A stretch of DNA of 52,632 nucleotides from a virus (lineage: Duplodnaviria > Caudoviricetes), in IMG/VR virus record IMGVR_UViG_3300006162_000018, positions 1 to 52,632 of that record; one strand, 5' to 3'. The translations under genes were made by a program, and so were the position numbers. Positions 1-52,632 of this stretch are shown one piece after another (positions within the stretch are counted from its first letter, which is position 1; every line of letters begins with the position of its first letter). Under the pieces are notes generated by a model. It did not search any database. It saw nothing but the letters and a program-made list of their open reading frames with translations, and was not told where the DNA came from.

Positions 1-404
1 GCCCCATCGCAGGCCGCGTTGATTCGCGGCCAACATTCGAGATTCACCGAAACGGGCAGCGCCGCCGCTCGCGCGGTCTCAATTACAGCGATAAGCCATC
101 GATCGCGCACCGCATCGCCGACCCGGCTCATCGCCCCCGAGGCTACCAATTTCCCATAGCGCCGGGAAATTGGGTAAACCTCCGCTTCCGGCAATCCATC
201 GAAAAGCGTTACTGTACATTGAGCCAGCCACAACGGCATTAGCGCCGCAGGACACTTGCGTGGATCGTTGATCCCTGGATGAATTGATCCAAGCAAGCAA
301 GCAATCTCTTGCCCTTCATGCCACACTCGTTGCCTTAGCGTGTGCTGCTCGACATGGTACAGAATGTTAGCGCCGGCTTCCGCCGGAGTGATTTCGATGG
401 TCAT
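1..404 (-). CDS. Hypothetical phage protein, partial (runs off left edge)
   Basis: Hand translation from ATG at 404 (MTIEITPAEAGANILYHVEQHTLRQRVWHEG...) is open to base 1; ATGA overlap with stop of the upstream gene. Absent from the ORF track because it has no stop in the window. Confidence 0.7.
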   Translation of the reverse strand, partial: MTIEITPAEAGANILYHVEQHTLRQRVWHEGQEIACLLGSIHPGINDPRKCPAALMPLWLAQCTVTLFDGLPEAEVYPISRRYGKLVASGAMSRVGDAVRDRWLIAVIETARAAALPVSVNLECWPRINAACDG

Positions 405-925
405 TTACCCGATCCCTTTCCTGGCGGCGCGGCTGCCTGTGCCGCCGCAGTCTTCTCCTCGATCAGCGCGACCAAATTATCCACCTTCTGCGCGTGAGTG
501 CGTCCTGGCCGGACATCCCTGCCGTCGCCGCGCATCAAGAATGGGTCGAGGCTCTGTTTAAGCCGCACCGCTTCGGTGGATAGCGACCTAATTCGTTCAA
601 TCGTTTCGCCGATCCAAGGCAATGCGGGGTAATAGTTCGCATAAAGCCCAAACCGGTCGTTCTTAGCTAACCCAAGGACATTGCCATTGCTCGCGTGAAC
701 GCCGGTTACTGTGCATTCGTCGCCGGTCTCGTTGAGAACCTTGATCGCAATCCGTCTGCGCTTTTGCGCCTCGTGTTCGGCGACTGCGGCATCAATTATG
801 GTTTGTGCTTCGAGATATCGATCACACCACGTTTCCACTATTGGCCCCTGAACACGGAACCTCATAGTACTGTCATCATTTATCGTGATCGTGTGCCCAT
901 TATACTCCTTGCTGATCTCAGTCAT
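401..925 (-). CDS. Hypothetical phage protein
   Basis: ORF 401..940; start placed at MTEISK (925), overlapping the stop of the pentapeptide gene (ATGA). Confidence 0.7.
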   Translation of the reverse strand: MTEISKEYNGHTITINDDSTMRFRVQGPIVETWCDRYLEAQTIIDAAVAEHEAQKRRRIAIKVLNETGDECTVTGVHASNGNVLGLAKNDRFGLYANYYPALPWIGETIERIRSLSTEAVRLKQSLDPFLMRGDGRDVRPGRTHAQKVDNLVALIEEKTAAAQAAAPPGKGSGK

Positions 926-1374
926 CGCTTCAACTCCCATCCCCTCAGCTTAGCAACTGTCTCCGCATAATCCAGCGCCGCCAGCACCTCGCGGCGATCG
1001 CCCTTATCGGCCCAATAGGCGCGGCCATCTGCCAGAGACTTGGTGCGGCAACCAATACGCACCCAAATCTCTCCTTCCCAAAGATAGGCGAAAGCCCACC
1101 AGCCATTCGGTTGGCCTAGCGCGATCACTTGTTTGACGCCGCAGAGATCCGCGCCGCCGAGATCCGCGTCGCCGAGGTTCGCGCCGTGGAGATCCGCGTC
1201 GCGGAGATTCACGCCGCGGAGATCCGCGCCGCAGAGATCCGCGCCGCCGAGGTGCGCGCGCTTTCCCTCTCTGGCGCCAGCCAACCACTCGAGGTGCGCC
1301 GCGAGGATTTCTTTAAGCTGTTCTTTGGTCATTAGGTATCGCCCGATATTCGAGGTCGGATCAATCCGTGTCAT
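922..1374 (-). CDS. Pentapeptide-repeat protein
   Basis: A(D/N)Lxx repeats (AHLGG ADLCG ADLRG VNLRD ADLHG ANLGD ADLGG ADLCG) then VRIGC...W domain; GGAGG RBS before ATG 1374. Confidence 0.9.
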   Translation of the reverse strand: MTRIDPTSNIGRYLMTKEQLKEILAAHLEWLAGAREGKRAHLGGADLCGADLRGVNLRDADLHGANLGDADLGGADLCGVKQVIALGQPNGWWAFAYLWEGEIWVRIGCRTKSLADGRAYWADKGDRREVLAALDYAETVAKLRGWELKR

Positions 1375-1399
1375 CGGTTCCTCCGTTGTCTGTGACTGG

Positions 1400-1473
1400 A
1401 ATATATGCGGCGTTGGCGGATATGTCAACAGATAAATCGACACCCTTGCCATTTTTTTTCGAGACGCTATGTT
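1400..1473. promoter_or_regulatory. Back-to-back sigma70-type promoters with shared operator-like core
   Basis: Minus strand TTGACA(1428-1423)-17-TATATT(1405-1400); plus strand TTGCCA(1446-1451)-16-TATGTT(1468-1473), 6 nt before ATG 1480 (leaderless). Confidence 0.75.
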
Positions 1474-1479
1474 AGGCAC

Positions 1480-1692
1480 ATGACCGAGAACGAAATCATC
1501 CGAACCTCACGCGAAGACGCCGGTATCCGGCAGAACGCTCTTGCCGCGCAAATCGGCATCGACAAAAGCACTTGGTCGAAAATAGAGACCGGCGAGCGTA
1601 CGCTCCCCGACGCCTATCTGCCGCTGCTGCCGCGGGAGATTCGCGCCCCGCTGGTCCGCGCCAGGATCGCCGCACTGAAGCTGCTGCTATGA
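1480..1692 (+). CDS. XRE-family helix-turn-helix regulator (Cro-like)
   Basis: IRTSREDAGIRQNALAAQIGIDKSTWSKIETGER is a canonical XRE HTH. Confidence 0.9.
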   Translation: MTENEIIRTSREDAGIRQNALAAQIGIDKSTWSKIETGERTLPDAYLPLLPREIRAPLVRARIAALKLLL

Positions 1693-1821
1693 GCAGATTG
1701 GAGCCGGGCGTCCCGATACCAAAAGCGCTCCCATTTTTTCCTGGTGTGTTCCTTGTGAGTTTCACGATTGTCGCCTGATCGATGATGGCCGTCCTCTCAC
1801 TTTACTCGACCTGGCTGGCTG

Positions 1822-2235
1822 ATGGTCGCCTATAGCTTTAAGGCACGGTTCGCCGAACCGATCCTCGCCGGCTCCAAGGGCGGCACGATCCGTGCGGCTC
1901 GCAAAGTCGCGGCTCGGCGTCTGCCACCAGATCGACCTGGCGGCCATGCACGGCCGGGTGAAATGCTGCAACTCTACGCCGGCATGCGGACCAAGCACTG
2001 CTGGCGTATCGCCGACAAGCGCTGCCTCGATACCGAACGGATTATCCTCAGCTTCGGTGGTAGCCTCATAGGGCTCGCCTCTCGGCCGATCTATCGGTTA
2101 GAGGATTTGGACACTTTCGCGCGCTTCGATGGCTTCGAGTCCTGGCTTGAAATGTGCGCCTTTTGGCATCCCGCAGCCTGCTTCGAGGGCTGGCACATCC
2201 GCTGGCTTCCGCTGCCGGAGGCCGTGCGTGGCTGA
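1822..2235 (+). CDS. ASCH/PUA-like domain protein
   Basis: YSFKARFAEPILAGSKGGTIR...PGEMLQLY...FARFDGF resembles ASCH-like phage proteins. Confidence 0.6.
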   Translation: MVAYSFKARFAEPILAGSKGGTIRAARKVAARRLPPDRPGGHARPGEMLQLYAGMRTKHCWRIADKRCLDTERIILSFGGSLIGLASRPIYRLEDLDTFARFDGFESWLEMCAFWHPAACFEGWHIRWLPLPEAVRG

Positions 2236-2271
2236 CTACCGCACCCTGATCGCCAACCTCGAGAAGCTGCT

Positions 2272-2427
2272 ATGAGCAGATGGGCTATCGCTTCAGAGCG
2301 GGGCGTCCCGATATCGGAAAGCATCGGGCGCTCTTGGCTGTTTTTGCGGATTGTCGCGCACTTCATGGGCAGGTGGAACAACCCCAACGGCTGTCGATAT
2401 CTGGTGGTCCGCGTGCCTGAAAGGGAA
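2272..2427 (+). pseudogene. Small hypothetical gene interrupted by the 2428-4113 element
   Basis: Removing the element and one AAAGGGAA copy rejoins ...VPERE in frame to TPPAGPSR-stop (4122-4148). Confidence 0.5.
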
Positions 2428-4113
2428 GGGATTTATATACTTGACTCCCCTCGACAAGATCGTTGATACGGTTCTCGCGTACCGACCCAAGCCGAAGAGT
2501 AAACCGGCAAAGGCTCGCAAGCGGCGCGCGGCGAAAGCCGCAAAGGCGACGTGATCCGGATCGAGCACGGAGACATGCTAGACATTCTTCCTCGCCTTGC
2601 GGCTGAGGGGATTGTCGCCGACGCGATCGTTACCGATCCTCCTTACGGCCTTGAATTTATGGGCAAGAAGTGGGATGCCCCGCTGAAACTGTGGGAGACG
2701 GGCGCGGGCTTTGGTAAGCCGGGAATTGGTGATCGCAATACGCCCTGGCCGGCCTTTGGCGCTTTCGGCGCAGCTAATCCGACATGCGCAAATTGCGGCG
2801 GACGAGCGCGCGGCGCAAAGAGATGCGGGTGTGCCGAACCTAAATGGAAATCCATCGGCAAGCGTCGCGGCGGCGCTCCGATCCCCGCTGGCGATGCGCC
2901 ATCGCCGATGCAGGCTTATCAGCAATTTTCCGAGAATTGGGCGCGACAAGCGTTCGCCGTGTTGCGACCGGGTGGGTTCATGCTTGTGTTTGGTGGCACG
3001 CGCACCTATCACCGCATGGCCTGCGCGATCGAGGATGCTGGCTTTGAAATCCGCGACGCAATCATGTGGCACTACGGCACGGGATTCCCGAAATCGCTCA
3101 ACGTGTCGAAGGCGATCGACAAGGCGGCCGGAGCCGAGCGCAAAGTCGTGGCGACGGTGCGCTACAAGGGCGGCGGCACCGAGCATATCAACCGCTCGAA
3201 TGCGGCGGTTCACGATTACCGGCCTGACGGCTATCAGAAGGGCGAGAACATCCTGGACGTGACGACTGCCGCAACCCCAGAGGCTGCGGCATGGGAAGGC
3301 TGGGGCACCGCTCTAAAGCCAGCAACCGAGATCATCTGCGTGGCACGCAAGCCGCTCTCCGAGCGCACCGTGGCGGCGAACGTGCTCAAGCACGGCACCG
3401 GGGCGCTCAACATCGACGAGTGCCGGATAGGATACGAAGACGACAAGCCCGACCCGGCTACTAATCCGCTCTATAGGGCGCAGAACGGCTACGCGAACAC
3501 TAGCGCACCCGATACAAACTCGTCGTCCTATACCTTCCGAGCCGACGGTGGCCCCGACCGAAAACCTCAACCTGCAGGCCGATGGCCCGCCAATCTTGCG
3601 CACGACGGCTCGCCCGAGGTCATGGCTTTGTTCCCGGATAGCGCGGGTCAACAAGCCGCCGTCCGCCCCGATAGCGGGACCGGACAGAAAACCAATGGCA
3701 TCTTGGGAAAGTTTGCAACCAACAGCGACCACGAACCGCGTGGCGACACCGGCTCTGCGGCCCGGTTCTTCTATTCGACGAAGGCTGGTGCGGAAGATCG
3801 CTGGGGGTCGAAGCATCCGACCGTCAAGCCGGTCAAGCTGATCGAATGGCTGATTACGCTGGTCACGCGGAAGGGCGGACTGGTGCTCGATTGCTTCGCC
3901 GGCTCGGGTACTGCAGGCGTGGCAGCACTCGCGACCGGGCGAAATGCCATTTTGGTTGAGCAGGACGAAAGCTACGTCGCCGACATCCGCGAGCGCATGG
4001 CGTTTTATCAAGGCGACGGTCGTCACTCACTGGCCTCGAAAAACCGGAACGTCGGGGCGCGCGACAAACCTGGACCGCTCTTGTGATCCGAGGGACTCAT
4101 GTATATAAATCCG
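2428..4113. mobile_element. Non-autonomous IS1595-like element (mobile insertion cassette) carrying a DNA methyltransferase
   Basis: TIRs GGGATTTATATACTTGACTCCC (2428-2449) and GGGACTCATGTATATAAATCCG (4092-4113), 19/22 complementary; identical 8-bp flanks AAAGGGAA at 2420-2427 and 4114-4121; no transposase inside. Confidence 0.85.
2551..4086 (+). CDS. Beta-class N6-adenine/N4-cytosine DNA methyltransferase
   Basis: N-terminal IVTDPPY (motif IV), HPTVKP, C-terminal VLDCFAGSGT (motif I). Confidence 0.93.
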   Translation: MIRIEHGDMLDILPRLAAEGIVADAIVTDPPYGLEFMGKKWDAPLKLWETGAGFGKPGIGDRNTPWPAFGAFGAANPTCANCGGRARGAKRCGCAEPKWKSIGKRRGGAPIPAGDAPSPMQAYQQFSENWARQAFAVLRPGGFMLVFGGTRTYHRMACAIEDAGFEIRDAIMWHYGTGFPKSLNVSKAIDKAAGAERKVVATVRYKGGGTEHINRSNAAVHDYRPDGYQKGENILDVTTAATPEAAAWEGWGTALKPATEIICVARKPLSERTVAANVLKHGTGALNIDECRIGYEDDKPDPATNPLYRAQNGYANTSAPDTNSSSYTFRADGGPDRKPQPAGRWPANLAHDGSPEVMALFPDSAGQQAAVRPDSGTGQKTNGILGKFATNSDHEPRGDTGSAARFFYSTKAGAEDRWGSKHPTVKPVKLIEWLITLVTRKGGLVLDCFAGSGTAGVAALATGRNAILVEQDESYVADIRERMAFYQGDGRHSLASKNRNVGARDKPGPLL

Positions 4114-4388
4114 AAAGGGAAACGCCCCCCGCCGGGCCGAGCCGTTGACGCCGGATCGATCCGATTCGATATGCCTTGCGGTTGTCGAGCACCTTATGCT
4201 TTTGATTACAAACGGATTTAGATTGATTGCGCACCCTGATCCGATTGTACGGCTCCAGGTTGCCAAGCAGGTAAGCCAACACGCGCCAAGCCTGCCCGCT
4301 CAACTCGTGGTCGAAGGACAATCTTAGGACCCAAACCGAGGAGGGTAATTTCGCAAATGAGCACCATAGCGGCGTTTAGAAACGGGAA

Positions 4389-4410
4389 CGCCCGGCCGAA
4401 GCCGGGGCGC
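4389..4410 (-). terminator. Probable intrinsic terminator of the RMF-like gene
   Basis: Minus strand CCCGGC-TTCG-GCCGGG hairpin followed by T-rich tail, 25 nt past the stop. Confidence 0.55.
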
Positions 4411-4434
4411 GCCCATCGTTGAGGCCGGATCGCT

Positions 4435-4911
4435 TTAGCTAATTATCATCGCGCCACCCGTCGAGCGGCGGCCGTCTGTCGCTTTCCAGCCTGATTTCGA
4501 TTTGAAGCCACGACACCAGTCAGCGACCCTCTGCCGCGAGGTTCTGCGCTTGCCCGCGCAGGAATAGGCGAGGAGCGCCGAACCGAACGGCGTCGTCATG
4601 TCTTTCCATACGCCAGCGACGTAACCGGGCGGGTGTAGCGGTCGCGCGACTTCGGTATGCGATTCGCGGTCGGCTTGCGTCCACCCCATGCGCCAGGCTG
4701 CATAGCGCTTCGCCGCAATCGCCATGTAGGGGCATTGCGATTGCGGCTTGCCGGCGAGCCGAGCGGCATAACCGCGATCGTAGGCCGTCTTTGTCGCATT
4801 CCGTTTCGGCTTGGGTGTTTCGATCGGCGACGCCGGCCCGGCGAGATAGATAACCGACTCAGTGTTGCCGGCCCACTTGTCGCGAAGATCGCGCAAACGA
4901 TAATGTGTCAT
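4435..4911 (-). CDS. Ribosome modulation factor (Rmf/CrpP)-like domain protein
   Basis: AYDRGYAARLAGKPQSQCPY...AWRMGW matches the RMF pattern A.xRGYxAxxxGxxxxxCPY...WxxGW; AGGAGG RBS before ATG 4911. Confidence 0.7.
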   Translation of the reverse strand: MTHYRLRDLRDKWAGNTESVIYLAGPASPIETPKPKRNATKTAYDRGYAARLAGKPQSQCPYMAIAAKRYAAWRMGWTQADRESHTEVARPLHPPGYVAGVWKDMTTPFGSALLAYSCAGKRRTSRQRVADWCRGFKSKSGWKATDGRRSTGGAMIIS

Positions 4912-4936
4912 TTGGTTCCTCCTTGCTGACACCCAC

Positions 4937-4993
4937 AACCTAATCGCCGTTGGCAAATCTGTCAACAGATAAATCGACACCGTTGCCATTTTT
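4937..4993 (-). promoter_or_regulatory. Sigma70-type promoter with second copy of the 34-bp core
   Basis: Minus strand TTGACA(4965-4960)-17-TAGGTT(4942-4937); 4960-4993 is 33/34 identical to 1423-1456. Confidence 0.75.
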
Positions 4994-5001
4994 CGATCGA
5001 C

Positions 5002-5048
5002 ATTACAGGCGGTCATTTAGTCGGCTCAGGGCAATGACCCGCGGTCAT
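5002..5048. repeat. Pair of ATGACC-N3-GGTCAT palindromic boxes (copy A)
   Basis: ATTACAGGCGGTCAT (5002-5016) and ATGACCCGCGGTCAT (5034-5048). Confidence 0.6.
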
Positions 5049-5191
5049 AAACGGAAACCGGCCCGCGTGGGGGCGGGCCGGGAAATCCGAAGATTTTTTC
5101 GCTTGACCTGGGGAGGAACCCGGTTCAGCGTGCCGTTGGGTGACAGCGAGGGCAAATTGCCTAACGTTCCAAGCCAGAGTCAAGCGAAAAG

Positions 5192-5470
5192 ATGAGCGGC
5201 CAGGCTTGGCTGATGCTCGCCTTTCCCGGTGACGACGCCGGAAAACACGCGCTACAGGCATTCGTGCCGGCCAAATCGGGCAAATGCTGGTTCCGTACGC
5301 TGTTCACCCGCGAGCAAGCGATTGCCTGCAAGCGCGAGCTGATCGCGGCCGGCATCCGCTACACCTGCAGGAAAGTTGACCGCCCGCAACCCCGATTCGC
5401 GGCGCACCAGGCAAAAAGCCAAGGTGGTGTCGGCGGTCGGCTTAACACGACACCGATTGACTGGAGATGA
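5192..5470 (+). CDS. Hypothetical protein
   Basis: 92-aa ATG ORF coupled (ATGA) to the next ORF. Confidence 0.55.
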   Translation: MSGQAWLMLAFPGDDAGKHALQAFVPAKSGKCWFRTLFTREQAIACKRELIAAGIRYTCRKVDRPQPRFAAHQAKSQGGVGGRLNTTPIDWR

Positions 5471-5769
5471 AATCACGGCGCCCTTTCGGCTCGACCCCTT
5501 GGCTTGCCAAGAGAGCAACCGAACGCGCCACTAATCAGGCGGAGAGACAGCAACGCAACCGTTCGCGACGATTGGCGCGCGAGTTGGATGTTGCGGCTGT
5601 CCTCGCCAAAGCAACGACGCCGAGCCGTAGCGAATCGCGGCTGGTTAAAGCCCCCGAGGGATCGAATAGGCATACGCACACGGGTGATTCCGTAGGCTTA
5701 ATACGATTGCCCGATCCCGCCGTCATCCTTGTGACGGTTGGCAGAATTAAGGCCTACCGAACGGAATAG
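5467..5769 (+). CDS. Hypothetical protein (3' half overlaps the structured region; doubtful)
   Basis: GGAG RBS and ATGA coupling, but no recognisable domain. Confidence 0.35.
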   Translation: MKSRRPFGSTPWLAKRATERATNQAERQQRNRSRRLARELDVAAVLAKATTPSRSESRLVKAPEGSNRHTHTGDSVGLIRLPDPAVILVTVGRIKAYRTE

Positions 5770-6130
5770 CCCGTGAAACCAGGGCTACGTAACCACGCGT
5801 AGTCGCATCGCTGGGGATGGCGCCGTTTGCAGGGCAAGATTCATTGAGCGCTCGAATTGTGCCCGGAGATTAGTGCAGGGCACACCACAACCTATCAGAG
5901 AACCTTCAGCGATGCCGGCTACTCGGGCAGGCCCATAGGGGGGAGGGGCACTGTTACCCCTTGATACCCCAAAGCCAGCGCTTTCTCTGAGCCCGCAAGC
6001 ACAAACCCCGCACCCTCCCCTCAAAAAAAAGACCGCCGAAATGGTCTCGGCAGTGGGCCGGGATGCCTCCGGTGAGGCAGTATCGCCCGGCCCTGCTGCT
6101 GGAATGACTGAGCCTGCCCGTAGCTACGGC
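5624..6130 (+). ncRNA. Candidate large structured non-coding RNA (three nested multi-stem domains)
   Basis: More than ten nested helices found by eye, e.g. CACGGG/CCCGTG, ATTCCG/CGGAAT, GCATCGCTG/CAGCGATGC, CGGGCAGGC/GCCTGCCCG, GGGCCGGG/CCCGGCCC; G-U pairs favour the + strand. Confidence 0.6.
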
Positions 6131-6218
6131 GCGACAACCCGAGAGAACGCTTGACAAAATCAAGCGCATGTGAATTGGTGCGAGCCAGCAACCCGTTGAT
6201 GTAAAACGATACACCGCC

Positions 6219-6641
6219 ATGCCACAAGTCGGAAATCCCAAATGGGTCAAAGGCGTCTCCGGAAATCCCGAAGGGTTGACCAAGCGCATCGTTAACATCG
6301 AATCACTCTGCCGCTTCCAGGCACCCAATGCTGTCAAAGCCCTTACCCGGATAATGACATCAGCTAAGTCGCCGGCTTCCGCCGTCGTCTCTGCTGCGTG
6401 CGCGATCCTCGATCGCGGCTATGGCAAGCCTCGCCAAGATGTGCACCTCACCCAAGGTGACGAGTTCAGCGAACTGTCGGACGATGCACTGCGGGAGCGG
6501 GTGCTTGAGCTGGCGAGGGCGATGGCGGCACTCGACCGGCGCGGGGGGGAAGTAATCGACGGTGTGGCAGTTGAGCAACACCTACTAGATGTTGATGCAA
6601 CCACCAAAATCAGCGGTACAACCAATACCGACCAGAGCTAA
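6219..6641 (+). CDS. terS: Terminase small subunit-like protein
   Basis: KWVKGVSGNPEG and ILDRGYGKP motifs typical of DUF5681-type small terminases; upstream of terL. Confidence 0.7.
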   Translation: MPQVGNPKWVKGVSGNPEGLTKRIVNIESLCRFQAPNAVKALTRIMTSAKSPASAVVSAACAILDRGYGKPRQDVHLTQGDEFSELSDDALRERVLELARAMAALDRRGGEVIDGVAVEQHLLDVDATTKISGTTNTDQS

Positions 6642-6665
6642 GCCATTGATATCGGCTGATGCTGA

Positions 6666-6693
6666 ATGTCGCATATGTCCTATTATGGAAAGT
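6666..6693 (+). other. dif-like XerC/XerD recombination site
   Basis: ATGTCGCATAT-GTCCTA-TTATGGAAAGT has the 11-6-11 layout of dif (E. coli GGTGCGCATAA-TGTATA-TTATGTTAAAT), intergenic. Confidence 0.7.
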
Positions 6694-6749
6694 TGCACTG
6701 CACAACGAACATATAAGGAACGCACGCACAGGTAGTGCCGCGCCGCCCC

Positions 6750-6795
6750 ATTACCGGCGGTCATCTCCTCGTTGCGGGCAATGACCTAGGGCCAT
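6750..6795. repeat. Pair of ATGACC-N3-GGTCAT palindromic boxes (copy B)
   Basis: ATTACCGGCGGTCAT (6750-6764) and ATGACCTAGGGCCAT (6781-6795), same flanks as copy A. Confidence 0.6.
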
Positions 6796-6939
6796 AAACG
6801 GAACCGCTCCCATGTGAACGGTCGAAAGTACCCCTCCGACCCCCCGGCCATCCCTTTGACGTTGACCGTCCGGGGACGGGAGCCTCTCCCCGCTCTCGTG
6901 CGTTCTTTTTGCGGCCAAATTTTTTTGGGAAATCGGCGC

Positions 6940-6967
6940 TTGACACTGGCGGCATCTGCTATATCTT
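6940..6967 (+). promoter_or_regulatory. Sigma70-type promoter, leaderless transcript
   Basis: TTGACA(6940-6945)-16-TATCTT(6962-6967), ATG at 6974. Confidence 0.6.
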
Positions 6968-6973
6968 AGCGGC

Positions 6974-7280
6974 ATGAAGCGGCGCTTAGCGATTGACCTA
7001 TTCTGCGGGCTTGGCGGCTGGGCCGAGGGATTGCTGGCTGAGGGGTGGGACGTGGTTGGGTTCGACGTAGAGCGGCACGAGTACGGCGCGCATCGGTATC
7101 CGGGGCAGTTGGTGTTGCAGGCATCCCACCCGTCTCGGACGTGCAGACATTGCATGGGTCTCAGTTCCGGGATGTTGGGCTGATCGTGGCGAGCCCGCCG
7201 TGTCAGGCGTATTCGTGGATGGCAATGCCGTGGAAGCGGGCGAAGGCGAAGGCCGCTGCGATCCGGGCGGACGAAAGCCA
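6974..7280 (+). pseudogene. C5-cytosine DNA methyltransferase, frameshifted and truncated
   Basis: Motif I IDLFCGLGG in one frame and motif IV IVASPPCQ in another; deleting 7121-7137 rejoins them; later motifs missing. Confidence 0.8.
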
Positions 7281-7460
7281 TGCCCAATGTGCGGGGGTCG
7301 GCCCGTTTATCATCACGGCGGACGGTGGTTTGGGTGCGCTCAGTGTAAGCTTGGATACCAAGTGGCGGATTACGATGGCGATCTTGGTCTTGTAGAGGCG
7401 TGCTGGGATCGTCGTGTCGCACATTTGTCTATTGACAGCGCCCCGGAGGTTTCCCGGTGA
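7275..7460 (+). pseudogene. Lar-like (restriction alleviation) zinc-finger remnant
   Basis: KPCPMCGG...CAQC...WDRR pattern; no convincing start of its own. Confidence 0.55.
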
Positions 7461-7672
7461 GACGGCAGAAAGGCGCGACGGTGCGTCGGTTACAGATTGA
7501 TACGCCGGAGGCGATGGTTGCTCGGATAGACGCGTGGCGGGCTGGGTTGATTGTTCCGGCGTCGCGGGCGGCGGCGATCAACGTGTTGCTGGACCGTGCG
7601 CTGAACGAGGTCGAGGTGGATCAGGAGGCGCTACGGCAGTTCGTGGCTTCCCTACCAAGAGCAGAAGAGTGA
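7457..7672 (+). CDS. Ribbon-helix-helix DNA-binding protein
   Basis: RLQIDTPEAMVARIDAWR...SRAAAINVLLDRAL. Confidence 0.7.
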   Translation: MRRQKGATVRRLQIDTPEAMVARIDAWRAGLIVPASRAAAINVLLDRALNEVEVDQEALRQFVASLPRAEE

Positions 7673-7678
7673 GCCGGC

Positions 7679-7915
7679 ATGAACGAGATAATTGAGAGGG
7701 GCGCGATACGGCTGTTCTGGCGCGCGGAACATTTGGACCCGACTGACGAGGGCGATGTCCCGGAGAGCGAGTGGGGCGGTGATGAGTTTCCGGCGTCCCT
7801 GAGCGAGCATCGCCGGGAGTTTTGGCGGCTTTTGATGAAAGAGGCGATCCGGGCCATGCGCCAGCCGACGGAGGCGGCGCTGGGTAGTGTGATTTCCGCG
7901 AAGACAGGAGAGTGA
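7679..7915 (+). CDS. Hypothetical protein
   Basis: Compact co-oriented ORF; AIRAMRQPTEA motif common in small phage proteins. Confidence 0.65.
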   Translation: MNEIIERGAIRLFWRAEHLDPTDEGDVPESEWGGDEFPASLSEHRREFWRLLMKEAIRAMRQPTEAALGSVISAKTGE

Positions 7916-7918
7916 GCG

Positions 7919-8188
7919 ATGAGGATTTCGTGGGGTTTGGTGGCTGGTTTGGGGATGTTCGGGCTGGCGCTGGACGTGTTTGGTGGTCAGCAGCCTCCTG
8001 TGGCTGCGCCGGATGCGGTTCAGATGCAGATTGCTGCGGTGAAGCAGCGGATTGCGAATGGCGAGCATGATCTTCCGGTTTTACAGACGGAAGCGGCTGC
8101 GGCTGGGTCGTTGCTGGCGGCCGATCGCGCGGCGCTGTTGAAGTTGTGCGCGCCGGATCCGCAGCGGTGTGCGGAGGGAAAGAAATGA
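7919..8188 (+). CDS. Hypothetical membrane-anchored coiled-coil protein
   Basis: GGAG RBS; hydrophobic N-terminus then heptad-like region. Confidence 0.6.
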   Translation: MRISWGLVAGLGMFGLALDVFGGQQPPVAAPDAVQMQIAAVKQRIANGEHDLPVLQTEAAAAGSLLAADRAALLKLCAPDPQRCAEGKK

Positions 8189-8478
8189 CGATACGTTTTT
8201 ACCGGCAGCACGATACCCCGTACAGCCTCGCGTCTGGCACGGGACATGGTTTCAGGATGGCTCACTCTACGGTAGAGGAATTCCGGGAGGGTGTGGGTGA
8301 GGGGATGGACACGGTATCGGGGGCGGAGGTTCCTGCGGCGCTTGCCACGCCAGGGATGATTGACGCCGGCCTGATTGCGGCGCTGCGTTGGCTAGGTCCG
8401 GTGAGCGACGTTCAGATGGTTCGGGCTCAGGTCGAGGCGACCTGGCTGGCGATGGAGCGGGTGCGGCGCAATGGCTGA
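8185..8478 (+). CDS. Hypothetical protein
   Basis: ATGA-coupled start MTIRFY; TPGMIDAG motif. Confidence 0.6.
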   Translation: MTIRFYRQHDTPYSLASGTGHGFRMAHSTVEEFREGVGEGMDTVSGAEVPAALATPGMIDAGLIAALRWLGPVSDVQMVRAQVEATWLAMERVRRNG

Positions 8479-8746
8479 GCCGACCGAGCGAGATCGCGAG
8501 ATAGCGTGGATCTGGTTGCGGAGTCAGCCTTATATCTTCGACTCGGCTGCGGGCCATGATCTTGCCAAATCTTTCGCAGCTTGGCGCATTACCGCCCGCG
8601 AGGAGGGCCGGCGCGAGGCGGTCGAGGAATGCGCGAAGATCGCCGACGAGGTAAGACGCGAGGGCGCCGATGATGGTGTCGGGGGGGTTTGGCGATTGGC
8701 TTGCTCAGAGATTTCCCAGCGTATCAGGCACGGAGAAGTTAAATGA
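8471..8746 (+). CDS. Hypothetical protein
   Basis: Coupled ORF with EAVEECAKIAD motif seen in small phage proteins. Confidence 0.6.
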   Translation: MAEPTERDREIAWIWLRSQPYIFDSAAGHDLAKSFAAWRITAREEGRREAVEECAKIADEVRREGADDGVGGVWRLACSEISQRIRHGEVK

Positions 8747-9405
8747 AAACCTTGCTCACCTCTACCGCGCTAGCACTGGCGCTCGCGTCCACTGCGGCGC
8801 ACGCAACCTGCGTCTCGACGACAGCGATCTCGGCGCCGGATTCGAGCGCCGGCACGACCTGCTCGATCACTGCGGCGGCATCGACGGTTGATATCGTCTT
8901 CGCCTACAAGGCGGCGTCGGACATTGACTTGCTGATCAACGGCACGACGACCTTGCTGAAGAACACCGATCCGCTGGGGACCGAGGCGGTTCTGACCGGG
9001 CTCACGCCGGGGCAGACGATCGGCTTCACCTGGAAGAACATGACCACCGGGGACAGCTTTCAGGCCGGGGTTCCGGCGAGCGACGGCAAGCAGCACATCG
9101 CGGTAGAGGCGGGATACGCCGACTTTCAGACCGACCCGCCGCGCCGCTATCTGACGGCGGCGGATCTTGGCGCTGCCTATGGGGTGATGACCGGGATTGC
9201 GCCGATCGCCGACTGGACCTTTGTCGGCATGGAGGATTTGCTGACGAACCAGGCGAGCGACTTCGACTACAACGATTTGGTTTTCGGGATGCGCGGCATC
9301 GACCCGCAGGTGGTTGAGCCGGCGATGGGGCTGACGGCGTTTGTGCTGTTCGGGCTGGCGGCGTGGTTTCGTCGCGGCCGGCGCGGCAGCTTCGTCGGCT
9401 TATGA
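8743..9405 (+). CDS. Secreted protein with DUF4114-like motif and PEP-CTERM-like C-terminus
   Basis: Signal peptide ending AAHA; GMEDL...DFDYNDLVF; C-terminal VVEP + hydrophobic helix + RRGRR. Confidence 0.75.
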   Translation: MKTLLTSTALALALASTAAHATCVSTTAISAPDSSAGTTCSITAAASTVDIVFAYKAASDIDLLINGTTTLLKNTDPLGTEAVLTGLTPGQTIGFTWKNMTTGDSFQAGVPASDGKQHIAVEAGYADFQTDPPRRYLTAADLGAAYGVMTGIAPIADWTFVGMEDLLTNQASDFDYNDLVFGMRGIDPQVVEPAMGLTAFVLFGLAAWFRRGRRGSFVGL

Positions 9406-9436
9406 GAGCTTCGGCCGCCCGCATTGAGCGGCCGGG

Positions 9437-9505
9437 GGACCGGCGTCCGACACGCCGGGGCGTTTCCTCCCAGACTTGGCCGGGGCGAGAGTCCCGGCCA
9501 TTTTT
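9437..9505 (+). ncRNA. alpha-r8 (suhB/MmgR/GsrN)-like small RNA ending in an intrinsic terminator
   Basis: Hairpin CCGGCGT/ACGCCGG, single-stranded TTTCCTCCC (9463-9471), then TGGCCGGG/CCCGGCCA hairpin + TTTTT. Confidence 0.65.
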
Positions 9506-9516
9506 AGGGTGAGGTG

Positions 9517-9624
9517 ATGATGACCTATGCTGGCTTGTTTCTGCTGGGCGTTGGGCTGGGCGTCTTGGCCCCCATAATCGGCCGTTGTGTGCGGCGTGTC
9601 CCGGACTTCTACGATGAGGAGTGA
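9517..9624 (+). CDS. Small membrane protein
   Basis: Hand-translated 35 aa MMTYAGLFLLGVGLGVLAPIIGR... with GAGG RBS. Confidence 0.45.
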   Translation: MMTYAGLFLLGVGLGVLAPIIGRCVRRVPDFYDEE

Positions 9625-9783
9625 GTGCCCGTGGCAGAACGGCAAGAAGGCGCGCGAACTGACGGCGGTAGCGAAGCTGTCGGCGTTCATGATAGGCAAG
9701 GAAGAGAGCCCGCATGACGGCTGGATCGCGGTGCTGGTCGGGTTTGTGGCTGGTTTTGTGATCGGCTATCTGGTGGGCTCGTT

Positions 9784-11418
9784 TTGATTTCGGCCGCTTC
9801 CGCCACACGCGAGGAGATGCTGGAGGTTCTGCGGGCTGCGCGGGCGGTTGAGGGGCGGCGTGAGAAGGAGGATGCAGAGCGATCGCTATTGTCCTTTGTG
9901 CGGCTGATGTGGCCCGCGGTCGAGCCTGAGACGCCGTTCGTCAGTGGTTGGGTGCTGGAAGCGATTTGCGAGCATTTGGAGGCGGTGACGGCGGGGGAGA
10001 TTACCCGGCTGCTGATAAATGTGCCTCCTGGCTCTACCAAGAGTATCGTTTCGGACGTAATGTGGCCGGCGTGGGAATGGGGGCCACAGAATAGACCGCA
10101 TCTTCGCTATCTATGCTGCGCCTACGCGGCGCATCTGACGGAACGTGACAATCGGCGGTTCAAGCGGGTCATTGAGTATCCGGTATTTGTCCGGCATTGG
10201 GGCGATCGGTTTGCGCCGCAGCCCGACATGTACTCGACGACTCAGGTAGGCAACGACAAGACCGGGTGGAAGCTGGCGTCATCTGTGGGCGGGGTCGGCA
10301 CGGGCGAGCGGGCGGATCGGGTGATCATCGACGATCCGAACAATCCGCAGCAGGCAGAGTCTGAGCTGGTGATGCGGGACACGACGACGTGGTTTCGTGA
10401 AGTCATGCCGGACCGGCTGAATTCGCTGGCGAAGTCAGTGATCGTGGTCATTCAGCAGCGGACGCATGATCTCGATGTGTCGGGCACGATCTTGGATCTT
10501 GGGTTGAATTATTGCCACCTGAGTGTGCCGATGCGTTTCGACGCCAAGCGTAGAATCATGCCGACCGACATCGGCTGGATCGACCCTCGCACGATGGATG
10601 AGGATGGGCTGATCCTTGATGGTTTGCTGCCTGACGGCTCGATCGAGGAGGGATCGGATCTGGCGGGGCAGGATGGCGTGCTGGCTTGGTCTGAGCGGTT
10701 TTCCTTCGCCGATTTATTGGAACTGGAGAAAGCGAAAGGGTCCTACGCTTTTTCCGCGCAATATCAGATGCTTCCCGTACCTCGGGGGGGTGGCATCATC
10801 AAGGATATCTGGTGGCAACTATGGTCTGATGAGATGTTTCCGGAATATGGGACCTGCGTCGCTAGTTTGGATACGGCGTTTAAGCTGGGCCAGCAAAATG
10901 ATTATTCGGCACTGACGGTATGGGCGGCATTTGCGCATCCTGATACCGGGAAACCCAAGTTGATGCTTCGCGATGCATGGCGCGGTCGCGTGAATTTGAT
11001 GGATCTTGTTCGGCAGCTAATCAAGACATGTCGCGCTCATAAGGTTGACGTGCTGCTGATTGAGGATGCCGGTCGCGGCGGTGACGTTCGTGATGAGATT
11101 TACCGGTTGCTAGGGCAGCGCGATATTCGTTGCCAACTGATTCCATCGACGCGAGACAAGGTGGCGCGGCTTAATGACTGCCAACCCATTTTTGAGAATG
11201 AGGTCGTATATGCGCCGGACAAGGATTGGGCCGAAGGAGTGATTCGCGAGGTTTCGGCATTTCCGTTCGGGCGGCACGATGATTGGGTGGACACCGTCAG
11301 TCTTGCGCTGTTATATCTGCGCAAAACGGGGGTAACATTGCGGCGCGAGGAGTTCGACGAGGCGGAGACAGCCAAGCTGATGTTCAAGAAGGTTCGGAGG
11401 CCGGTTTACGATGTCTGA
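9784..11418 (+). CDS. terL: Terminase large subunit
   Basis: Walker A NVPPGSTKS, Walker B VIIDDP, IQQR coupling motif, nuclease SLDTA and FPFGRHDDWVD. Confidence 0.95.
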   Translation: MISAASATREEMLEVLRAARAVEGRREKEDAERSLLSFVRLMWPAVEPETPFVSGWVLEAICEHLEAVTAGEITRLLINVPPGSTKSIVSDVMWPAWEWGPQNRPHLRYLCCAYAAHLTERDNRRFKRVIEYPVFVRHWGDRFAPQPDMYSTTQVGNDKTGWKLASSVGGVGTGERADRVIIDDPNNPQQAESELVMRDTTTWFREVMPDRLNSLAKSVIVVIQQRTHDLDVSGTILDLGLNYCHLSVPMRFDAKRRIMPTDIGWIDPRTMDEDGLILDGLLPDGSIEEGSDLAGQDGVLAWSERFSFADLLELEKAKGSYAFSAQYQMLPVPRGGGIIKDIWWQLWSDEMFPEYGTCVASLDTAFKLGQQNDYSALTVWAAFAHPDTGKPKLMLRDAWRGRVNLMDLVRQLIKTCRAHKVDVLLIEDAGRGGDVRDEIYRLLGQRDIRCQLIPSTRDKVARLNDCQPIFENEVVYAPDKDWAEGVIREVSAFPFGRHDDWVDTVSLALLYLRKTGVTLRREEFDEAETAKLMFKKVRRPVYDV

Positions 11419-11566
11419 ATGGATCACCACGGTTTGGCGTCCTTGGTTCGAGACTTTTAAAGTGTGGAGGACATCGGATTGGGTATGCGATGTCGGGAGC
11501 CGCTGTGAAATCATGATTGGCGATCTAAGTAAGGTGAGGACCGAAGACTATGTCTAGGATCGTGGC

Positions 11567-11854
11567 ATGAATGAAACCGAGATTGCTCCGTCCTGTAGTT
11601 CGTGTCCCTGGATGCGCTATGAGGGCAACTCGATGCGCTGCTACCACGAGCCGCCGGTTGCGACTTTCCTCGGCACGATCCCGTCGCGGATGATGGGCGG
11701 TCAGCAGCAATTATTAATCGCCGGCATTTCACCGGAGGTGCATCCGGATCGGTTTTGCCGGCATCATCCACTGCTCGCCGACGGGGCCATGCCGCCGATG
11801 CGCGGCGAGGCCGTGGCATTGCCGACCCACGGTGAGAGCGAGGCGAGGAACTGA
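11567..11854 (+). CDS. Cys-rich hypothetical protein
   Basis: CxxC...CxxxPP...FC pattern. Confidence 0.65.
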   Translation: MNETEIAPSCSSCPWMRYEGNSMRCYHEPPVATFLGTIPSRMMGGQQQLLIAGISPEVHPDRFCRHHPLLADGAMPPMRGEAVALPTHGESEARN

Positions 11855-12180
11855 TGGAAGCTCTCTACAATCTGCCGAACGGCGCCAGCCAGATCGCCGA
11901 TTGGCCGGTCACGGTGACCACGGCATCGACTCAGGCGGTTCCGGTCAACGCCGCGAATAACCGGCTATCGCTGCGTTTCCACAATCCCGGCACCGTCGAT
12001 GTTTATGTCTGTCCTGATCAGACGGCTCAGGGCGTGGCTCAGCCTGCGGTCGCGGCCGGGCCGGGAATGATTTTGGTCATCGCGGGCGCCACGATCGACA
12101 TCGATTCGACTTGGCAGAATGCGTGGAACTGCATCGCGGCATCCTCGGCGGTGCTGACCGTGCTGGAAATGCTGGGATGA
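11854..12180 (+). CDS. Putative small beta-sandwich virion protein
   Basis: RLSLRFHNPG motif, similar to RTYLLLFNPA in the 36505 protein. Confidence 0.55.
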   Translation: MEALYNLPNGASQIADWPVTVTTASTQAVPVNAANNRLSLRFHNPGTVDVYVCPDQTAQGVAQPAVAAGPGMILVIAGATIDIDSTWQNAWNCIAASSAVLTVLEMLG

Positions 12181-12692
12181 TTCCGCGCGGCAATCCAGTC
12201 GTCAAGACGCCGGGCTCGGGCGATTCAAGCGACCGTGTCGCCACGACGGCATGGGTAGGTGGCGGCGGTGGCGGTGGAATTACCTCGCTGACCGGGCCGG
12301 TGACTGCCACAGGCCCCGGTGCTGCGGCCACGACGATTACCGCTGGCGCGGCTGCAACCAACGTCGGCACGCTCGGCGGAACGCTCACCGGCACGCTGCC
12401 CAATCCTGGATTTGGCCATGGGGCCGTTGTCGCGGCAGCGGGGGCCGCCACGCTCAACGCCAACGCCGGAATTATCACCTCAGAAGCGCTGGTGGGGGCG
12501 ACGACCTACACCCTGACCCTGACCAACAGCAAAATTGTCTCGACCAGCGTCGTTTTGACGACGCCTTACGATGGGGCGGTGACAGGCGTTCAGGTGACTT
12601 CGATCACGGTCTCGACCAACCAGGCGGTCATCGCCATGACGATGGCAGCGCTGACCGGTACGGTCGTGATCCCGTTCGCGGTGTTCAACTGA
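12177..12692 (+). CDS. Putative virion fibre-like protein
   Basis: TPGSGDSSDRVATTAWV and Gly/Thr-rich repeats typical of fibre proteins. Confidence 0.55.
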   Translation: MIPRGNPVVKTPGSGDSSDRVATTAWVGGGGGGGITSLTGPVTATGPGAAATTITAGAAATNVGTLGGTLTGTLPNPGFGHGAVVAAAGAATLNANAGIITSEALVGATTYTLTLTNSKIVSTSVVLTTPYDGAVTGVQVTSITVSTNQAVIAMTMAALTGTVVIPFAVFN

Positions 12693-12782
12693 TGGCTTTG
12701 GCGGAAGACCCGAGAATGATTGGCCTGGAACTCATTCTGATCGGGATCATCCTGATGGCTTCCGACCGCAGGGCGCGGTAAG

Positions 12783-13505
12783 TTGGATTACGTGGGTAAT
12801 CTCTCTGCCCTGGCCCAACTCGCGGGCGACGCCGAATACGCGACGGATGATAACTTTCTCGCGCAGTTGCCGGTATGGATTCAGCAGGGCGAGCTACGCA
12901 TCTGGCGTGACCTTGATCTGCTCTCGACCCGAGTCTATGACGCCACTGGGACACTGACCCAAAACAGTCGAATCTTCATTCTGCCGACGAGCATCGGCAC
13001 TTTCCAGGTGATCGAGACCCTTCAGGTGATTGACGAGAACGGCATTCGCCAGCCGCCGTTGGAGCCGATGTCCAAGGACTGCCTTGACATGCTCTATCCC
13101 GACGAGCACGCGGTCGGCGATGTCAGCGTACCGCTGGCTTGGGCACCGCTCAATCAGGCGCAGATATTGGTCGGGCCGGCGCCAAGCCTCAATCCGGCCG
13201 GAGCCAATTATGAAATGCTGACTTTCGGCACGCAGCGTCCGGCCTCGCTATCGGAAGCGAACACGACGACCTTCATCACCCTCAATCTGCCGGACGTGTT
13301 CATTGCCGCCGAGATGATCCAGGTGAGTGCTTGGCAGCGGCTATTTTCGGCGATGTCGGAAGATCCCGCCGCCGCCCGCGACTGGAACCAGGAATACGAG
13401 CGGCTGATGAAGGGGGCCGATGTCGAGGAGTTGCGCAAGAAGATCAGCGCCGATGGCTGGTCAACGCGCATTCCGAACCCCGTCGCGAAACCGCCGCAGA
13501 CATGA
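12783..13505 (+). CDS. Putative head-tail adaptor protein
   Basis: IQQGELRIWRDL...ILVGPAP...LPDVFIAA pattern of podovirus adaptors. Confidence 0.65.
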   Translation: MDYVGNLSALAQLAGDAEYATDDNFLAQLPVWIQQGELRIWRDLDLLSTRVYDATGTLTQNSRIFILPTSIGTFQVIETLQVIDENGIRQPPLEPMSKDCLDMLYPDEHAVGDVSVPLAWAPLNQAQILVGPAPSLNPAGANYEMLTFGTQRPASLSEANTTTFITLNLPDVFIAAEMIQVSAWQRLFSAMSEDPAAARDWNQEYERLMKGADVEELRKKISADGWSTRIPNPVAKPPQT

Positions 13506-13606
13506 TGGATTGGCGCGAGTGGATCTTGGTCGTATTTACCCTGGCGATCTGCGCTTTTGCCGTCGCAGTAGTCATGTGGCGCGCAGTTTACGGCGAGTTG
13601 TGACTA

Positions 13607-13846
13607 ATGCAATGGTGGTTTTCGTTTTGCGATTCAGCTAGGCCAAAGGGCCATCAATGGCTAGGAGTCGCAATCGTGGAGGCTCCAGATTGGTTTGCAG
13701 CCTGGAGGAAGACGCACGATCTAGGGCTAAATCCAGGCGGAGACGTGCGATTTCATCCGACCACGGGCGAACCGGATGCCCACATCGATCGGTTCTTCGA
13801 CGCTGAAGAGGCAAATGATACGTTCGACCTGGTGCAGATGATATAA
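13607..13846 (+). CDS. Hypothetical protein
   Basis: 79-aa ORF abutting the nozzle gene. Confidence 0.6.
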   Translation: MQWWFSFCDSARPKGHQWLGVAIVEAPDWFAAWRKTHDLGLNPGGDVRFHPTTGEPDAHIDRFFDAEEANDTFDLVQMI

Positions 13847-15271
13847 ATGCCGCTCACCTCGCTTAAGCTGAAACCGGGCGTTGTATCGGTTCAAACACCG
13901 ACACTCAACGAGTCCGGGTGGTCGAGCGGCTCCAATATCCGATTTTTCCAGGGTCTGCTTCAGAAAGACGCCGGCTTCGTTGACCTGTTCACCAGTCTCG
14001 GCGGCATCATCAAAGCGCTGAAGGCCTGGGCGGCTCTCTCCGGCATCAAATATCTCGGCGTTGGCTCGCAGAATGCCTTGCAGGTGTGGAACGGCTCGGT
14101 TTTGACCGATATCACGCCGAGTTTGGGCTGGATGATGCCGGCTGCGATCGTGACCCTGGACAATTGGGGCGAGTTCCTGATGGCCTGCGATCAGGGGGGG
14201 CAGATTTTCGTCTGGCAGCCAGCTATTGGCGGTCCCGCCAGTCCGATCGGCGGCCAAGCCCCCCCCCAGGTGGGGTTTATCTTTGTCGCAACGCAAGAGC
14301 AGCAACTGGTCGCCTGTGGCAGCACGAACGCGGCAACCAGCGTCTTCGATCCGATGCTCGATGCTTGGTCCGATGTCGGGAATTACGCGACCTGGACCGC
14401 AGCAACCGACAATGAGGCGGGGACTTTCCGGCTGGCGAATGGCTCGACTTTGCGCGCCGGCCTCGCGATGGTCGGGCAGAACCTTCTATGGACCGATACA
14501 GCACTCTACGCGATGTCCTACATCCAGCCGCCGTTGGTTTATGGCTTCGTGCCGCTCGGAGTGAATTGTGGCGCTGACGGTCCACATGCGATTGGCGTGC
14601 TCGCTGGCCAGATCGCATGGAAAAGCCTTAACCAGTTCTTCACCTTGGGTGCTTCGGGTCCGGTCGCGATCGAATGCCCGGTGTGGGATCAGGTGTTTCC
14701 AAACCAGGACCCGGCAAATCTCATCAATACGGTATGCCAGACCGATAGCCTCTATGGCGAGATCGGCTGGATGGTGTTGCAGCTCTCGGGCGAGTACGTA
14801 TTTGCGCGCGCCAATCTGGCGACGGGCGCATGGACCGCCGATATTTACCATCCGCACACCGCCTGGATCGATCAGAATGTCTTCGGTGCACCGATCGGCG
14901 GCCACAGCACTGGATTGGTCGATCAGCACGATATCGGCTACGACGCCAACGGTGCCGCCGCTTCCTGGAGCGCCACGACCGGGATCATGATGATCGCCGA
15001 AGGCGAGGAGACAACCTTTGTGCGCGACTTCATCCCGGATATCGCCGCACAGGGCACCAGCCCGACGATCGAATGGACTTTCTTCTTCTACGACTATCCG
15101 AATAAGCCGCCGCGGGTGCATGGTCCGTTCACGACCACGCAGGCAACGCCGATCATCCATCCTCGCGGCCGCGGCCGCGGATTCCAGATCCAGATCGCCG
15201 GCAATGACCTCGGCACCTTCGCCCGCCTCGGGAATTGCCGTTACCGCGGGCAAGTAGACGGGAAACGCTGA
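13847..15271 (+). CDS. Putative tail nozzle / DNA stabilisation protein (P22 gp10-like)
   Basis: Beta-propeller-like, LKPGV...NIRF, LDNWGE, WSD, C-terminal PRGRGR...RLG...DGKR. Confidence 0.7.
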   Translation: MPLTSLKLKPGVVSVQTPTLNESGWSSGSNIRFFQGLLQKDAGFVDLFTSLGGIIKALKAWAALSGIKYLGVGSQNALQVWNGSVLTDITPSLGWMMPAAIVTLDNWGEFLMACDQGGQIFVWQPAIGGPASPIGGQAPPQVGFIFVATQEQQLVACGSTNAATSVFDPMLDAWSDVGNYATWTAATDNEAGTFRLANGSTLRAGLAMVGQNLLWTDTALYAMSYIQPPLVYGFVPLGVNCGADGPHAIGVLAGQIAWKSLNQFFTLGASGPVAIECPVWDQVFPNQDPANLINTVCQTDSLYGEIGWMVLQLSGEYVFARANLATGAWTADIYHPHTAWIDQNVFGAPIGGHSTGLVDQHDIGYDANGAAASWSATTGIMMIAEGEETTFVRDFIPDIAAQGTSPTIEWTFFFYDYPNKPPRVHGPFTTTQATPIIHPRGRGRGFQIQIAGNDLGTFARLGNCRYRGQVDGKR

Positions 15272-15567
15272 TGTCTTATGCCTTAGCCAAAGAACTAGGC
15301 GATTCGACCGCGATCAAGGCTGCATTCGATAAGAACCCGGCGGCCATGCGCCCATTGATCGAGCGAGAAATCGAGGCGCATCAACCGCTCATCATGCGCG
15401 ATTACGTTGCTCGCGAGTATATTATGATGCTGTGCGATATCATTGGTAAGCGAAGCGGCAATCTGCATGGTCTGCACGACATAGAGATGCAAGCAGCACT
15501 TAGGAAATCTGGCCTAAGCCGAGAAAAGATCCTCGAAAACATTCAAGTAGAGCTAAAAAAGGCATGA
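15271..15567 (+). CDS. Hypothetical protein
   Basis: Coupled to both neighbours. Confidence 0.55.
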   Translation: MSYALAKELGDSTAIKAAFDKNPAAMRPLIEREIEAHQPLIMRDYVAREYIMMLCDIIGKRSGNLHGLHDIEMQAALRKSGLSREKILENIQVELKKA

Positions 15568-16187
15568 GTGGCGTCGGCGGCGGCGTTTTTCAGCAGCTCG
15601 CCACCCAACTCAACCTGATTGCGCAGAATCTTGGCCGTCTGGTCACTCAGACGGCACTCCAGGTGGTGATTCCGATCACTCAAGGAGGCACCGGAGCGAC
15701 TACGGCCTCCGGTGCGCGCGACAATCTCGGGATTGTCGTCGGCAGCGCCACGCCAAACCATCTTGCGGCGTTCGATACACCTAACTCGTTCCAGGACGGC
15801 GGTGTCGGCGGCAGCTATCAGGTGGGAGAACTGATTGGGGCGGATTTCGATATCACCGGCGATCAGACGATTATCCTGACTTTGCCGCCCGGCGTCAGCG
15901 TGTGGGTGCTCGACGCTGTGGTGGCGACAAATGCGTCGATTCCGCTTACCTCTGCCGTCGGCGGCATCTATGTCGGCCCCGGCAAGACCGGACTTCAAGT
16001 TGTTGCTGCATCGCAACATTATTCAGCGCTTACAACGAATGCGCCAAACGTCGCCGGTGGCCTGCTGTTCCTGACGATTGAGCAATCGGCGACACTTACG
16101 GTCTCCGCGTTGTTCTTTTCCTTGACCACGCCACAAGGGGTTGCGGCGACAGCCGATTTGCGCGTATATGCGAGGCCGCTTTTCTGA
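15564..16187 (+). CDS. Putative tail-associated structural protein
   Basis: PITQGGTGATTASGARDNLG fibre repeat. Confidence 0.6.
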   Translation: MSGVGGGVFQQLATQLNLIAQNLGRLVTQTALQVVIPITQGGTGATTASGARDNLGIVVGSATPNHLAAFDTPNSFQDGGVGGSYQVGELIGADFDITGDQTIILTLPPGVSVWVLDAVVATNASIPLTSAVGGIYVGPGKTGLQVVAASQHYSALTTNAPNVAGGLLFLTIEQSATLTVSALFFSLTTPQGVAATADLRVYARPLF

Positions 16188-16232
16188 GGAGTCAAGCAGA
16201 TTCCGCTCACGCCGGGCAATAGCCGTGGAATC

Positions 16233-17069
16233 GTGGAACGCAACATACACGAAATGTATGAATCGGGTCACCCCGCTCGCGTCGCGGTTGCCGCCGCGCT
16301 TTCGAACGCCGATCGCCATCCTCGTCGCACGGCTGGAGGCATAATCCCGGCGCAAGCCATATCTCGGTCGCCATCGGGATGGCACCCGCGGCATTACCAG
16401 ATCGGCGGCCAGTTGCCACAAGGAGCGATGAATCCCCAGATCGCCGGTCTGATCCAGCAGATGCAGCAGATGACGCCGCAGCAGCTTCAGGCAGTCACGG
16501 CCCAAACCGGCCCTAATTCGCCGCAAGGGCTGCTGGCGCAGCGGATCTTGCAATCGAAGGGCATGCCGGGCGCGGGAACATCGCCTTCAACGGTTGCCCC
16601 GGCGATGAGCCAGCCGCCGGTCCCTAGCCGCATGTTCGCTCGTGGTGGAGCACCTCCGGCCGATGTTTCACGTGGGACAACTGGCTTCCTTCATTCTCAG
16701 ACGCCGGGCCGCACCGATCACCTGCGGATCTCGGCTCCGTCGGGTTCCTATGTGGTGCCGGCCGACATCGTGTCGGGGATTGGCGAGGGGAATTCAAACG
16801 CGGGCGCCCCGCTATTGATGCGGGCGTTGATGATGGGGCCGGGCAAACCGAAGCGACCTGCATCTCGCGCCAAGGGAGGAGCCGTCGAGGGCGAGCCTAC
16901 ACCGATTCTGGCTGCCGGCGGCGAGCTGATTGTGCCGCCCGAGCTGGTCAAGCTCTGGGGTTATGGCGACGCCAAGCGGGGCAACGATTTTCTCGACAAA
17001 TGGGTTATCGCCAAACGTAAGGAACTGGCTCGGAAGCAACGCAAGTTGCCGGGACCGGTGAAGTCGTGA
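16233..17069 (+). CDS. Putative internal virion protein
   Basis: TPGRTDHL...GSYVVPADIVS and AGGELIVPPE motifs; xxGG repeats. Confidence 0.55.
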   Translation: MERNIHEMYESGHPARVAVAAALSNADRHPRRTAGGIIPAQAISRSPSGWHPRHYQIGGQLPQGAMNPQIAGLIQQMQQMTPQQLQAVTAQTGPNSPQGLLAQRILQSKGMPGAGTSPSTVAPAMSQPPVPSRMFARGGAPPADVSRGTTGFLHSQTPGRTDHLRISAPSGSYVVPADIVSGIGEGNSNAGAPLLMRALMMGPGKPKRPASRAKGGAVEGEPTPILAAGGELIVPPELVKLWGYGDAKRGNDFLDKWVIAKRKELARKQRKLPGPVKS

Positions 17070-17109
17070 TGGAAATAAGCAAAGAAAATAGAGCCGGCTG
17101 GCCCCCTTC

Positions 17110-17604
17110 ATGAGCGCGATTACCAAATCTGCTATTACGAGACGCCCGCAGAATGTTAGGCTGGCCACATTCGCTGATGAGTCTCCTCTCTTCGATTTTT
17201 TGATGCTGGCGGCAGCAGAAAATGCCCTATCTCCTCCTAATGATGAAATAGTAAGAGCTACTATTAAGAAAGCCACAGAACGCGACGGAAATGTAATCGG
17301 AATTATTGACGCTCCGGACGGCACAATAGCTGGTTCTATAGGGATGTGCATGAATACATGGTGGTATTCTCGGCATTTCCATTGCCAGGATCTGTGGTGT
17401 TTCGTCCATCCTGACCATCGCCGGGGTAAGCAGACTTATGCGCGAGACCTGATCGATTTTGCGAAATGGTGGGCCGACCAGCTCGGCATGGATCTAATCA
17501 TGGGAGTGATGTCTCTCCATCGCGCGGAGGGGAAAGTGAGGCTCTATCGCCGCGTTCTTCCGTTTGTTGGCGCTGTGTTCCTGCATCGCGGTGGGGCCGC
17601 CTGA
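17110..17604 (+). CDS. GNAT-like acetyltransferase
   Basis: VRLAT...DLWCFVHPDHRRG...LIDFAKWWA; typical position before ejection genes. Confidence 0.7.
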   Translation: MSAITKSAITRRPQNVRLATFADESPLFDFLMLAAAENALSPPNDEIVRATIKKATERDGNVIGIIDAPDGTIAGSIGMCMNTWWYSRHFHCQDLWCFVHPDHRRGKQTYARDLIDFAKWWADQLGMDLIMGVMSLHRAEGKVRLYRRVLPFVGAVFLHRGGAA

Positions 17605-17605
17605 C

Positions 17606-20600
17606 ATGCCGAGTAAACCCAGCGGCACCAGTAGCACGAACACGGTAACGCAGCAATCCTCGCCGCCGCCGCAGATCATGGCGAACTATGAGAACGTCTA
17701 TAATCAAGCGGCCGGTCTTCCGGCCGCTTCTGCTGCCGCCGGTCTACCGACAGTAGCCCCATTAAATCAACAGCAAATGAATGCCGTAGGGGCGACGCCG
17801 TATCTAGCGGCGGGCTCCACGCCGTATCTTAATGCCGCCTCAAATTTATACGGCTCGGCCACAGCTCCACTCTACAGTGATGTCAACAATTACATGTCGC
17901 CTTATATCGGCGATGTGGTTAATGCGACCGAGCAGCAATTCAACAATCAGAATGCGATTCAGCAGACGGGGGTGCAGGGCAATGCCGTCGCCCAAGGAGC
18001 ATGGGGTGGGGATCGCTCGGCGGTAGCGCAGGGCATCGTCGCCGGTCAGCAGCAGGCGAACGAGGCCCCCGTCATCGCCGGCCTCTACAATACCGGTTAC
18101 GGAACCGCGCTGAATGCCGCGGAGACACAGGGTTGGCTCGGCTTGCAGGGAGCGGCCGGCCTTTCCAATCTCGGTCAGGAGAACTTCAACATCGGCGCTG
18201 GCACGCTCGGGGCCGAACTCCAGGGCGGCGCGCTTGTTCAGAACGAGCAGCAAGCGCTACTCAATGCGCCATATCAGCAGACCGGATGGCTAGCGAACAT
18301 CGCCGAAGGGCTGGGTGGTGCTTCAGGCGGCACGTCATCGACGCAGTATCCGAGTCCAAGCGCGCTATCGCAGGCAGCCGGACTCGGCATCGGCGGCCTC
18401 GGTATTCTCGGTTCGACCGGAGCATTCGGCTCGTCGGGCTATCTGACCGGTGCCGGCGGATTGCTGAATTTCAGTGGGGCCGTACCGGCGGCGGCGTCGA
18501 TCTTAGGATTGCCTGCCGCGACCAGCGGTGATGCATTGGCTTCCGCCAGTTTAAGCGCGGCCTTACGCCGCGGTGGCGGAATCCCGCATCGCGACTCCGG
18601 TGGAGGTATCGCCAACGATCTTTCCGAAGCGGCTGGTTACGGCGCGAACGGCTCGGGCATATTGGCCTCAGCCGGGGGCTCGGGCGGCATCCTACAGGAT
18701 CTGAGCGATCCAACCTCCAGCGCAGGTGCCGGATTGCTGACGGCGTTGTCGCTGCGCCGTGGTGGATGGGTGCCGCATCGCGACGGCGGCGGCGGCATCG
18801 TGCCAGGAGCCGGGCCATTCGGCATGCCGGGATCGTCGCCCATGCCGGTTTCGCTTCAGGTCATGGCGTTACCGCAGCATGGCATGCCGGGCAATCCGAT
18901 CGTCGGCGGGCCTCCCAGGCCGCCGAATGCACCACCGTCGAGCTGGGGTTCGACTTACGCCAACCCGAACGATTACGGCGGCATGCTGAGCGGCCTCGCG
19001 CACTCGATCCATTCAAGCGGGATCATGGGCCAGCGCCGCGGCGGCCTCGTGCGGCGTGCCGATGGCGGCGGCGGGATCATGCCGCCCAACATGCTGGCCC
19101 CTCCCACGGGCGATGACGCAAACACTTTCGTCATCGATGCGTCCGCGGCTCCGCAAGCAGGTGCGGCGCCTTCGGTCGCGGGTTTCTGGACTCAGCATGG
19201 AGCGACGCCGGCTGCGGCGCAGGGCATTCAAGCCGCAGCCGAGAGCGAAAGCGGGCTCAATCCGGGGGCGCCTGGCGATAATGGCACCAGCCTTGGCCTT
19301 TATCAGCATCATGGCCCGCGCCTTGACGCCCTCAAGGATTACGCAGCTACTCAAGGCGGATCGCCGACCGATCCTAACATACAGAACCAATTCGCTCTTT
19401 CGGAAGTGAACGGCGGCGATCCGCTCGCGACGAAACACTGGGATGAAATCAAATCCCAAACCGATCCCGGCAAAGCGCAGGCCCTTTGGGAAAAATATTT
19501 CGAGCGTCCGGGATTGGCTTCTAGGAGCGCTTCAGTTCAGCCACAGGGTATCGCACCCTCCGCCCCGGCCTTCATGGGTCAGGTCACCGATACTGGCGAG
19601 CCCTCGATGGGTGCGGGTCCGGCTTCGATGGGGCCGCCGCCTGCGCCCTCTGAGATGGATCGGCTGAATATGCCGGGCACCGATCCATGGCTTGCCTTGG
19701 CTGCGGCCGGATTCGGCATGGCCTCGGGCACGTCGCCCTTCGCAGCCGCGAACATCGGCCGCGGAGCTGAAGCTGGCATCAACTTCCTCGAACAAGAGCG
19801 CCAGATGCTGCCGGAGCAGCGCTTGCGCACAGCGCAAGCCGAACAGGCCGAAGTGACGGCGGGACTGACTGAGGCCCAGCTCGACTACTACGCCAATCAT
19901 GGCATCAACACCTTGAACGGCAATCTGGCGCTGGCTGGGAAAGCGCTCACCGGAGCCGGTGCGGGGCAGATCAGCGCGACGAATGGAGGTGTCAGCCAAG
20001 CGCCATCGATGATGACCTTGCCGAACGCGGGGGTTCCGGTGCCGACCGGTGGCGAGGCAAATCCGCAGTTTCAGCAGCTCGACGAGGCATATCGGCAACT
20101 CGACTTTCTTGCCGGGGCTCCGATGCTTCCGGCGCAAAAAGCGCAGATTATCGAGCAGATCGCCCGGCTACGCGATACGGACCCGCGTGTGGCCGCTGCC
20201 AAGGCTGGGATGGCGGCGCAGGCTCAGGTCGCGCCACACATCCAAGAGGCCGGCGGCAAGAAAGCCGCCGAGCTGGGATCGACGATCACAATGAGCCGCG
20301 ATGGAACCATGTATCTGGGGACTCAGCCCATCTGGACTTCTGCCATTCCGAGGCCCTATGTGACTTCGGCTGCGGAGGCAACGCCAACGGACCCCGAAGG
20401 GACGCCGCATGAGGGCTTTCGTGCGCGACCTATGCCCATTCCGGTAGGAGGTCAGCAACCTGCGGGCGGCGGTATTGCCCCCGTTCCTGGGTCGCCCGCA
20501 GCTATCGCCATTCCAAATCCGCCCTCTGCGCTGGCGGCTCCTCATCAGGCCAATCCTAACGCGCCGATTGGTGCCGATTGGCAGACGGGATTGTCGCCGG

Positions 20601-21253
20601 AGGCTCTGGGCCACGCGGAAGAGGCAGGTAAGACACGAGGCGAAGAGGAGCAGAAGGATCGTCAAGAGACAATCGAGGGCGGTGTCGCCGCCCAGCAGCA
20701 GCAGGCAATCCTATCGAGGCTAAAGGATGACGCGCCGCAATTCACCCAAGGCCCTTTCGCGGGCCACGTCCAAGCGGTCAACACCTATCTGCGTGCCATG
20801 TTCGGAACTCAGGTCCCGCAGGTGGCGTCCTATGAGGATTTCATCAAAAATGCCGGGGCATTGACCCGCGCGGCAGTGCGCGAGACTTCATCTCGGGCGG
20901 CGGTTCAAGAGTTCAAACTTATTGACGCGACGTTGCCCAGCCCCGATATGTCGCCGCAAGGCCTCAATCAGGTGGTTAACGAATACCAGGGATTGAACGA
21001 TTACAAGATAGCCAAAGTGCAGGCCCAGCAGGCGTGGGAACAGCAGCATGGCGGCACCGGCAATGTCCAGGGTTTTGAGACCGATTTCCAAGCCAAGGTT
21101 TCACCTTATGCCTTTGTCTTCAATCGGATGGACCCTGACGAGCAGCGTGGTCTTGTAAGTCGGATGCGCGCGACCTCGGCTGGTCGTGCCGAACTCGGCC
21201 ATCTAGCGCAGCAACTTCAGTATGCCAAGAACGCCGGGCTTGAGCCGCAATGA
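17606..21253 (+). CDS. Large ejection (internal virion) protein with phage tail lysozyme-like domain
   Basis: YMSPY...GAWGGDRS N-terminal region; ESESGLNP...GLYQH...FERPG lysozyme-like core. Confidence 0.75.
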   Translation: MPSKPSGTSSTNTVTQQSSPPPQIMANYENVYNQAAGLPAASAAAGLPTVAPLNQQQMNAVGATPYLAAGSTPYLNAASNLYGSATAPLYSDVNNYMSPYIGDVVNATEQQFNNQNAIQQTGVQGNAVAQGAWGGDRSAVAQGIVAGQQQANEAPVIAGLYNTGYGTALNAAETQGWLGLQGAAGLSNLGQENFNIGAGTLGAELQGGALVQNEQQALLNAPYQQTGWLANIAEGLGGASGGTSSTQYPSPSALSQAAGLGIGGLGILGSTGAFGSSGYLTGAGGLLNFSGAVPAAASILGLPAATSGDALASASLSAALRRGGGIPHRDSGGGIANDLSEAAGYGANGSGILASAGGSGGILQDLSDPTSSAGAGLLTALSLRRGGWVPHRDGGGGIVPGAGPFGMPGSSPMPVSLQVMALPQHGMPGNPIVGGPPRPPNAPPSSWGSTYANPNDYGGMLSGLAHSIHSSGIMGQRRGGLVRRADGGGGIMPPNMLAPPTGDDANTFVIDASAAPQAGAAPSVAGFWTQHGATPAAAQGIQAAAESESGLNPGAPGDNGTSLGLYQHHGPRLDALKDYAATQGGSPTDPNIQNQFALSEVNGGDPLATKHWDEIKSQTDPGKAQALWEKYFERPGLASRSASVQPQGIAPSAPAFMGQVTDTGEPSMGAGPASMGPPPAPSEMDRLNMPGTDPWLALAAAGFGMASGTSPFAAANIGRGAEAGINFLEQERQMLPEQRLRTAQAEQAEVTAGLTEAQLDYYANHGINTLNGNLALAGKALTGAGAGQISATNGGVSQAPSMMTLPNAGVPVPTGGEANPQFQQLDEAYRQLDFLAGAPMLPAQKAQIIEQIARLRDTDPRVAAAKAGMAAQAQVAPHIQEAGGKKAAELGSTITMSRDGTMYLGTQPIWTSAIPRPYVTSAAEATPTDPEGTPHEGFRARPMPIPVGGQQPAGGGIAPVPGSPAAIAIPNPPSALAAPHQANPNAPIGADWQTGLSPEALGHAEEAGKTRGEEEQKDRQETIEGGVAAQQQQAILSRLKDDAPQFTQGPFAGHVQAVNTYLRAMFGTQVPQVASYEDFIKNAGALTRAAVRETSSRAAVQEFKLIDATLPSPDMSPQGLNQVVNEYQGLNDYKIAKVQAQQAWEQQHGGTGNVQGFETDFQAKVSPYAFVFNRMDPDEQRGLVSRMRATSAGRAELGHLAQQLQYAKNAGLEPQ

Positions 21254-23274
21254 GCAGCCTCGATGACGCTCTTTCGGTGCTGAATACCGGCTTGGCTCAG
21301 CCGCCCCCGGCGAATGCCGGCGCGCCTCCGGCCGCCGCGCCGAGCAGTTTCGATCAGTCGCTCAGCATTTTGCAGAGCCCTGAAGCGTCGGCACCGTCTT
21401 CTATGCCCATGCCGGTGCCGACCTATCCCTCGCGACCATCCGGCGTTGCGGCGGGGATGGGTGAGGGATGGCTTGATGTTCTAGCCGCCGGAGCCCAAGG
21501 CACCCGTCCCGATGTTAAGGGCATGCCGGCCTATGGTTATCCTGGTTATACGGCTGCTCCTGCCCCGGACCAATGGACCTATCAAGAAAGCGGCTTGGTT
21601 CCGCATGGCGATACGCAGGTAGTTCTCCGCGATCCCGATACGGGTGAACAGAAAGTCTATATGCGTAATCCAGCGATGGAAGAGAGCGCTGATCTCGGAT
21701 ACGGCATTAGACCGAACCTTCCGGCGTTAGGTCGCGCTCTCGGCTATGGCATTCCCGAGCCCGGCATTCCGGCGGTGGCGATACCTCGCGCGGTCACTGC
21801 GGCGCAAATGTTGGCTCAAGATTTTGCGCGAAGTGGGGTTGATCCAACTATTCCCGTCCTCGCCCAAGGGCCAGCTTCTGGCTATGCCGCCTCGGTCATG
21901 TCGAAGCTTCCTGGCTTTTCTGGGCCGATCGTTCGTGGCATGCAGCGCACCGCGGCGCAAACTGGAGCCTCTGCTGATCGGACGGCCGCGCTCTTCGGGT
22001 CGGCTGGCAGCCAGAACATTAGCGAAGCTGCGGAAGAGGGGGGAGCTGCGGCGCAGACTGGAATTAAGAGCTTCGACAAGGGCGAGGCCCCCGCTGGCAT
22101 GAGCGCGGCCGACATCATCGCTTCGCCGACCAAGGCGTCGAGTTTTGCGGCTAAGTCCGGTGCGCTCTATGACCGGTTCTGGGATCAGATGGACCCGAGT
22201 ATCCAGATTCCGCTGGAGAATACGCTTGAGGCGCTTAAGGGGCCGATCGAGCGGTTCCCGTCCAATCCCTCTCTTGGTCAACAGATCACCAATTCAAACC
22301 TCCAGTCGCTTTATCAAAAGGCAGCGTCGAACGGCGGAACCTTAACGGTTCCAGAGTTGAAGGAGTTCCGATCCTTCATCGGTCGCGCGATGGGGGAGCC
22401 TGCATTGGCCGGCGGCAACGATATACCGCGTGGGGATCTGAGCGATGTTTATCGGGGAATGTCGCAAGACCTCGAAGGGGCAGCTGCTGCGCAAGGCCCG
22501 CAAGCCTCTCGGGCTTTCGAGGCGGCAAATTCCTACTACAACGCCGGCAAAGGGAGGATAGATCAACTTGAGCCCTTGCTATCCGGCTCGCCTGAACAGA
22601 CCTTCGCGGCAATCAATCGTGCGGCCGGGCAAGGACCATCGGCAAATGCTGGACTATTGCGATCCCTACAGCGATCGCTCCCCGATGCCGATTGGGGGAA
22701 TGTAGGGGCTGCTGTACTGCGCAAAATGGGAGTCCCGACTCCGGGTGTCGGGCCGCAAGACGCCTTCTCGCCAGCGAGCTTCGTCACCAATTGGAACAAG
22801 CTCTCCGATGCTGCGAAGGATACGCTATTTGGTGCGCAGGGAACCGATCAGCGTGATGGCATCGAGGCGCTGACCCGCGTTGCCGGCGCGCAAAAGGCGA
22901 TGACCCGATTCGGCAATCCGAGTGGGACGGCCCACATGGGGGCGACGCTCGGCGAGGTCGGAGTCGGGGTGACTGCTCTGGAGAATCGTGAAGCATTGCT
23001 GGCGCATCCGATCATGACGACTCTAGCCATCGCCGGGGGTTACGCAGCGCCACGCCTGCTGATGAATCCTTCCATCGCGCGGTGGCTCTATCAGATGCCG
23101 TCAACCATCAATCGCGCTCCGACAGTGCAAGCCGGAATCCAACGTGTGCTCGGCGGCCTGGATAATGTCGTCAGGTCGGATCAGGGATTGGCACCTTTCG
23201 CGGCGCAGATGCGGCAGTCTGTGGCTCCCGCAGCCTCCGTGCCACAGCCTCAGCGCCCCGAGCTAAGGCCGTGA
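21250..23274 (+). CDS. Putative ejection (internal virion) protein
   Basis: Large Ala/Gly-rich helical protein following the first ejection gene; FSPASFVTNWNKL and NPSGTA motifs. Confidence 0.6.
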   Translation: MSSLDDALSVLNTGLAQPPPANAGAPPAAAPSSFDQSLSILQSPEASAPSSMPMPVPTYPSRPSGVAAGMGEGWLDVLAAGAQGTRPDVKGMPAYGYPGYTAAPAPDQWTYQESGLVPHGDTQVVLRDPDTGEQKVYMRNPAMEESADLGYGIRPNLPALGRALGYGIPEPGIPAVAIPRAVTAAQMLAQDFARSGVDPTIPVLAQGPASGYAASVMSKLPGFSGPIVRGMQRTAAQTGASADRTAALFGSAGSQNISEAAEEGGAAAQTGIKSFDKGEAPAGMSAADIIASPTKASSFAAKSGALYDRFWDQMDPSIQIPLENTLEALKGPIERFPSNPSLGQQITNSNLQSLYQKAASNGGTLTVPELKEFRSFIGRAMGEPALAGGNDIPRGDLSDVYRGMSQDLEGAAAAQGPQASRAFEAANSYYNAGKGRIDQLEPLLSGSPEQTFAAINRAAGQGPSANAGLLRSLQRSLPDADWGNVGAAVLRKMGVPTPGVGPQDAFSPASFVTNWNKLSDAAKDTLFGAQGTDQRDGIEALTRVAGAQKAMTRFGNPSGTAHMGATLGEVGVGVTALENREALLAHPIMTTLAIAGGYAAPRLLMNPSIARWLYQMPSTINRAPTVQAGIQRVLGGLDNVVRSDQGLAPFAAQMRQSVAPAASVPQPQRPELRP

Positions 23275-23383
23275 GAATCGTCCCGAGCCATAAGGCGAAC
23301 AGCGTGATCCAGATCAGGTCGAGCGTGATCTGGAACATCAGCCCGTAGACGAGCGCAAACGATGCCACAAACCAGCGGTTCAC
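23171..23383 (-). CDS. Small antisense membrane protein
   Basis: GTG-started 70-aa ORF with a long hydrophobic stretch; TATATA box just upstream. Confidence 0.4.
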   Translation of the reverse strand: MNRWFVASFALVYGLMFQITLDLIWITLFALWLGTILTALARGAEAVARRLREPQTAASAPRKVPIPDPT

Positions 23384-23582
23384 GCGCCATATATAGTGAC
23401 AGGGCGAAAGCCTTGTCAGCCCTATTGCCGGAAGGTTGGTCCAATAGGGAGATTTTGATAGCACTTGGGAAATGTGCGGCAGCTCAAATGCTCTTAATCG
23501 CCGAAGCCGGAGGGTCTCCTGTTGAGGAAATATTTCGATGGTGGAGCGGCAGCATCGAAAACATTCTGGCTGAGCACGGGAA

Positions 23583-23801
23583 ATGAACAGAGCTATATAT
23601 AGTGACGACGTCATCGGCGATGGAATGGCGATCTTCGATCGCCTGCCGAAGCGCGTGCGCGATCGGCTCAATGATGGCATCGTGACTCAGAAGGTGGAGG
23701 ATATGGCCGTCATTGCCAGGGTGATCCGGACCCGTGGCGAGGACGAGGTCCTGCGGCTTCTGCGCGAAGCCGATCAGCAGAGGCGGGACGGGAAACTCTG
23801 A
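23583..23801 (+). CDS. Hypothetical protein
   Basis: MAIFDRLPKRVRDRL motif; coupled ORF. Confidence 0.6.
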   Translation: MNRAIYSDDVIGDGMAIFDRLPKRVRDRLNDGIVTQKVEDMAVIARVIRTRGEDEVLRLLREADQQRRDGKL

Positions 23802-24076
23802 TGAAAACCATCTACGCTAAACATGCGCCCTACGATGACGGTACACTCGGCTTGGTATGCAACGAGATGGAGTTGTGTGGGGCACCAACGATCCGCGTTA
23901 TCCAGATCGCCGAATGTTTTTACGCAGTAGAGGGTTCCCATAGGCTGGCAAGCGCTCATTACCTCGGACTCGAGCCTAAGCTGATCGTTCTACATGCCGA
24001 TCTTCCTGGCATTCCGCGCATCTCCCAAGATTTGCCAGTATATGATTTTACTCATGTTTGGGTGATAGAATCATGA
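23801..24076 (+). CDS. Small ParB/sulfiredoxin-like domain protein
   Basis: PTIRV...AVEGSHRLASA resembles the ParB N-terminal GxHR motif. Confidence 0.5.
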   Translation: MKTIYAKHAPYDDGTLGLVCNEMELCGAPTIRVIQIAECFYAVEGSHRLASAHYLGLEPKLIVLHADLPGIPRISQDLPVYDFTHVWVIES

Positions 24077-24387
24077 GCGAATACAAATATTTGTGGGGAT
24101 ATCGCTTCCGGCGCCCTCGGGAGTTGAGCTATACATGCGGATCTTTTTTGCCAGAAGAGACTGAGAAGGTCAATGCACTCATGGCTATCGCGGCGACGGC
24201 AAGAGATCCGGCCGATGATCTTCTTGTCGGGTTTTTGTTGCCTCCTGCTATCGCCGCCGCGCTTATTGCCGCGTGCGAGAGTGGTGATATAGTGCAATTC
24301 GCACACGAGTTTCGGGCGATGCAGGTTCGCAGTCCTGCGGTAAGTGGCGACAGTGACATAGATTTGCCCCCGCTTCGGTATGATTGA
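24073..24387 (+). CDS. Hypothetical protein
   Basis: ATGA-coupled ORF. Confidence 0.5.
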   Translation: MSEYKYLWGYRFRRPRELSYTCGSFLPEETEKVNALMAIAATARDPADDLLVGFLLPPAIAAALIAACESGDIVQFAHEFRAMQVRSPAVSGDSDIDLPPLRYD

Positions 24388-24566
24388 TGGCGCAGTCGGT
24401 CGATATTCCGTTTAGGCAGCGCGAAGAATGTGGGGGTTTCTATTACGCCGTCGGGATACCGCAATGGGCTTGGGACCAGATTGCTAGATTGGAGGAAGAG
24501 CGTCTGGCGAAGCGTTGGCTTACCAAGAGTGAGATGAATGTGATGTTCGGCGATGGATAAGGTCTG

Positions 24567-26807
24567 ATGGCGCAATCTGCCGGCCTTGGCGATTTCCGCC
24601 CGATCGATGACGGGAACGCCACCCGACTGCCGGAGCAGATCAGGCGTGAGCTTGCCGGCCGTGATGCGCTGACTTTGGTCGTGGCGAACGACGCCGATGA
24701 AGGGCTCGCCATCGCCAACCAAGACGAGGAAGATGACGGTCCGCGGCCGTCGTATCTGCGCGGCGATTTCGATGCCAATCTCGCCGAGAAAATGAGCCCC
24801 GGCGATCTAGCGGTCATCGCTTCGCGACTGCTGGAAGGCGTCGAGGCCGACCTGGCGACGCGGCGGGAATGGGAGAAGATCGCCGAGCGGGCGCTGGAAT
24901 ATCTCGGGCTGATTTTCCAGGAGGCGAGCGGCGTCCCGCAATCCGAGGGCAGCATATCTAAGGTGTGGCATACCTTGATGCTGGAGGCCTCGATCAATTT
25001 CTGGGCTAATGCGTATGCCGAGTTTCTGCCGGCCGATGGCCCGGTCAAGGTGCGTGACGACAAGCCGATCCAGCCGCGACCGACTAATGCGCCGGATGTT
25101 TCGCCGATCTCGCCGGATATGGAGGGCGACCGAGACGAGAAAGCCGAAGCATTCGAGCGTATATTCAACCACTTCCTGACCGTTACCGACAAACAGTATT
25201 ATCCAGATTTCTCGCGGATGTTGTGGTCCCTCGGCCCTATCGGCACTGAGTTCCGCAAGGTTTATTACAATCCGCTAAGGCGCATGATCGTCAGTGAATG
25301 GGTCAAATCGACTAACCTAATCGTTTCTAACGACGCGATGCATCTTACGACCGCGGGCCGAGTGACCGAGCGGATCATGATGCGCCATGCCGAGGTCAAG
25401 CGACTGGAGCACATGGATTGGTGGATCGACAATGAGTCGCTGATGCAGCCGATGGAGACGCCGACCGGCTTTGAGAAGAAGGTCGGCGAAATCGAGGGCA
25501 TCCGGCCCGGTCCCGAGCTTCCCGCCGATCACCGGCATACGATCTATGAGTCCCGTTGCGAATGGGATCTTCCTGATTTTGAGCATGAAGAAGAAGGAAG
25601 ACTGACCGGGCTGCCATTGCCGTACAAGATCACCGTCGATAAGGATTCTCGACGTATCAAAGAGATACGGCGTAATTGGAAAGAGGGCGATGAGAATTTC
25701 GAGCCGCGTCAACGCTATATCATGTTTGGTATGGTGCCGGGGTTCGGTTTCTATTCGCTCGGTTTCGCGCACATCCTCGGTAATACCGAACGCGCGCTGA
25801 CCACCCTGGAGCGTGAAGTCATCGACGCTGGAATGCTGTCGATCTTCCCTGGTCTGCTGGCCGCTAAGGGCTCGATGCCGCGGGGCACGACGCAGATCGC
25901 GATGGGGCCGATGGGTGTCCAGGAAATCGACCTGCAAATGAAGCAGCGTATCCAGGACGCGGTCATGGGTCTGCCGTATAAGGACCTCTCACCGCAGGTC
26001 ATGGAGCTGTCCGAAAAGCTGGAGCAGAACGGCCGCAAGCTCGCGGCGACGGTAGAGTTGCCGGTTGGTGAAGGCACTGCGGACATTCCGGTCGGCACGA
26101 TGATCGCGATGATCGAGCAGAGCACGAAGGTCATCGCCGCCGTTCACAAAGGGCTGCATAACTCGCGGCAGCAGGAATTAGAGCTGCTGAAAGAACTTCT
26201 CGCCGAGAATCCCGAGCAGTTGATGCGGATGGCGAAATCCTCTGGCCAGCCATGGCTGGAAGAGGACGAGTTCAGCGATATCAATTTGGTTCCGGCCAGC
26301 GATCCGAACACAGCGAGCCACATTCATCGGGTCATGAAGGCGACGGCGCTTGGGCAATTGGCGCAGATGTTCCCGGATTTGGCGAACCGGCAGGCGATCT
26401 TCCGGCGGCTCCTCAATGTGCTGCAAGAGCCCAATCCGGAGCAATATATAAACGAGGCTCCGGCACAGTCCGCGCCTACCCCGCAGCAGCAGGCCGCGCA
26501 GCAAAAATTGCAGGCGACGCAGCTTCAGACGCAGGCGAAGATGGCTGACACTCAGACGCGCGCCCAGACTTCGGCCGCCGATCAGCGAGCCAAGGTACAG
26601 ATCGCAGCGATGGGCGAACAGACGGAGCGGCTCAAAACCGCAGCCGAAGTCAAGGGTGACGCGGATAAGTTGCAAGCCGACCGTGCCGAGGGTATCGTCG
26701 ATCGTCAGCACGAGACGCAATTGGCGCGAGAAGAGCATGCCCACGATGGGGCGCAACAGCAACAAGAGCGACTGTTTCCGAATGTAACTCCCAAGAGGGC
26801 TTTCTGA
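24567..26807 (+). CDS. Portal protein
   Basis: 746 aa; LPADGPVK, FRKVYY, LPLPY, PGFGFY, PVGTMIAMIEQ, PASDPN and C-terminal Gln-rich barrel as in P22-like portals. Confidence 0.88.
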   Translation: MAQSAGLGDFRPIDDGNATRLPEQIRRELAGRDALTLVVANDADEGLAIANQDEEDDGPRPSYLRGDFDANLAEKMSPGDLAVIASRLLEGVEADLATRREWEKIAERALEYLGLIFQEASGVPQSEGSISKVWHTLMLEASINFWANAYAEFLPADGPVKVRDDKPIQPRPTNAPDVSPISPDMEGDRDEKAEAFERIFNHFLTVTDKQYYPDFSRMLWSLGPIGTEFRKVYYNPLRRMIVSEWVKSTNLIVSNDAMHLTTAGRVTERIMMRHAEVKRLEHMDWWIDNESLMQPMETPTGFEKKVGEIEGIRPGPELPADHRHTIYESRCEWDLPDFEHEEEGRLTGLPLPYKITVDKDSRRIKEIRRNWKEGDENFEPRQRYIMFGMVPGFGFYSLGFAHILGNTERALTTLEREVIDAGMLSIFPGLLAAKGSMPRGTTQIAMGPMGVQEIDLQMKQRIQDAVMGLPYKDLSPQVMELSEKLEQNGRKLAATVELPVGEGTADIPVGTMIAMIEQSTKVIAAVHKGLHNSRQQELELLKELLAENPEQLMRMAKSSGQPWLEEDEFSDINLVPASDPNTASHIHRVMKATALGQLAQMFPDLANRQAIFRRLLNVLQEPNPEQYINEAPAQSAPTPQQQAAQQKLQATQLQTQAKMADTQTRAQTSAADQRAKVQIAAMGEQTERLKTAAEVKGDADKLQADRAEGIVDRQHETQLAREEHAHDGAQQQQERLFPNVTPKRAF

Positions 26808-27442
26808 TGACCAGCCATCACGCATCGCTTCGCCACGAGGAGCAGTCAAAGGCTGAGGCGCACGCCCGCAGGGCCGGCTACAAGGTCGGCGGTCATGTGG
26901 ATGAGGAGCAGGATCGCAAGCAGACGGCGGAGATGATCCACAAGCACGAGCGTCATGATCACAAAGGCGAATCGCTGACGCGATACCGAGCTGGCGGCGA
27001 AGTCAAAGGCCGAGAGGCTTGCGCCCGTCCTGATCGTCGCGCTCGTGGCGGCAAAGTCGGCAAGGGACCGAGCAAGGTCAATATTGTTATTGCGACCGGC
27101 GGTGGCGCTGCTGAGCGCCAGCAAGCTCAGCAGCAAGGCATGCAGATAGGGGCGCGTCTCGCGGCTTCTGCGCCGCGCCCACCGATGATGCCGCCTCCTG
27201 GCGCCGGTCTTCCTCCTGGATCCGGAATGCCGCCGCCTGGGGTAATGCCGCCTGGCGCTGGACTTCCTCCCGGCGCGTTGCCGCCGCGGCCCGGCATGCC
27301 GCCAATGAAACGCGGTGGCGGCATCTATCCGCTACACAACGCCGGATCGGGCGGTGCCGAAGGACGGCTGCAAAAGGCGGGACTCGAAAATCTCGTGCCG
27401 GTGAAGGCGCATAGTCGCCGGAAAGCTGGGGGGCGCGTATGA
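26807..27442 (+). CDS. Basic His/Pro-rich protein with xxGG repeats
   Basis: Coupled to portal; five xxGG motifs and PPPGAGLPPG repeats. Confidence 0.7.
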   Translation: MTSHHASLRHEEQSKAEAHARRAGYKVGGHVDEEQDRKQTAEMIHKHERHDHKGESLTRYRAGGEVKGREACARPDRRARGGKVGKGPSKVNIVIATGGGAAERQQAQQQGMQIGARLAASAPRPPMMPPPGAGLPPGSGMPPPGVMPPGAGLPPGALPPRPGMPPMKRGGGIYPLHNAGSGGAEGRLQKAGLENLVPVKAHSRRKAGGRV

Positions 27443-27651
27443 CGGATCTTTCTGCCGCTGCGCGGGAAGCCCTTCGTGGTGCTGATGGCCGATATGTCGG
27501 GCTTATAAGGCGATCCACTTTTTTCGAGCTGTGTAACGCCGGATTCATGGATACCGAAGGTCGCTTGACTGAGGAAGGATTGGAATACGTGCGAGCAGCT
27601 CGGCAAGCGCCGCGCGCTGCTATTCCCCGCCGGCCTGCGAGTAATCTTTGA
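27439..27651 (+). CDS. Hypothetical protein
   Basis: Coupled ORF. Confidence 0.5.
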   Translation: MTDLSAAAREALRGADGRYVGLIRRSTFFELCNAGFMDTEGRLTEEGLEYVRAARQAPRAAIPRRPASNL

Positions 27652-27845
27652 TTCCCCTTCAGGAATTCGTCGATCGCCTCCGGCGCGAGATCCAAGACGA
27701 AGTGGATTCGCGATCTGTGCCGGTGCTTAAAGGTTCGTGCGCAGACTTCGGCGATTATATGGCTGCGGCCGGGGAAATTCGCGGATTGGCGAAAGCACGA
27801 GAAGTCCTAGATGAATTAATAAGGAGAGTGAACAGTGGCGAATAG
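27648..27845 (+). CDS. Small helical hypothetical protein
   Basis: DFGDY...GEIRGL motif, typical just upstream of phage GroES-like genes. Confidence 0.65.
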   Translation: MIPLQEFVDRLRREIQDEVDSRSVPVLKGSCADFGDYMAAAGEIRGLAKAREVLDELIRRVNSGE

Positions 27846-28350
27846 TCCTTTAGCGACGAACACGACCATCCATGGCTATGTCCGTTACAATGCGCGAACC
27901 GAAATACTCTCCTGCGTCGGCGATCTTTCCGATATGGAGTTGTTCGGTACGCAGTTGATCGTCGCTCCCTATGTTCATAGCGGCTTGATGTGGTCCGACA
28001 AGTTGGGGTTCCCGCGCGAGGAACGTTTATCGCTCCCACGACTATATGAGCTTTACGACAGCAGCGTGGGCTTTGTGATACGCGAGCACTCGGTTGAAAG
28101 CATCTACACCGGCAAAGTGCTGCTCGTGGTCAAGATCGGCTCGGAAGCTGACAAGCTCGGGCTCCGTATCGGTGATTGGGTGGTAACTCTGCAAGAGAAC
28201 ACCCGGCAGGTCTCAATCACATCGTTATCGGCCGAGAAAAGCCGGGTGCTCGAATTTGTCGGCGTCAAGTACGCCGCTGGTTGGCCTTGTAAATTCCTAT
28301 ATGAATCAGATGTTTACGCGCGGATCTCCGACCCTGATATGGTGGTATGA
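27835..28350 (+). CDS. GroES-like co-chaperonin
   Basis: GKVLLVVKIG...IGDWVV...FLYESDVYARISDP resembles the GroES fold; lies in the head module. Confidence 0.55.
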   Translation: MANSPLATNTTIHGYVRYNARTEILSCVGDLSDMELFGTQLIVAPYVHSGLMWSDKLGFPREERLSLPRLYELYDSSVGFVIREHSVESIYTGKVLLVVKIGSEADKLGLRIGDWVVTLQENTRQVSITSLSAEKSRVLEFVGVKYAAGWPCKFLYESDVYARISDPDMVV

Positions 28351-28685
28351 TGGGAAAACGTCGTCCCGTTGCTCGCGACCGAGATGTCACCTCTTGGGTT
28401 GAAAGCCTCTCTCCAGGAAGCCATCGCGGAAATGCTACGAACCTTGCGGTTCCGCGGGTCCTGGGCCGACGCCCAAGAGCCCGAGATCGGAATGTTGCGT
28501 CATGGTTTGATGATGTGATCGATTTCCAAATCGATGTTACTGATGAATCCACTGTCAATCCGATGGGCGCGCGCTATCTTGGCCTCGCACCCCTTCGATC
28601 CCCGGGCCATCTAAAGCGTGAAGGTGGCATGATCATCAATCCTTGGGGACCGAAGATCATCGAAATCTATCCGGTGGAATCATGA
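28347..28685 (+). CDS. Hypothetical protein
   Basis: Internal repeat ARDRDVTSW / ARDRNVASW. Confidence 0.5.
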   Translation: MMGKRRPVARDRDVTSWVESLSPGSHRGNATNLAVPRVLGRRPRARDRNVASWFDDVIDFQIDVTDESTVNPMGARYLGLAPLRSPGHLKREGGMIINPWGPKIIEIYPVES

Positions 28686-29710
28686 GTGGATCTCGACAAT
28701 CCGATCTTCCCAATCCGGACGAGCTTACGCGCCAGCCCGGCTCGCCGTCTTCCGGAGGAGGAGAAGCACCGACGCCGGAAGAGGCATTAGAGGAGGCTCG
28801 CGCCTATACGGCGCGCATTGAGCGCGAGCGCGATACCGAGCGCCAGCGCGCATCCGAGGCCACGAGACAGCGAGATGAGGCGGAGACGCGTGCCCGCACT
28901 GCCGGCGACGCCGCCGTCTCTTCGCAGGAACGCGAACTGCTGGCCGGCATTCAGGCGCAGAAGACGATTATCGATCAAGCCGAGCAGGAAATCGTGGTCA
29001 CGCAATCGGCGGGCGATGCGGTGGCGACGGCCAAGGCTTTCCGCCGCATGTCTGCTGCCTCTGCCCTGCTGGATCGTTTCGAGGGACAAAAGGCCTGGAT
29101 TGACCAGCAGAAGACCGCCCGGCCGCAGGAGGTCGAGCGGCAACAACAGCCAACCCGAGATCCATCGATCGTTAGCGTCACGACGCCGGGCGGCACGATG
29201 GATGCCACGCCATCGGCAAAATCATGGATGGACAAGCATCCCCGCTTCTATGATGACTCCGCCTATTACAATCACGCGGTTGCGGCTCATTCGACGGTCG
29301 TCGCCGATGGCATCCGCGAAGGAACGCCGGCCTATTTCCGCGCTCTCGACGATGCGATGGCGCGATACGAGCGATTCGAATCCTATGAGCGTGGAGATGG
29401 AGGACAACAACAGATGCCGAACGGTCAGCAGCAAGCTCAGCGGCGTGGGCCATCGGCATCCTCGATGGGCGCCCCGGTCTCGCGATCAAGCGTGCCTGTC
29501 ACCAATCGCAATGGAGTGCCATCGCCGGAGGCAATCGCTCGGCATATCGGCCCGGCCGTGACAGTCGATGATCTTCGCGAATTCGCCAGGCATAACGGCT
29601 ACAAAGGCGAGGAAGGCTTCCAAGCCTACCTCAAAGAGCAGCAAGCGATCATCGATATACAGCGCGCTGGCGGCGACGCTGGTTTGCGGGTTGATGGAGT
29701 TTATCGATGA
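28682..29710 (+). CDS. Putative capsid scaffolding protein
   Basis: Acidic coiled coil, WMDKHPRF...YFRALD, located between portal and capsid. Confidence 0.7.
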   Translation: MSGSRQSDLPNPDELTRQPGSPSSGGGEAPTPEEALEEARAYTARIERERDTERQRASEATRQRDEAETRARTAGDAAVSSQERELLAGIQAQKTIIDQAEQEIVVTQSAGDAVATAKAFRRMSAASALLDRFEGQKAWIDQQKTARPQEVERQQQPTRDPSIVSVTTPGGTMDATPSAKSWMDKHPRFYDDSAYYNHAVAAHSTVVADGIREGTPAYFRALDDAMARYERFESYERGDGGQQQMPNGQQQAQRRGPSASSMGAPVSRSSVPVTNRNGVPSPEAIARHIGPAVTVDDLREFARHNGYKGEEGFQAYLKEQQAIIDIQRAGGDAGLRVDGVYR

Positions 29711-30393
29711 GCGACTCGGATAATCTGCCTGGCGGCATGGAATCTCCCGAGAAAGTTGATCGGCGCAAACGGGTTCGCACACCGGAAGAGAAACTGGAGA
29801 TGCTCGCCAATCTCTCCAAGGCCAGGGAAGCCAAGTCTGGCAAGACGCGTGGGCGGCCCGCTTTTCGGGAGATGACGGAGCGGCTACCCAAGGTGCGTGC
29901 GCCTGAGATTACCGGCGATATGTCTCCCGAGCAAATGCTCGACGCTATCGGTTCCGGCGAGGGGCTGACTCGCGAATCGCGCGTCGGCATTACTGCTGCT
30001 TTCGATATTCCGGAGCGCGGTCGTCGAGAAGGATGGGATTATCAGTGGTGGCCCACCCATTATGTTGGTGAGGAAGTCGATCCGTCCTATCAAGTCGAGA
30101 TCGCCCGCGGTTCTTGGTTCCCGGTTCCGGCCTCGCATTTCCCACAGCTTTGCCCGCCCGGCTGGAAGCGCCCGACAATCGACCGCGAGGGAATGCGGCT
30201 CTATATGCGGCCGATGCGGCTAACCGAAGAGGCTCGCAACGAGGCGGCGCAGATGGCCTATAGGCAGAAGATGGATCGGCTTGCTGCCGCTCAGGCTGGT
30301 GACGCCGGCCGTGACATGGCCCGCCGTGTCGGGGGCGACCGTTGGGGGGATGCGGGCATTCGCGTCGAGGGCGACACGAAGCCGTTGATATGA
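29707..30393 (+). CDS. Conserved head-module protein
   Basis: GWDYQW...WFPVP...IDREGMRLYMRP pattern found before capsid genes in this phage type. Confidence 0.65.
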   Translation: MSDSDNLPGGMESPEKVDRRKRVRTPEEKLEMLANLSKAREAKSGKTRGRPAFREMTERLPKVRAPEITGDMSPEQMLDAIGSGEGLTRESRVGITAAFDIPERGRREGWDYQWWPTHYVGEEVDPSYQVEIARGSWFPVPASHFPQLCPPGWKRPTIDREGMRLYMRPMRLTEEARNEAAQMAYRQKMDRLAAAQAGDAGRDMARRVGGDRWGDAGIRVEGDTKPLI

Positions 30394-30466
30394 ACTTATT
30401 CATAGTTGCTATTGGCTATGCCATCCTCGTTTATGTGATTACTTTTGTAGCTCTAAATTATCTGAT

Positions 30467-30754
30467 ATGATGATCGAAGAGGATATCGAGCGGCTTGCAG
30501 AGCAACTTTCAATGGGGCGCGACGCCCCCTCAGTGATTGAGGAGAGTTGCGAGATCGAGATCACGCCAGAGATGATTGAGGCGGGGCGCGATAAGGTTTA
30601 CACGCATATATCAGGACTGATCTCCGCTACGGATTCGTCTGAAGCGGAAGAAGCGGCGCGGGATATTTTTTGCGCAATGATTCGCGCACGCCGGCATCCA
30701 GCTAAGATTTCGATCTTGTACCCGGATGCGCCTTGGCGACCTCTTCGAGATTAG
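30467..30754 (+). CDS. Hypothetical protein
   Basis: EIEITPEMIEAG...IFCAM motif. Confidence 0.55.
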   Translation: MMIEEDIERLAEQLSMGRDAPSVIEESCEIEITPEMIEAGRDKVYTHISGLISATDSSEAEEAARDIFCAMIRARRHPAKISILYPDAPWRPLRD

Positions 30755-30893
30755 ATTTCATCGAATTAAACATCTCAAATAGGCGTTGATCTGTAACTCC
30801 TAATCGGTTCAGTATTTGGAACACTCGTTCCATATCCTGCCTAAGGTCTTCGATCTTTTCCGTTTGGTTCAGCTCTACCCATGTCTTTGGCAC
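30702..30893 (-). CDS. Hypothetical coiled-coil protein
   Basis: 63-aa AT-richer antisense ORF. Confidence 0.45.
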   Translation of the reverse strand: MPKTWVELNQTEKIEDLRQDMERVFQILNRLGVTDQRLFEMFNSMKSNLEEVAKAHPGTRSKS

Positions 30894-31003
30894 AGAATCC
30901 GTTGGCTCGCGCCGAATCGTCGATCCCGAGAACCGCGCGATTCTACTCGTCCTTTCGGATCGAGTCCAGGATCGCCCGGAATTGCTCGCGTGTGAGCTTC
31001 GGC

Positions 31004-31075
31004 TTACGCGTCCGTCCCCCGGTGAGGCTGTCGGTAAGTGAGCCTCTTGCCAGCGATCCCCTTGATCGCATTATC
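31004..31075 (-). pseudogene. C-terminal remnant of an IS1595-family transposase
   Basis: Hand translation DNAIKGIAGKRLTYRQPHRGTDA-stop; GKRLTY is the characteristic IS1595 C-terminal motif. Confidence 0.55.
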
Positions 31076-31230
31076 GGGACCTCGCACGAAGATTTCTCTT
31101 GACTGATGATGGCCTAACCGCTAACCGCTGATTAGATCGAGCCATGGTCCGCGCGTGATCGGCTCTCAGCAACCGACGATCTGACCTGAAGGCGCTCTGA
31201 GGGAACGATCTGAGACATGGAGTCTCAGGC

Positions 31231-31875
31231 GTGGCGACCCTCACTCTCGCCCCATTCGGTCTGCGGCCCACCCGCAATCTCGGCGCCCAAGCCCCGACCT
31301 ATCAGGCAAACCTCTATCTAATCAAAAAGAGCTATAGCTCTGCGATCGGCTTCGGCGATCTGATCGAGACCAGATCAGGCTCCGGCGTCTATGGCTATGT
31401 CGGCATCTACACAGCGGGCGATACCCATTCATTGGGCGTCTTCGGTGGGTGCCTGCCGTACTTCGATACGGTGCTCCAGCAGACGATCAACAAGCAGTGG
31501 TATGCTGGCACAGAGAGCCCGTCAGGGGATATCTATTGCTTGGTCTACGATGATCCGACGATCGTCTTTACCGCTCAGTTAGGCGGTACGAACGCTTCAA
31601 ATCCAGGGAATGTCCTTGACCGGGGCGGCAATATCGATCTGGCGCAGAACGGCTCCCCCAATACTTCGACGGGGGTGAGCACCGCCTATCTCGACGCCAC
31701 CACCTACAACAACACCACGGCAACCTTACCCCTACGCATCGTCGGGTTGTCGATGATGTTCCAGCCTGGCTATGACCCGACAACCCTACTGCCGACCGCG
31801 GCGAGTCAGCCTACCAATAACTATCTCGATGTGGTGCTCAATACTTCCGAGTATCGCACATCTACCGGCATCTGA
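31231..31875 (+). CDS. Capsid decoration / minor capsid protein
   Basis: APFGLRP...DDP...TLPLRIVG, directly upstream of the major capsid gene. Confidence 0.7.
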   Translation: MATLTLAPFGLRPTRNLGAQAPTYQANLYLIKKSYSSAIGFGDLIETRSGSGVYGYVGIYTAGDTHSLGVFGGCLPYFDTVLQQTINKQWYAGTESPSGDIYCLVYDDPTIVFTAQLGGTNASNPGNVLDRGGNIDLAQNGSPNTSTGVSTAYLDATTYNNTTATLPLRIVGLSMMFQPGYDPTTLLPTAASQPTNNYLDVVLNTSEYRTSTGI

Positions 31876-31886
31876 GGAGTTAGGCC

Positions 31887-32795
31887 ATGGCAGTCAATTC
31901 CTCAAATATTCCGGCCCTGCTGCTTCCTGGTGTTCGTAAGATCACTGGAGATTACGCGCAGATCCCGACCCAATACTCGCGCGTCTTCGCCGAAAGCCAA
32001 TCGGATCTGCAAGTCGAGCGCACGATCGCCGCCCGCTATTTGCCGCTCGCCGGACTCAAGATCACCGGCATGCCGACGAACTTCGACAATGGCGCTGGCC
32101 AACGCTACGTCTACTCGCATATCCACGTCGCCATCGGTCTCGGTTACTCCTTCACCCGAGAAGCGATCGACGACAATCTTTACAAAGGCCAATTCAATCC
32201 GACCAACCTCGGGCTGATCAAGTCCTTCCGGCAGACCAAGGAGATCATCGCGGCCGATGTGTTAAATCTCGGGAATATCTATAACGCCGCGATCGGCGGC
32301 GATGGCGTGGCTCTGTTCTCGACCGCGCATCCGGTCGATGGCCTCACCGTCCCGAACACTCCGGTCAATCAGGTCGGCCTCAACGAAGCCACCCTACTCT
32401 ACGGCAACAACATCATCCGCCGCTTCCGCGACAACGCCGGTCTGCTCCAAGGCGCGCAAGGCAAGATGCTGATCGTGCCAGTTGAGCTGCGCCATGTCGC
32501 CAAACGGCTGATGGAAACGCCGCTTCGCACCGGGACTGCCAACAACGACATCTCGGCGGTCAAGGAATACGGCGATCTTGCCGACGGCTACTTGGTCATG
32601 GACTTCCTGACCAGCCCGTACCCCTGGTTTATCGCGTCCGACCAAGGCGGGTTTATCCATCTCGTCCGCGTGCCGTTCGAATCGAGCATGCAGGTGGATT
32701 TCTCGACGGACAATCTTTTGGTGAAGGCTTACGAGCGCTATTACCTTGGATACGATGATTGGCGCGCCGGGTTTGGCAGTTTTCCCACCAATTAG
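31887..32795 (+). CDS. Major capsid protein (HK97 fold, Mu gpT-like)
   Basis: LLPG, TREAIDDNLY, DGVALFSTAHP, LIVP, RTGTANND, ERY...DWR; GAGGAG RBS. Confidence 0.9.
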   Translation: MAVNSSNIPALLLPGVRKITGDYAQIPTQYSRVFAESQSDLQVERTIAARYLPLAGLKITGMPTNFDNGAGQRYVYSHIHVAIGLGYSFTREAIDDNLYKGQFNPTNLGLIKSFRQTKEIIAADVLNLGNIYNAAIGGDGVALFSTAHPVDGLTVPNTPVNQVGLNEATLLYGNNIIRRFRDNAGLLQGAQGKMLIVPVELRHVAKRLMETPLRTGTANNDISAVKEYGDLADGYLVMDFLTSPYPWFIASDQGGFIHLVRVPFESSMQVDFSTDNLLVKAYERYYLGYDDWRAGFGSFPTN

Positions 32796-32826
32796 TGCAT
32801 AGGCTGCACCCGAAAGGAGCCGCCTA

Positions 32827-34107
32827 ATGGGCGCTACCAACTTCACCGGCCCGCTCTTCGTCAGCGGGGATCTTGAGCAGCTTGAGGCGTCTCCGGGCGG
32901 CGCGATTCTGCTGCCGGACCCAAACCCGGATCGTGGTCCATCGATGCTGTTCGGCGGCTACGGCTATCCCGATACACGCTATACCTTTCTCAAGGATCTG
33001 GTGCAGGGCTATCCGGGCCGCGTGCCGGAACTGCTGACCTCTGGGCAGGTCGTCAGCAACAACGCGATCCCGGCAGCGCATGCGACCAACAGCCTGGTTA
33101 CGACGGCGCACACGACCTCTGGTACGGCGATGACCTTGGTCACGACTGCGGCCTACGGGATCACGCCGAATATTCCGATCATCCCGTTTACCGGCATATT
33201 GAATGCCGGCGCGGTGGTCACGGCGCCGATCGTGCTCGATTTTGGTTTCTGCTACGGCACCACGACGACCGGTTCTACCGCACAGACTGTAACCGTGCTG
33301 GACTCGACCTTGTTCATGGTGGGCATGCCGTTGGTCATTTCGTCGGCCGGAGCTGCAACGGGCGCGCTCACGCCGCTGCTGACCTACGTGACCGGCATGC
33401 CGACATCGACCACTATCACGATACATGATGCTGCATTGCAAGCAGGCTCCTTCGCGATCGGCACGGGAAATTCTTGGCCGACCAGCGAGTTCGGGCAAGT
33501 CGAGCCGGTATCACATCTTCCGATGTTGGCGGCCGGCCCCGGTCTGTTTCTCGATCCGCGCCAGGGGATTGCGCGGGGCATCGTAACGACAGTTTCGGCC
33601 GGAGCTAGTGCCAGTAATCATATCGTAGTCCATGGCTGGGATGTCTATTGGCAGCCGATGACCGAGTCGATCGCGCAGGGGTCGGCAACCAACTACGGCA
33701 AGAAAGCCTTCAAGGCGATCAGTTCGATTGTGCCGGACTTCACCGACGGGACGAACAACTACACGGTCGGTACATCGGATGTGTTTGGCTTTGCCCAGCG
33801 CTGCGATCTCCTTGAGGAAACTATGGTATGGTGGGGCGGGGCGCTGAGTGCTGGCGCCAATTATGGCTTTGTGGCAGCCGACACGACCAATCCAGCGACA
33901 ACCACTACTGGCGATGTACGCGGCACGATCCAGACTTCGGCGATTGGCGGAGGCACGGGCCTTGGCTCGACTGCCTCGAACGGTTCGGTTTCGACGATTA
34001 CAGTTTCAGGCAACCGGTTACGCATGCAGTCGGCGATGACGGTGTGGCAACAGACCCAGAACCGGTTGAGTCAGCCACAATTCGGCTTCGGACAGCCCCA
34101 GGTGTAG
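32827..34107 (+). CDS. Putative virion structural protein
   Basis: TNFTGP N-terminus, GWDVYWQPMTE, GKKAFK, TTTGDVRGT; follows capsid. Confidence 0.65.
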   Translation: MGATNFTGPLFVSGDLEQLEASPGGAILLPDPNPDRGPSMLFGGYGYPDTRYTFLKDLVQGYPGRVPELLTSGQVVSNNAIPAAHATNSLVTTAHTTSGTAMTLVTTAAYGITPNIPIIPFTGILNAGAVVTAPIVLDFGFCYGTTTTGSTAQTVTVLDSTLFMVGMPLVISSAGAATGALTPLLTYVTGMPTSTTITIHDAALQAGSFAIGTGNSWPTSEFGQVEPVSHLPMLAAGPGLFLDPRQGIARGIVTTVSAGASASNHIVVHGWDVYWQPMTESIAQGSATNYGKKAFKAISSIVPDFTDGTNNYTVGTSDVFGFAQRCDLLEETMVWWGGALSAGANYGFVAADTTNPATTTTGDVRGTIQTSAIGGGTGLGSTASNGSVSTITVSGNRLRMQSAMTVWQQTQNRLSQPQFGFGQPQV

Positions 34108-34110
34108 TCG

Positions 34111-34851
34111 TTGAATCCGGTTCGCGTTACACTGACGCTCGGAGCGGCTTCCGCAACGGTCATCGCAGCCTCGCAGACGCCGGTTAGCGGCACCGATCTT
34201 ACTTTGGTCGGCGGCGGAACAGTCACGCTTGATGCGGCTCGCCGAGTGCTCCTTACCTACGGCAACGAAGCGTCGGCACGGACTTTGGTCGTCGCCGGTA
34301 CTGACCGCTCCGGCAATGTCCAGACCGAGACGCTTGCGGTCCCGTCTGGTGGTTCCGGCACAGTCTATACGCATCTCGATTTCCTGACGGTCACAAGCCT
34401 TTTGCCGCTTGGAGGCGGTTGGACGGCGGCGGTTACGGTCGGCACCAACGCGGTCGGCTCGACGCCATGGATTCAGCGCGAATGGGGTCAGATCGGCAAG
34501 ATGGGTGTGCTGATCTCAATCGCGGCGAGCGGCCCGACCTCGCAGCTCGAATGCACCTGGGATGACATCAACGCTGTCCAGGAATTGCCGCCATGGGGCG
34601 CATCGCCGGAGCCGCAGAGTGCTGTCCCGCCGCTGGCGATCATTGCCCCTGCTTCCGAGGCAATCTTTGCGCCGACGACGGGATTGGCGCTCGGGACTCA
34701 GAGCTGGGCTGGCATCACCTCGACTGGCGGCGGAGCCGTGAGTGCATTCGATGTGCCCGTCTTCGCTATTCGCGCAACGCAGACGGCCGGTTCCGGTACG
34801 ACCGTCTTGTACGTGATCGAGACCACCGGAGATCGTAAGAACGCGTTCTAG
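34111..34851 (+). CDS. Putative virion structural protein
   Basis: Beta-rich, GTDRSGNVQTETL related to the preceding gene. Confidence 0.6.
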   Translation: MNPVRVTLTLGAASATVIAASQTPVSGTDLTLVGGGTVTLDAARRVLLTYGNEASARTLVVAGTDRSGNVQTETLAVPSGGSGTVYTHLDFLTVTSLLPLGGGWTAAVTVGTNAVGSTPWIQREWGQIGKMGVLISIAASGPTSQLECTWDDINAVQELPPWGASPEPQSAVPPLAIIAPASEAIFAPTTGLALGTQSWAGITSTGGGAVSAFDVPVFAIRATQTAGSGTTVLYVIETTGDRKNAF

Positions 34852-34890
34852 GACGCGGTGCCGACGGTTCGCAAACAGGAGTTAGATTGA

Positions 34891-35241
34891 ATGAAAGACG
34901 GTCATTCCGGGCACCACAAGGAAGAGCACAAGGCTCATAGCGAGCACCATCACCACGCTGGCCACAAGGGCGCGGTTGTCCATGTCCATGCCAAAAAGAA
35001 GGGCGGCAAGGTCATGGAGGACGAGCGGACCAAGGAAGAGGTCAGCGAGGAGATGGAGGGCCACAAGCGCGGCGGCGAGGTCAAGGGCGAGGAAGCTCGT
35101 CATAGGCCTGATCGGCGGGCGCGGGGTGGACGCATGACGCCAAAATCTCCCTTTAGCGGGGCCGACACTGGCCGCGCATCCTACCAGTCCACGGTCAAGG
35201 GCGTGGACGAAGGCGGAAAGGGCAAAGAAGTCCGCCCTTAG
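34891..35241 (+). CDS. His/Lys-rich protein with xxGG repeats
   Basis: Shares GGEVKG...RPDRRARGG with the 26807 protein. Confidence 0.7.
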   Translation: MKDGHSGHHKEEHKAHSEHHHHAGHKGAVVHVHAKKKGGKVMEDERTKEEVSEEMEGHKRGGEVKGEEARHRPDRRARGGRMTPKSPFSGADTGRASYQSTVKGVDEGGKGKEVRP

Positions 35242-35465
35242 CTCGCGGTGGCCGACTTGATGCGGCGGAGCGCCGCCGGCTGCCGCGGAGCGACTTTGCG
35301 CTCCCAGGAAAGGGCGAGGGACCGAAAGGTTCTGGTCCCGGCTCTTATCCGATCGAAGACCGAAAGCACGCGATCAATGCGCTTGCTCGCAGTTCAGGCA
35401 AGCCTGTCGAGGCGGCGGTACGCCGGAAGGTACATGCGAAGTACCCTGGCCTTGGGGAAGACTAA
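35238..35465 (+). CDS. Start-less ORF in the -1 frame of the preceding gene (DUF6582-like)
   Basis: LARGGRLDAAERRRLPRSDFALPGKGEGPKGSGPGSYPIEDRKHAINALARSS...; stop overlaps the next ATG. Confidence 0.65.
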   Translation, partial: LARGGRLDAAERRRLPRSDFALPGKGEGPKGSGPGSYPIEDRKHAINALARSSGKPVEAAVRRKVHAKYPGLGED

Positions 35466-35710
35466 TGGCCGATTTCACGATCATGCCCGGCACGTTTCAC
35501 GTTCGCGTGAACGATGGGCATTCCTCAGAAATCTATGAGATCGAGGCGGAGTCGCCAGATGAGGCGATGACTAAGGCTGCCGTGAAGTGGGCGGCGCGTC
35601 CCGTTCGGCGCCGTCGGTCGCCTTCGCACACCGAAGATCATCTTGCCGAAGTCGCAGAGGATGTCGCAAAGGAGGAACCCGGTGCCGCAAGGCGTTCCCG
35701 GAACTCCTAG
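35465..35710 (+). CDS. Hypothetical protein
   Basis: TAATG-coupled 81-aa ORF. Confidence 0.55.
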   Translation: MADFTIMPGTFHVRVNDGHSSEIYEIEAESPDEAMTKAAVKWAARPVRRRRSPSHTEDHLAEVAEDVAKEEPGAARRSRNS

Positions 35711-36500
35711 TGGGCTCTACGATTTTTCGCTCAGCAACGGCGAGGTCGTGCTGGAAGCGTTCTCACGCTGCCAGATCCGCGCGACCTCACTGACCGTTTA
35801 TCACATGCGGGACGCCTATCGGTCGCAGAACCTATGCCTCCAAGCCTGGGCCAACAAGGGCGTCAATCTCTTCCAGCAAGTTCAGGGCGTCGTCCAGCTT
35901 GTCGTCGGGCAGGGCACTTATCTGATGCCCGACAACATCGTGTCGATCACCGATGCCTACTACAATACAATCCTCTCGACCGGACCTGGACCGGATTGGG
36001 ATGCTCCGGTCAACGACTGGCTTGAACCGCAGGTATCGGCCGATCCACAAGTGGTGATCACTCAGAGCCAGGACCGCTGGCTGATGCCGCGAGGTCGCGC
36101 CGACATCGCGATGATCCCGAACAAACAATATGATGGCTTGCCGACTATCTACTGGTTCAACCGGTTGGGGCCGCCTGGCCAGACCACGCTTACTTTCTGG
36201 CAGCCGCCACTATTCGGCTACCCGCAAGCCGCAGTCACCTATTTTGCGTTACGACAGATCCAGGACGCCAATCTCGCGAATGGCGAGACACCTGACGTAG
36301 CGAACCGCGCGCTTGACGCGCTGTGCGCCGATGTGGCCTTCCGTCTGGCTCGCAAATATGCGCCGCAACTGATCGGCGCTCCGAATACCGGTGGCTTGCT
36401 CGACGACAAGATGGAATCGTGGGCGTTGTTCGCCGCCGAGGATACCGAGAAGGCCGAGGTGTTCATCGCACCTCGGCTCGCTGCATACTGGAAAGTGTGA
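35661..36500 (+). CDS. Putative head completion / adaptor protein
   Basis: SGLYDF...EAFSRC...WANKGVNL...IPNK...RQIQDA...A.ED.E pattern. Confidence 0.7.
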   Translation: MSQRRNPVPQGVPGTPSGLYDFSLSNGEVVLEAFSRCQIRATSLTVYHMRDAYRSQNLCLQAWANKGVNLFQQVQGVVQLVVGQGTYLMPDNIVSITDAYYNTILSTGPGPDWDAPVNDWLEPQVSADPQVVITQSQDRWLMPRGRADIAMIPNKQYDGLPTIYWFNRLGPPGQTTLTFWQPPLFGYPQAAVTYFALRQIQDANLANGETPDVANRALDALCADVAFRLARKYAPQLIGAPNTGGLLDDKMESWALFAAEDTEKAEVFIAPRLAAYWKV

Positions 36501-36504
36501 TCTG

Positions 36505-37248
36505 ATGGGCTGGGCTGATCGCGCTGGTCAGGCTACGGTCGATCCGCAAAGGCCACGTGCCTTCGGTGTGTGCGACGACTGCGGAGAATGGTACAATCGG
36601 CACAATCTCCGTGATCAATACGAGTGGTACGGCGCCGAGCTGACGGATACGCATCGGCGCGTCTGCGCTCGATGCCTTTCCAAGCCACAGGATCAGCTCC
36701 GTCCGATTTTGCTGCCGCCCGATCCGGTTCCGATCATTGATCCACGCCCGGAATATCCTAGCGTCCTGCAAAATCAGAATGGGTTTTCGTACTACGTCGG
36801 CCCACAAGGCACGACCATTATCAAACCGGTCGTCGCCGAACTCGACCCGACGATGCCGCTACCCAACAAAGCGGCGGTGCTGGCATCGGCTGCGAGTGGA
36901 TGGGGCGAGCCGATGCCGGCGACTCTGATCGACCGCGGCGGCACGATCACGCTCTCTGGCGTTGGGCAGATGATCACGGCCCCGAACCCTGCGCGTACCT
37001 ATCTCTTGCTGTTCAATCCGGCGTCTGGGCTCTTGGCGGCAGCGCAGGGCATGCCGCCGGTCTTGGGGATCTCGTCCGCCAATGTGCTGTCTCCAACCCA
37101 GGCTGAGACTGGGACGATCTTCGTGGGAACCGGATCAGGAGTGCTGCAAAACGGCACGAAGATTCCTCCGGATCCCGTATGGCTAGGTTCCGTTTGGGTG
37201 TTGGGCTTGATTCCCGGCCAGCCGTTCTTCGCTTGGGAGAATGGCTGA
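36505..37248 (+). CDS. Zinc-finger (CxxC...CxxC) virion morphogenesis protein with C-terminal beta domain
   Basis: VCDDCG...VCARC...PQ.QL...DPVPIIDPRPE. Confidence 0.65.
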   Translation: MGWADRAGQATVDPQRPRAFGVCDDCGEWYNRHNLRDQYEWYGAELTDTHRRVCARCLSKPQDQLRPILLPPDPVPIIDPRPEYPSVLQNQNGFSYYVGPQGTTIIKPVVAELDPTMPLPNKAAVLASAASGWGEPMPATLIDRGGTITLSGVGQMITAPNPARTYLLLFNPASGLLAAAQGMPPVLGISSANVLSPTQAETGTIFVGTGSGVLQNGTKIPPDPVWLGSVWVLGLIPGQPFFAWENG

Positions 37249-37694
37249 TGCGCTGGTTGGCACTCTTCCTCTTGCTGATCTCGACGCCGGCATGGGCGAC
37301 AAGCTCGATTGACCCGAATCAGCCGGCCGGGACAACTTATACCTCGGAACCGACCCGGAACAATTTCGCGGCTTTTGCCGCCGATGTGAATGCCCAGCAG
37401 AATTGCAATCGCGGTTCTATCCCCCCAGCCAATCCGCAAACTGGATATTGTTGGCTGAATGTCCTGAGTCCGACGACATATTGTTATGAAGTTTATTCTG
37501 GCTCGGGGTGGGTTCCGGTTTTTGCGATGTATCCGACGACCAATACTGTGGCTATGGCCGTGCAGCTACCGATTACCGCCCAGGCGATATTGACCGATGA
37601 TTCAGGTAGATATCTGCTGACCGATCCTTCAACGGGCTCCCTGCTCACTACTCCTACGACAACATTTTCGGTGTGGCAATGCGTCGCGCAGTGA
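37248..37694 (+). CDS. Signal-peptide-bearing tail-region protein (paralog of 39533)
   Basis: MRWLALFLLLISTPAWA|TSSIDPNQP...RNNF...GYCWLN. Confidence 0.75.
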   Translation: MRWLALFLLLISTPAWATSSIDPNQPAGTTYTSEPTRNNFAAFAADVNAQQNCNRGSIPPANPQTGYCWLNVLSPTTYCYEVYSGSGWVPVFAMYPTTNTVAMAVQLPITAQAILTDDSGRYLLTDPSTGSLLTTPTTTFSVWQCVAQ

Positions 37695-39487
37695 TTGCAT
37701 TCCTGACGTTGTGGTGCGCTATTGTCTTCGGTCCTTCGGACGGACGCGCACAGAGCGCTTGTCCCGCGCCGCTACCTGCCGGCACTCTATGTTTCCCGTT
37801 TCCAGCCTACACGAATGCGGCGCCTCCTGTCACGACGCCCGCGTCAACCGATCGGACGCCCTACGTGCAGGGTTCGGTGACCCATTTCATCGGGCCGTGG
37901 GCGGTGAATGACGTTCGCCAATGGGGAGCGGTGGGCGACGGCGTGACGGATGACTCTGGTCATATCCAGGCCTGTCTTAGCGCCCAGCCGCCGGGCGGTT
38001 GCTTCGCCGGGGGCAAGCGGTATTTCATCGGTAGCGGCGTGCAGATTCCAGCCGGTTCGACCTTGGACTGCGGCTATGGGATGGGAGACCTCGGCAGCCA
38101 TACCAGCACACAGAGCAACCTCAACATCTACCCGGCGCTTCTGCTGACTCCAGGCAGCGGCGAGATCACCGCCAGCGGCCCCTCGGCTCGGGTCAAAGGC
38201 TGCCTGATCCTCAACAAGAACCTGACCTTTCCGGTGGCGGATAGCAGCGGCTTCGCCGGCATCGCCGTCGCCGATAACGGAAACGCTAGTTTCAATGTGG
38301 TGGATAGCGAGATCCTCGGCTTCGATACTACGATCTGGATCACCGGCAACCGGCCTTACTTGCAGCATCTGATCCTCGATGGTACGGGGATTTCAAAAGC
38401 CGCCCTCGAAATTGATGTCGGTAACACCGATAGCGGTATCGCCGACGACGTTAAGATCCAAACTGGGCAGTCTGCACCGTTTAGTTGCCCGAACGGCGAG
38501 CGCCCAGGTACAGGGGTACGTGTGGCCGGGACGCCTATCGGCGCCGCCGGCATTTTCATGAACAATATCGTCTCGCAGCCGTTTCAGACGGCTGATTACG
38601 AGTTCGATAATTCGGTGATTGCCCAGAATATCTGGGCAGACGGCGCTGGGATTGCGTGTGGTTTTGGCAGTTCAATCGGCGTTCTAATCAATAATCCCGG
38701 AGCAACCGTACAGATCGATACCCTGACGGCCGGGGATATGAATGTGCCGCTGGCGGTCAAAAATGGGTTGCTGATCGTAAACCAGATTTACGCGGAGTTG
38801 GCTGGCAGCGACGGAATCGAAGTAGGAACAAATTCGACCGCAGGACAAATATATGCGACGCAAGTTCAAATCGTCAGTGTAGGTCGGGTGAGCGGATATG
38901 GAGTTAACTTAGAAAATGTAAACTCTAGGTTCTCTGCAAATCAGGCAACCATCCTTAGCGCCAACGGTTCCGCGGCCCCGTATGTCGCCAATACCTCCGG
39001 CTCCAATATGTACATGGGTGGGAGCGGGAACAAACAAAACCTAGTTTACATCGGCAATCTTCGCACGGATCTATCCGTCACCACCAGCCCCTATAGCACT
39101 AATCTGTTCGCTGGAACGGGCAGTGACCCGATGCTGGCCGGGCTGAAACCCTCTCCCGGACCGATATGCAGCGACGTTGGTAGTGGCGGTACGTGCGCAT
39201 TGGATTCATCGAATAGTGACCAGAATGCTGGCACGCTTGTCATTACCGCCGGGTCGGGAGCCTTGGCGGCGGGCGAGTTCGATCTCGCGATGCCGGTTAG
39301 TTTCGCCTCTGGTCAGGCGTGTGTTGCTGCTCTACAGGTTGGAACCGGCGTTTGGGATCGCTTGGCCGGTTTTACCGTTGTGGGGCCATTGTCCGGGAAC
39401 GTCGTGGCCTTCGATTGGTCAAACAATAGTGTCAACCTGACACCGGGCGAGACCTATAAATTCGCGTACAATTGCCGCCCGCTATGA
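37679..39487 (+). CDS. Tailspike-like beta-helix (pectate-lyase-3-like) protein with signal peptide
   Basis: MRRAVIAFLTLWCAIVFGPSDGRA|; DVRQWGAVGDGVTDDSGHIQ beta-helix cap motif. Confidence 0.8.
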   Translation: MRRAVIAFLTLWCAIVFGPSDGRAQSACPAPLPAGTLCFPFPAYTNAAPPVTTPASTDRTPYVQGSVTHFIGPWAVNDVRQWGAVGDGVTDDSGHIQACLSAQPPGGCFAGGKRYFIGSGVQIPAGSTLDCGYGMGDLGSHTSTQSNLNIYPALLLTPGSGEITASGPSARVKGCLILNKNLTFPVADSSGFAGIAVADNGNASFNVVDSEILGFDTTIWITGNRPYLQHLILDGTGISKAALEIDVGNTDSGIADDVKIQTGQSAPFSCPNGERPGTGVRVAGTPIGAAGIFMNNIVSQPFQTADYEFDNSVIAQNIWADGAGIACGFGSSIGVLINNPGATVQIDTLTAGDMNVPLAVKNGLLIVNQIYAELAGSDGIEVGTNSTAGQIYATQVQIVSVGRVSGYGVNLENVNSRFSANQATILSANGSAAPYVANTSGSNMYMGGSGNKQNLVYIGNLRTDLSVTTSPYSTNLFAGTGSDPMLAGLKPSPGPICSDVGSGGTCALDSSNSDQNAGTLVITAGSGALAAGEFDLAMPVSFASGQACVAALQVGTGVWDRLAGFTVVGPLSGNVVAFDWSNNSVNLTPGETYKFAYNCRPL

Positions 39488-39532
39488 GACTGATAGCGTT
39501 CGTCGCCAATCCGCTGGGTCATTGAGGAGCCA

Positions 39533-40006
39533 ATGCGCCGCGTTTCCCCTTTGATCGCGGCAGCACCGATCGCATGCTTGGTCCGCGCGATCGTCATCAT
39601 CGTCGCCGTCCTGGTCCTTGGCGTGCAGCCTTTTGTTGCCAAGGCCAATAGCACGATCAACCCGGCGATGCCTCAATCCGGCGTGCCCTACAACTCAGTT
39701 CCGATCAGAAACAACTTCCAAGCCGGCGCGAACGATATCAACGGTTTGCAGACCTGCAATCAGGGCGCGACGCCCCCCTCGGCCCCGAACACCGGATATT
39801 GTTGGCTGAACACCAGCAATTCGGCGCTTTGGTGCCGCGAAATCTACAACGGCGTGTTGAGCACCTGGACGCCGGTCTACGCGATAAATCCGATCACGCA
39901 ACAGGTTACGTTTGGGTCGTGCGCCGTCACCCCCTCACTAGCCTTGGGGTTGTACTCTGGTGGAACGCTGGGTCTCTATAGTGGAGGGTCGCTTGGCTTA
40001 TATTAG
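39533..40006 (+). CDS. Signal-peptide-bearing tail-region protein (paralog of 37248)
   Basis: GAGGAG RBS; hydrophobic leader ending VAKA|NSTINPAMP...RNNF...GYCWLN. Confidence 0.75.
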   Translation: MRRVSPLIAAAPIACLVRAIVIIVAVLVLGVQPFVAKANSTINPAMPQSGVPYNSVPIRNNFQAGANDINGLQTCNQGATPPSAPNTGYCWLNTSNSALWCREIYNGVLSTWTPVYAINPITQQVTFGSCAVTPSLALGLYSGGTLGLYSGGSLGLY

Positions 40007-42710
40007 ACGGACTCTCTATGGGGCGCTGGTTGCCCTGGTCTCGGCTGGTCCTGCCGCGGCTCAGACAACGACCCTTGTGGGGAATATTGCGACACCGACG
40101 ACGGTGCCGATGGTATCCTTCAACAATTGTTTTTATGTCGGGCAGGGAGTTAGCGGATCAACCGGAACCGATACCAAGCTTTGTGCGAGCACAGCGGCTG
40201 GCTGGGCGAACGCTTTCGGCTTGGCGCCGATTACGACGATCGGTTCGGGACTAACTCTCAGTTCCGGCGTCTTAGCGGCAACTGGCGGCGGCGGGACGCC
40301 CGGCGGATCAAATCAAGCTGCACAGATCAACAGCTCCGGCTCCTTTGGCGCGATCGGCCCCACAGCGAGCAACCTCTTTGGCTGGAACGCATCGGGGATC
40401 GCGACCCCAATCGTGCTGGGAACGAATCTATCGCTGTCAGGCTCGACGCTGAATGCCACTGGCGGCAGCGGAACGCCGGGCGGGTCGAACGGCCAGATTC
40501 AGTATAACAATTCCGGCGCGTTTGGCGGCTTTACCTTCAGCGGCGGCATGACGGTTACGCCATCAACCGGCGTTGTCGTGCTTGGCAATCCGGGGCCTTC
40601 CACCCTCGGCGGAATCGAGAGCATCGCGCAGGCTGCCGGCGAGTTCGTTCAGTACATCGACACATCCGGAGTCCCGCATCTGGCGACGCCATCCGGCGGC
40701 GGTAATTTCAGCGGCCCCGGAAGTGCTGTCTCCAATGACCTCGTCTCGTTCAATGGCACGTCCGGCACCGTAGGCCAGGATAGTGGCATTCTCTCGACCA
40801 ACGTCGTCACCGCGGCGGCCACGCTAACTTCAAATGCCCTGACCTTGGGCGGCGGCTCCAAGGCAGTTTCCGTGCTCGGGTCTCTCGGCACGACGACGAC
40901 CTTGCTGCATGGCAACGGCGCCGGCCCACCATCCTTCGGCGCGGTTGTCCTGACGACCGATGTGAGCGGCGTCCTGCCCCTGGCAAACGGCGGGAGCAAT
41001 GCGGCCCTGACGGCAGCCGCTGGGGCCGTCCCCTATTCCACAGGCAGCGCGTTGGCATTGCTGGCCGCCGGCACGTCGGGGCAATTCTTAGAGTCTCAGG
41101 GCGCGGCCCCGCCGATTTGGGGCTCGCCTTCCGGTTCAGGCACAGTCGGAAGCTGCTCGACGGCGGATGCGCTGGCCTACTACGCCGCGACAGGAACGAC
41201 GACTAGCTGCTTGGCTGGCGTCGGCACTTCGGGGCAGGTGTTGACCAGCAACGGCACGGGCGTTGCGCCGACATTCCAGGCCGCTGGCGGTTTCACGGCG
41301 CCCACGCTTTCCCCCGGCTTGGCTACGACGCCGGGAACCTACAATGCCGGCGCGCAAACTCTTACATCAGGCAGCACGCTGTCGCCGCAGATTTTCTACA
41401 AGGCGGAAACATCGAGCTGCACCCTCAACTCGACCTGCAATTCGCCATCGACAAACGACACGGCTCTGTTGCCGACATTCACCAATGCGAGCCTGACGGG
41501 GACTCTGCCAAATCCGAGTACGGTGGGTTCTGGCTCGTACCAGATCGGCTATGACGGCACTCACAGCTATTCGGTGACGACGGTCGGTGGCACCGCCAGC
41601 ATCTACGGTTGCGGCACGCCCGGAACGACGGTCTCGGGAATCGCCTACCAGACTCAGTTCGTTACCGACGGCACGAATTATCAGTGCATCCCGAGCGGCG
41701 CGAGCAGTGGTTCCGGCGTGACCAGCGTCGGGCTGACGGTCCCGGCCGCGTCGATCTTCGGTGTCACGGGATCGCCGGTTACGACGAGCGGCAATCTCGG
41801 GCTGACAACGACCGTGACCTCGGGCGGTGTACTCTATGGATCTTCTGGGACGCAGGTCGCGTCGAGCGGCGCACTGACGGTAAATGCCCTTGTCAAGGGC
41901 GGTGGGGCTGGGACGGCTCCAAGTCCCTCGTCCGTGACAGACAACGGCACGATCGTAAATGCGAGCGCCGAGCCTATCCAAGTCGCTCAGGCATATTCGA
42001 CTCCGGGCGCTCTGACCGATGCGTCAACGGTCGCGGTGAACGCCGCTCTCAGCAACAATTTCACCTTGCTGATGACTTCCGGGATCGGCGCGACCCGCGC
42101 GTTGGGCAATCCGTCGAATTTGGTTGCTGGGCAAGTTCTGAACTTCGTCGTCACTCAGGACCCTACAGGCGGCCGGTTGCTGACTTTCGGGTCGGATTAC
42201 ACGGGGACCATTGCCCTGAATGCCGGGGCAAACGCGGTAACGCCGTTCTCGTGCGTGGCAAACACCTCCTCGACCTTGCAGTGTGCGGGCGGGGCCTCGA
42301 TCACTCCGGCCATCGCGCAAAGCTCTCCGTCGAACCCGACCGGCACGACATCGACGACGCCGGTCATGATGGGGCTCGCCGGCACGCTGACCCCACTTTA
42401 TAAAACCCGCATGTTCGTCTCGATCCAAGGGACGATTGCCAATTCGACGATCTCCGATGGGGCGACGGTGCGCTGCTATTTCGGGACGAGCACGGCGCCG
42501 ACCAATGGTGCCGCCCTTACCGGGACCGCGATCGGCTCGGCCCGCACAAACTCGACGCTGATCGCCGGGGCCGGGGTGCCGTTCTCATGTGGGGGCTGGG
42601 TGACGGGCCTCACAGCCAACACGGCATACTGGATCGACGCGGCGGTTGCTGCGGTTACGGGCGGGACGGCCTCGATTACCGCCGTCGATATCTCCGCAAA
42701 TGAGTTCTAA
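39993..42710 (+). CDS. Tail-fibre-like protein with signal peptide
   Basis: TTG start after GGAGG: MAYIRRTLYGALVALVSAGPAAA|; fibre repeats GTPGGSNGQIQYNN, GTSGQVLTSNG, VLPLANGG. Confidence 0.8.
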   Translation: MAYIRRTLYGALVALVSAGPAAAQTTTLVGNIATPTTVPMVSFNNCFYVGQGVSGSTGTDTKLCASTAAGWANAFGLAPITTIGSGLTLSSGVLAATGGGGTPGGSNQAAQINSSGSFGAIGPTASNLFGWNASGIATPIVLGTNLSLSGSTLNATGGSGTPGGSNGQIQYNNSGAFGGFTFSGGMTVTPSTGVVVLGNPGPSTLGGIESIAQAAGEFVQYIDTSGVPHLATPSGGGNFSGPGSAVSNDLVSFNGTSGTVGQDSGILSTNVVTAAATLTSNALTLGGGSKAVSVLGSLGTTTTLLHGNGAGPPSFGAVVLTTDVSGVLPLANGGSNAALTAAAGAVPYSTGSALALLAAGTSGQFLESQGAAPPIWGSPSGSGTVGSCSTADALAYYAATGTTTSCLAGVGTSGQVLTSNGTGVAPTFQAAGGFTAPTLSPGLATTPGTYNAGAQTLTSGSTLSPQIFYKAETSSCTLNSTCNSPSTNDTALLPTFTNASLTGTLPNPSTVGSGSYQIGYDGTHSYSVTTVGGTASIYGCGTPGTTVSGIAYQTQFVTDGTNYQCIPSGASSGSGVTSVGLTVPAASIFGVTGSPVTTSGNLGLTTTVTSGGVLYGSSGTQVASSGALTVNALVKGGGAGTAPSPSSVTDNGTIVNASAEPIQVAQAYSTPGALTDASTVAVNAALSNNFTLLMTSGIGATRALGNPSNLVAGQVLNFVVTQDPTGGRLLTFGSDYTGTIALNAGANAVTPFSCVANTSSTLQCAGGASITPAIAQSSPSNPTGTTSTTPVMMGLAGTLTPLYKTRMFVSIQGTIANSTISDGATVRCYFGTSTAPTNGAALTGTAIGSARTNSTLIAGAGVPFSCGGWVTGLTANTAYWIDAAVAAVTGGTASITAVDISANEF

Positions 42711-42720
42711 GAGGATGACG

Positions 42721-43281
42721 ATGATGCTGAAAAGACTGTTCCTCGCATTTGCGTTGGTGCTCGCACTGGCGCAGGGCGCAAATGCTGCCAGCCGATCGGC
42801 ATGGACCGCAGGTAACGGGGTCGGTTATACATGGACCGCCGTAATGGCGTCCGGGGATATGACCTCGCTTGCCAACGGCAGTACAGTTCTATCGAGCGCC
42901 AGCTCGATCACAAACCAGACCGCTCAAGATCAGTTTATGGATCTTGGCGGGGTCTGGACTGTTGCCAGCGCAACGCCCCCGGCCGGCGCTTACATCGGCA
43001 TCTATCTAGTGCCTCTGAATAGTGATGGCGCGACGTTCGGAACGGGAGAAATGGCCTCCGGTTCGACCATCACTCGCGCCCCGGCTGCCGGTCTTGTTTG
43101 CAGCATGCCGCAAGAAACCGCCGCCGCCACAACGACACTCGCAGGAACTTGCACCGGGATCATCATCCCGCCCGGTAGCTTTAGGATCGCCGTATTCAAT
43201 GGCTCCGGTGCGGGGTTAAGTTCAACCGCGGGCAACAACACCCTGCTTTATCGTACCTACAATATCAACCTCAACAACTGA
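42721..43281 (+). CDS. Signal-peptide-bearing beta-sandwich protein
   Basis: MMLKRLFLAFALVLALAQGANA|ASRS. Confidence 0.75.
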   Translation: MMLKRLFLAFALVLALAQGANAASRSAWTAGNGVGYTWTAVMASGDMTSLANGSTVLSSASSITNQTAQDQFMDLGGVWTVASATPPAGAYIGIYLVPLNSDGATFGTGEMASGSTITRAPAAGLVCSMPQETAAATTTLAGTCTGIIIPPGSFRIAVFNGSGAGLSSTAGNNTLLYRTYNINLNN

Positions 43282-43285
43282 TCTT

Positions 43286-44221
43286 ATGGCATACCTTACA
43301 GGATATGCGTCGATCGCTCGACGCGCGGCATCTGGAGTAATCCCGAGCATTGCGACCAGTCATCCTTTAGCGCGGGGGCTGCTCGCCGCGTACTATCCGG
43401 CGACGGCTCCCAATGGTACATTGCAGAACCTCGTAGCAGGCGGCAACGGCAATCTGACGACGCGTGTTGGCGTTGCGGTTGGGCTTTCGCCAACTCCCGA
43501 GGGACCAGGTCTTCTTTATTCCGGCCAGGCGACAGCATCATTTGGCGGCGCATGCCCTTCGACATTTCAATTATCTTCCGGCCAATCTCTTTTTGTGAGA
43601 ATGAAACGAGGGCCAACCGTCTATCAAGGTGGGCATGTTGCTTATTTATTTGGGGTTGCGATTACTTCCAGTCCGTTCAATTGCTATATTATAGGGACGG
43701 GGCTGAACGGAAGCACGGGAAATGGGCAATTAGGACTATTGTACCAAACGACCGCTTCGTCTTACATCGGAACTGCCATACTGCCTCTAAACACGATGGC
43801 TTCTGCGGGAGCTACGTTTGGGTCCGGCGCTCCCGGCAAATTGTACGTGAATGGCGCACAAGATACGGTAACAGGTTCGCCACCAAATGTGAACATCACC
43901 ACTTACACTCCTAACCCGACTATATATCTAGGGCTACAGAATACGACCGACTCTGTCTATGCCACAATCACTGTGGCTTATATTTGGGGACGACCCCTGA
44001 ACGATGGAGAGCATCGTTATCTTGACGCCAATCCCTATTCGCTGCTGCGCTGGCCGGTTGATATCGTTTATGATACAATTGAAAATCAAACGACGGTGCT
44101 TCCATCAGGCGTGATCGTTAATAAACCCATGATTTTCTCCCCGTTGATGCTTGCGGGCGTCGGCGGTCTGGAGTGGCTACGAAAACGCAAGATCAAGATG
44201 CGGCAATTGCGGGGGCAATAA
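43286..44221 (+). CDS. LamG/concanavalin-A-like protein with hydrophobic + basic C-terminus
   Basis: HPLARGL, KLYVNG, AYIWGRPL; ends MLAGVGGLEWLRKRKIK. Confidence 0.7.
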   Translation: MAYLTGYASIARRAASGVIPSIATSHPLARGLLAAYYPATAPNGTLQNLVAGGNGNLTTRVGVAVGLSPTPEGPGLLYSGQATASFGGACPSTFQLSSGQSLFVRMKRGPTVYQGGHVAYLFGVAITSSPFNCYIIGTGLNGSTGNGQLGLLYQTTASSYIGTAILPLNTMASAGATFGSGAPGKLYVNGAQDTVTGSPPNVNITTYTPNPTIYLGLQNTTDSVYATITVAYIWGRPLNDGEHRYLDANPYSLLRWPVDIVYDTIENQTTVLPSGVIVNKPMIFSPLMLAGVGGLEWLRKRKIKMRQLRGQ

Positions 44222-46165
44222 GTGCGTCGATGGCTTCTTGCGGTTCTGCTGCTGCTGTTGTTCTGCGGGTCAGCCTCGGCGCGATTTCTACCCGGCGGCG
44301 GCAGCGCGCCGATTACGACCTACACGCCGCTGTGCGGCGGATCAAACCCGACGTGCATCTATACCTACTCGACCGAGCGCCAGATGGCCTCGACCGCGAC
44401 CACGGCGATCCAGGTATACCGCTCGGTCGATGGTACGATGCAGGATATCGGTTTCACCAGCGCCGGGCTGGTCAACACCGCAACCGTCGATGCATTTTGC
44501 AACGCCTCGGTCGGCGGGGTGATCTCGCGTAACTGCTTGCTCGCGCAGATATACGACCAGTCGGGCAACGCCTGCCCGATCTGGAACGCCAACGCTTCGA
44601 CTATGCCGGATTATTACGTCGATCCGGGGCATCAGGGGCTACCGCGGTTCCAGGCGGTGTATCAAGGCAGCGGCGCCGTATTCAGCTTCCTGCTCGACAG
44701 CGGCGGCACGACGCAGAACCCGCCCACCCATCATTGCGCCGCCTTGACCGGCCCGGCGCAATCCTTGTTCTTCGCCGGCAACAGCAGCTATGGGGCGTTC
44801 TCTTCAGGGCAGAACGGCCTCATGGAAGGTACGGTCGCGAGCGGGCCACAGGGCGCGATGTTCGCCGCCTTCACCGGACCTTCGGGATACGCCTACGATC
44901 ATTGTTTAACTTCGTCACCCTGCGGCGGCATGGATACAGAAGCGCAGGGGCCGCAGTACAATTATACTCGCACCAGCAACGATGATTTCATCGATATCGC
45001 TGCGGCTCCTACCAGCGGTAACAGCCCGTGGAACGTTTGGATCAACAACGTAAATGTCAGTGCGCCGTTCGCGCCCGATAGCGTGGTTGACGCGCTAGTG
45101 ACTGGGTTCCGCATGACGTGGGGCGCGTCCGGCGATCATTCTCAGCATGGGCCGAACATCGGGCGTTCTGAATCGTTCTACAACTCGGTTCTATCCTCGG
45201 GACAGGTAGCGGCGCTTTACAGCAACGAGACCAGCTTTGTTGCGGGACTGACGACCGGGTATGTCGGTCCCGGCGACAACGCGATCGCCGGCAATGAAAA
45301 CAGCTATTCGACCGGCCTCACCTCGCAAAAGGTGCTGCAATTGCAGTGGCTGTCGCAGTGCTTCTCTTTGCGCAAGTGCTATGCCGGATATGAGGGGCCG
45401 GCGCTGAACGCCTGCCAGGGCAGCGGGGCATGCGAGGATATCGGTTGGGTCAACAACATCATCGACACCGCGACCCTGAGCGCGTGGTGCGGGCCGGTGA
45501 GCGGGCTCAATAACTGCGCGGCGCAGATTTGGTACAACGAGGCGCTCAACCAAGCGAGCGACACCAACGGAGTCGGCACCGGGATCGACGCCACGGCGGT
45601 ATCATCGTCGAACCGGCCAGCGATCTTGTGGTCCGGCTGCGGTACTTCGGCGATCACGGTTTGCATCCAGACCAGCGCCACCAACTACTTCACCACAGCC
45701 GGAATCACCGTCACCGGCGGATACACGATGAGCGCGGTGGCGATGCGGACCGCGGGAACGAGCGCGAGTGCGATCCTTTCCTCGGTTTCGACCCCGGAGA
45801 CTTTCATCGGGTTTGGCGCGGCGAACACCTGCACCGGCAGCGCCACATCGGGCGGCGGCGCATCGACCGTGGCCTGCAACGACAATGTGGTTCACAGCAT
45901 TACCGTCGATGCCCACACGTCGCCCTCCGCATCGACGATCACCTATGCCGACGGTACGGCGGGAACGGCCAACATCTCGGCGATCGGCTACAGCGCCAGC
46001 GGGCTCGGCGTCGGCGCGACCGGCGCCGGACTCGACCCTTGCGCTTGCCAGTTGAGCGAAGTGCTGGTCTATACCGACGCGCACAACACCAGCTACAATA
46101 CGGCCCTTGGCTCATCGGGCGTCGCTCTCTTGCGTGCCAATCAGCGCGCAGTCTTCGGGTTCTAG
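44222..46165 (+). CDS. Secreted protein with two arabinofuranosidase-B (GH54)-like beta-sandwich modules
   Basis: MRRWLLAVLLLLLFCGSASA|RFLPGGGS; YSTERQM...QDIGF...AFC...CLLAQIYDQSGN; second copy FSLRK...EDIG...IWYN. Confidence 0.7.
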   Translation: MRRWLLAVLLLLLFCGSASARFLPGGGSAPITTYTPLCGGSNPTCIYTYSTERQMASTATTAIQVYRSVDGTMQDIGFTSAGLVNTATVDAFCNASVGGVISRNCLLAQIYDQSGNACPIWNANASTMPDYYVDPGHQGLPRFQAVYQGSGAVFSFLLDSGGTTQNPPTHHCAALTGPAQSLFFAGNSSYGAFSSGQNGLMEGTVASGPQGAMFAAFTGPSGYAYDHCLTSSPCGGMDTEAQGPQYNYTRTSNDDFIDIAAAPTSGNSPWNVWINNVNVSAPFAPDSVVDALVTGFRMTWGASGDHSQHGPNIGRSESFYNSVLSSGQVAALYSNETSFVAGLTTGYVGPGDNAIAGNENSYSTGLTSQKVLQLQWLSQCFSLRKCYAGYEGPALNACQGSGACEDIGWVNNIIDTATLSAWCGPVSGLNNCAAQIWYNEALNQASDTNGVGTGIDATAVSSSNRPAILWSGCGTSAITVCIQTSATNYFTTAGITVTGGYTMSAVAMRTAGTSASAILSSVSTPETFIGFGAANTCTGSATSGGGASTVACNDNVVHSITVDAHTSPSASTITYADGTAGTANISAIGYSASGLGVGATGAGLDPCACQLSEVLVYTDAHNTSYNTALGSSGVALLRANQRAVFGF

Positions 46166-46166
46166 G

Positions 46167-47840
46167 ATGCGCCGCCTCTTCGTGGCGCTCGCGCTTCTGG
46201 TGCTTGGTTCATCAGCCGCACCGGCAAGATTTTTGCCGGGTGGTGGAAGCGCATCGAGTGGCAGCGTCACCAACGTAATCGCCGCCGCGATCACTAACGA
46301 GAACGTGCCTCCTAGCTCGTCTCCGGGCTTTCAGATCGGTGACCTGAGCGCGACCGTGACCGGCGGCGGCCCTTGCACGACCTGCACCTGGACTATGATC
46401 AACACGGGCAGCGCGGCACAGGGCAACGGATGCGGAAGCCAAAGCAACAACTTCCAGGTTGCTAATTTTGGAAGCGGCGCTGCGCACTTAGAGGTGCTGA
46501 GCAGCGGCCTGACCGCTCGGATCTGGGGTGCGACGCCGACGGCAGTATCTTCGTCATCGGAAACATATATCTGCGCCAAGGCGACCCCAGCCGTGGGTGC
46601 GTCTTATGTGTTCGCGTTCTCGATCATCGTGCGCGCCCCGATGATCACCAGCGTCTCGCCGCGGAAGGTTCAGTACACACTAGGCGTGGCACAGTCGATA
46701 CCGCTCTCGGCGACGATATGCTGGACGAATTGCCACCAAGGCGGATCGGCGCCGACGCCGACCTTTACCTTGGGCAGCGATGCGGCCTGCACCGCGTCGG
46801 GCATTTCGATCTCCGGCTCAAGTCTCAATCTCAGCTCGTCCTACGCTGGCGCTGGCGTTTGTCACATTGTAGTTGCGGCGACTGGTGCGAACTGCGCGGT
46901 CCTCGGCTACGTCACGGCTACGCCGACGACGTGCAACGCGGCCGTTAATATCACGCAAGGGGCGTATGTTGGCCCCGGCGACGACTCGGCGCTCGCTGGC
47001 CTCACTTGGTATGTTTGGGCCGAGCCATACGCCTTCAGCGCCGCCTACGCGGCGGCTGGTGGGCCGATCTGGAAGGTCATCCGCGAGAGTGATCAGCAGC
47101 CGTTCACGATCAACGCCCTATCAAACGGCGACATGGACGTTGCCACCATGGCGACCGATTGTGACACGTCGATCTGCGCGCTGGATGATCCGGTGGATCA
47201 GAGTGGCAACAGTCCGGCGAACGATATACCGGCGTGGTCTAATAGTCACGGTTCCCCGCCACCCGTGACTATTTGGCATCCCATAGTATTGTTCAATAGT
47301 ATAAACGGCTCGATGCCGGCTTATAATTCCAGCAATCCTAATGACAGGCTACTGTATAACCCCACCACCTATACTGGCGCAGGAACAACGGGAACGCTTG
47401 GCATCGTCGCCCAAACAATCAGTGTCCCCGGATCTAATAGTTATTTGATGGCATTTAACGACGGGGTGACACCGGGAACATTCTTGTATTTTCCGTCATC
47501 TGGCAACGGCGGCGGTGCGGGCGTGTGGGTTGGGCCGCACAACTTCACCGGGGGAACTGGCATCCAGGATACAGCGCCTGCTGCGGGCGCGTTCCACAGC
47601 ATCATTGCAACCATCAACGGTACGAGTTCGATCCTGGATGCGGATGGCAATCAAACTACGGGAACATTGGGGACTGCGGCTATCAATAAGCCGGCAGGAA
47701 TATTTGGCGATTTCGGCGGCGGCTCCAATACGGGTAACGGCGTCGGCTTCTTTATCTTGGCGTCCGTTCTAACATCAACGCAACTCAGCGTCCTCTGCAC
47801 GTATGACCAGATAAATTTTGCGACGAGTGGGTCATGCTGA
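46167..47840 (+). CDS. Secreted protein with Ig/cadherin-like and AbfB-like modules
   Basis: MRRLFVALALLVLGSSAAPA|RFLPGGGS; YVGPGD linker; VIRESD...DQSGN. Confidence 0.65.
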   Translation: MRRLFVALALLVLGSSAAPARFLPGGGSASSGSVTNVIAAAITNENVPPSSSPGFQIGDLSATVTGGGPCTTCTWTMINTGSAAQGNGCGSQSNNFQVANFGSGAAHLEVLSSGLTARIWGATPTAVSSSSETYICAKATPAVGASYVFAFSIIVRAPMITSVSPRKVQYTLGVAQSIPLSATICWTNCHQGGSAPTPTFTLGSDAACTASGISISGSSLNLSSSYAGAGVCHIVVAATGANCAVLGYVTATPTTCNAAVNITQGAYVGPGDDSALAGLTWYVWAEPYAFSAAYAAAGGPIWKVIRESDQQPFTINALSNGDMDVATMATDCDTSICALDDPVDQSGNSPANDIPAWSNSHGSPPPVTIWHPIVLFNSINGSMPAYNSSNPNDRLLYNPTTYTGAGTTGTLGIVAQTISVPGSNSYLMAFNDGVTPGTFLYFPSSGNGGGAGVWVGPHNFTGGTGIQDTAPAAGAFHSIIATINGTSSILDADGNQTTGTLGTAAINKPAGIFGDFGGGSNTGNGVGFFILASVLTSTQLSVLCTYDQINFATSGSC

Positions 47841-50800
47841 TCCGGCGCTTGTTGCTGGTGGCGGCCCTGCTGATCGGGGTGGCACCCACTGGCTCGGCGC
47901 GGTTCCTGCTGCATAGCGGCGGTTCGAGTGGAACATCCTCGGGTGATGTTGCCAGCATTACCGAGCGAAACACCGGACCATCGACGACACCGGGCTCGAC
48001 TTTTCCCGCGCAATTTGCGGCAAACTTTGCACAGGATGCGGTTCCCGTCGGATCGATTGCCGTGCCGAGCATCGGCGGATCGTCGATTGTCTATCAGAAC
48101 GATTGCGCCGCCGAGGGTTGCCCGATGTGGCCGGCGCACGGCGCTTCGCCGGCATCGTTGAGGCAGGGGATCTTCTCGGTCATTGAGCCGCAGCTCGCTA
48201 GTACTTCTGAGCAGACCGCGCATTTCACGGTGACAGCCGGCTCCTACAATACGACGACAACCGTAACTCCGGCGTCTCTAGCCGCTCATGACGATTGGGT
48301 AATGACCCTGAATCATGTCAATGATTCCTGGGTCAACACTCATCCGGCGGCAATGAATGTCCCGCACGGAACCTATGTCGGCTGCTATGCGGACCCAACG
48401 ACGCACAGCATTACGAGTTGCGGGGTTCAACAGCACGCACCGACCACGACGAGTGGCCTGATTGGGCAGAACTGCTCAAACCAAGGGGCTGGCGCTTGTA
48501 CCGGATACACCTACCTAGCCGGCGTAGCTACAACCACATCCTCCACGCTCCCTAACACGATCTACTTCGACCCAACCGCGAGCCAGCCGTCATTAAATCC
48601 GAATTGCATCAATAACTGCGTGCGTATCGGATCGGTGGTAACCGACGCCACCACGAGCGGCGTGATCCCATCTTTGGCAACCGTGGCCCTCAGCGGCACG
48701 GGCTCGACGACGTCAACCTCGGCGGGCTCATTGGCTGGCGCGACGACACTTACATTCGCCAGCACTCCGACCGCGCCTCAATACGCCTTGGTTGTTGATG
48801 TAAACACTCCATCGGCAATCACGGCCGGGACTTATGTTTCAGTCACGCCGAGTTCGGGAACCGTGACGATCTCGGCGCCGGTTACTGGCCCTGGCGTCGG
48901 ATCTGGCGACACGATCAAGTTCTATACGTTCGTCCAGCTATCGGCGAACGTAACCGCCGGAGGAGTCGCACAGGGTGATAGCGTCAATTTCAGCTATACC
49001 GTGTTGGGCTCGACCGGGACGCCGGCGGCGATCAGCTTCAATCAGACAAACAATCTGGTCACTTCGGTTAATGTTCTTACGCCGGGTTCGGGATACGCGA
49101 CCGAGGGTAGCGGGACATGGGTATTCGATTTTAATACGATCTTGAATGAGTACGGCTCGACTCAGCCGCATCAATGCGATCAGGTTGGCGGAGCCGCGAC
49201 CTTTACCGGAACTGTCTCTGGAACGAGCCTCACATCATCGGCGGTGACCGGCACGATCTCGCTCTTGCAAGTGGTTACCGACTCCGCCACCCCGCCACAC
49301 ACTGCTTTGATCACCGCGGGCTCCGGGTCGAGTTGGACGGTCGCGAACGGCACCCTCGTATCTGGAGCCATGTCGTCGAATGAGCCTCTATGCATCTACG
49401 GTCAGGGCACTGTGGCGGCGAAGTACCAACTCTGGGGGCCGTACATCGACACGACGACTGGTGCGCGGCACCCGTGGCTCTATGGTCGCGGCACCATCGA
49501 GGCGTGGACCAATGGAACCGGCTCTATCGTCGAAACCCGTCCCGTCATGGGAACCACGACGGGAATGGTTTATGTCAACTCGGTAATCCCGAGCTACACC
49601 TTCGACGCTGAGTGGACCGATAACGGAACGACGGTGCGCGGGGCCTCGATAGGATCGTCTGGGTTCAACGCGATCGTACAAGAGAACAACGGCATTTGGT
49701 ATTCGGTTGGGACCACGGCCAACAGTCTCGGGCCGCCGCAGAGCGGTCGGCCGGATTGGAGCGCCAACAGCGATGCTTTCAACAACGTCATCCTAGCTTT
49801 CACGACACCAGACAAGGTGTTGTTTAAGGCGTCAGGTGCGCAACTGCCGCTTAACGATTGCCTGAGCGCCGGGCCACCCCCATCCAACTGTAGCGGGACC
49901 GCTGTTTCGGTAACGCCGGCAATCTTGCCGGCGATCTCGCTTACTAGCTGGGGCTCGCCTTCGACAATGGTGAATACCTACGTGCCGTACACGTTCGGCG
50001 GCATGGATACGAACCTTACCTTGTCGGGCGGCGGCAATCATTGGTGGTTTGGCCCGGTCCCAACGCACGCCATCTATTGGTACGAAAGCACCGATTGCTC
50101 GCCCGTAAGCAGCAGTTGCGACCGCGGCGCATCTTGGCTCAACAATCTTCGGGTTGCGTCGATAGCCGAGCTTGGCACGTTCGATGGAATACGGGAACCC
50201 GCTACCTACAATCCGGTGAACGTCGTCAGCGACACGTCAGTTTTCAGTAACCCAGCTTTCACTGATACAGTGAAAACAAAGTTCAATTTCCGTGGCGACA
50301 CGAATGTCTTCGGAACTGTATCCGGCGGGGCGTATCCACATAGTCTCGATAGATCACTTGACGATCCGACGCACTTCGTTCCTCTTCCGCCCTCTATGTA
50401 TGTCCTCGAAGGCGAGCGCTTTATGCTGGATGGCTTGGAGGGATTTACCTCTGGCGATCAAATACATTACAATCTTACCGGCAACAGCGGCGGCACTACT
50501 CTCGGCAGCGCCACGACGCTCACTTCGCTCGGCACGACGTATTATGGCATATTCCTGGATAATAGCCCGCGCGGTATGGGGTGGTCGTGGGATTCCCTGC
50601 GGGAAAACGCCACTCTTAGCCCGCCGAACGAGCCGATCGGAAAGTATTATAGGTTTCTACAGGAAGAGAACTATGACTTTCAGTTGGCCTTCATACCTTA
50701 CGTCGGAAGCGGAACCGTCGGCAGTAGTCTGACGTTTACGAAGGGATATGATCTCACAAATATCGGTCTATTCACGAGCCCTCAAATCCTTTCAACCAAC

Positions 50801-51952
50801 AACATAGCCCCACTGACAATCCTGTGGCAGGATTACTACTGGCACATGGGTGAGGAAGAAGGCGCCATGTTACAGGGCGTCGGCGGCTCAACAGCGGCGG
50901 CGGCGGTCGATAATATCATCCTCAATAATTACGCCGTCAAGAATCCTGCCGTGAACTGCGTCTTCAATGATCTCTCGTACAGCAATCTTTGGGCCGACGA
51001 GGCGACGCAAGTACCTAATGCTAATTGGGATGCGACCAATCCGGCGACGGCGACGCGCTTCAACGGCTACCGTAACACGACGATTACCGCAATCGGCGGA
51101 CAGTCCGAGGTTTCGGCGTCGCTATTTAATGCGGGATTTAGCGGCAATACTCAGATGACTGCCGCGACAACGGGTGCTGGATCGGCAGTCAATGTCACGT
51201 CTATCCCCGGCAGCGTATTGATCGGCGGCATCATTTACGATCAGACGACGCCGAGCGCTATCGTACCACCTGCGGGATCTAGCTTCGCATGGATTACGGC
51301 GACCGGCGGAACGACTATCACTATGTCGGGAACCACTACAGGCATTACGGCTGGCGATGTGATTCAGGTTTCAGCGAAATTGATTTATCCGCTCAACGGA
51401 GCTAATTCGGCCGCGATCCCTGGCGACAGCATAATTTCGCCGATCAACGCAGATACGGCGGATGAAGGGGTGCCAAATGGCTTTAATATCGGCACCTTTC
51501 CGCCACCGTCCACTCCCTCGATAGTAGGTGGCACGCACTATTATTGGTGTCCCGATCAAAACGGCCTCTCGGTCGGGGCGGCGGCTGGATATATCAGCAC
51601 GACGCACTGCGGGATCGCGAATAGCACCATGACGCCGATCATGTTCACGGGTGGCGTACCGGTCGGCGGCACTTCGGCAGTTAACCAGTTTCAGGTCGGC
51701 TGGGTTCCTAATCGAAGCTGCCCGACTGGTATTCCGGGGCAGTCCTCGGATTGGCAGGGTGGGTCCGAGATCGGCGGCACGCAGTCCTACGGACTCGAAA
51801 TGCTGGCGACCGTCAAATCCGACCAGGCCATCCGCGGCGTGACGGCCGACAACACGGCGGCGATCGCCAACCTCGCGCCGTACTGGCCGCCCTCGTCCCT
51901 GGCCGGGCTCCCGAGCTGGGCGACCTCGCAAACGCTGACGCCGGGTCCGTGA
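47834..51952 (+). CDS. Large secreted protein, possible polysaccharide-lyase-like helical domain
   Basis: MLIRRLLLVAALLIGVAPTGSA|RFLLHSGGSS; aromatic helical region PRGMGWSW...LWQDYYW. Confidence 0.6.
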   Translation: MLIRRLLLVAALLIGVAPTGSARFLLHSGGSSGTSSGDVASITERNTGPSTTPGSTFPAQFAANFAQDAVPVGSIAVPSIGGSSIVYQNDCAAEGCPMWPAHGASPASLRQGIFSVIEPQLASTSEQTAHFTVTAGSYNTTTTVTPASLAAHDDWVMTLNHVNDSWVNTHPAAMNVPHGTYVGCYADPTTHSITSCGVQQHAPTTTSGLIGQNCSNQGAGACTGYTYLAGVATTTSSTLPNTIYFDPTASQPSLNPNCINNCVRIGSVVTDATTSGVIPSLATVALSGTGSTTSTSAGSLAGATTLTFASTPTAPQYALVVDVNTPSAITAGTYVSVTPSSGTVTISAPVTGPGVGSGDTIKFYTFVQLSANVTAGGVAQGDSVNFSYTVLGSTGTPAAISFNQTNNLVTSVNVLTPGSGYATEGSGTWVFDFNTILNEYGSTQPHQCDQVGGAATFTGTVSGTSLTSSAVTGTISLLQVVTDSATPPHTALITAGSGSSWTVANGTLVSGAMSSNEPLCIYGQGTVAAKYQLWGPYIDTTTGARHPWLYGRGTIEAWTNGTGSIVETRPVMGTTTGMVYVNSVIPSYTFDAEWTDNGTTVRGASIGSSGFNAIVQENNGIWYSVGTTANSLGPPQSGRPDWSANSDAFNNVILAFTTPDKVLFKASGAQLPLNDCLSAGPPPSNCSGTAVSVTPAILPAISLTSWGSPSTMVNTYVPYTFGGMDTNLTLSGGGNHWWFGPVPTHAIYWYESTDCSPVSSSCDRGASWLNNLRVASIAELGTFDGIREPATYNPVNVVSDTSVFSNPAFTDTVKTKFNFRGDTNVFGTVSGGAYPHSLDRSLDDPTHFVPLPPSMYVLEGERFMLDGLEGFTSGDQIHYNLTGNSGGTTLGSATTLTSLGTTYYGIFLDNSPRGMGWSWDSLRENATLSPPNEPIGKYYRFLQEENYDFQLAFIPYVGSGTVGSSLTFTKGYDLTNIGLFTSPQILSTNNIAPLTILWQDYYWHMGEEEGAMLQGVGGSTAAAAVDNIILNNYAVKNPAVNCVFNDLSYSNLWADEATQVPNANWDATNPATATRFNGYRNTTITAIGGQSEVSASLFNAGFSGNTQMTAATTGAGSAVNVTSIPGSVLIGGIIYDQTTPSAIVPPAGSSFAWITATGGTTITMSGTTTGITAGDVIQVSAKLIYPLNGANSAAIPGDSIISPINADTADEGVPNGFNIGTFPPPSTPSIVGGTHYYWCPDQNGLSVGAAAGYISTTHCGIANSTMTPIMFTGGVPVGGTSAVNQFQVGWVPNRSCPTGIPGQSSDWQGGSEIGGTQSYGLEMLATVKSDQAIRGVTADNTAAIANLAPYWPPSSLAGLPSWATSQTLTPGP

Positions 51953-52233
51953 TGGAAGAGGGGCACGCGATGATCGTCGCCGGCACCTTGGCCGGGTTTG
52001 GGGCATTGGCGTGGTACGTGCGCAGCAGTGCCGCGATTCAAGCCAAGGCGATGGATAAACTCGCGGCGGCGATCGAGAAGCTGCGGGACCGCCTCGATAC
52101 CATAGGGGCTCCGTCCCGCGCGGAGCACAACCAGCTTGCGGCCCAGGTCAATCAGATCGCGCTGCGGCAGGTGCAGATCGGTACCGAGCTGGAAGAGCTG
52201 CGGCATTCGCGGCGCGAGGGGGATGGGGGGTGA
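51952..52233 (+). CDS. Membrane-anchored coiled-coil protein (possible lysis-module protein)
   Basis: One N-terminal TM segment then coiled coil. Confidence 0.55.
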   Translation: MEEGHAMIVAGTLAGFGALAWYVRSSAAIQAKAMDKLAAAIEKLRDRLDTIGAPSRAEHNQLAAQVNQIALRQVQIGTELEELRHSRREGDGG

Positions 52234-52471
52234 AGTGGATCGCAATGGTGGCGATCCCATAACTTTCGTGCGGGCGATCTTTTTGGTCATCCTGACCGCG
52301 ATTTTTACCCTATCAGGCTGGTCGCTATGGAAGATCAACGAACTGGACGAAGAGATCCATAATAGCTCGGCGCTCCTTGTGATCCTAGAAAACGAGGTCG
52401 TCGAGCTTCATAAGGACGTTCGGAATCTTGAAATCTACACTTATCCGTCACAGAAAATCCCGCCGCAATAA
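52223..52471 (+). CDS. Membrane-anchored coiled-coil protein
   Basis: AIFLVILTAIFTLSGWSLW then heptads. Confidence 0.55.
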   Translation: MGGEVDRNGGDPITFVRAIFLVILTAIFTLSGWSLWKINELDEEIHNSSALLVILENEVVELHKDVRNLEIYTYPSQKIPPQ

Positions 52472-52632
52472 ATACGATTTCACGGTAGTGTCTCAGTCTG
52501 AAATCGGGGCACCCGACTGACGCGGGCGATAGGGGCCGCGCTTTTTCGCTGGAGCCTCTGCTGCCTCAACCAGCGCAACGATATCATCAACAGACCATAA
52601 CCGATCCGAGACGCCAGCTTCCATCGCCGGGC

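Follow-up and report, generated by a model that had tools for sequence, protein, structure and literature searches.

In phage lambda, cos is a packaging region located upstream of the small-terminase gene. Lambda OOP and P22 sar are phage antisense RNAs that end at a terminator. GOLLD, ROOL, OLE, and HEARO are large structured non-coding RNAs (ncRNAs) of bacteria and phages included in Rfam. In the ColE1 layout, an RNAI-like antisense RNA is located at the 5′ end of the primer RNA II. As for small terminases (TerS), two reports identify the structures 6w7t and 7joq as TerS of PaP3 and NV1 (PMC7672466), and describe specific binding of PaP3 TerS, the product of orf1, to a 239-bp cos fragment (PMC3488191).

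The locus compared with these systems here is the gap between a conserved small gene and the small-terminase gene (terS) in an uncultured phage. It is found in the left part of the window, which means the whole analysed stretch of 52,632 bp, a linear IMG/VR virus sequence with an estimated completeness of 71%. Metagenome runs of 11 studies, covering freshwater, lake, and soil, contain the same sequence as contigs (17 runs, all of them DNA). Four runs were compared over 4900–6800, and they contain only near-identical fragments. A low-depth soil run differs from the window by T5600C, C5604T, C5618T, C6015A, and one additional A in the A run. The dense structural module on the + strand extends rightward from 9.8 kb, with TerL as its first gene; the left part of the window, which holds the gap, shows a looser gene organization (Table 1).

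The best explanation of the gap is a cis-acting junction that heads the packaging module. It would carry transcription signals and probably a pac or cos site, and would not encode one large RNA. We estimate the probability of this reading at roughly 0.4.

Table 1. Predicted features of the gap and its surroundings; positions are those of the window, and paired arms are separated by a slash.
Feature	Position	Strand	Description
Pentapeptide-repeat protein	922–1479	−	
N6/N4 DNA methyltransferase	2551–4086		
RMF-domain protein	4435–5016	−	
Conserved small gene	5192–5470	+	92 aa, no named family; ends where the gap starts
Non-coding gap	5471–6218	none	748 nt; based on stop codons, GC by codon position, ORF tiling, six-frame searches
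Domain 1	5624–5795		imperfect long hairpin 5679–5775 within helices 5642–5653/5782–5795; z −2.00 alone, 7/200 shuffles as good
Domain 1, arms			CGTAGC 5626/GCTACG 5784; CTGGTT 5641/AACCAG 5777; CACGGG 5679/CCCGTG 5770
Domain 1, inner arms			ATTCCG 5687/CGGAAT 5762; TAGGC 5693/GCCTA 5752; TTAAT 5698/ATTAA 5746; CCGTCA 5720/TGACGG 5732
Domain 2	5797–5923		127-nt hairpin, 18-bp basal stem 5799–5816/5904–5922; z −2.25 alone, 5/200 shuffles as good
Domain 2, arms			GTAGTCGCATCGCTG 5799/CAGCGATGCCGGCTAC 5907
Domain 3	5922–6122		multi-branch, closed by 5924–5932/6112–6120; z −3.61 alone, 1/200 shuffles as good
Domain 3, closing arms			CGGGCAGGC 5924/GCCTGCCCG 6112
Domain 3, inner arms			GGGGAGGG 5940/CCCTCCCC 6013; GGGCCGGG 6055/CCCGGCCC 6086
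G6AG4 tract	5938–5948		
C-rich, G-poor tract	5949–6026	+	35 C and 10 G in 78 nt
Candidate small RNA	6022–6135	−	~110 nt (114-nt fold); three hairpins, the last being the terminator
Intrinsic terminator of leftward transcription	6023–6054	−	10-bp stem 6054→6032, loop of 3, U8 6030→6023 (terminator scans)
Weak promoter candidate	6131–6160	+	extended −10-like, GCGACA-18-CAAAAT with TG upstream; ~60 nt before terS
Palindrome CGCTTGA-CAAAA-TCAAGCG	6148–6166		overlaps the promoter candidate
terS	6219–6641	+	probable small terminase (140 aa), DUF5681-related, PaP3/NV1 type; profile match to PDB
C5 methyltransferase	6974–7395		split across two frames
TerL	9784–11418	+	phrog_38, E 2.9e-77

In a greedy ORF tiling, no other ORF-poor stretch of the window is as long as the gap, whose non-coding nature is supported by several observations. 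Stop codons are present in all three + strand frames of 5770–6218. GC content is flat across codon positions in 5490–5830, whereas GC3 is raised, as expected, in the flanking genes. The small gene upstream has a GC3 of 0.72–0.82, and its seven homologues (46–65% identity) share 23 invariant columns. The 100-aa ORF at 5467–5769, which overlaps domain 1, was rejected as a gene on account of its flat codon-position GC and the lack of a real homologue: phmmer against 1.84 billion representatives returned only the protein itself and two long tandem-repeat proteins, whose matches (12 and 8 stretches) are taken to be artefactual sums of weak repeats. Two homologues of the small gene end with ...GSWRVKKRR, and the copy in the window ends with ...WR and a stop codon, and the next frame reads MKSRR, so ORF 5467 may begin with the tail of the small gene, displaced by a frameshift. 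A −1 frameshift reading (A AAA AAG plus a hairpin) was rejected because both frames stop within ~50 codons. None of nine six-frame pieces of the gap shows a credible match in Pfam or PHROGs (best E 0.0048; 17 bits, cut-off 30).

The product of the gene downstream of the gap can credibly be regarded as a small terminase, because the profile of its relatives matches the TerS structures of PaP3 and NV1. The profile built from eight relatives matches 6w7t_I (E 5.7e-7) and 7joq_I (E 9.2e-5), both described as "small terminase subunit". PF18932 is found on five of the seven terS homologues; the window's own protein is below the Pfam cut-off (E 0.041), and its AlphaFold model is poor (pLDDT 62). No other TerS candidate was found between 6641 and TerL. 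The placement of the region before the small terminase in the initial annotation is thereby borne out, with the region ending at the start codon at 6219. A packaging site is expected in or next to the small-terminase gene, and the region directly abuts this start codon.

As in cos and pac regions, a non-coding stretch of several hundred base pairs with inverted and repeated short motifs is located directly upstream of terS. The resemblance to the PaP3 cos is that TerS of the window belongs to the PaP3/NV1 structural type, and PaP3 TerS binds cos DNA specifically (PMC3488191). However, the gap does not resemble any known cos or pac site in sequence. Besides, the setting differs from PaP3-type cos in that terS is 3.1 kb from terL, and TerL is distantly T1-like: its closest named relatives are T1-like at just 24–25% identity, and TerL does not decide between pac and cos.

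Comparison with related phages shows what is shared at this position. The two closest phages, L002 and L003 (TerL 67–68% and a structural protein 84% identical), have structural genes in common with the window, but nothing upstream of terL and no DUF5681 gene. In L003, the closest (67% identity for TerL and 84% for the structural protein, which PHROG names "virion structural protein"), terS at 7137–7619 matches phrog_11494 and phrog_51 (E ~1e-11) and is not homologous to terS of the window. It is preceded by ~700 nt with only short doubtful ORFs; this stretch is unrelated in sequence to the gap and folds at z −2.48. In L248, an unrelated phage, a homologue of the small gene is followed by a gap and then by a third type of terS (phrog_1482, E 2.5e-37). 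The position of the gap before terS is common to these phages, but the sequence is not. Among 76 distinct loci with DUF5681-type terS, a contig end lies within 4 kb only upstream of the gene in 16 loci and only downstream in three (two-sided binomial p ~0.004, hand calculation). This bias fits genome ends often located just upstream of DUF5681-type terS. On the other hand, only 8 of 53 other DUF5681 terS genes have at least 440 nt upstream free of + strand ORFs, which counts against a general rule.

Several putative signals are found inside the region. The minus-strand element within domain 3 is a strong predicted intrinsic (Rho-independent) terminator, as it consists of a GC-containing hairpin directly followed by a U tract. 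Besides its A8 at 6023–6030, the 52.6 kb contain no A run of 7 or longer, and T8 at 1452–1459 is the one further 8-mer homopolymer of the window. The flanking genes are all on the + strand, so this terminator could act only on a transcript from the − strand. The C-rich tract ranks first among all 78-nt stretches, with (C−G)/78 of 0.32 against a mean of −0.016 (sd 0.088). Its composition is rut-like on the + strand, taking a rut site as ~80 nt of C-rich, G-poor sequence in untranslated RNA; the rut reading comes from composition alone. The promoter candidate before terS scores 8/12, which is weak, and is the sole candidate on either strand of 5400–6400 in a relaxed scan; the − strand of this interval has no promoter-like site even with relaxed criteria. 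On the + strand, a sigma-70-like promoter was not found ahead of 5624, nor was an intrinsic terminator found beyond 6130. The 3749 nt surrounding the region contain ten copies of CGTAG/CTACG, where 4.76 are expected (a count of 10 is reached in 4 of 200 shuffles), and six of the ten fall within 5626–6128, mostly at the bases of domains; this excess was spotted post hoc and is not independent of the helices. CCGTAGC is present in six copies in the window, three of which are in this region. Neither iterons nor multi-copy direct repeats were found, and an iteron-type origin was rejected for the lack of iterons.

These features can be combined as follows. The upstream transcription unit would end in the gap, where the C-rich tract, judging from its composition, might act as a Rho loading site. 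The minus-strand terminator would block or end leftward transcription, and expression of terS would start from the promoter candidate of the gap. The gap would most likely carry the DNA site, pac or cos, recognized by the adjoining TerS. The inverted repeats bearing CGTAG could be protein-binding sites for TerS or a regulator, and a genome end or the packaging start would map to the gap. The apparent three-domain fold would then be the sum of several independent inverted repeats.

The IMG/VR record and, in contig tallies, a 67-kb contig are continuous through the gap. In weighing the cis-acting junction, the position beside terS, the bias of contig ends, the shared architecture, the signals, and the strand symmetry described below were counted for it. 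Counted against it were the continuity of the record and the 67-kb contig, the T1-like TerL that leaves pac or cos undecided, the weak promoter, the rut reading from composition only, the post hoc CGTAG excess, the proportion of 8/53, and the folding z of −4.86.

The last value comes from the fold of the 507 nt that the initial annotation described as a three-domain structure. All of the helix arms listed there are present in the sequence at their positions in Table 1, and RNAfold recovers the three domains together with a closing helix, 5624–5631/6123–6130. The boundaries of the 507 nt were picked by eye, with the ends set to close a helix. The expectation that the fold would beat dinucleotide shuffles also held: the + strand has an MFE of −219.9 kcal/mol (z −4.86, not equalled by any of 100 shuffles), and its centroid retains the main helices. 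The − strand of the same 507 nt reaches −232.5 (z −4.23, 0 of 100 dinucleotide shuffles as good). Such similar folding on both strands is the expected result of inverted repeats at the DNA level. The MFE structures stay stable when mirrored onto the opposite strand (−204.3 vs. −219.9 for the + structure and −212.0 vs. −232.5 for the − structure), and G-U pairs and A-C mismatches are balanced between the strands without asymmetry. Domain 3 is more stable on the − strand (−104.6) than on the + strand (−94.4).

When MFE is regressed on GC, three of 69 other 507-nt segments of the genome fold as well as or better than the region, whose residual z is −2.1. The shuffle z of these three segments is −3.55, −3.79, and −4.14; those of eight arbitrary segments range from +0.98 to −1.78. 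Because three segments match the region after regression and reach a shuffle z of −4.14, the region tops the folding distribution of the genome only modestly and without a wide margin. Still, its z of −4.86 is the strongest among the 12 segments with a computed shuffle z, which leaves room for selection for RNA structure.

Searches for homologues of the region returned matches at chance level. Blastn in its "distant" setting with 5400–6300 found no match in 50,697 phage records. Against 240 loci around relatives of TerL, terS, and the small gene, the best blastn match of 5100–6300 covers 21 nt (E 0.13), and nhmmer with the same query and loci gives nothing at E ≤10. Five whole related virus records yielded only a 28-nt match, and terS is present in none of the five. 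A covariance model of domain 3 was searched against 191 loci (~1.04 Mb), with a best non-self E of 0.52. Exact 20-mer and 19-mer scans of IMG/VR gave zero hits each. Three samples of 401 prokaryote genomes each, drawn around a Betaproteobacteria MAG at the level of order, class, and phylum, contain ~30-nt matches in 4/401, 0/401, and 0/401 genomes, respectively. The matches of 20–30 nt are chance-level. Single-protein locus searches of IMG/VR with terS and the small gene found none, and the small gene was not found in genome contigs. Relatives of terS are present in at least 184 loci of metagenome, viral, and genome contigs; among the matches listed, all are at most 59% identical, and none has a similar upstream region. 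Nearer relatives of the flanking genes exist in the protein collection, namely P0002 (terS, 76% identical), P0010, P0011 (on a 57.7-kb contig), and P0012–P0016.

Family searches agree with the earlier view that the region is not a tRNA, tmRNA, or intron. No tRNA or tmRNA was found in the window, no Rfam intron matches 5300–6400 at E ≤10, and comparison with homologues shows the flanking genes to be complete. With 4227 models (Rfam 15), the whole window has no match at the gathering score, and neither RNAI nor any other plasmid RNA family of Rfam is matched. For 5300–6400, the only similarity at E ≤10 is suhB/mmgR at 6018–6085 (E 2.1; 16.1 bits, gathering score 41), which is chance-level.

The first alternative to the cis-acting junction is that the gap is a functionless spacer between mobile gene modules, composed of either decayed gene remnants or stacked palindromic (MITE-like) insertions. 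This is possible but unlikely. Stacked inverted-repeat insertions would fold well by construction. Domain 2, a 127-nt sequence with 18-bp terminal inverted repeats, is consistent with such an insertion, and an inverted repeat, 5621–5631/6123–6133, matching at 10 of 11 positions, brackets the whole element. However, no part of the region turned up again elsewhere in the window (15-mers with ≤1 mismatch gave 8 hits against ~3.4 expected by hand calculation) or in ~1,200 sampled genomes, and no target-site duplication is visible in the sequence. The same 15-mer scan rejected a motif common to other intergenic regions. Gene remnants would suit a decaying neighbourhood, in which the small gene is apparently frameshifted at its 3′ end and the C5 methyltransferase is split, but six-frame searches with Pfam and PHROG detect no protein remnant. 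The region belongs to the variable accessory part and is absent from the closest relatives, as might be expected for a spacer; the terminator and the extreme C-rich tract rather resemble functional signals.

A second alternative, which is rather unlikely, is a minus-strand small RNA of ~110 nt running from ~6135 to 6022, antisense to sequence lying directly ahead of the terS promoter or leader, with the rest of the gap being spacer. It would account for the high-quality terminator, with its 10-bp stem, U8, and the only A8 run of the window, at a place where all flanking genes are on the + strand. The predicted ensemble is well defined: the MFE of −49.7 is reached by the structure that is also the centroid, the MFE frequency is 0.15, and z is −3.30 (2 of 200 shuffles as good). 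The combination of a GC-containing hairpin and U8 opposite to flanking genes with a short, well-defined multi-hairpin fold is similar to lambda OOP and P22 sar. Unlike these RNAs, the candidate is predicted only and has no identified promoter, the − strand of 5400–6400 being devoid of promoter-like sites, and it does not overlap a coding start unless the RNA begins beyond 6219. It also has no homologues, and the similarity to suhB/mmgR is its sole resemblance to Rfam. The minus-strand small RNA is compatible with the cis-acting junction.

A stand-alone structured + strand ncRNA of ~500 nt, transcribed from its own promoter or processed from a longer transcript, was the reading of the initial annotation. 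The parts of it that stand are that the fold beats shuffles, in 0/100 of which it is equalled, with main helices kept in the centroid, and that no Rfam model matches, so that such an RNA would be new. It also lies in a non-coding region within a densely coding phage. In size (several hundred nt), multi-domain predicted fold, and phage setting, it is similar to GOLLD, ROOL, OLE, and HEARO, but these families are defined by covariation, whereas the region matches no Rfam model and has no homologues in the searches of loci, the phage collection, the covariance model, and the genome samples. Its identity as a discrete RNA is the part that the evidence tends to disfavour. The fold is symmetric between strands, with no G-U/A-C asymmetry; 3/69 genome segments fold as well after GC regression; no sigma-70-like promoter or intrinsic terminator was found to delimit it on the + strand; and a minus-strand terminator is located inside domain 3. 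The two closest phages lack the region, and in L003 a non-homologous terS follows an ORF-poor gap that is just as long but unrelated in sequence. Predicted thermodynamics is the sole positive support of the ncRNA, which is improbable, although not refuted.

Quite improbable is the combined version, in which an orphan + strand multi-domain RNA of ~500 nt and a terminator-ended antisense RNA of ~110 nt would constitute a module at the entrance of the packaging genes, controlling terS or priming replication via a G-rich/C-rich R-loop. The likeness to ColE1 RNA II noticed at first persists in the G6AG4 tract followed by C-rich partner tracts, and it extends to RNA I in the pairing of a ~500-nt sense structure with a ~110-nt three-hairpin antisense candidate, but an origin primed by an R-loop transcript, with the minus-strand RNA as the RNA I-like antisense, is highly improbable because no replication gene lies within ~5 kb (this neighbourhood encodes methyltransferases, an RMF-like protein, and TerS), iterons and an RNAI match in Rfam are missing, and the antisense candidate lies opposite the 3′ portion of the sense structure, the wrong end, and not opposite its 5′ end.

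If the region were a true discrete large RNA, it would be an orphan joining the very few large structured ncRNAs known from phages. If it is a packaging and transcription control region, as the cis-acting junction would be, it is an ordinary feature. In that case, it marks where to seek the genome ends of this uncultured freshwater phage group, whose TerS appears to be of the little-studied PaP3/DUF5681 type.

The features recognised around the structured non-coding region are listed below.

Features of the window beyond the structured non-coding region, in order of position
Feature	Position	Strand	Details
~46-nt motif, candidate regulatory	1411–1459 and 4948–4993		two copies
Ribosome modulation factor domain protein	4435–5016	−	PF04957, E 2.6e-9
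Terminator-like hairpin, 3' of terS	6876–6899	+	
Promoter-like site TTGACA-16-TATCTT	6940–6967		
C5 DNA methyltransferase in two frames	6974–7395	+	DLFCGLGG in one ORF, PPCQ in the next
Secreted-looking protein	8743–9405	+	weak DUF4114 match, E 9.8e-5, below cut-off
Terminator-like hairpin, directly ahead of terL	9477–9500	+	10-bp stem followed by T5

The genes lying between the small terminase gene (terS) and the large terminase gene (terL) could have been inserted as transcription units of their own. The two ORFs of the split C5 methyltransferase both show weak PHROG methyltransferase matches; the split reflects a frameshift in the gene or, alternatively, a mistake in the assembly. In the secreted-looking protein, the C-terminus consists of VEP, a hydrophobic stretch and RRGRR, in that order, a possible PEP-CTERM-like sorting signal. 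The gap ahead of terL is covered by 9121–9627, one of three other 507-nt windows (with 42561–43067 and 44081–44587) that fold as stably as the structured region after GC correction. Their shuffle z-scores are −3.55 to −4.14.

Among 76 distinct loci with a DUF5681-type terS, contigs end far more often just upstream of the gene than just downstream, in 16 versus 3 cases.

The two copies of the ~46-nt motif share a 24-nt core, GATATGTCAACAGATAAATCGACA, which is matched in the window with 0 and 2 mismatches. Two matches to this core were reached in none of 100 shuffles. Both copies contain a minus-strand TTGACA promoter-like site and are located upstream of a minus-strand gene. The repeat is also present as loose ends in one contig of the sequencing run X5. 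A small plus-strand ORF (1482–1692) faces the first copy. Judged by eye, it looks like an HTH regulator; a PHROG search with this ORF returned no match.

The promoter-like site of the second copy (~4970–4940) falls inside the listed ORF of the ribosome modulation factor domain protein, and GGAGG is followed by ATG at 4911. These positions suggest that the true start of this gene is 35 codons inside the listed ORF.

At the 3' end of the conserved small gene (5455–5490), the encoded protein terminates with WR and a stop, whereas two of its homologues, P0010 and P0011, run on as WRVKKRR or WRRKKRRS. The next frame encodes MKSRR. Compared with the longer tails of the homologues, this suggests a one-base frameshift.

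In phmmer, the 100-aa ORF 5467–5769, a rejected coding reading, matches the database proteins P0018 and P0019 at E-values of 5e-20 and 1e-4. Both are long tandem-repeat proteins, and the E-values arise from the summing of 12 and 8 weak matches, respectively. Repeat proteins inflate whole-sequence E-values.

What the first reader, a model, noticed from the sequence alone, without database searches (positions are those of the whole stretch)
37248..51952. Tail-appendage module in which nearly every protein has an export signal peptide and paired cysteines
Seen: 8 of 9 consecutive genes (37248, 37679, 39533, 39993, 42721, 44222, 46167, 47834) begin with basic residues, a hydrophobic core and an A-x-A type cleavage site (PAWA, DGRA, VAKA, PAAA, GANA, SASA, AAPA, TGSA). 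Most contain closely spaced Cys pairs (CGGSNPTC, CLTSSPC, CQGSGAC, CTLNSTC). Their bodies are phage fibre/tailspike sequences and they sit in the late operon after the adaptor genes. Established: tailed-phage virion proteins normally fold and assemble in the reducing cytoplasm without signal peptides. Inference: these receptor-binding parts are exported, disulfide-bonded in the periplasm, and either join the virion at or after lysis or decorate the infected cell. That would be an extracytoplasmic morphogenesis route I do not know as described for podoviruses.
Basis: partly seen in the sequence, partly recalled or inferred. Interest (0 to 1): 0.88.

Follow-up and report, generated by a model that had tools for sequence, protein, structure and literature searches.

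The report
Phage tail fibres carrying export signals
In this phage nearly all tail-fibre genes begin with a bacterial export signal and carry paired cysteines, a pattern that recurs in other phages and suggests that the fibres mature outside the cytoplasm, unlike the textbook assembly route.

Summary
In the 9-gene block 37248-51952, 8 genes start with a canonical Sec-type leader: basic N-terminus, hydrophobic core, small residues at -3/-1. All 9 have an even number of cysteines in the mature part, at three times the density of the other proteins.

The block is phage DNA, not host flank. The window is an IMG/VR virus record. Relatives place the same kind of genes between the head-tail connector/Zn-ribbon genes and the tail adaptor/nozzle genes.

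Leaders persist in homologues while their sequence drifts. The mature N-domain of genes 1 and 3 defines a family. Of its 150 best representatives, 128 carry a 16-41 aa leader and 7 are leaderless. Cysteine counts are even in 112 of 121 leader-bearing members that have cysteines, but odd in 6 of 7 leaderless ones.

Leader-bearing fibres also occur in a myovirus-like contig and in the cultivated Bradyrhizobium siphophage ppBdUSDA122-1.

Export and oxidative folding are therefore well supported. Incorporation into virions rests on gene position and fold likeness only. Nine literature searches found no description. SignalP was not available.

The parts
35643..36500 (+). Head-tail connector protein, annotated 'tail adaptor' in a relative. 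It lies just upstream of the fibre block.
   Evidence: 32% identity to the 'tail adaptor' CDS of MW202675. Homologues in L023-L026 and L031.
36505..37248 (+). Leaderless Zn-ribbon-like protein (CDDCG...CARC) that directly precedes the fibre genes in all relatives examined.
   Evidence: Aligned with L024, L025, L026 and L031 homologues. Matches MW202675 CDS 31909-32295. No Pfam or PHROG hit.
37248..37694 (+). Gene 1: leader (aa 1-17, PAWA|TSS) plus an ~85-aa fibre N-domain and a short tail. 4 Cys.
   Evidence: Family profile. AF2 model pLDDT 79.9. BFVD best matches are tail fibre proteins.
37679..39487 (+). Gene 2: leader (aa 1-24, DGRA|QSA) plus a pectate-lyase-like beta-helix (tailspike/depolymerase type). 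12 mature Cys.
   Evidence: Weak phrog_13893 'tail protein' hit. Homologues carry PF12708, and 3 of 4 N-complete ones score as leaders while the fourth looks leader-like by eye.
39533..40006 (+). Gene 3: paralogue of gene 1 (49% identity) with a long leader (aa 1-38, VAKA|NST). 4 mature Cys.
39993..42710 (+). Gene 4: TTG start, leader (aa 1-23, PAAA|QTT), 880-aa Gly/Thr-rich repetitive fibre. 12 Cys.
   Evidence: phrog_4757 hit. 48% identity over 64 aa to the cyanophage PSS2 fibre protein. GGAGG 5 nt upstream of the start.
42721..43281 (+). Gene 5: leader (aa 1-22, GANA|ASR) on a 164-aa domain that is leaderless in prophage homologues. It has a Cys pair that those homologues lack.
43286..44221 (+). 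Gene 6: the one block gene without a leader. LamG/ConA-like, 2 Cys, hydrophobic and basic C-terminal tail.
   Evidence: Laminin_G_3 E 0.003, below the cut-off. Homologues follow the gene-5 homologue in 6 prophage loci.
44222..46165 (+). Gene 7: leader (aa 1-20, SASA|RFL) plus a ConA-like/GH54-like body. 20 mature Cys, of which 15 are invariant in 21 sequences.
46167..47840 (+). Gene 8: leader (aa 1-20, AAPA|RFL) with a C-terminal ConA-like/arabinofuranosidase-B-like domain. 14 Cys.
   Evidence: Atlas structure rows are mostly viral clusters with PF09206 or PF13385, TM by row up to 0.83.
47834..51952 (+). Gene 9: leader (aa 1-22, TGSA|RFL) plus a 1350-aa body with no family hit. 18 Cys.
   Evidence: A partial homologue lies at the end of L031.
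51952..52233 (+). 93-aa protein with an N-terminal hydrophobic segment and a coiled-coil-like remainder. Its start overlaps the stop of gene 9. Possibly a lysis protein.
   Evidence: Sequence. Only weak PHROG hits of unknown function. The lysis role is inference.
12783..15271 (+). Tail adaptor (SU10_adaptor) and nozzle-like virion protein. In relatives L025 and L026 these lie directly downstream of the leader-bearing fibres.
   Evidence: PF24175 E 2e-14. phrog_3287 E 5e-37. Synteny.
15564..16187 (+). Leaderless 207-aa fibre-like protein (motif GGTGATTASGARDNLG). An alternative or proximal fibre candidate.
   Evidence: Sequence. Seven weak PHROG 'tail fiber protein' hits, E 0.001-0.007.

Best explanation
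The block is the receptor-binding module of a short-tailed phage. It comprises fibres, a beta-helix tailspike or depolymerase, and ConA-like lectin or glycosidase tips.

Eight of its nine proteins are made as precursors with cleavable Sec-type signal peptides. They are translocated unfolded into the periplasm, where the host Dsb system pairs their cysteines.

Heads and tails are built in the cytoplasm as usual. The oxidised fibres meet them only when the holin, endolysin and spanin steps merge the compartments, or in the lysate afterwards. There they dock as the last assembly step through their mature N-termini.

While waiting in the periplasm the enzymatic members may also act on the host's own surface polysaccharide.

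Shown: leaders, their conservation, cysteine parity, phage context, tail-module position. Inferred: cleavage, Dsb dependence, docking at lysis.
For: (1) Leaders. 8 of 9 block genes score 4.77-7.4 on my rule-based score, against a maximum of 4.69 in 59 other ORFs. The leader-including starts are the ones with ribosome-binding sites or translational coupling.

(2) Conservation of the property, not the sequence. Of the 34 gene-7 homologues, 27 have a leader. Six of the other 7 are N-truncated fragments and one (P0014) starts inside the leader.

(3) The profile of the gene 1/3 mature domain finds 226 cluster representatives at E<=0.001. Of the best 150, 128 have a 16-41 aa hydrophobic leader, and 127 of those have small -1/-3 residues within 2 positions of the domain start. 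Seven are leaderless, 6 of them with the conserved (S/T)(S/T)(I/V) motif within the first 7 residues.

(4) Cysteine parity. It is even in 112 of the 121 leader-bearing members that have Cys (binomial p 9e-24) and odd in 6 of 7 leaderless ones. It is even in all 9 block proteins and in 24 of 25 gene-7 homologues of >=636 aa with a scored leader. Fifteen Cys are invariant in gene 7.

(5) Gene 5. Five of 5 prophage homologues have no room for a leader and lack the Cys pair that the leader-bearing window copy has.

(6) Fibre identity by position. The leaderless relatives MW202675 and L024 have ordinary fibres after the same connector and Zn-ribbon genes. L025 has five consecutive leader proteins, and L026 one, between the Zn-ribbon gene and the adaptor and nozzle genes. 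In L029, four consecutive leader proteins follow the baseplate wedge genes, and one of them hits EPS-depolymerase and tail-fibre PHROGs.

(7) Fold. The N-domain model best matches tail fibre proteins in BFVD, E 5e-5 to 1e-4. The gene 7 and 8 bodies resemble ConA/GH54-like domains common in viral clusters.

(8) Cultivated case. Bradyrhizobium phage ppBdUSDA122-1 is produced as siphophage particles (PMC10127595, passages read). Its annotated tail fibre protein has the leader MKLQRLLGAIGAVVMSVSTALA|AEQ and 18 Cys. Its neighbour has a leader and 6 Cys. The fibre's C-terminal part matches tail fibre genes in 223 phage records.
Against: No experiment or proteome shows any of these proteins in a virion or in the periplasm. 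SignalP and similar trained predictors were not available, so the leader calls rest on a simple score of my own.

The window also encodes a leaderless fibre-like protein (15564-16187). L029 has a leaderless 263-aa tail fibre protein before its leader-bearing ones. A virion could therefore have a receptor-binding protein without the exported set.

Gene 7 homologues also stand alone in chromosomal islands of the MAGs, without phage genes within 10 kb (9 of 15 loci). In the prophages the gene 7-5-6 cassette lies between portal and protease, not in the tail module. Both facts fit an accessory secreted protein.

Genes 7-9 have Arg at the predicted +1 position, which from recall is unfavourable for Sec export in E. 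coli.

The 50%-identity representatives used for the parity count are related sequences, so the p value overstates independence.
Confidence: 0.5

Rival explanations
1. The proteins are exported and disulfide-bonded but are not virion parts. They would be soluble periplasmic or released lectins and depolymerases that trim or mask the infected or lysogenic cell's surface polysaccharide. That could serve receptor destruction, superinfection exclusion, easier release, or lysogenic conversion. The virion would then use a leaderless fibre.
For: Leaderless fibre-like genes exist in the window (15564-16187) and in L029.

Gene 7 homologues stand alone in host chromosome islands in 9 of 15 loci, at 2-4 loci per MAG in 5 of 7 MAGs.

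The gene 7-5-6 cassette sits in the head module of the prophages.

Gene 7 looks like a GH54-type glycosidase or lectin.

The phage encodes another plainly exported surface-type protein at 8743-9405.

Bacterial tailspike-like or fibre-like exported proteins are known. Examples are Pantoea WceF (PMC7949094, search listing and abstract only) and Bdellovibrio MAT fibres (PMC10769870, passages read).
Against: The block is 14.7 kb, 28% of the record, and occupies exactly the place where leaderless relatives keep their fibres.

In L026 the leader-bearing 698-aa protein is the only fibre-sized gene between the Zn-ribbon and adaptor genes.

In ppBdUSDA122-1 the leader-bearing protein is the only annotated tail fibre, with a tail-fibre C-terminus shared with 223 phage records.

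Leaderless family members begin at the same residue as the predicted mature N-terminus of leader-bearing ones. This suggests one shared docking function.

The N-domain was not found in any of 301 sampled genomes of the host class.
Confidence: 0.3
2. The N-terminal hydrophobic segments are not cleaved. They would act as signal anchors, possibly releasable like SAR domains. They would hold the fibres on the periplasmic face of the inner membrane until holin-induced depolarisation or lysis frees them.
For: Gene 3 has an unusually long leader of 38 aa. Genes 7-9 have Arg at the predicted +1 position. Nothing computed here distinguishes cleavage from anchoring.
Against: 127 of 128 family leaders end in small -3/-1 residues right at the domain boundary. 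Leaderless relatives start at that same boundary.

Leader cysteines are excluded from the even count in 3 of 3 window proteins that have one.

The hydrophobic cores are Leu/Ala/Val-rich rather than the Gly/Ala/Ser-rich type that I recall for SAR domains.
Confidence: 0.12
3. Artefact: wrong start codons, host DNA beyond a prophage end, or chance hydrophobic N-termini.
For: Starts were chosen by eye and by a simple rule. The record is incomplete (CheckV 71%). A possible transposase fragment lies at the very end of the window.
Against: Ribosome-binding sites or coupling occur only at the leader-including starts. Leaders are conserved as a property across homologues. The window is a virus record. 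The close relative L031 has the same layout, and L025 and L026 embed such genes inside the tail module. Cysteine parity tracks the leader.
Confidence: 0.03

Closest known systems
Ordinary tailed-phage tail fibres and tailspikes (T7 gp17, P22 gp9, SU10 long and short fibres)
   Same: Position after the connector genes and next to the adaptor and nozzle genes. Modular build of a conserved N-terminal domain plus variable distal parts. Beta-helix, ConA-like and tail-collar type domains. Several receptor-binding proteins in one module.
   Different: From textbook knowledge, those proteins have no signal peptide and fold in the cytoplasm. Here 8 of 9 carry Sec-type leaders, with cysteine-rich bodies and even Cys counts.
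Bdellovibrio bacteriovorus MAT fibre family (PMC10769870, passages read)
   Same: Signal peptide, then a conserved N-terminal domain directly after it, then a long fibre with exchangeable tips, some with an S74 chaperone domain. 1 of 70 family members scanned here has Peptidase_S74.
   Different: MAT proteins are chromosomal genes of a predator and are displayed on its own cell surface. The genes here lie in phage tail modules. Homology between the two N-domains was not tested.
Exported phage accessory proteins (lambda Lom and Bor, T5 Llp, T4 RI antiholin; recalled, except RI: PMC8385771, listing and abstract only)
   Same: Phage-encoded proteins with cleavable signal peptides, some encoded in or beside tail genes.
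   Different: Those are small single proteins that are not fibre-like. Here a 14.7-kb run of fibre and tailspike-sized proteins carries the leaders.
Filamentous phage coat proteins (pIII, pVIII; recalled; PMC4823517 seen as listing and abstract only)
   Same: Virion proteins made with Sec signal peptides and, for pIII, with disulfides formed in the periplasm.
   Different: That is a non-lytic, membrane-extruded ssDNA phage. Here the particle has a portal, an HK97-type capsid, a terminase and ejection proteins.
GH54 alpha-L-arabinofuranosidase B and ConA-like lectin domains
   Same: The gene 7 model's best PDB matches are 1wd3 and 6sxt (E 2e-10, TM 0.34/0.44). One distant sequence relative carries PF09206. 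The gene 8 C-terminus matches PF09206-bearing viral clusters.
   Different: The model is of moderate confidence (pLDDT 61.7). There is no Pfam hit on the window proteins themselves. Catalytic residues were not examined.

Membership tests
Sec/SPase I signal peptide | Positively charged n-region, uncharged hydrophobic h-region of about 8-18 residues, small residues at -3 and -1 | tested here: met
   8 of 9 block genes. 128 of the 150 best family representatives, 127 of them with small -1/-3 residues at the domain boundary. This is a rule-based score of my own. SignalP was not available.
Sec/SPase I signal peptide | Actual translocation and cleavage | not testable with these tools
   Needs PhoA or Bla fusions, or N-terminal proteomics.
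Tat (twin-arginine) signal peptide | Conserved RR motif before a weakly hydrophobic core, long n-region, basic c-region | tested here: not met
   6 of 8 window leaders have RR. But the n-regions are 2-5 residues, the cores are strongly hydrophobic, and RR is present in only 4 of 27 gene-7 homologue leaders. The criteria are recalled.
Lipoprotein (SPase II) signal | Lipobox L-[AS]-[GA]-C at the cleavage site | tested here: not met
   No Cys at +1 in any of the 8 leaders. Gene 7 has LLFC|G, which does not fit. The motif is recalled.
Dsb-oxidised periplasmic proteins | Bias towards even cysteine numbers in exported proteins (Dutton et al. 2008, recalled) and conserved Cys positions | tested here: met
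   9 of 9 block proteins even. 112 even to 9 odd in leader-bearing family members, against 1 even to 6 odd in leaderless ones. 15 invariant Cys in gene 7.
Tailed-phage tail fibre or tailspike (receptor-binding protein) | Encoded in the tail morphogenesis module | tested here: met
   After the connector and Zn-ribbon genes here. Between these and the adaptor and nozzle genes in L025 and L026. After the baseplate wedge genes in L029. After the J-like tail protein in ppBdUSDA122-1.
Tailed-phage tail fibre or tailspike (receptor-binding protein) | Sequence or fold relation to known fibre or spike domains | tested here: met
   The N-domain matches BFVD tail fibre proteins at E 5e-5. Gene 2 homologues carry PF12708. 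Gene 4 resembles the PSS2 fibre. The hits on the window proteins themselves are weak.
Tailed-phage tail fibre or tailspike (receptor-binding protein) | Physical presence in the virion and a role in adsorption | not testable with these tools
   No proteome is available. The paper on ppBdUSDA122-1 has no proteomics (0 occurrences of 'proteom'). Its supplements were not seen.
Bdellovibrio MAT-type surface fibres | Homologous ~130-aa N-domain after the signal peptide, with display on the producer's surface | not tested
   Only the architecture was compared, from passages of PMC10769870.
GH54 arabinofuranosidase (gene 7) | PF09206 catalytic domain with its catalytic residues | tested here: inconclusive
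   Fold match E 2e-10 but TM 0.34/0.44 on a pLDDT 61.7 model. No Pfam hit. Catalytic residues were not examined.
PEP-CTERM / exosortase substrate (8743-9405; gene 6 C-terminus) | C-terminal PEP motif, transmembrane helix, Arg-rich cluster, plus an N-terminal signal peptide | tested here: inconclusive
   8743-9405 ends in VVEPA-hydrophobic-RRGRRG and has a leader. But there is no NCBIfam hit at E<=0.05, and DUF4114 scores below its cut-off. Gene 6 lacks a leader.

The most novel reading that the evidence does not exclude
A widespread and so far undescribed branch of tailed-phage morphogenesis. Receptor-binding fibres and tailspikes would be routed by Sec into the periplasm, oxidised by the host Dsb system, and added to cytoplasmically built particles only at or after lysis. 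This would occur in podo-, sipho- and myovirus-type phages of soil and freshwater Gram-negative hosts. The leader would be a gain-and-lose module that co-evolves with cysteine pairs.
Probability: 0.45. Interest if true: 0.9.

Novelty: new variant of a known kind. Interest (0 to 1): 0.8.

Why it matters
Textbook assembly of tailed phages takes place wholly in the reducing cytoplasm. If fibres are exported and disulfide-bonded, several things follow.

- Virion completion would depend on host Sec and Dsb functions and on the lysis step. That is a new class of host factors, and of possible defence targets.
- Recombinant expression of such receptor-binding proteins or depolymerases would need periplasmic or oxidising conditions.
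- Annotation pipelines that treat a signal peptide as evidence against a structural role would misfile these genes.
- The periplasmic waiting stage offers a simple route to receptor destruction on the infected cell.

The leader and Cys-parity signature gives a cheap sequence test for finding such fibres. The spontaneously produced Bradyrhizobium diazoefficiens phage ppBdUSDA122-1 offers a cultivable, harmless system in which to test the idea directly.

Tried and rejected
**Host flank.** Rejected. The window is a virus record, and relatives embed the same gene type in the tail module.

**Downstream true starts.** Rejected.

**Tat or lipoprotein signals.** Considered and not met.

**Internal Met-Met start.** The conserved 'GMM' after the leader in many gene-7 homologues could mark an internal start that yields a leaderless isoform. 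Not supported: the window's copies and several homologues have no Met there.

**Searches that found nothing or little.**
- Close DNA relatives in the phage collection: none.
- tRNAs: none.
- Gene 7 relatives in IMG/VR: none.
- Gene 3 by tblastn against phages: none.
- Genes 9 and 1 in five MAG genomes: not found with these queries.
- N-domain in 301 genomes of the host class: not found in those searched.
- Host taxonomy: not obtainable.
- NCBIfam: no hit for any block protein.
- PDB fold search with the N-domain: 0 matches at E<=0.001.

**Complex prediction.** Complex prediction of connector + Zn-ribbon protein + gene 1 mature domain returned 'no answer' (score 0.00 in both runs, controls not folded). 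This is neither support nor evidence against binding.

**Literature.** Nine searches found no description of tailed-phage tail fibres with Sec leaders or of a periplasmic fibre maturation route. Subscription journals and supplementary files were not searchable and may hold relevant virion proteomes.

**Papers seen.**
- PMC3556154, PMC10769870, PMC10127595 and PMC12656738: passages by term search only.
- All others: search listing or abstract only.
- Dutton et al. 2008, the +1 Arg effect, SAR-domain composition, Tat and lipobox criteria, and in-vitro addition of P22 and T4 fibres: recalled, not read.

Full report
**What the window is.**
The 52,632-base window is a complete IMG/VR virus record, classed linear and estimated 71% complete. 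No tRNA was found and no near-identical phage record. It encodes:
- a DNA methyltransferase at 2551-4086;
- a large terminase at 9784-11418;
- an SU10-type tail adaptor at 12783-13505 (PF24175, E 2e-14);
- a nozzle-like virion protein at 13847-15271 (phrog_3287);
- an ejection protein with a phage tail lysozyme domain at 17564-21253;
- a portal at 24567-26807;
- a Mu gpT/HK97-type capsid protein at 31887-32795;
- a head-tail connector at 35643-36500.

The portal is distantly related to those of Pelagibacter phage HTVC023P, Roseobacter phage CRP-901 and several Caulobacter phages. The best match is 39% identity to the metagenomic phage MW202675. The block 37248-51952 closes this late operon. 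A small membrane and coiled-coil protein follows, with a start that overlaps the stop of gene 9.

**The observation.**
SignalP was not available, so I wrote a simple rule-based score. It requires a non-negative n-region charge, an uncharged core of 8-18 residues with mean Kyte-Doolittle hydropathy of at least 1.7, and small residues at -1 and -3.
- Eight of the nine block genes scored 4.77-7.4.
- Of 59 other greedily chosen ORFs, 8 gave any hit and none exceeded 4.69.
- The leader-bearing ORF 8743-9405 was not in that set.

Start codons were checked.
- Shine-Dalgarno-like sequences lie before the leader-including starts of genes 1, 3, 4 and 5.
- The starts of genes 7, 8 and 9 abut or overlap the upstream stop codon.
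- No downstream in-frame start has such a site. For gene 7 the next ATG lies beyond the conserved first Cys pair.

Cysteines were counted.
- The nine mature proteins have 4, 12, 4, 12, 2, 2, 20, 14 and 18 cysteines, all even, at 1.87% of residues.
- In 21 other proteins of the window the figure is 0.62%. Those with cysteines split 8 even to 7 odd.
- Genes 2, 3 and 7 each have one Cys in the leader, so only the mature part is even.

**Do relatives keep the leaders?**
*Gene 7.* It has 34 strong homologues.
- 27 carry a leader by my score. Six of the other 7 are N-terminally truncated fragments and one (P0014) begins inside the leader.
- The leaders differ freely in sequence but keep the n-h-c layout.
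- 24 of 25 homologues of >=636 aa with a scored leader have even cysteine counts.
- 15 cysteines are invariant across 21 aligned sequences.

*Gene 2.* It has four N-complete homologues. Three score as leaders and the fourth looks leader-like by eye. Two carry PF12708.

*Gene 5.* This is the most instructive case. Its homologues in five MAG prophages have open frames with only 1-5 codons before the Met that aligns with the predicted mature N-terminus, so they have no leader. They also lack the Cys pair that flanks a loop in the window's leader-bearing copy.

**A larger family.**
Genes 1 and 3 are paralogues (49% identity). After the leader they share an ~85-aa domain. A profile of the two mature proteins, searched against 1.84 billion cluster representatives, found 226 proteins at E<=0.001. 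The best 150 break down as follows:
- 128 have a 16-41 aa N-terminal extension (median 21) with a hydrophobic core. One of these is the window's own gene 1.
- 127 of those 128 have small residues at -1/-3 within two positions of the domain start.
- 7 are leaderless; 6 of them have the conserved (S/T)(S/T)(I/V) motif within the first 7 residues, so the domain starts essentially at the N-terminus.
- 4 have truncated leaders and 4 have long N-termini. Both are likely start-calling problems.
- 7 are internal or repeat matches of another kind.

Members have a median length of 594 aa. Of 70 scanned, a few carry pectate-lyase-like, beta-helix, collagen, Peptidase_S74 or C1q domains. The N-domain itself is in neither Pfam nor NCBIfam.

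Cysteine parity follows the leader.
- Among the 121 leader-bearing members with cysteines, 112 are even and 9 odd (binomial p 9e-24).
- Among the 7 leaderless members, 1 is even and 6 are odd, with only 1-3 cysteines each.
- These representatives are related, so the p value overstates independence. But the variable C-terminal parts, which hold most of the cysteines, are very diverse.

From recall (Dutton et al. 2008), an even-number bias is the known signature of exported proteins in organisms with a Dsb system.

**Are they fibres of the virion?**
*Leaderless relatives.* MW202675 and L024, both of the same phage group, have ordinary leaderless fibres directly after the homologous connector and Zn-ribbon genes.

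*Leader-bearing relatives in IMG/VR.*
- L031 is a close relative (capsid 82% identical). After the Zn-ribbon gene it has a leader plus N-domain gene, then leader-bearing proteins of 97, 1223 and 556 aa with 4, 20 and 16 Cys.
- L025 has five consecutive leader-bearing proteins of 1017, 165, 466, 508 and 715 aa, with 6, 2, 12, 6 and 0 Cys. They lie between the Zn-ribbon gene and the homologues of the window's adaptor and nozzle genes.
- L026 has a single 698-aa leader-bearing fibre (14 Cys) in that place.
- L029 is an unrelated, lower-GC, myovirus-like contig. After the baseplate hub and wedge genes and a leaderless 263-aa tail fibre protein, it has four consecutive leader-bearing proteins. The first hits EPS-depolymerase and tail-fibre PHROGs. 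An endolysin follows.

*Fold.* The AlphaFold model of the N-domain (pLDDT 79.9) has no PDB match at E<=0.001. In BFVD it best matches proteins named tail fibre, including a tail-collar protein of Rhizobium phage P106B, at E 5e-5 to 1e-4. The gene 7 model (pLDDT 61.7) best resembles GH54 arabinofuranosidase and ConA-like lectin domains. The gene 8 C-terminus resembles mostly viral clusters with the same domains.

*Host genomes.* The N-domain was not found in 301 sampled genomes of the class that holds the gene-7 MAGs.

**A cultivated example.**
tblastn with a family member hit Bradyrhizobium phage ppBdUSDA122-1. In that genome a J-like tail protein is followed by two genes:
- WAX24264, 482 aa, with a 30-aa leader and 6 Cys;
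- WAX24263, annotated 'tail fiber protein', 865 aa, with the leader MKLQRLLGAIGAVVMSVSTALA|AEQ and 18 Cys.

The other leader-like hits among the 60 CDS are lysis-region or small membrane proteins. All other structural proteins are leaderless. The C-terminal part of WAX24263 matches tail fibre or minor tail genes in 223 phage records.

The paper that describes this phage shows siphophage particles by electron microscopy. It contains no occurrence of 'signal peptide', 'tail fiber' or 'proteom' (PMC10127595, term search). Leaderless relatives of the same fibre region occur in Rhizobium phage RHph_N3_13 and EBPR siphovirus 2, with 2 and 1 Cys.

**What argues for a non-virion role.**
- Gene 7 homologues occur at 15 loci in 7 MAGs of uncultured Alphaproteobacteria.
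- Six loci are HK97-type prophages, with terminase, portal, protease and capsid. There the order gene 7-5-6 lies between portal and protease.
- Nine loci are chromosomal islands with housekeeping-looking neighbours and no other window gene.
- The window has a leaderless 207-aa fibre-like gene (15564-16187) with the motif GGTGATTASGARDNLG and weak tail-fibre PHROG hits.
- The phage also encodes another exported, surface-type protein at 8743-9405.

So some or all block proteins could be secreted accessory lectins or depolymerases rather than virion parts.

**Mechanism proposed.**
*Shown.* Sec-type leaders are present, they are conserved as a property, their presence is coupled to paired cysteines, and the genes lie in tail modules of several phage types.

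*Inferred.* Cleavage by signal peptidase I, oxidation by Dsb, and docking onto cytoplasmically built particles when lysis merges the compartments or afterwards. From recall, P22 tailspikes and T4 fibres can be added to finished particles in vitro.

In the window, the short N-domain proteins (genes 1 and 3) each precede a long leader-bearing protein that lacks the N-domain (genes 2 and 4). Most family members have both parts fused. This suggests split anchor-plus-spike pairs that would have to assemble in the periplasm. It was not tested.

A complex prediction of connector, Zn-ribbon protein and gene 1 gave no answer and counts neither way.

**Odds.**
- About 0.85 that these proteins are exported and disulfide-bonded.
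- About 0.5 that, in addition, they are the virion's receptor-binding parts.

**Novelty.**
Nine literature searches found no description of tailed-phage fibres with Sec leaders or of a periplasmic fibre maturation step. The closest analogues are:
- Bdellovibrio MAT fibres, which have a signal peptide, a conserved N-domain and a variable fibre but are chromosomal and cell-surface;
- small exported phage accessory proteins;
- filamentous-phage coat proteins.

I file the finding as a new variant of a known kind: tail fibres and tailspikes, but exported and oxidised. If virion incorporation is confirmed, it implies an assembly branch not in the textbooks.

Noticed in passing
window 8743-9405 (+): A 220-aa protein with a canonical leader (MKTLLTSTALALALASTAAHA|TC). 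DUF4114 scores below its cut-off (E 1e-4). The C-terminus (VVEPA, hydrophobic stretch, RRGRRG) looks like a PEP-CTERM exosortase sorting signal, but there is no NCBIfam hit. If real, the host would have an exosortase system.
   Followed up: partly
window 44282-44305, 46227-46250, 47900-47923 (first residues after the predicted cleavage sites of genes 7, 8, 9): The three paralogous leaders are each followed by RFL(P/L)(G/H)(G/S)GG. Most gene-7 homologues have (M/F)(M/L)xxGxG at that place. This is a conserved hydrophobic and Gly-rich motif at the mature N-terminus with no explanation. It could be a docking peptide or part of the export signal.
   Followed up: partly
window 43286-44221 (+), C-terminus: Gene 6 has no leader but ends in a short hydrophobic stretch followed by LRKRKIKMRQLRGQ. 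This tail-anchor or PEP-CTERM-like ending is odd for a protein without a signal peptide. Its prophage homologues are longer, 451-491 aa.
   Followed up: no
L002-L005, L013, L016 (MAG prophages): A conserved HK97-type prophage in several uncultured Alphaproteobacteria MAGs. It carries a leader-bearing 839-854-aa beta-helix protein between terminase and portal, and the gene 7-5-6 cassette plus a 170-190-aa leader protein between portal and protease. These are unusual places for fibre-like genes.
   Followed up: partly
L006-L012, L014, L015; genome G004: Gene 7 homologues stand alone in chromosomal islands. Several are broken into two or three frames. One is fused into a 1636-aa ORF (L008). There are 11 matching pieces in one MAG.
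   Followed up: partly
window 52493-52632 (-): An open-ended ORF at the very end of the record (…SDRLWSVDDIVALVEAAEAPAKKRGPY…) resembles, from recall only, the C-terminus of an IS transposase. It may explain why the contig ends here.
   Followed up: no
window 17110-17604 (+): A GNAT acetyltransferase-like gene (phrog_1249, Acetyltransf_7/1 below or near cut-off). It sits between the tail genes and the ejection protein and is conserved at that place in L025 and L026.
   Followed up: no
L023 5873-7381 (+): In a short IMG/VR contig of the same phage group, a 502-aa protein with a leader-like N-terminus (MTKRALLAIGGLLLSVGGVSS...) lies just upstream of the connector gene. That is the other side from the fibre block.
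   Followed up: no
window 12783-17604 versus 35643-37248: Gene order differs from the relatives. In L025 and L026 the connector, Zn-ribbon, fibres, SU10-type adaptor, nozzle and ejection genes are contiguous. In the window and in L031 the fibres end the record, while the adaptor and nozzle genes lie 22 kb upstream, before the portal.
   Followed up: partly
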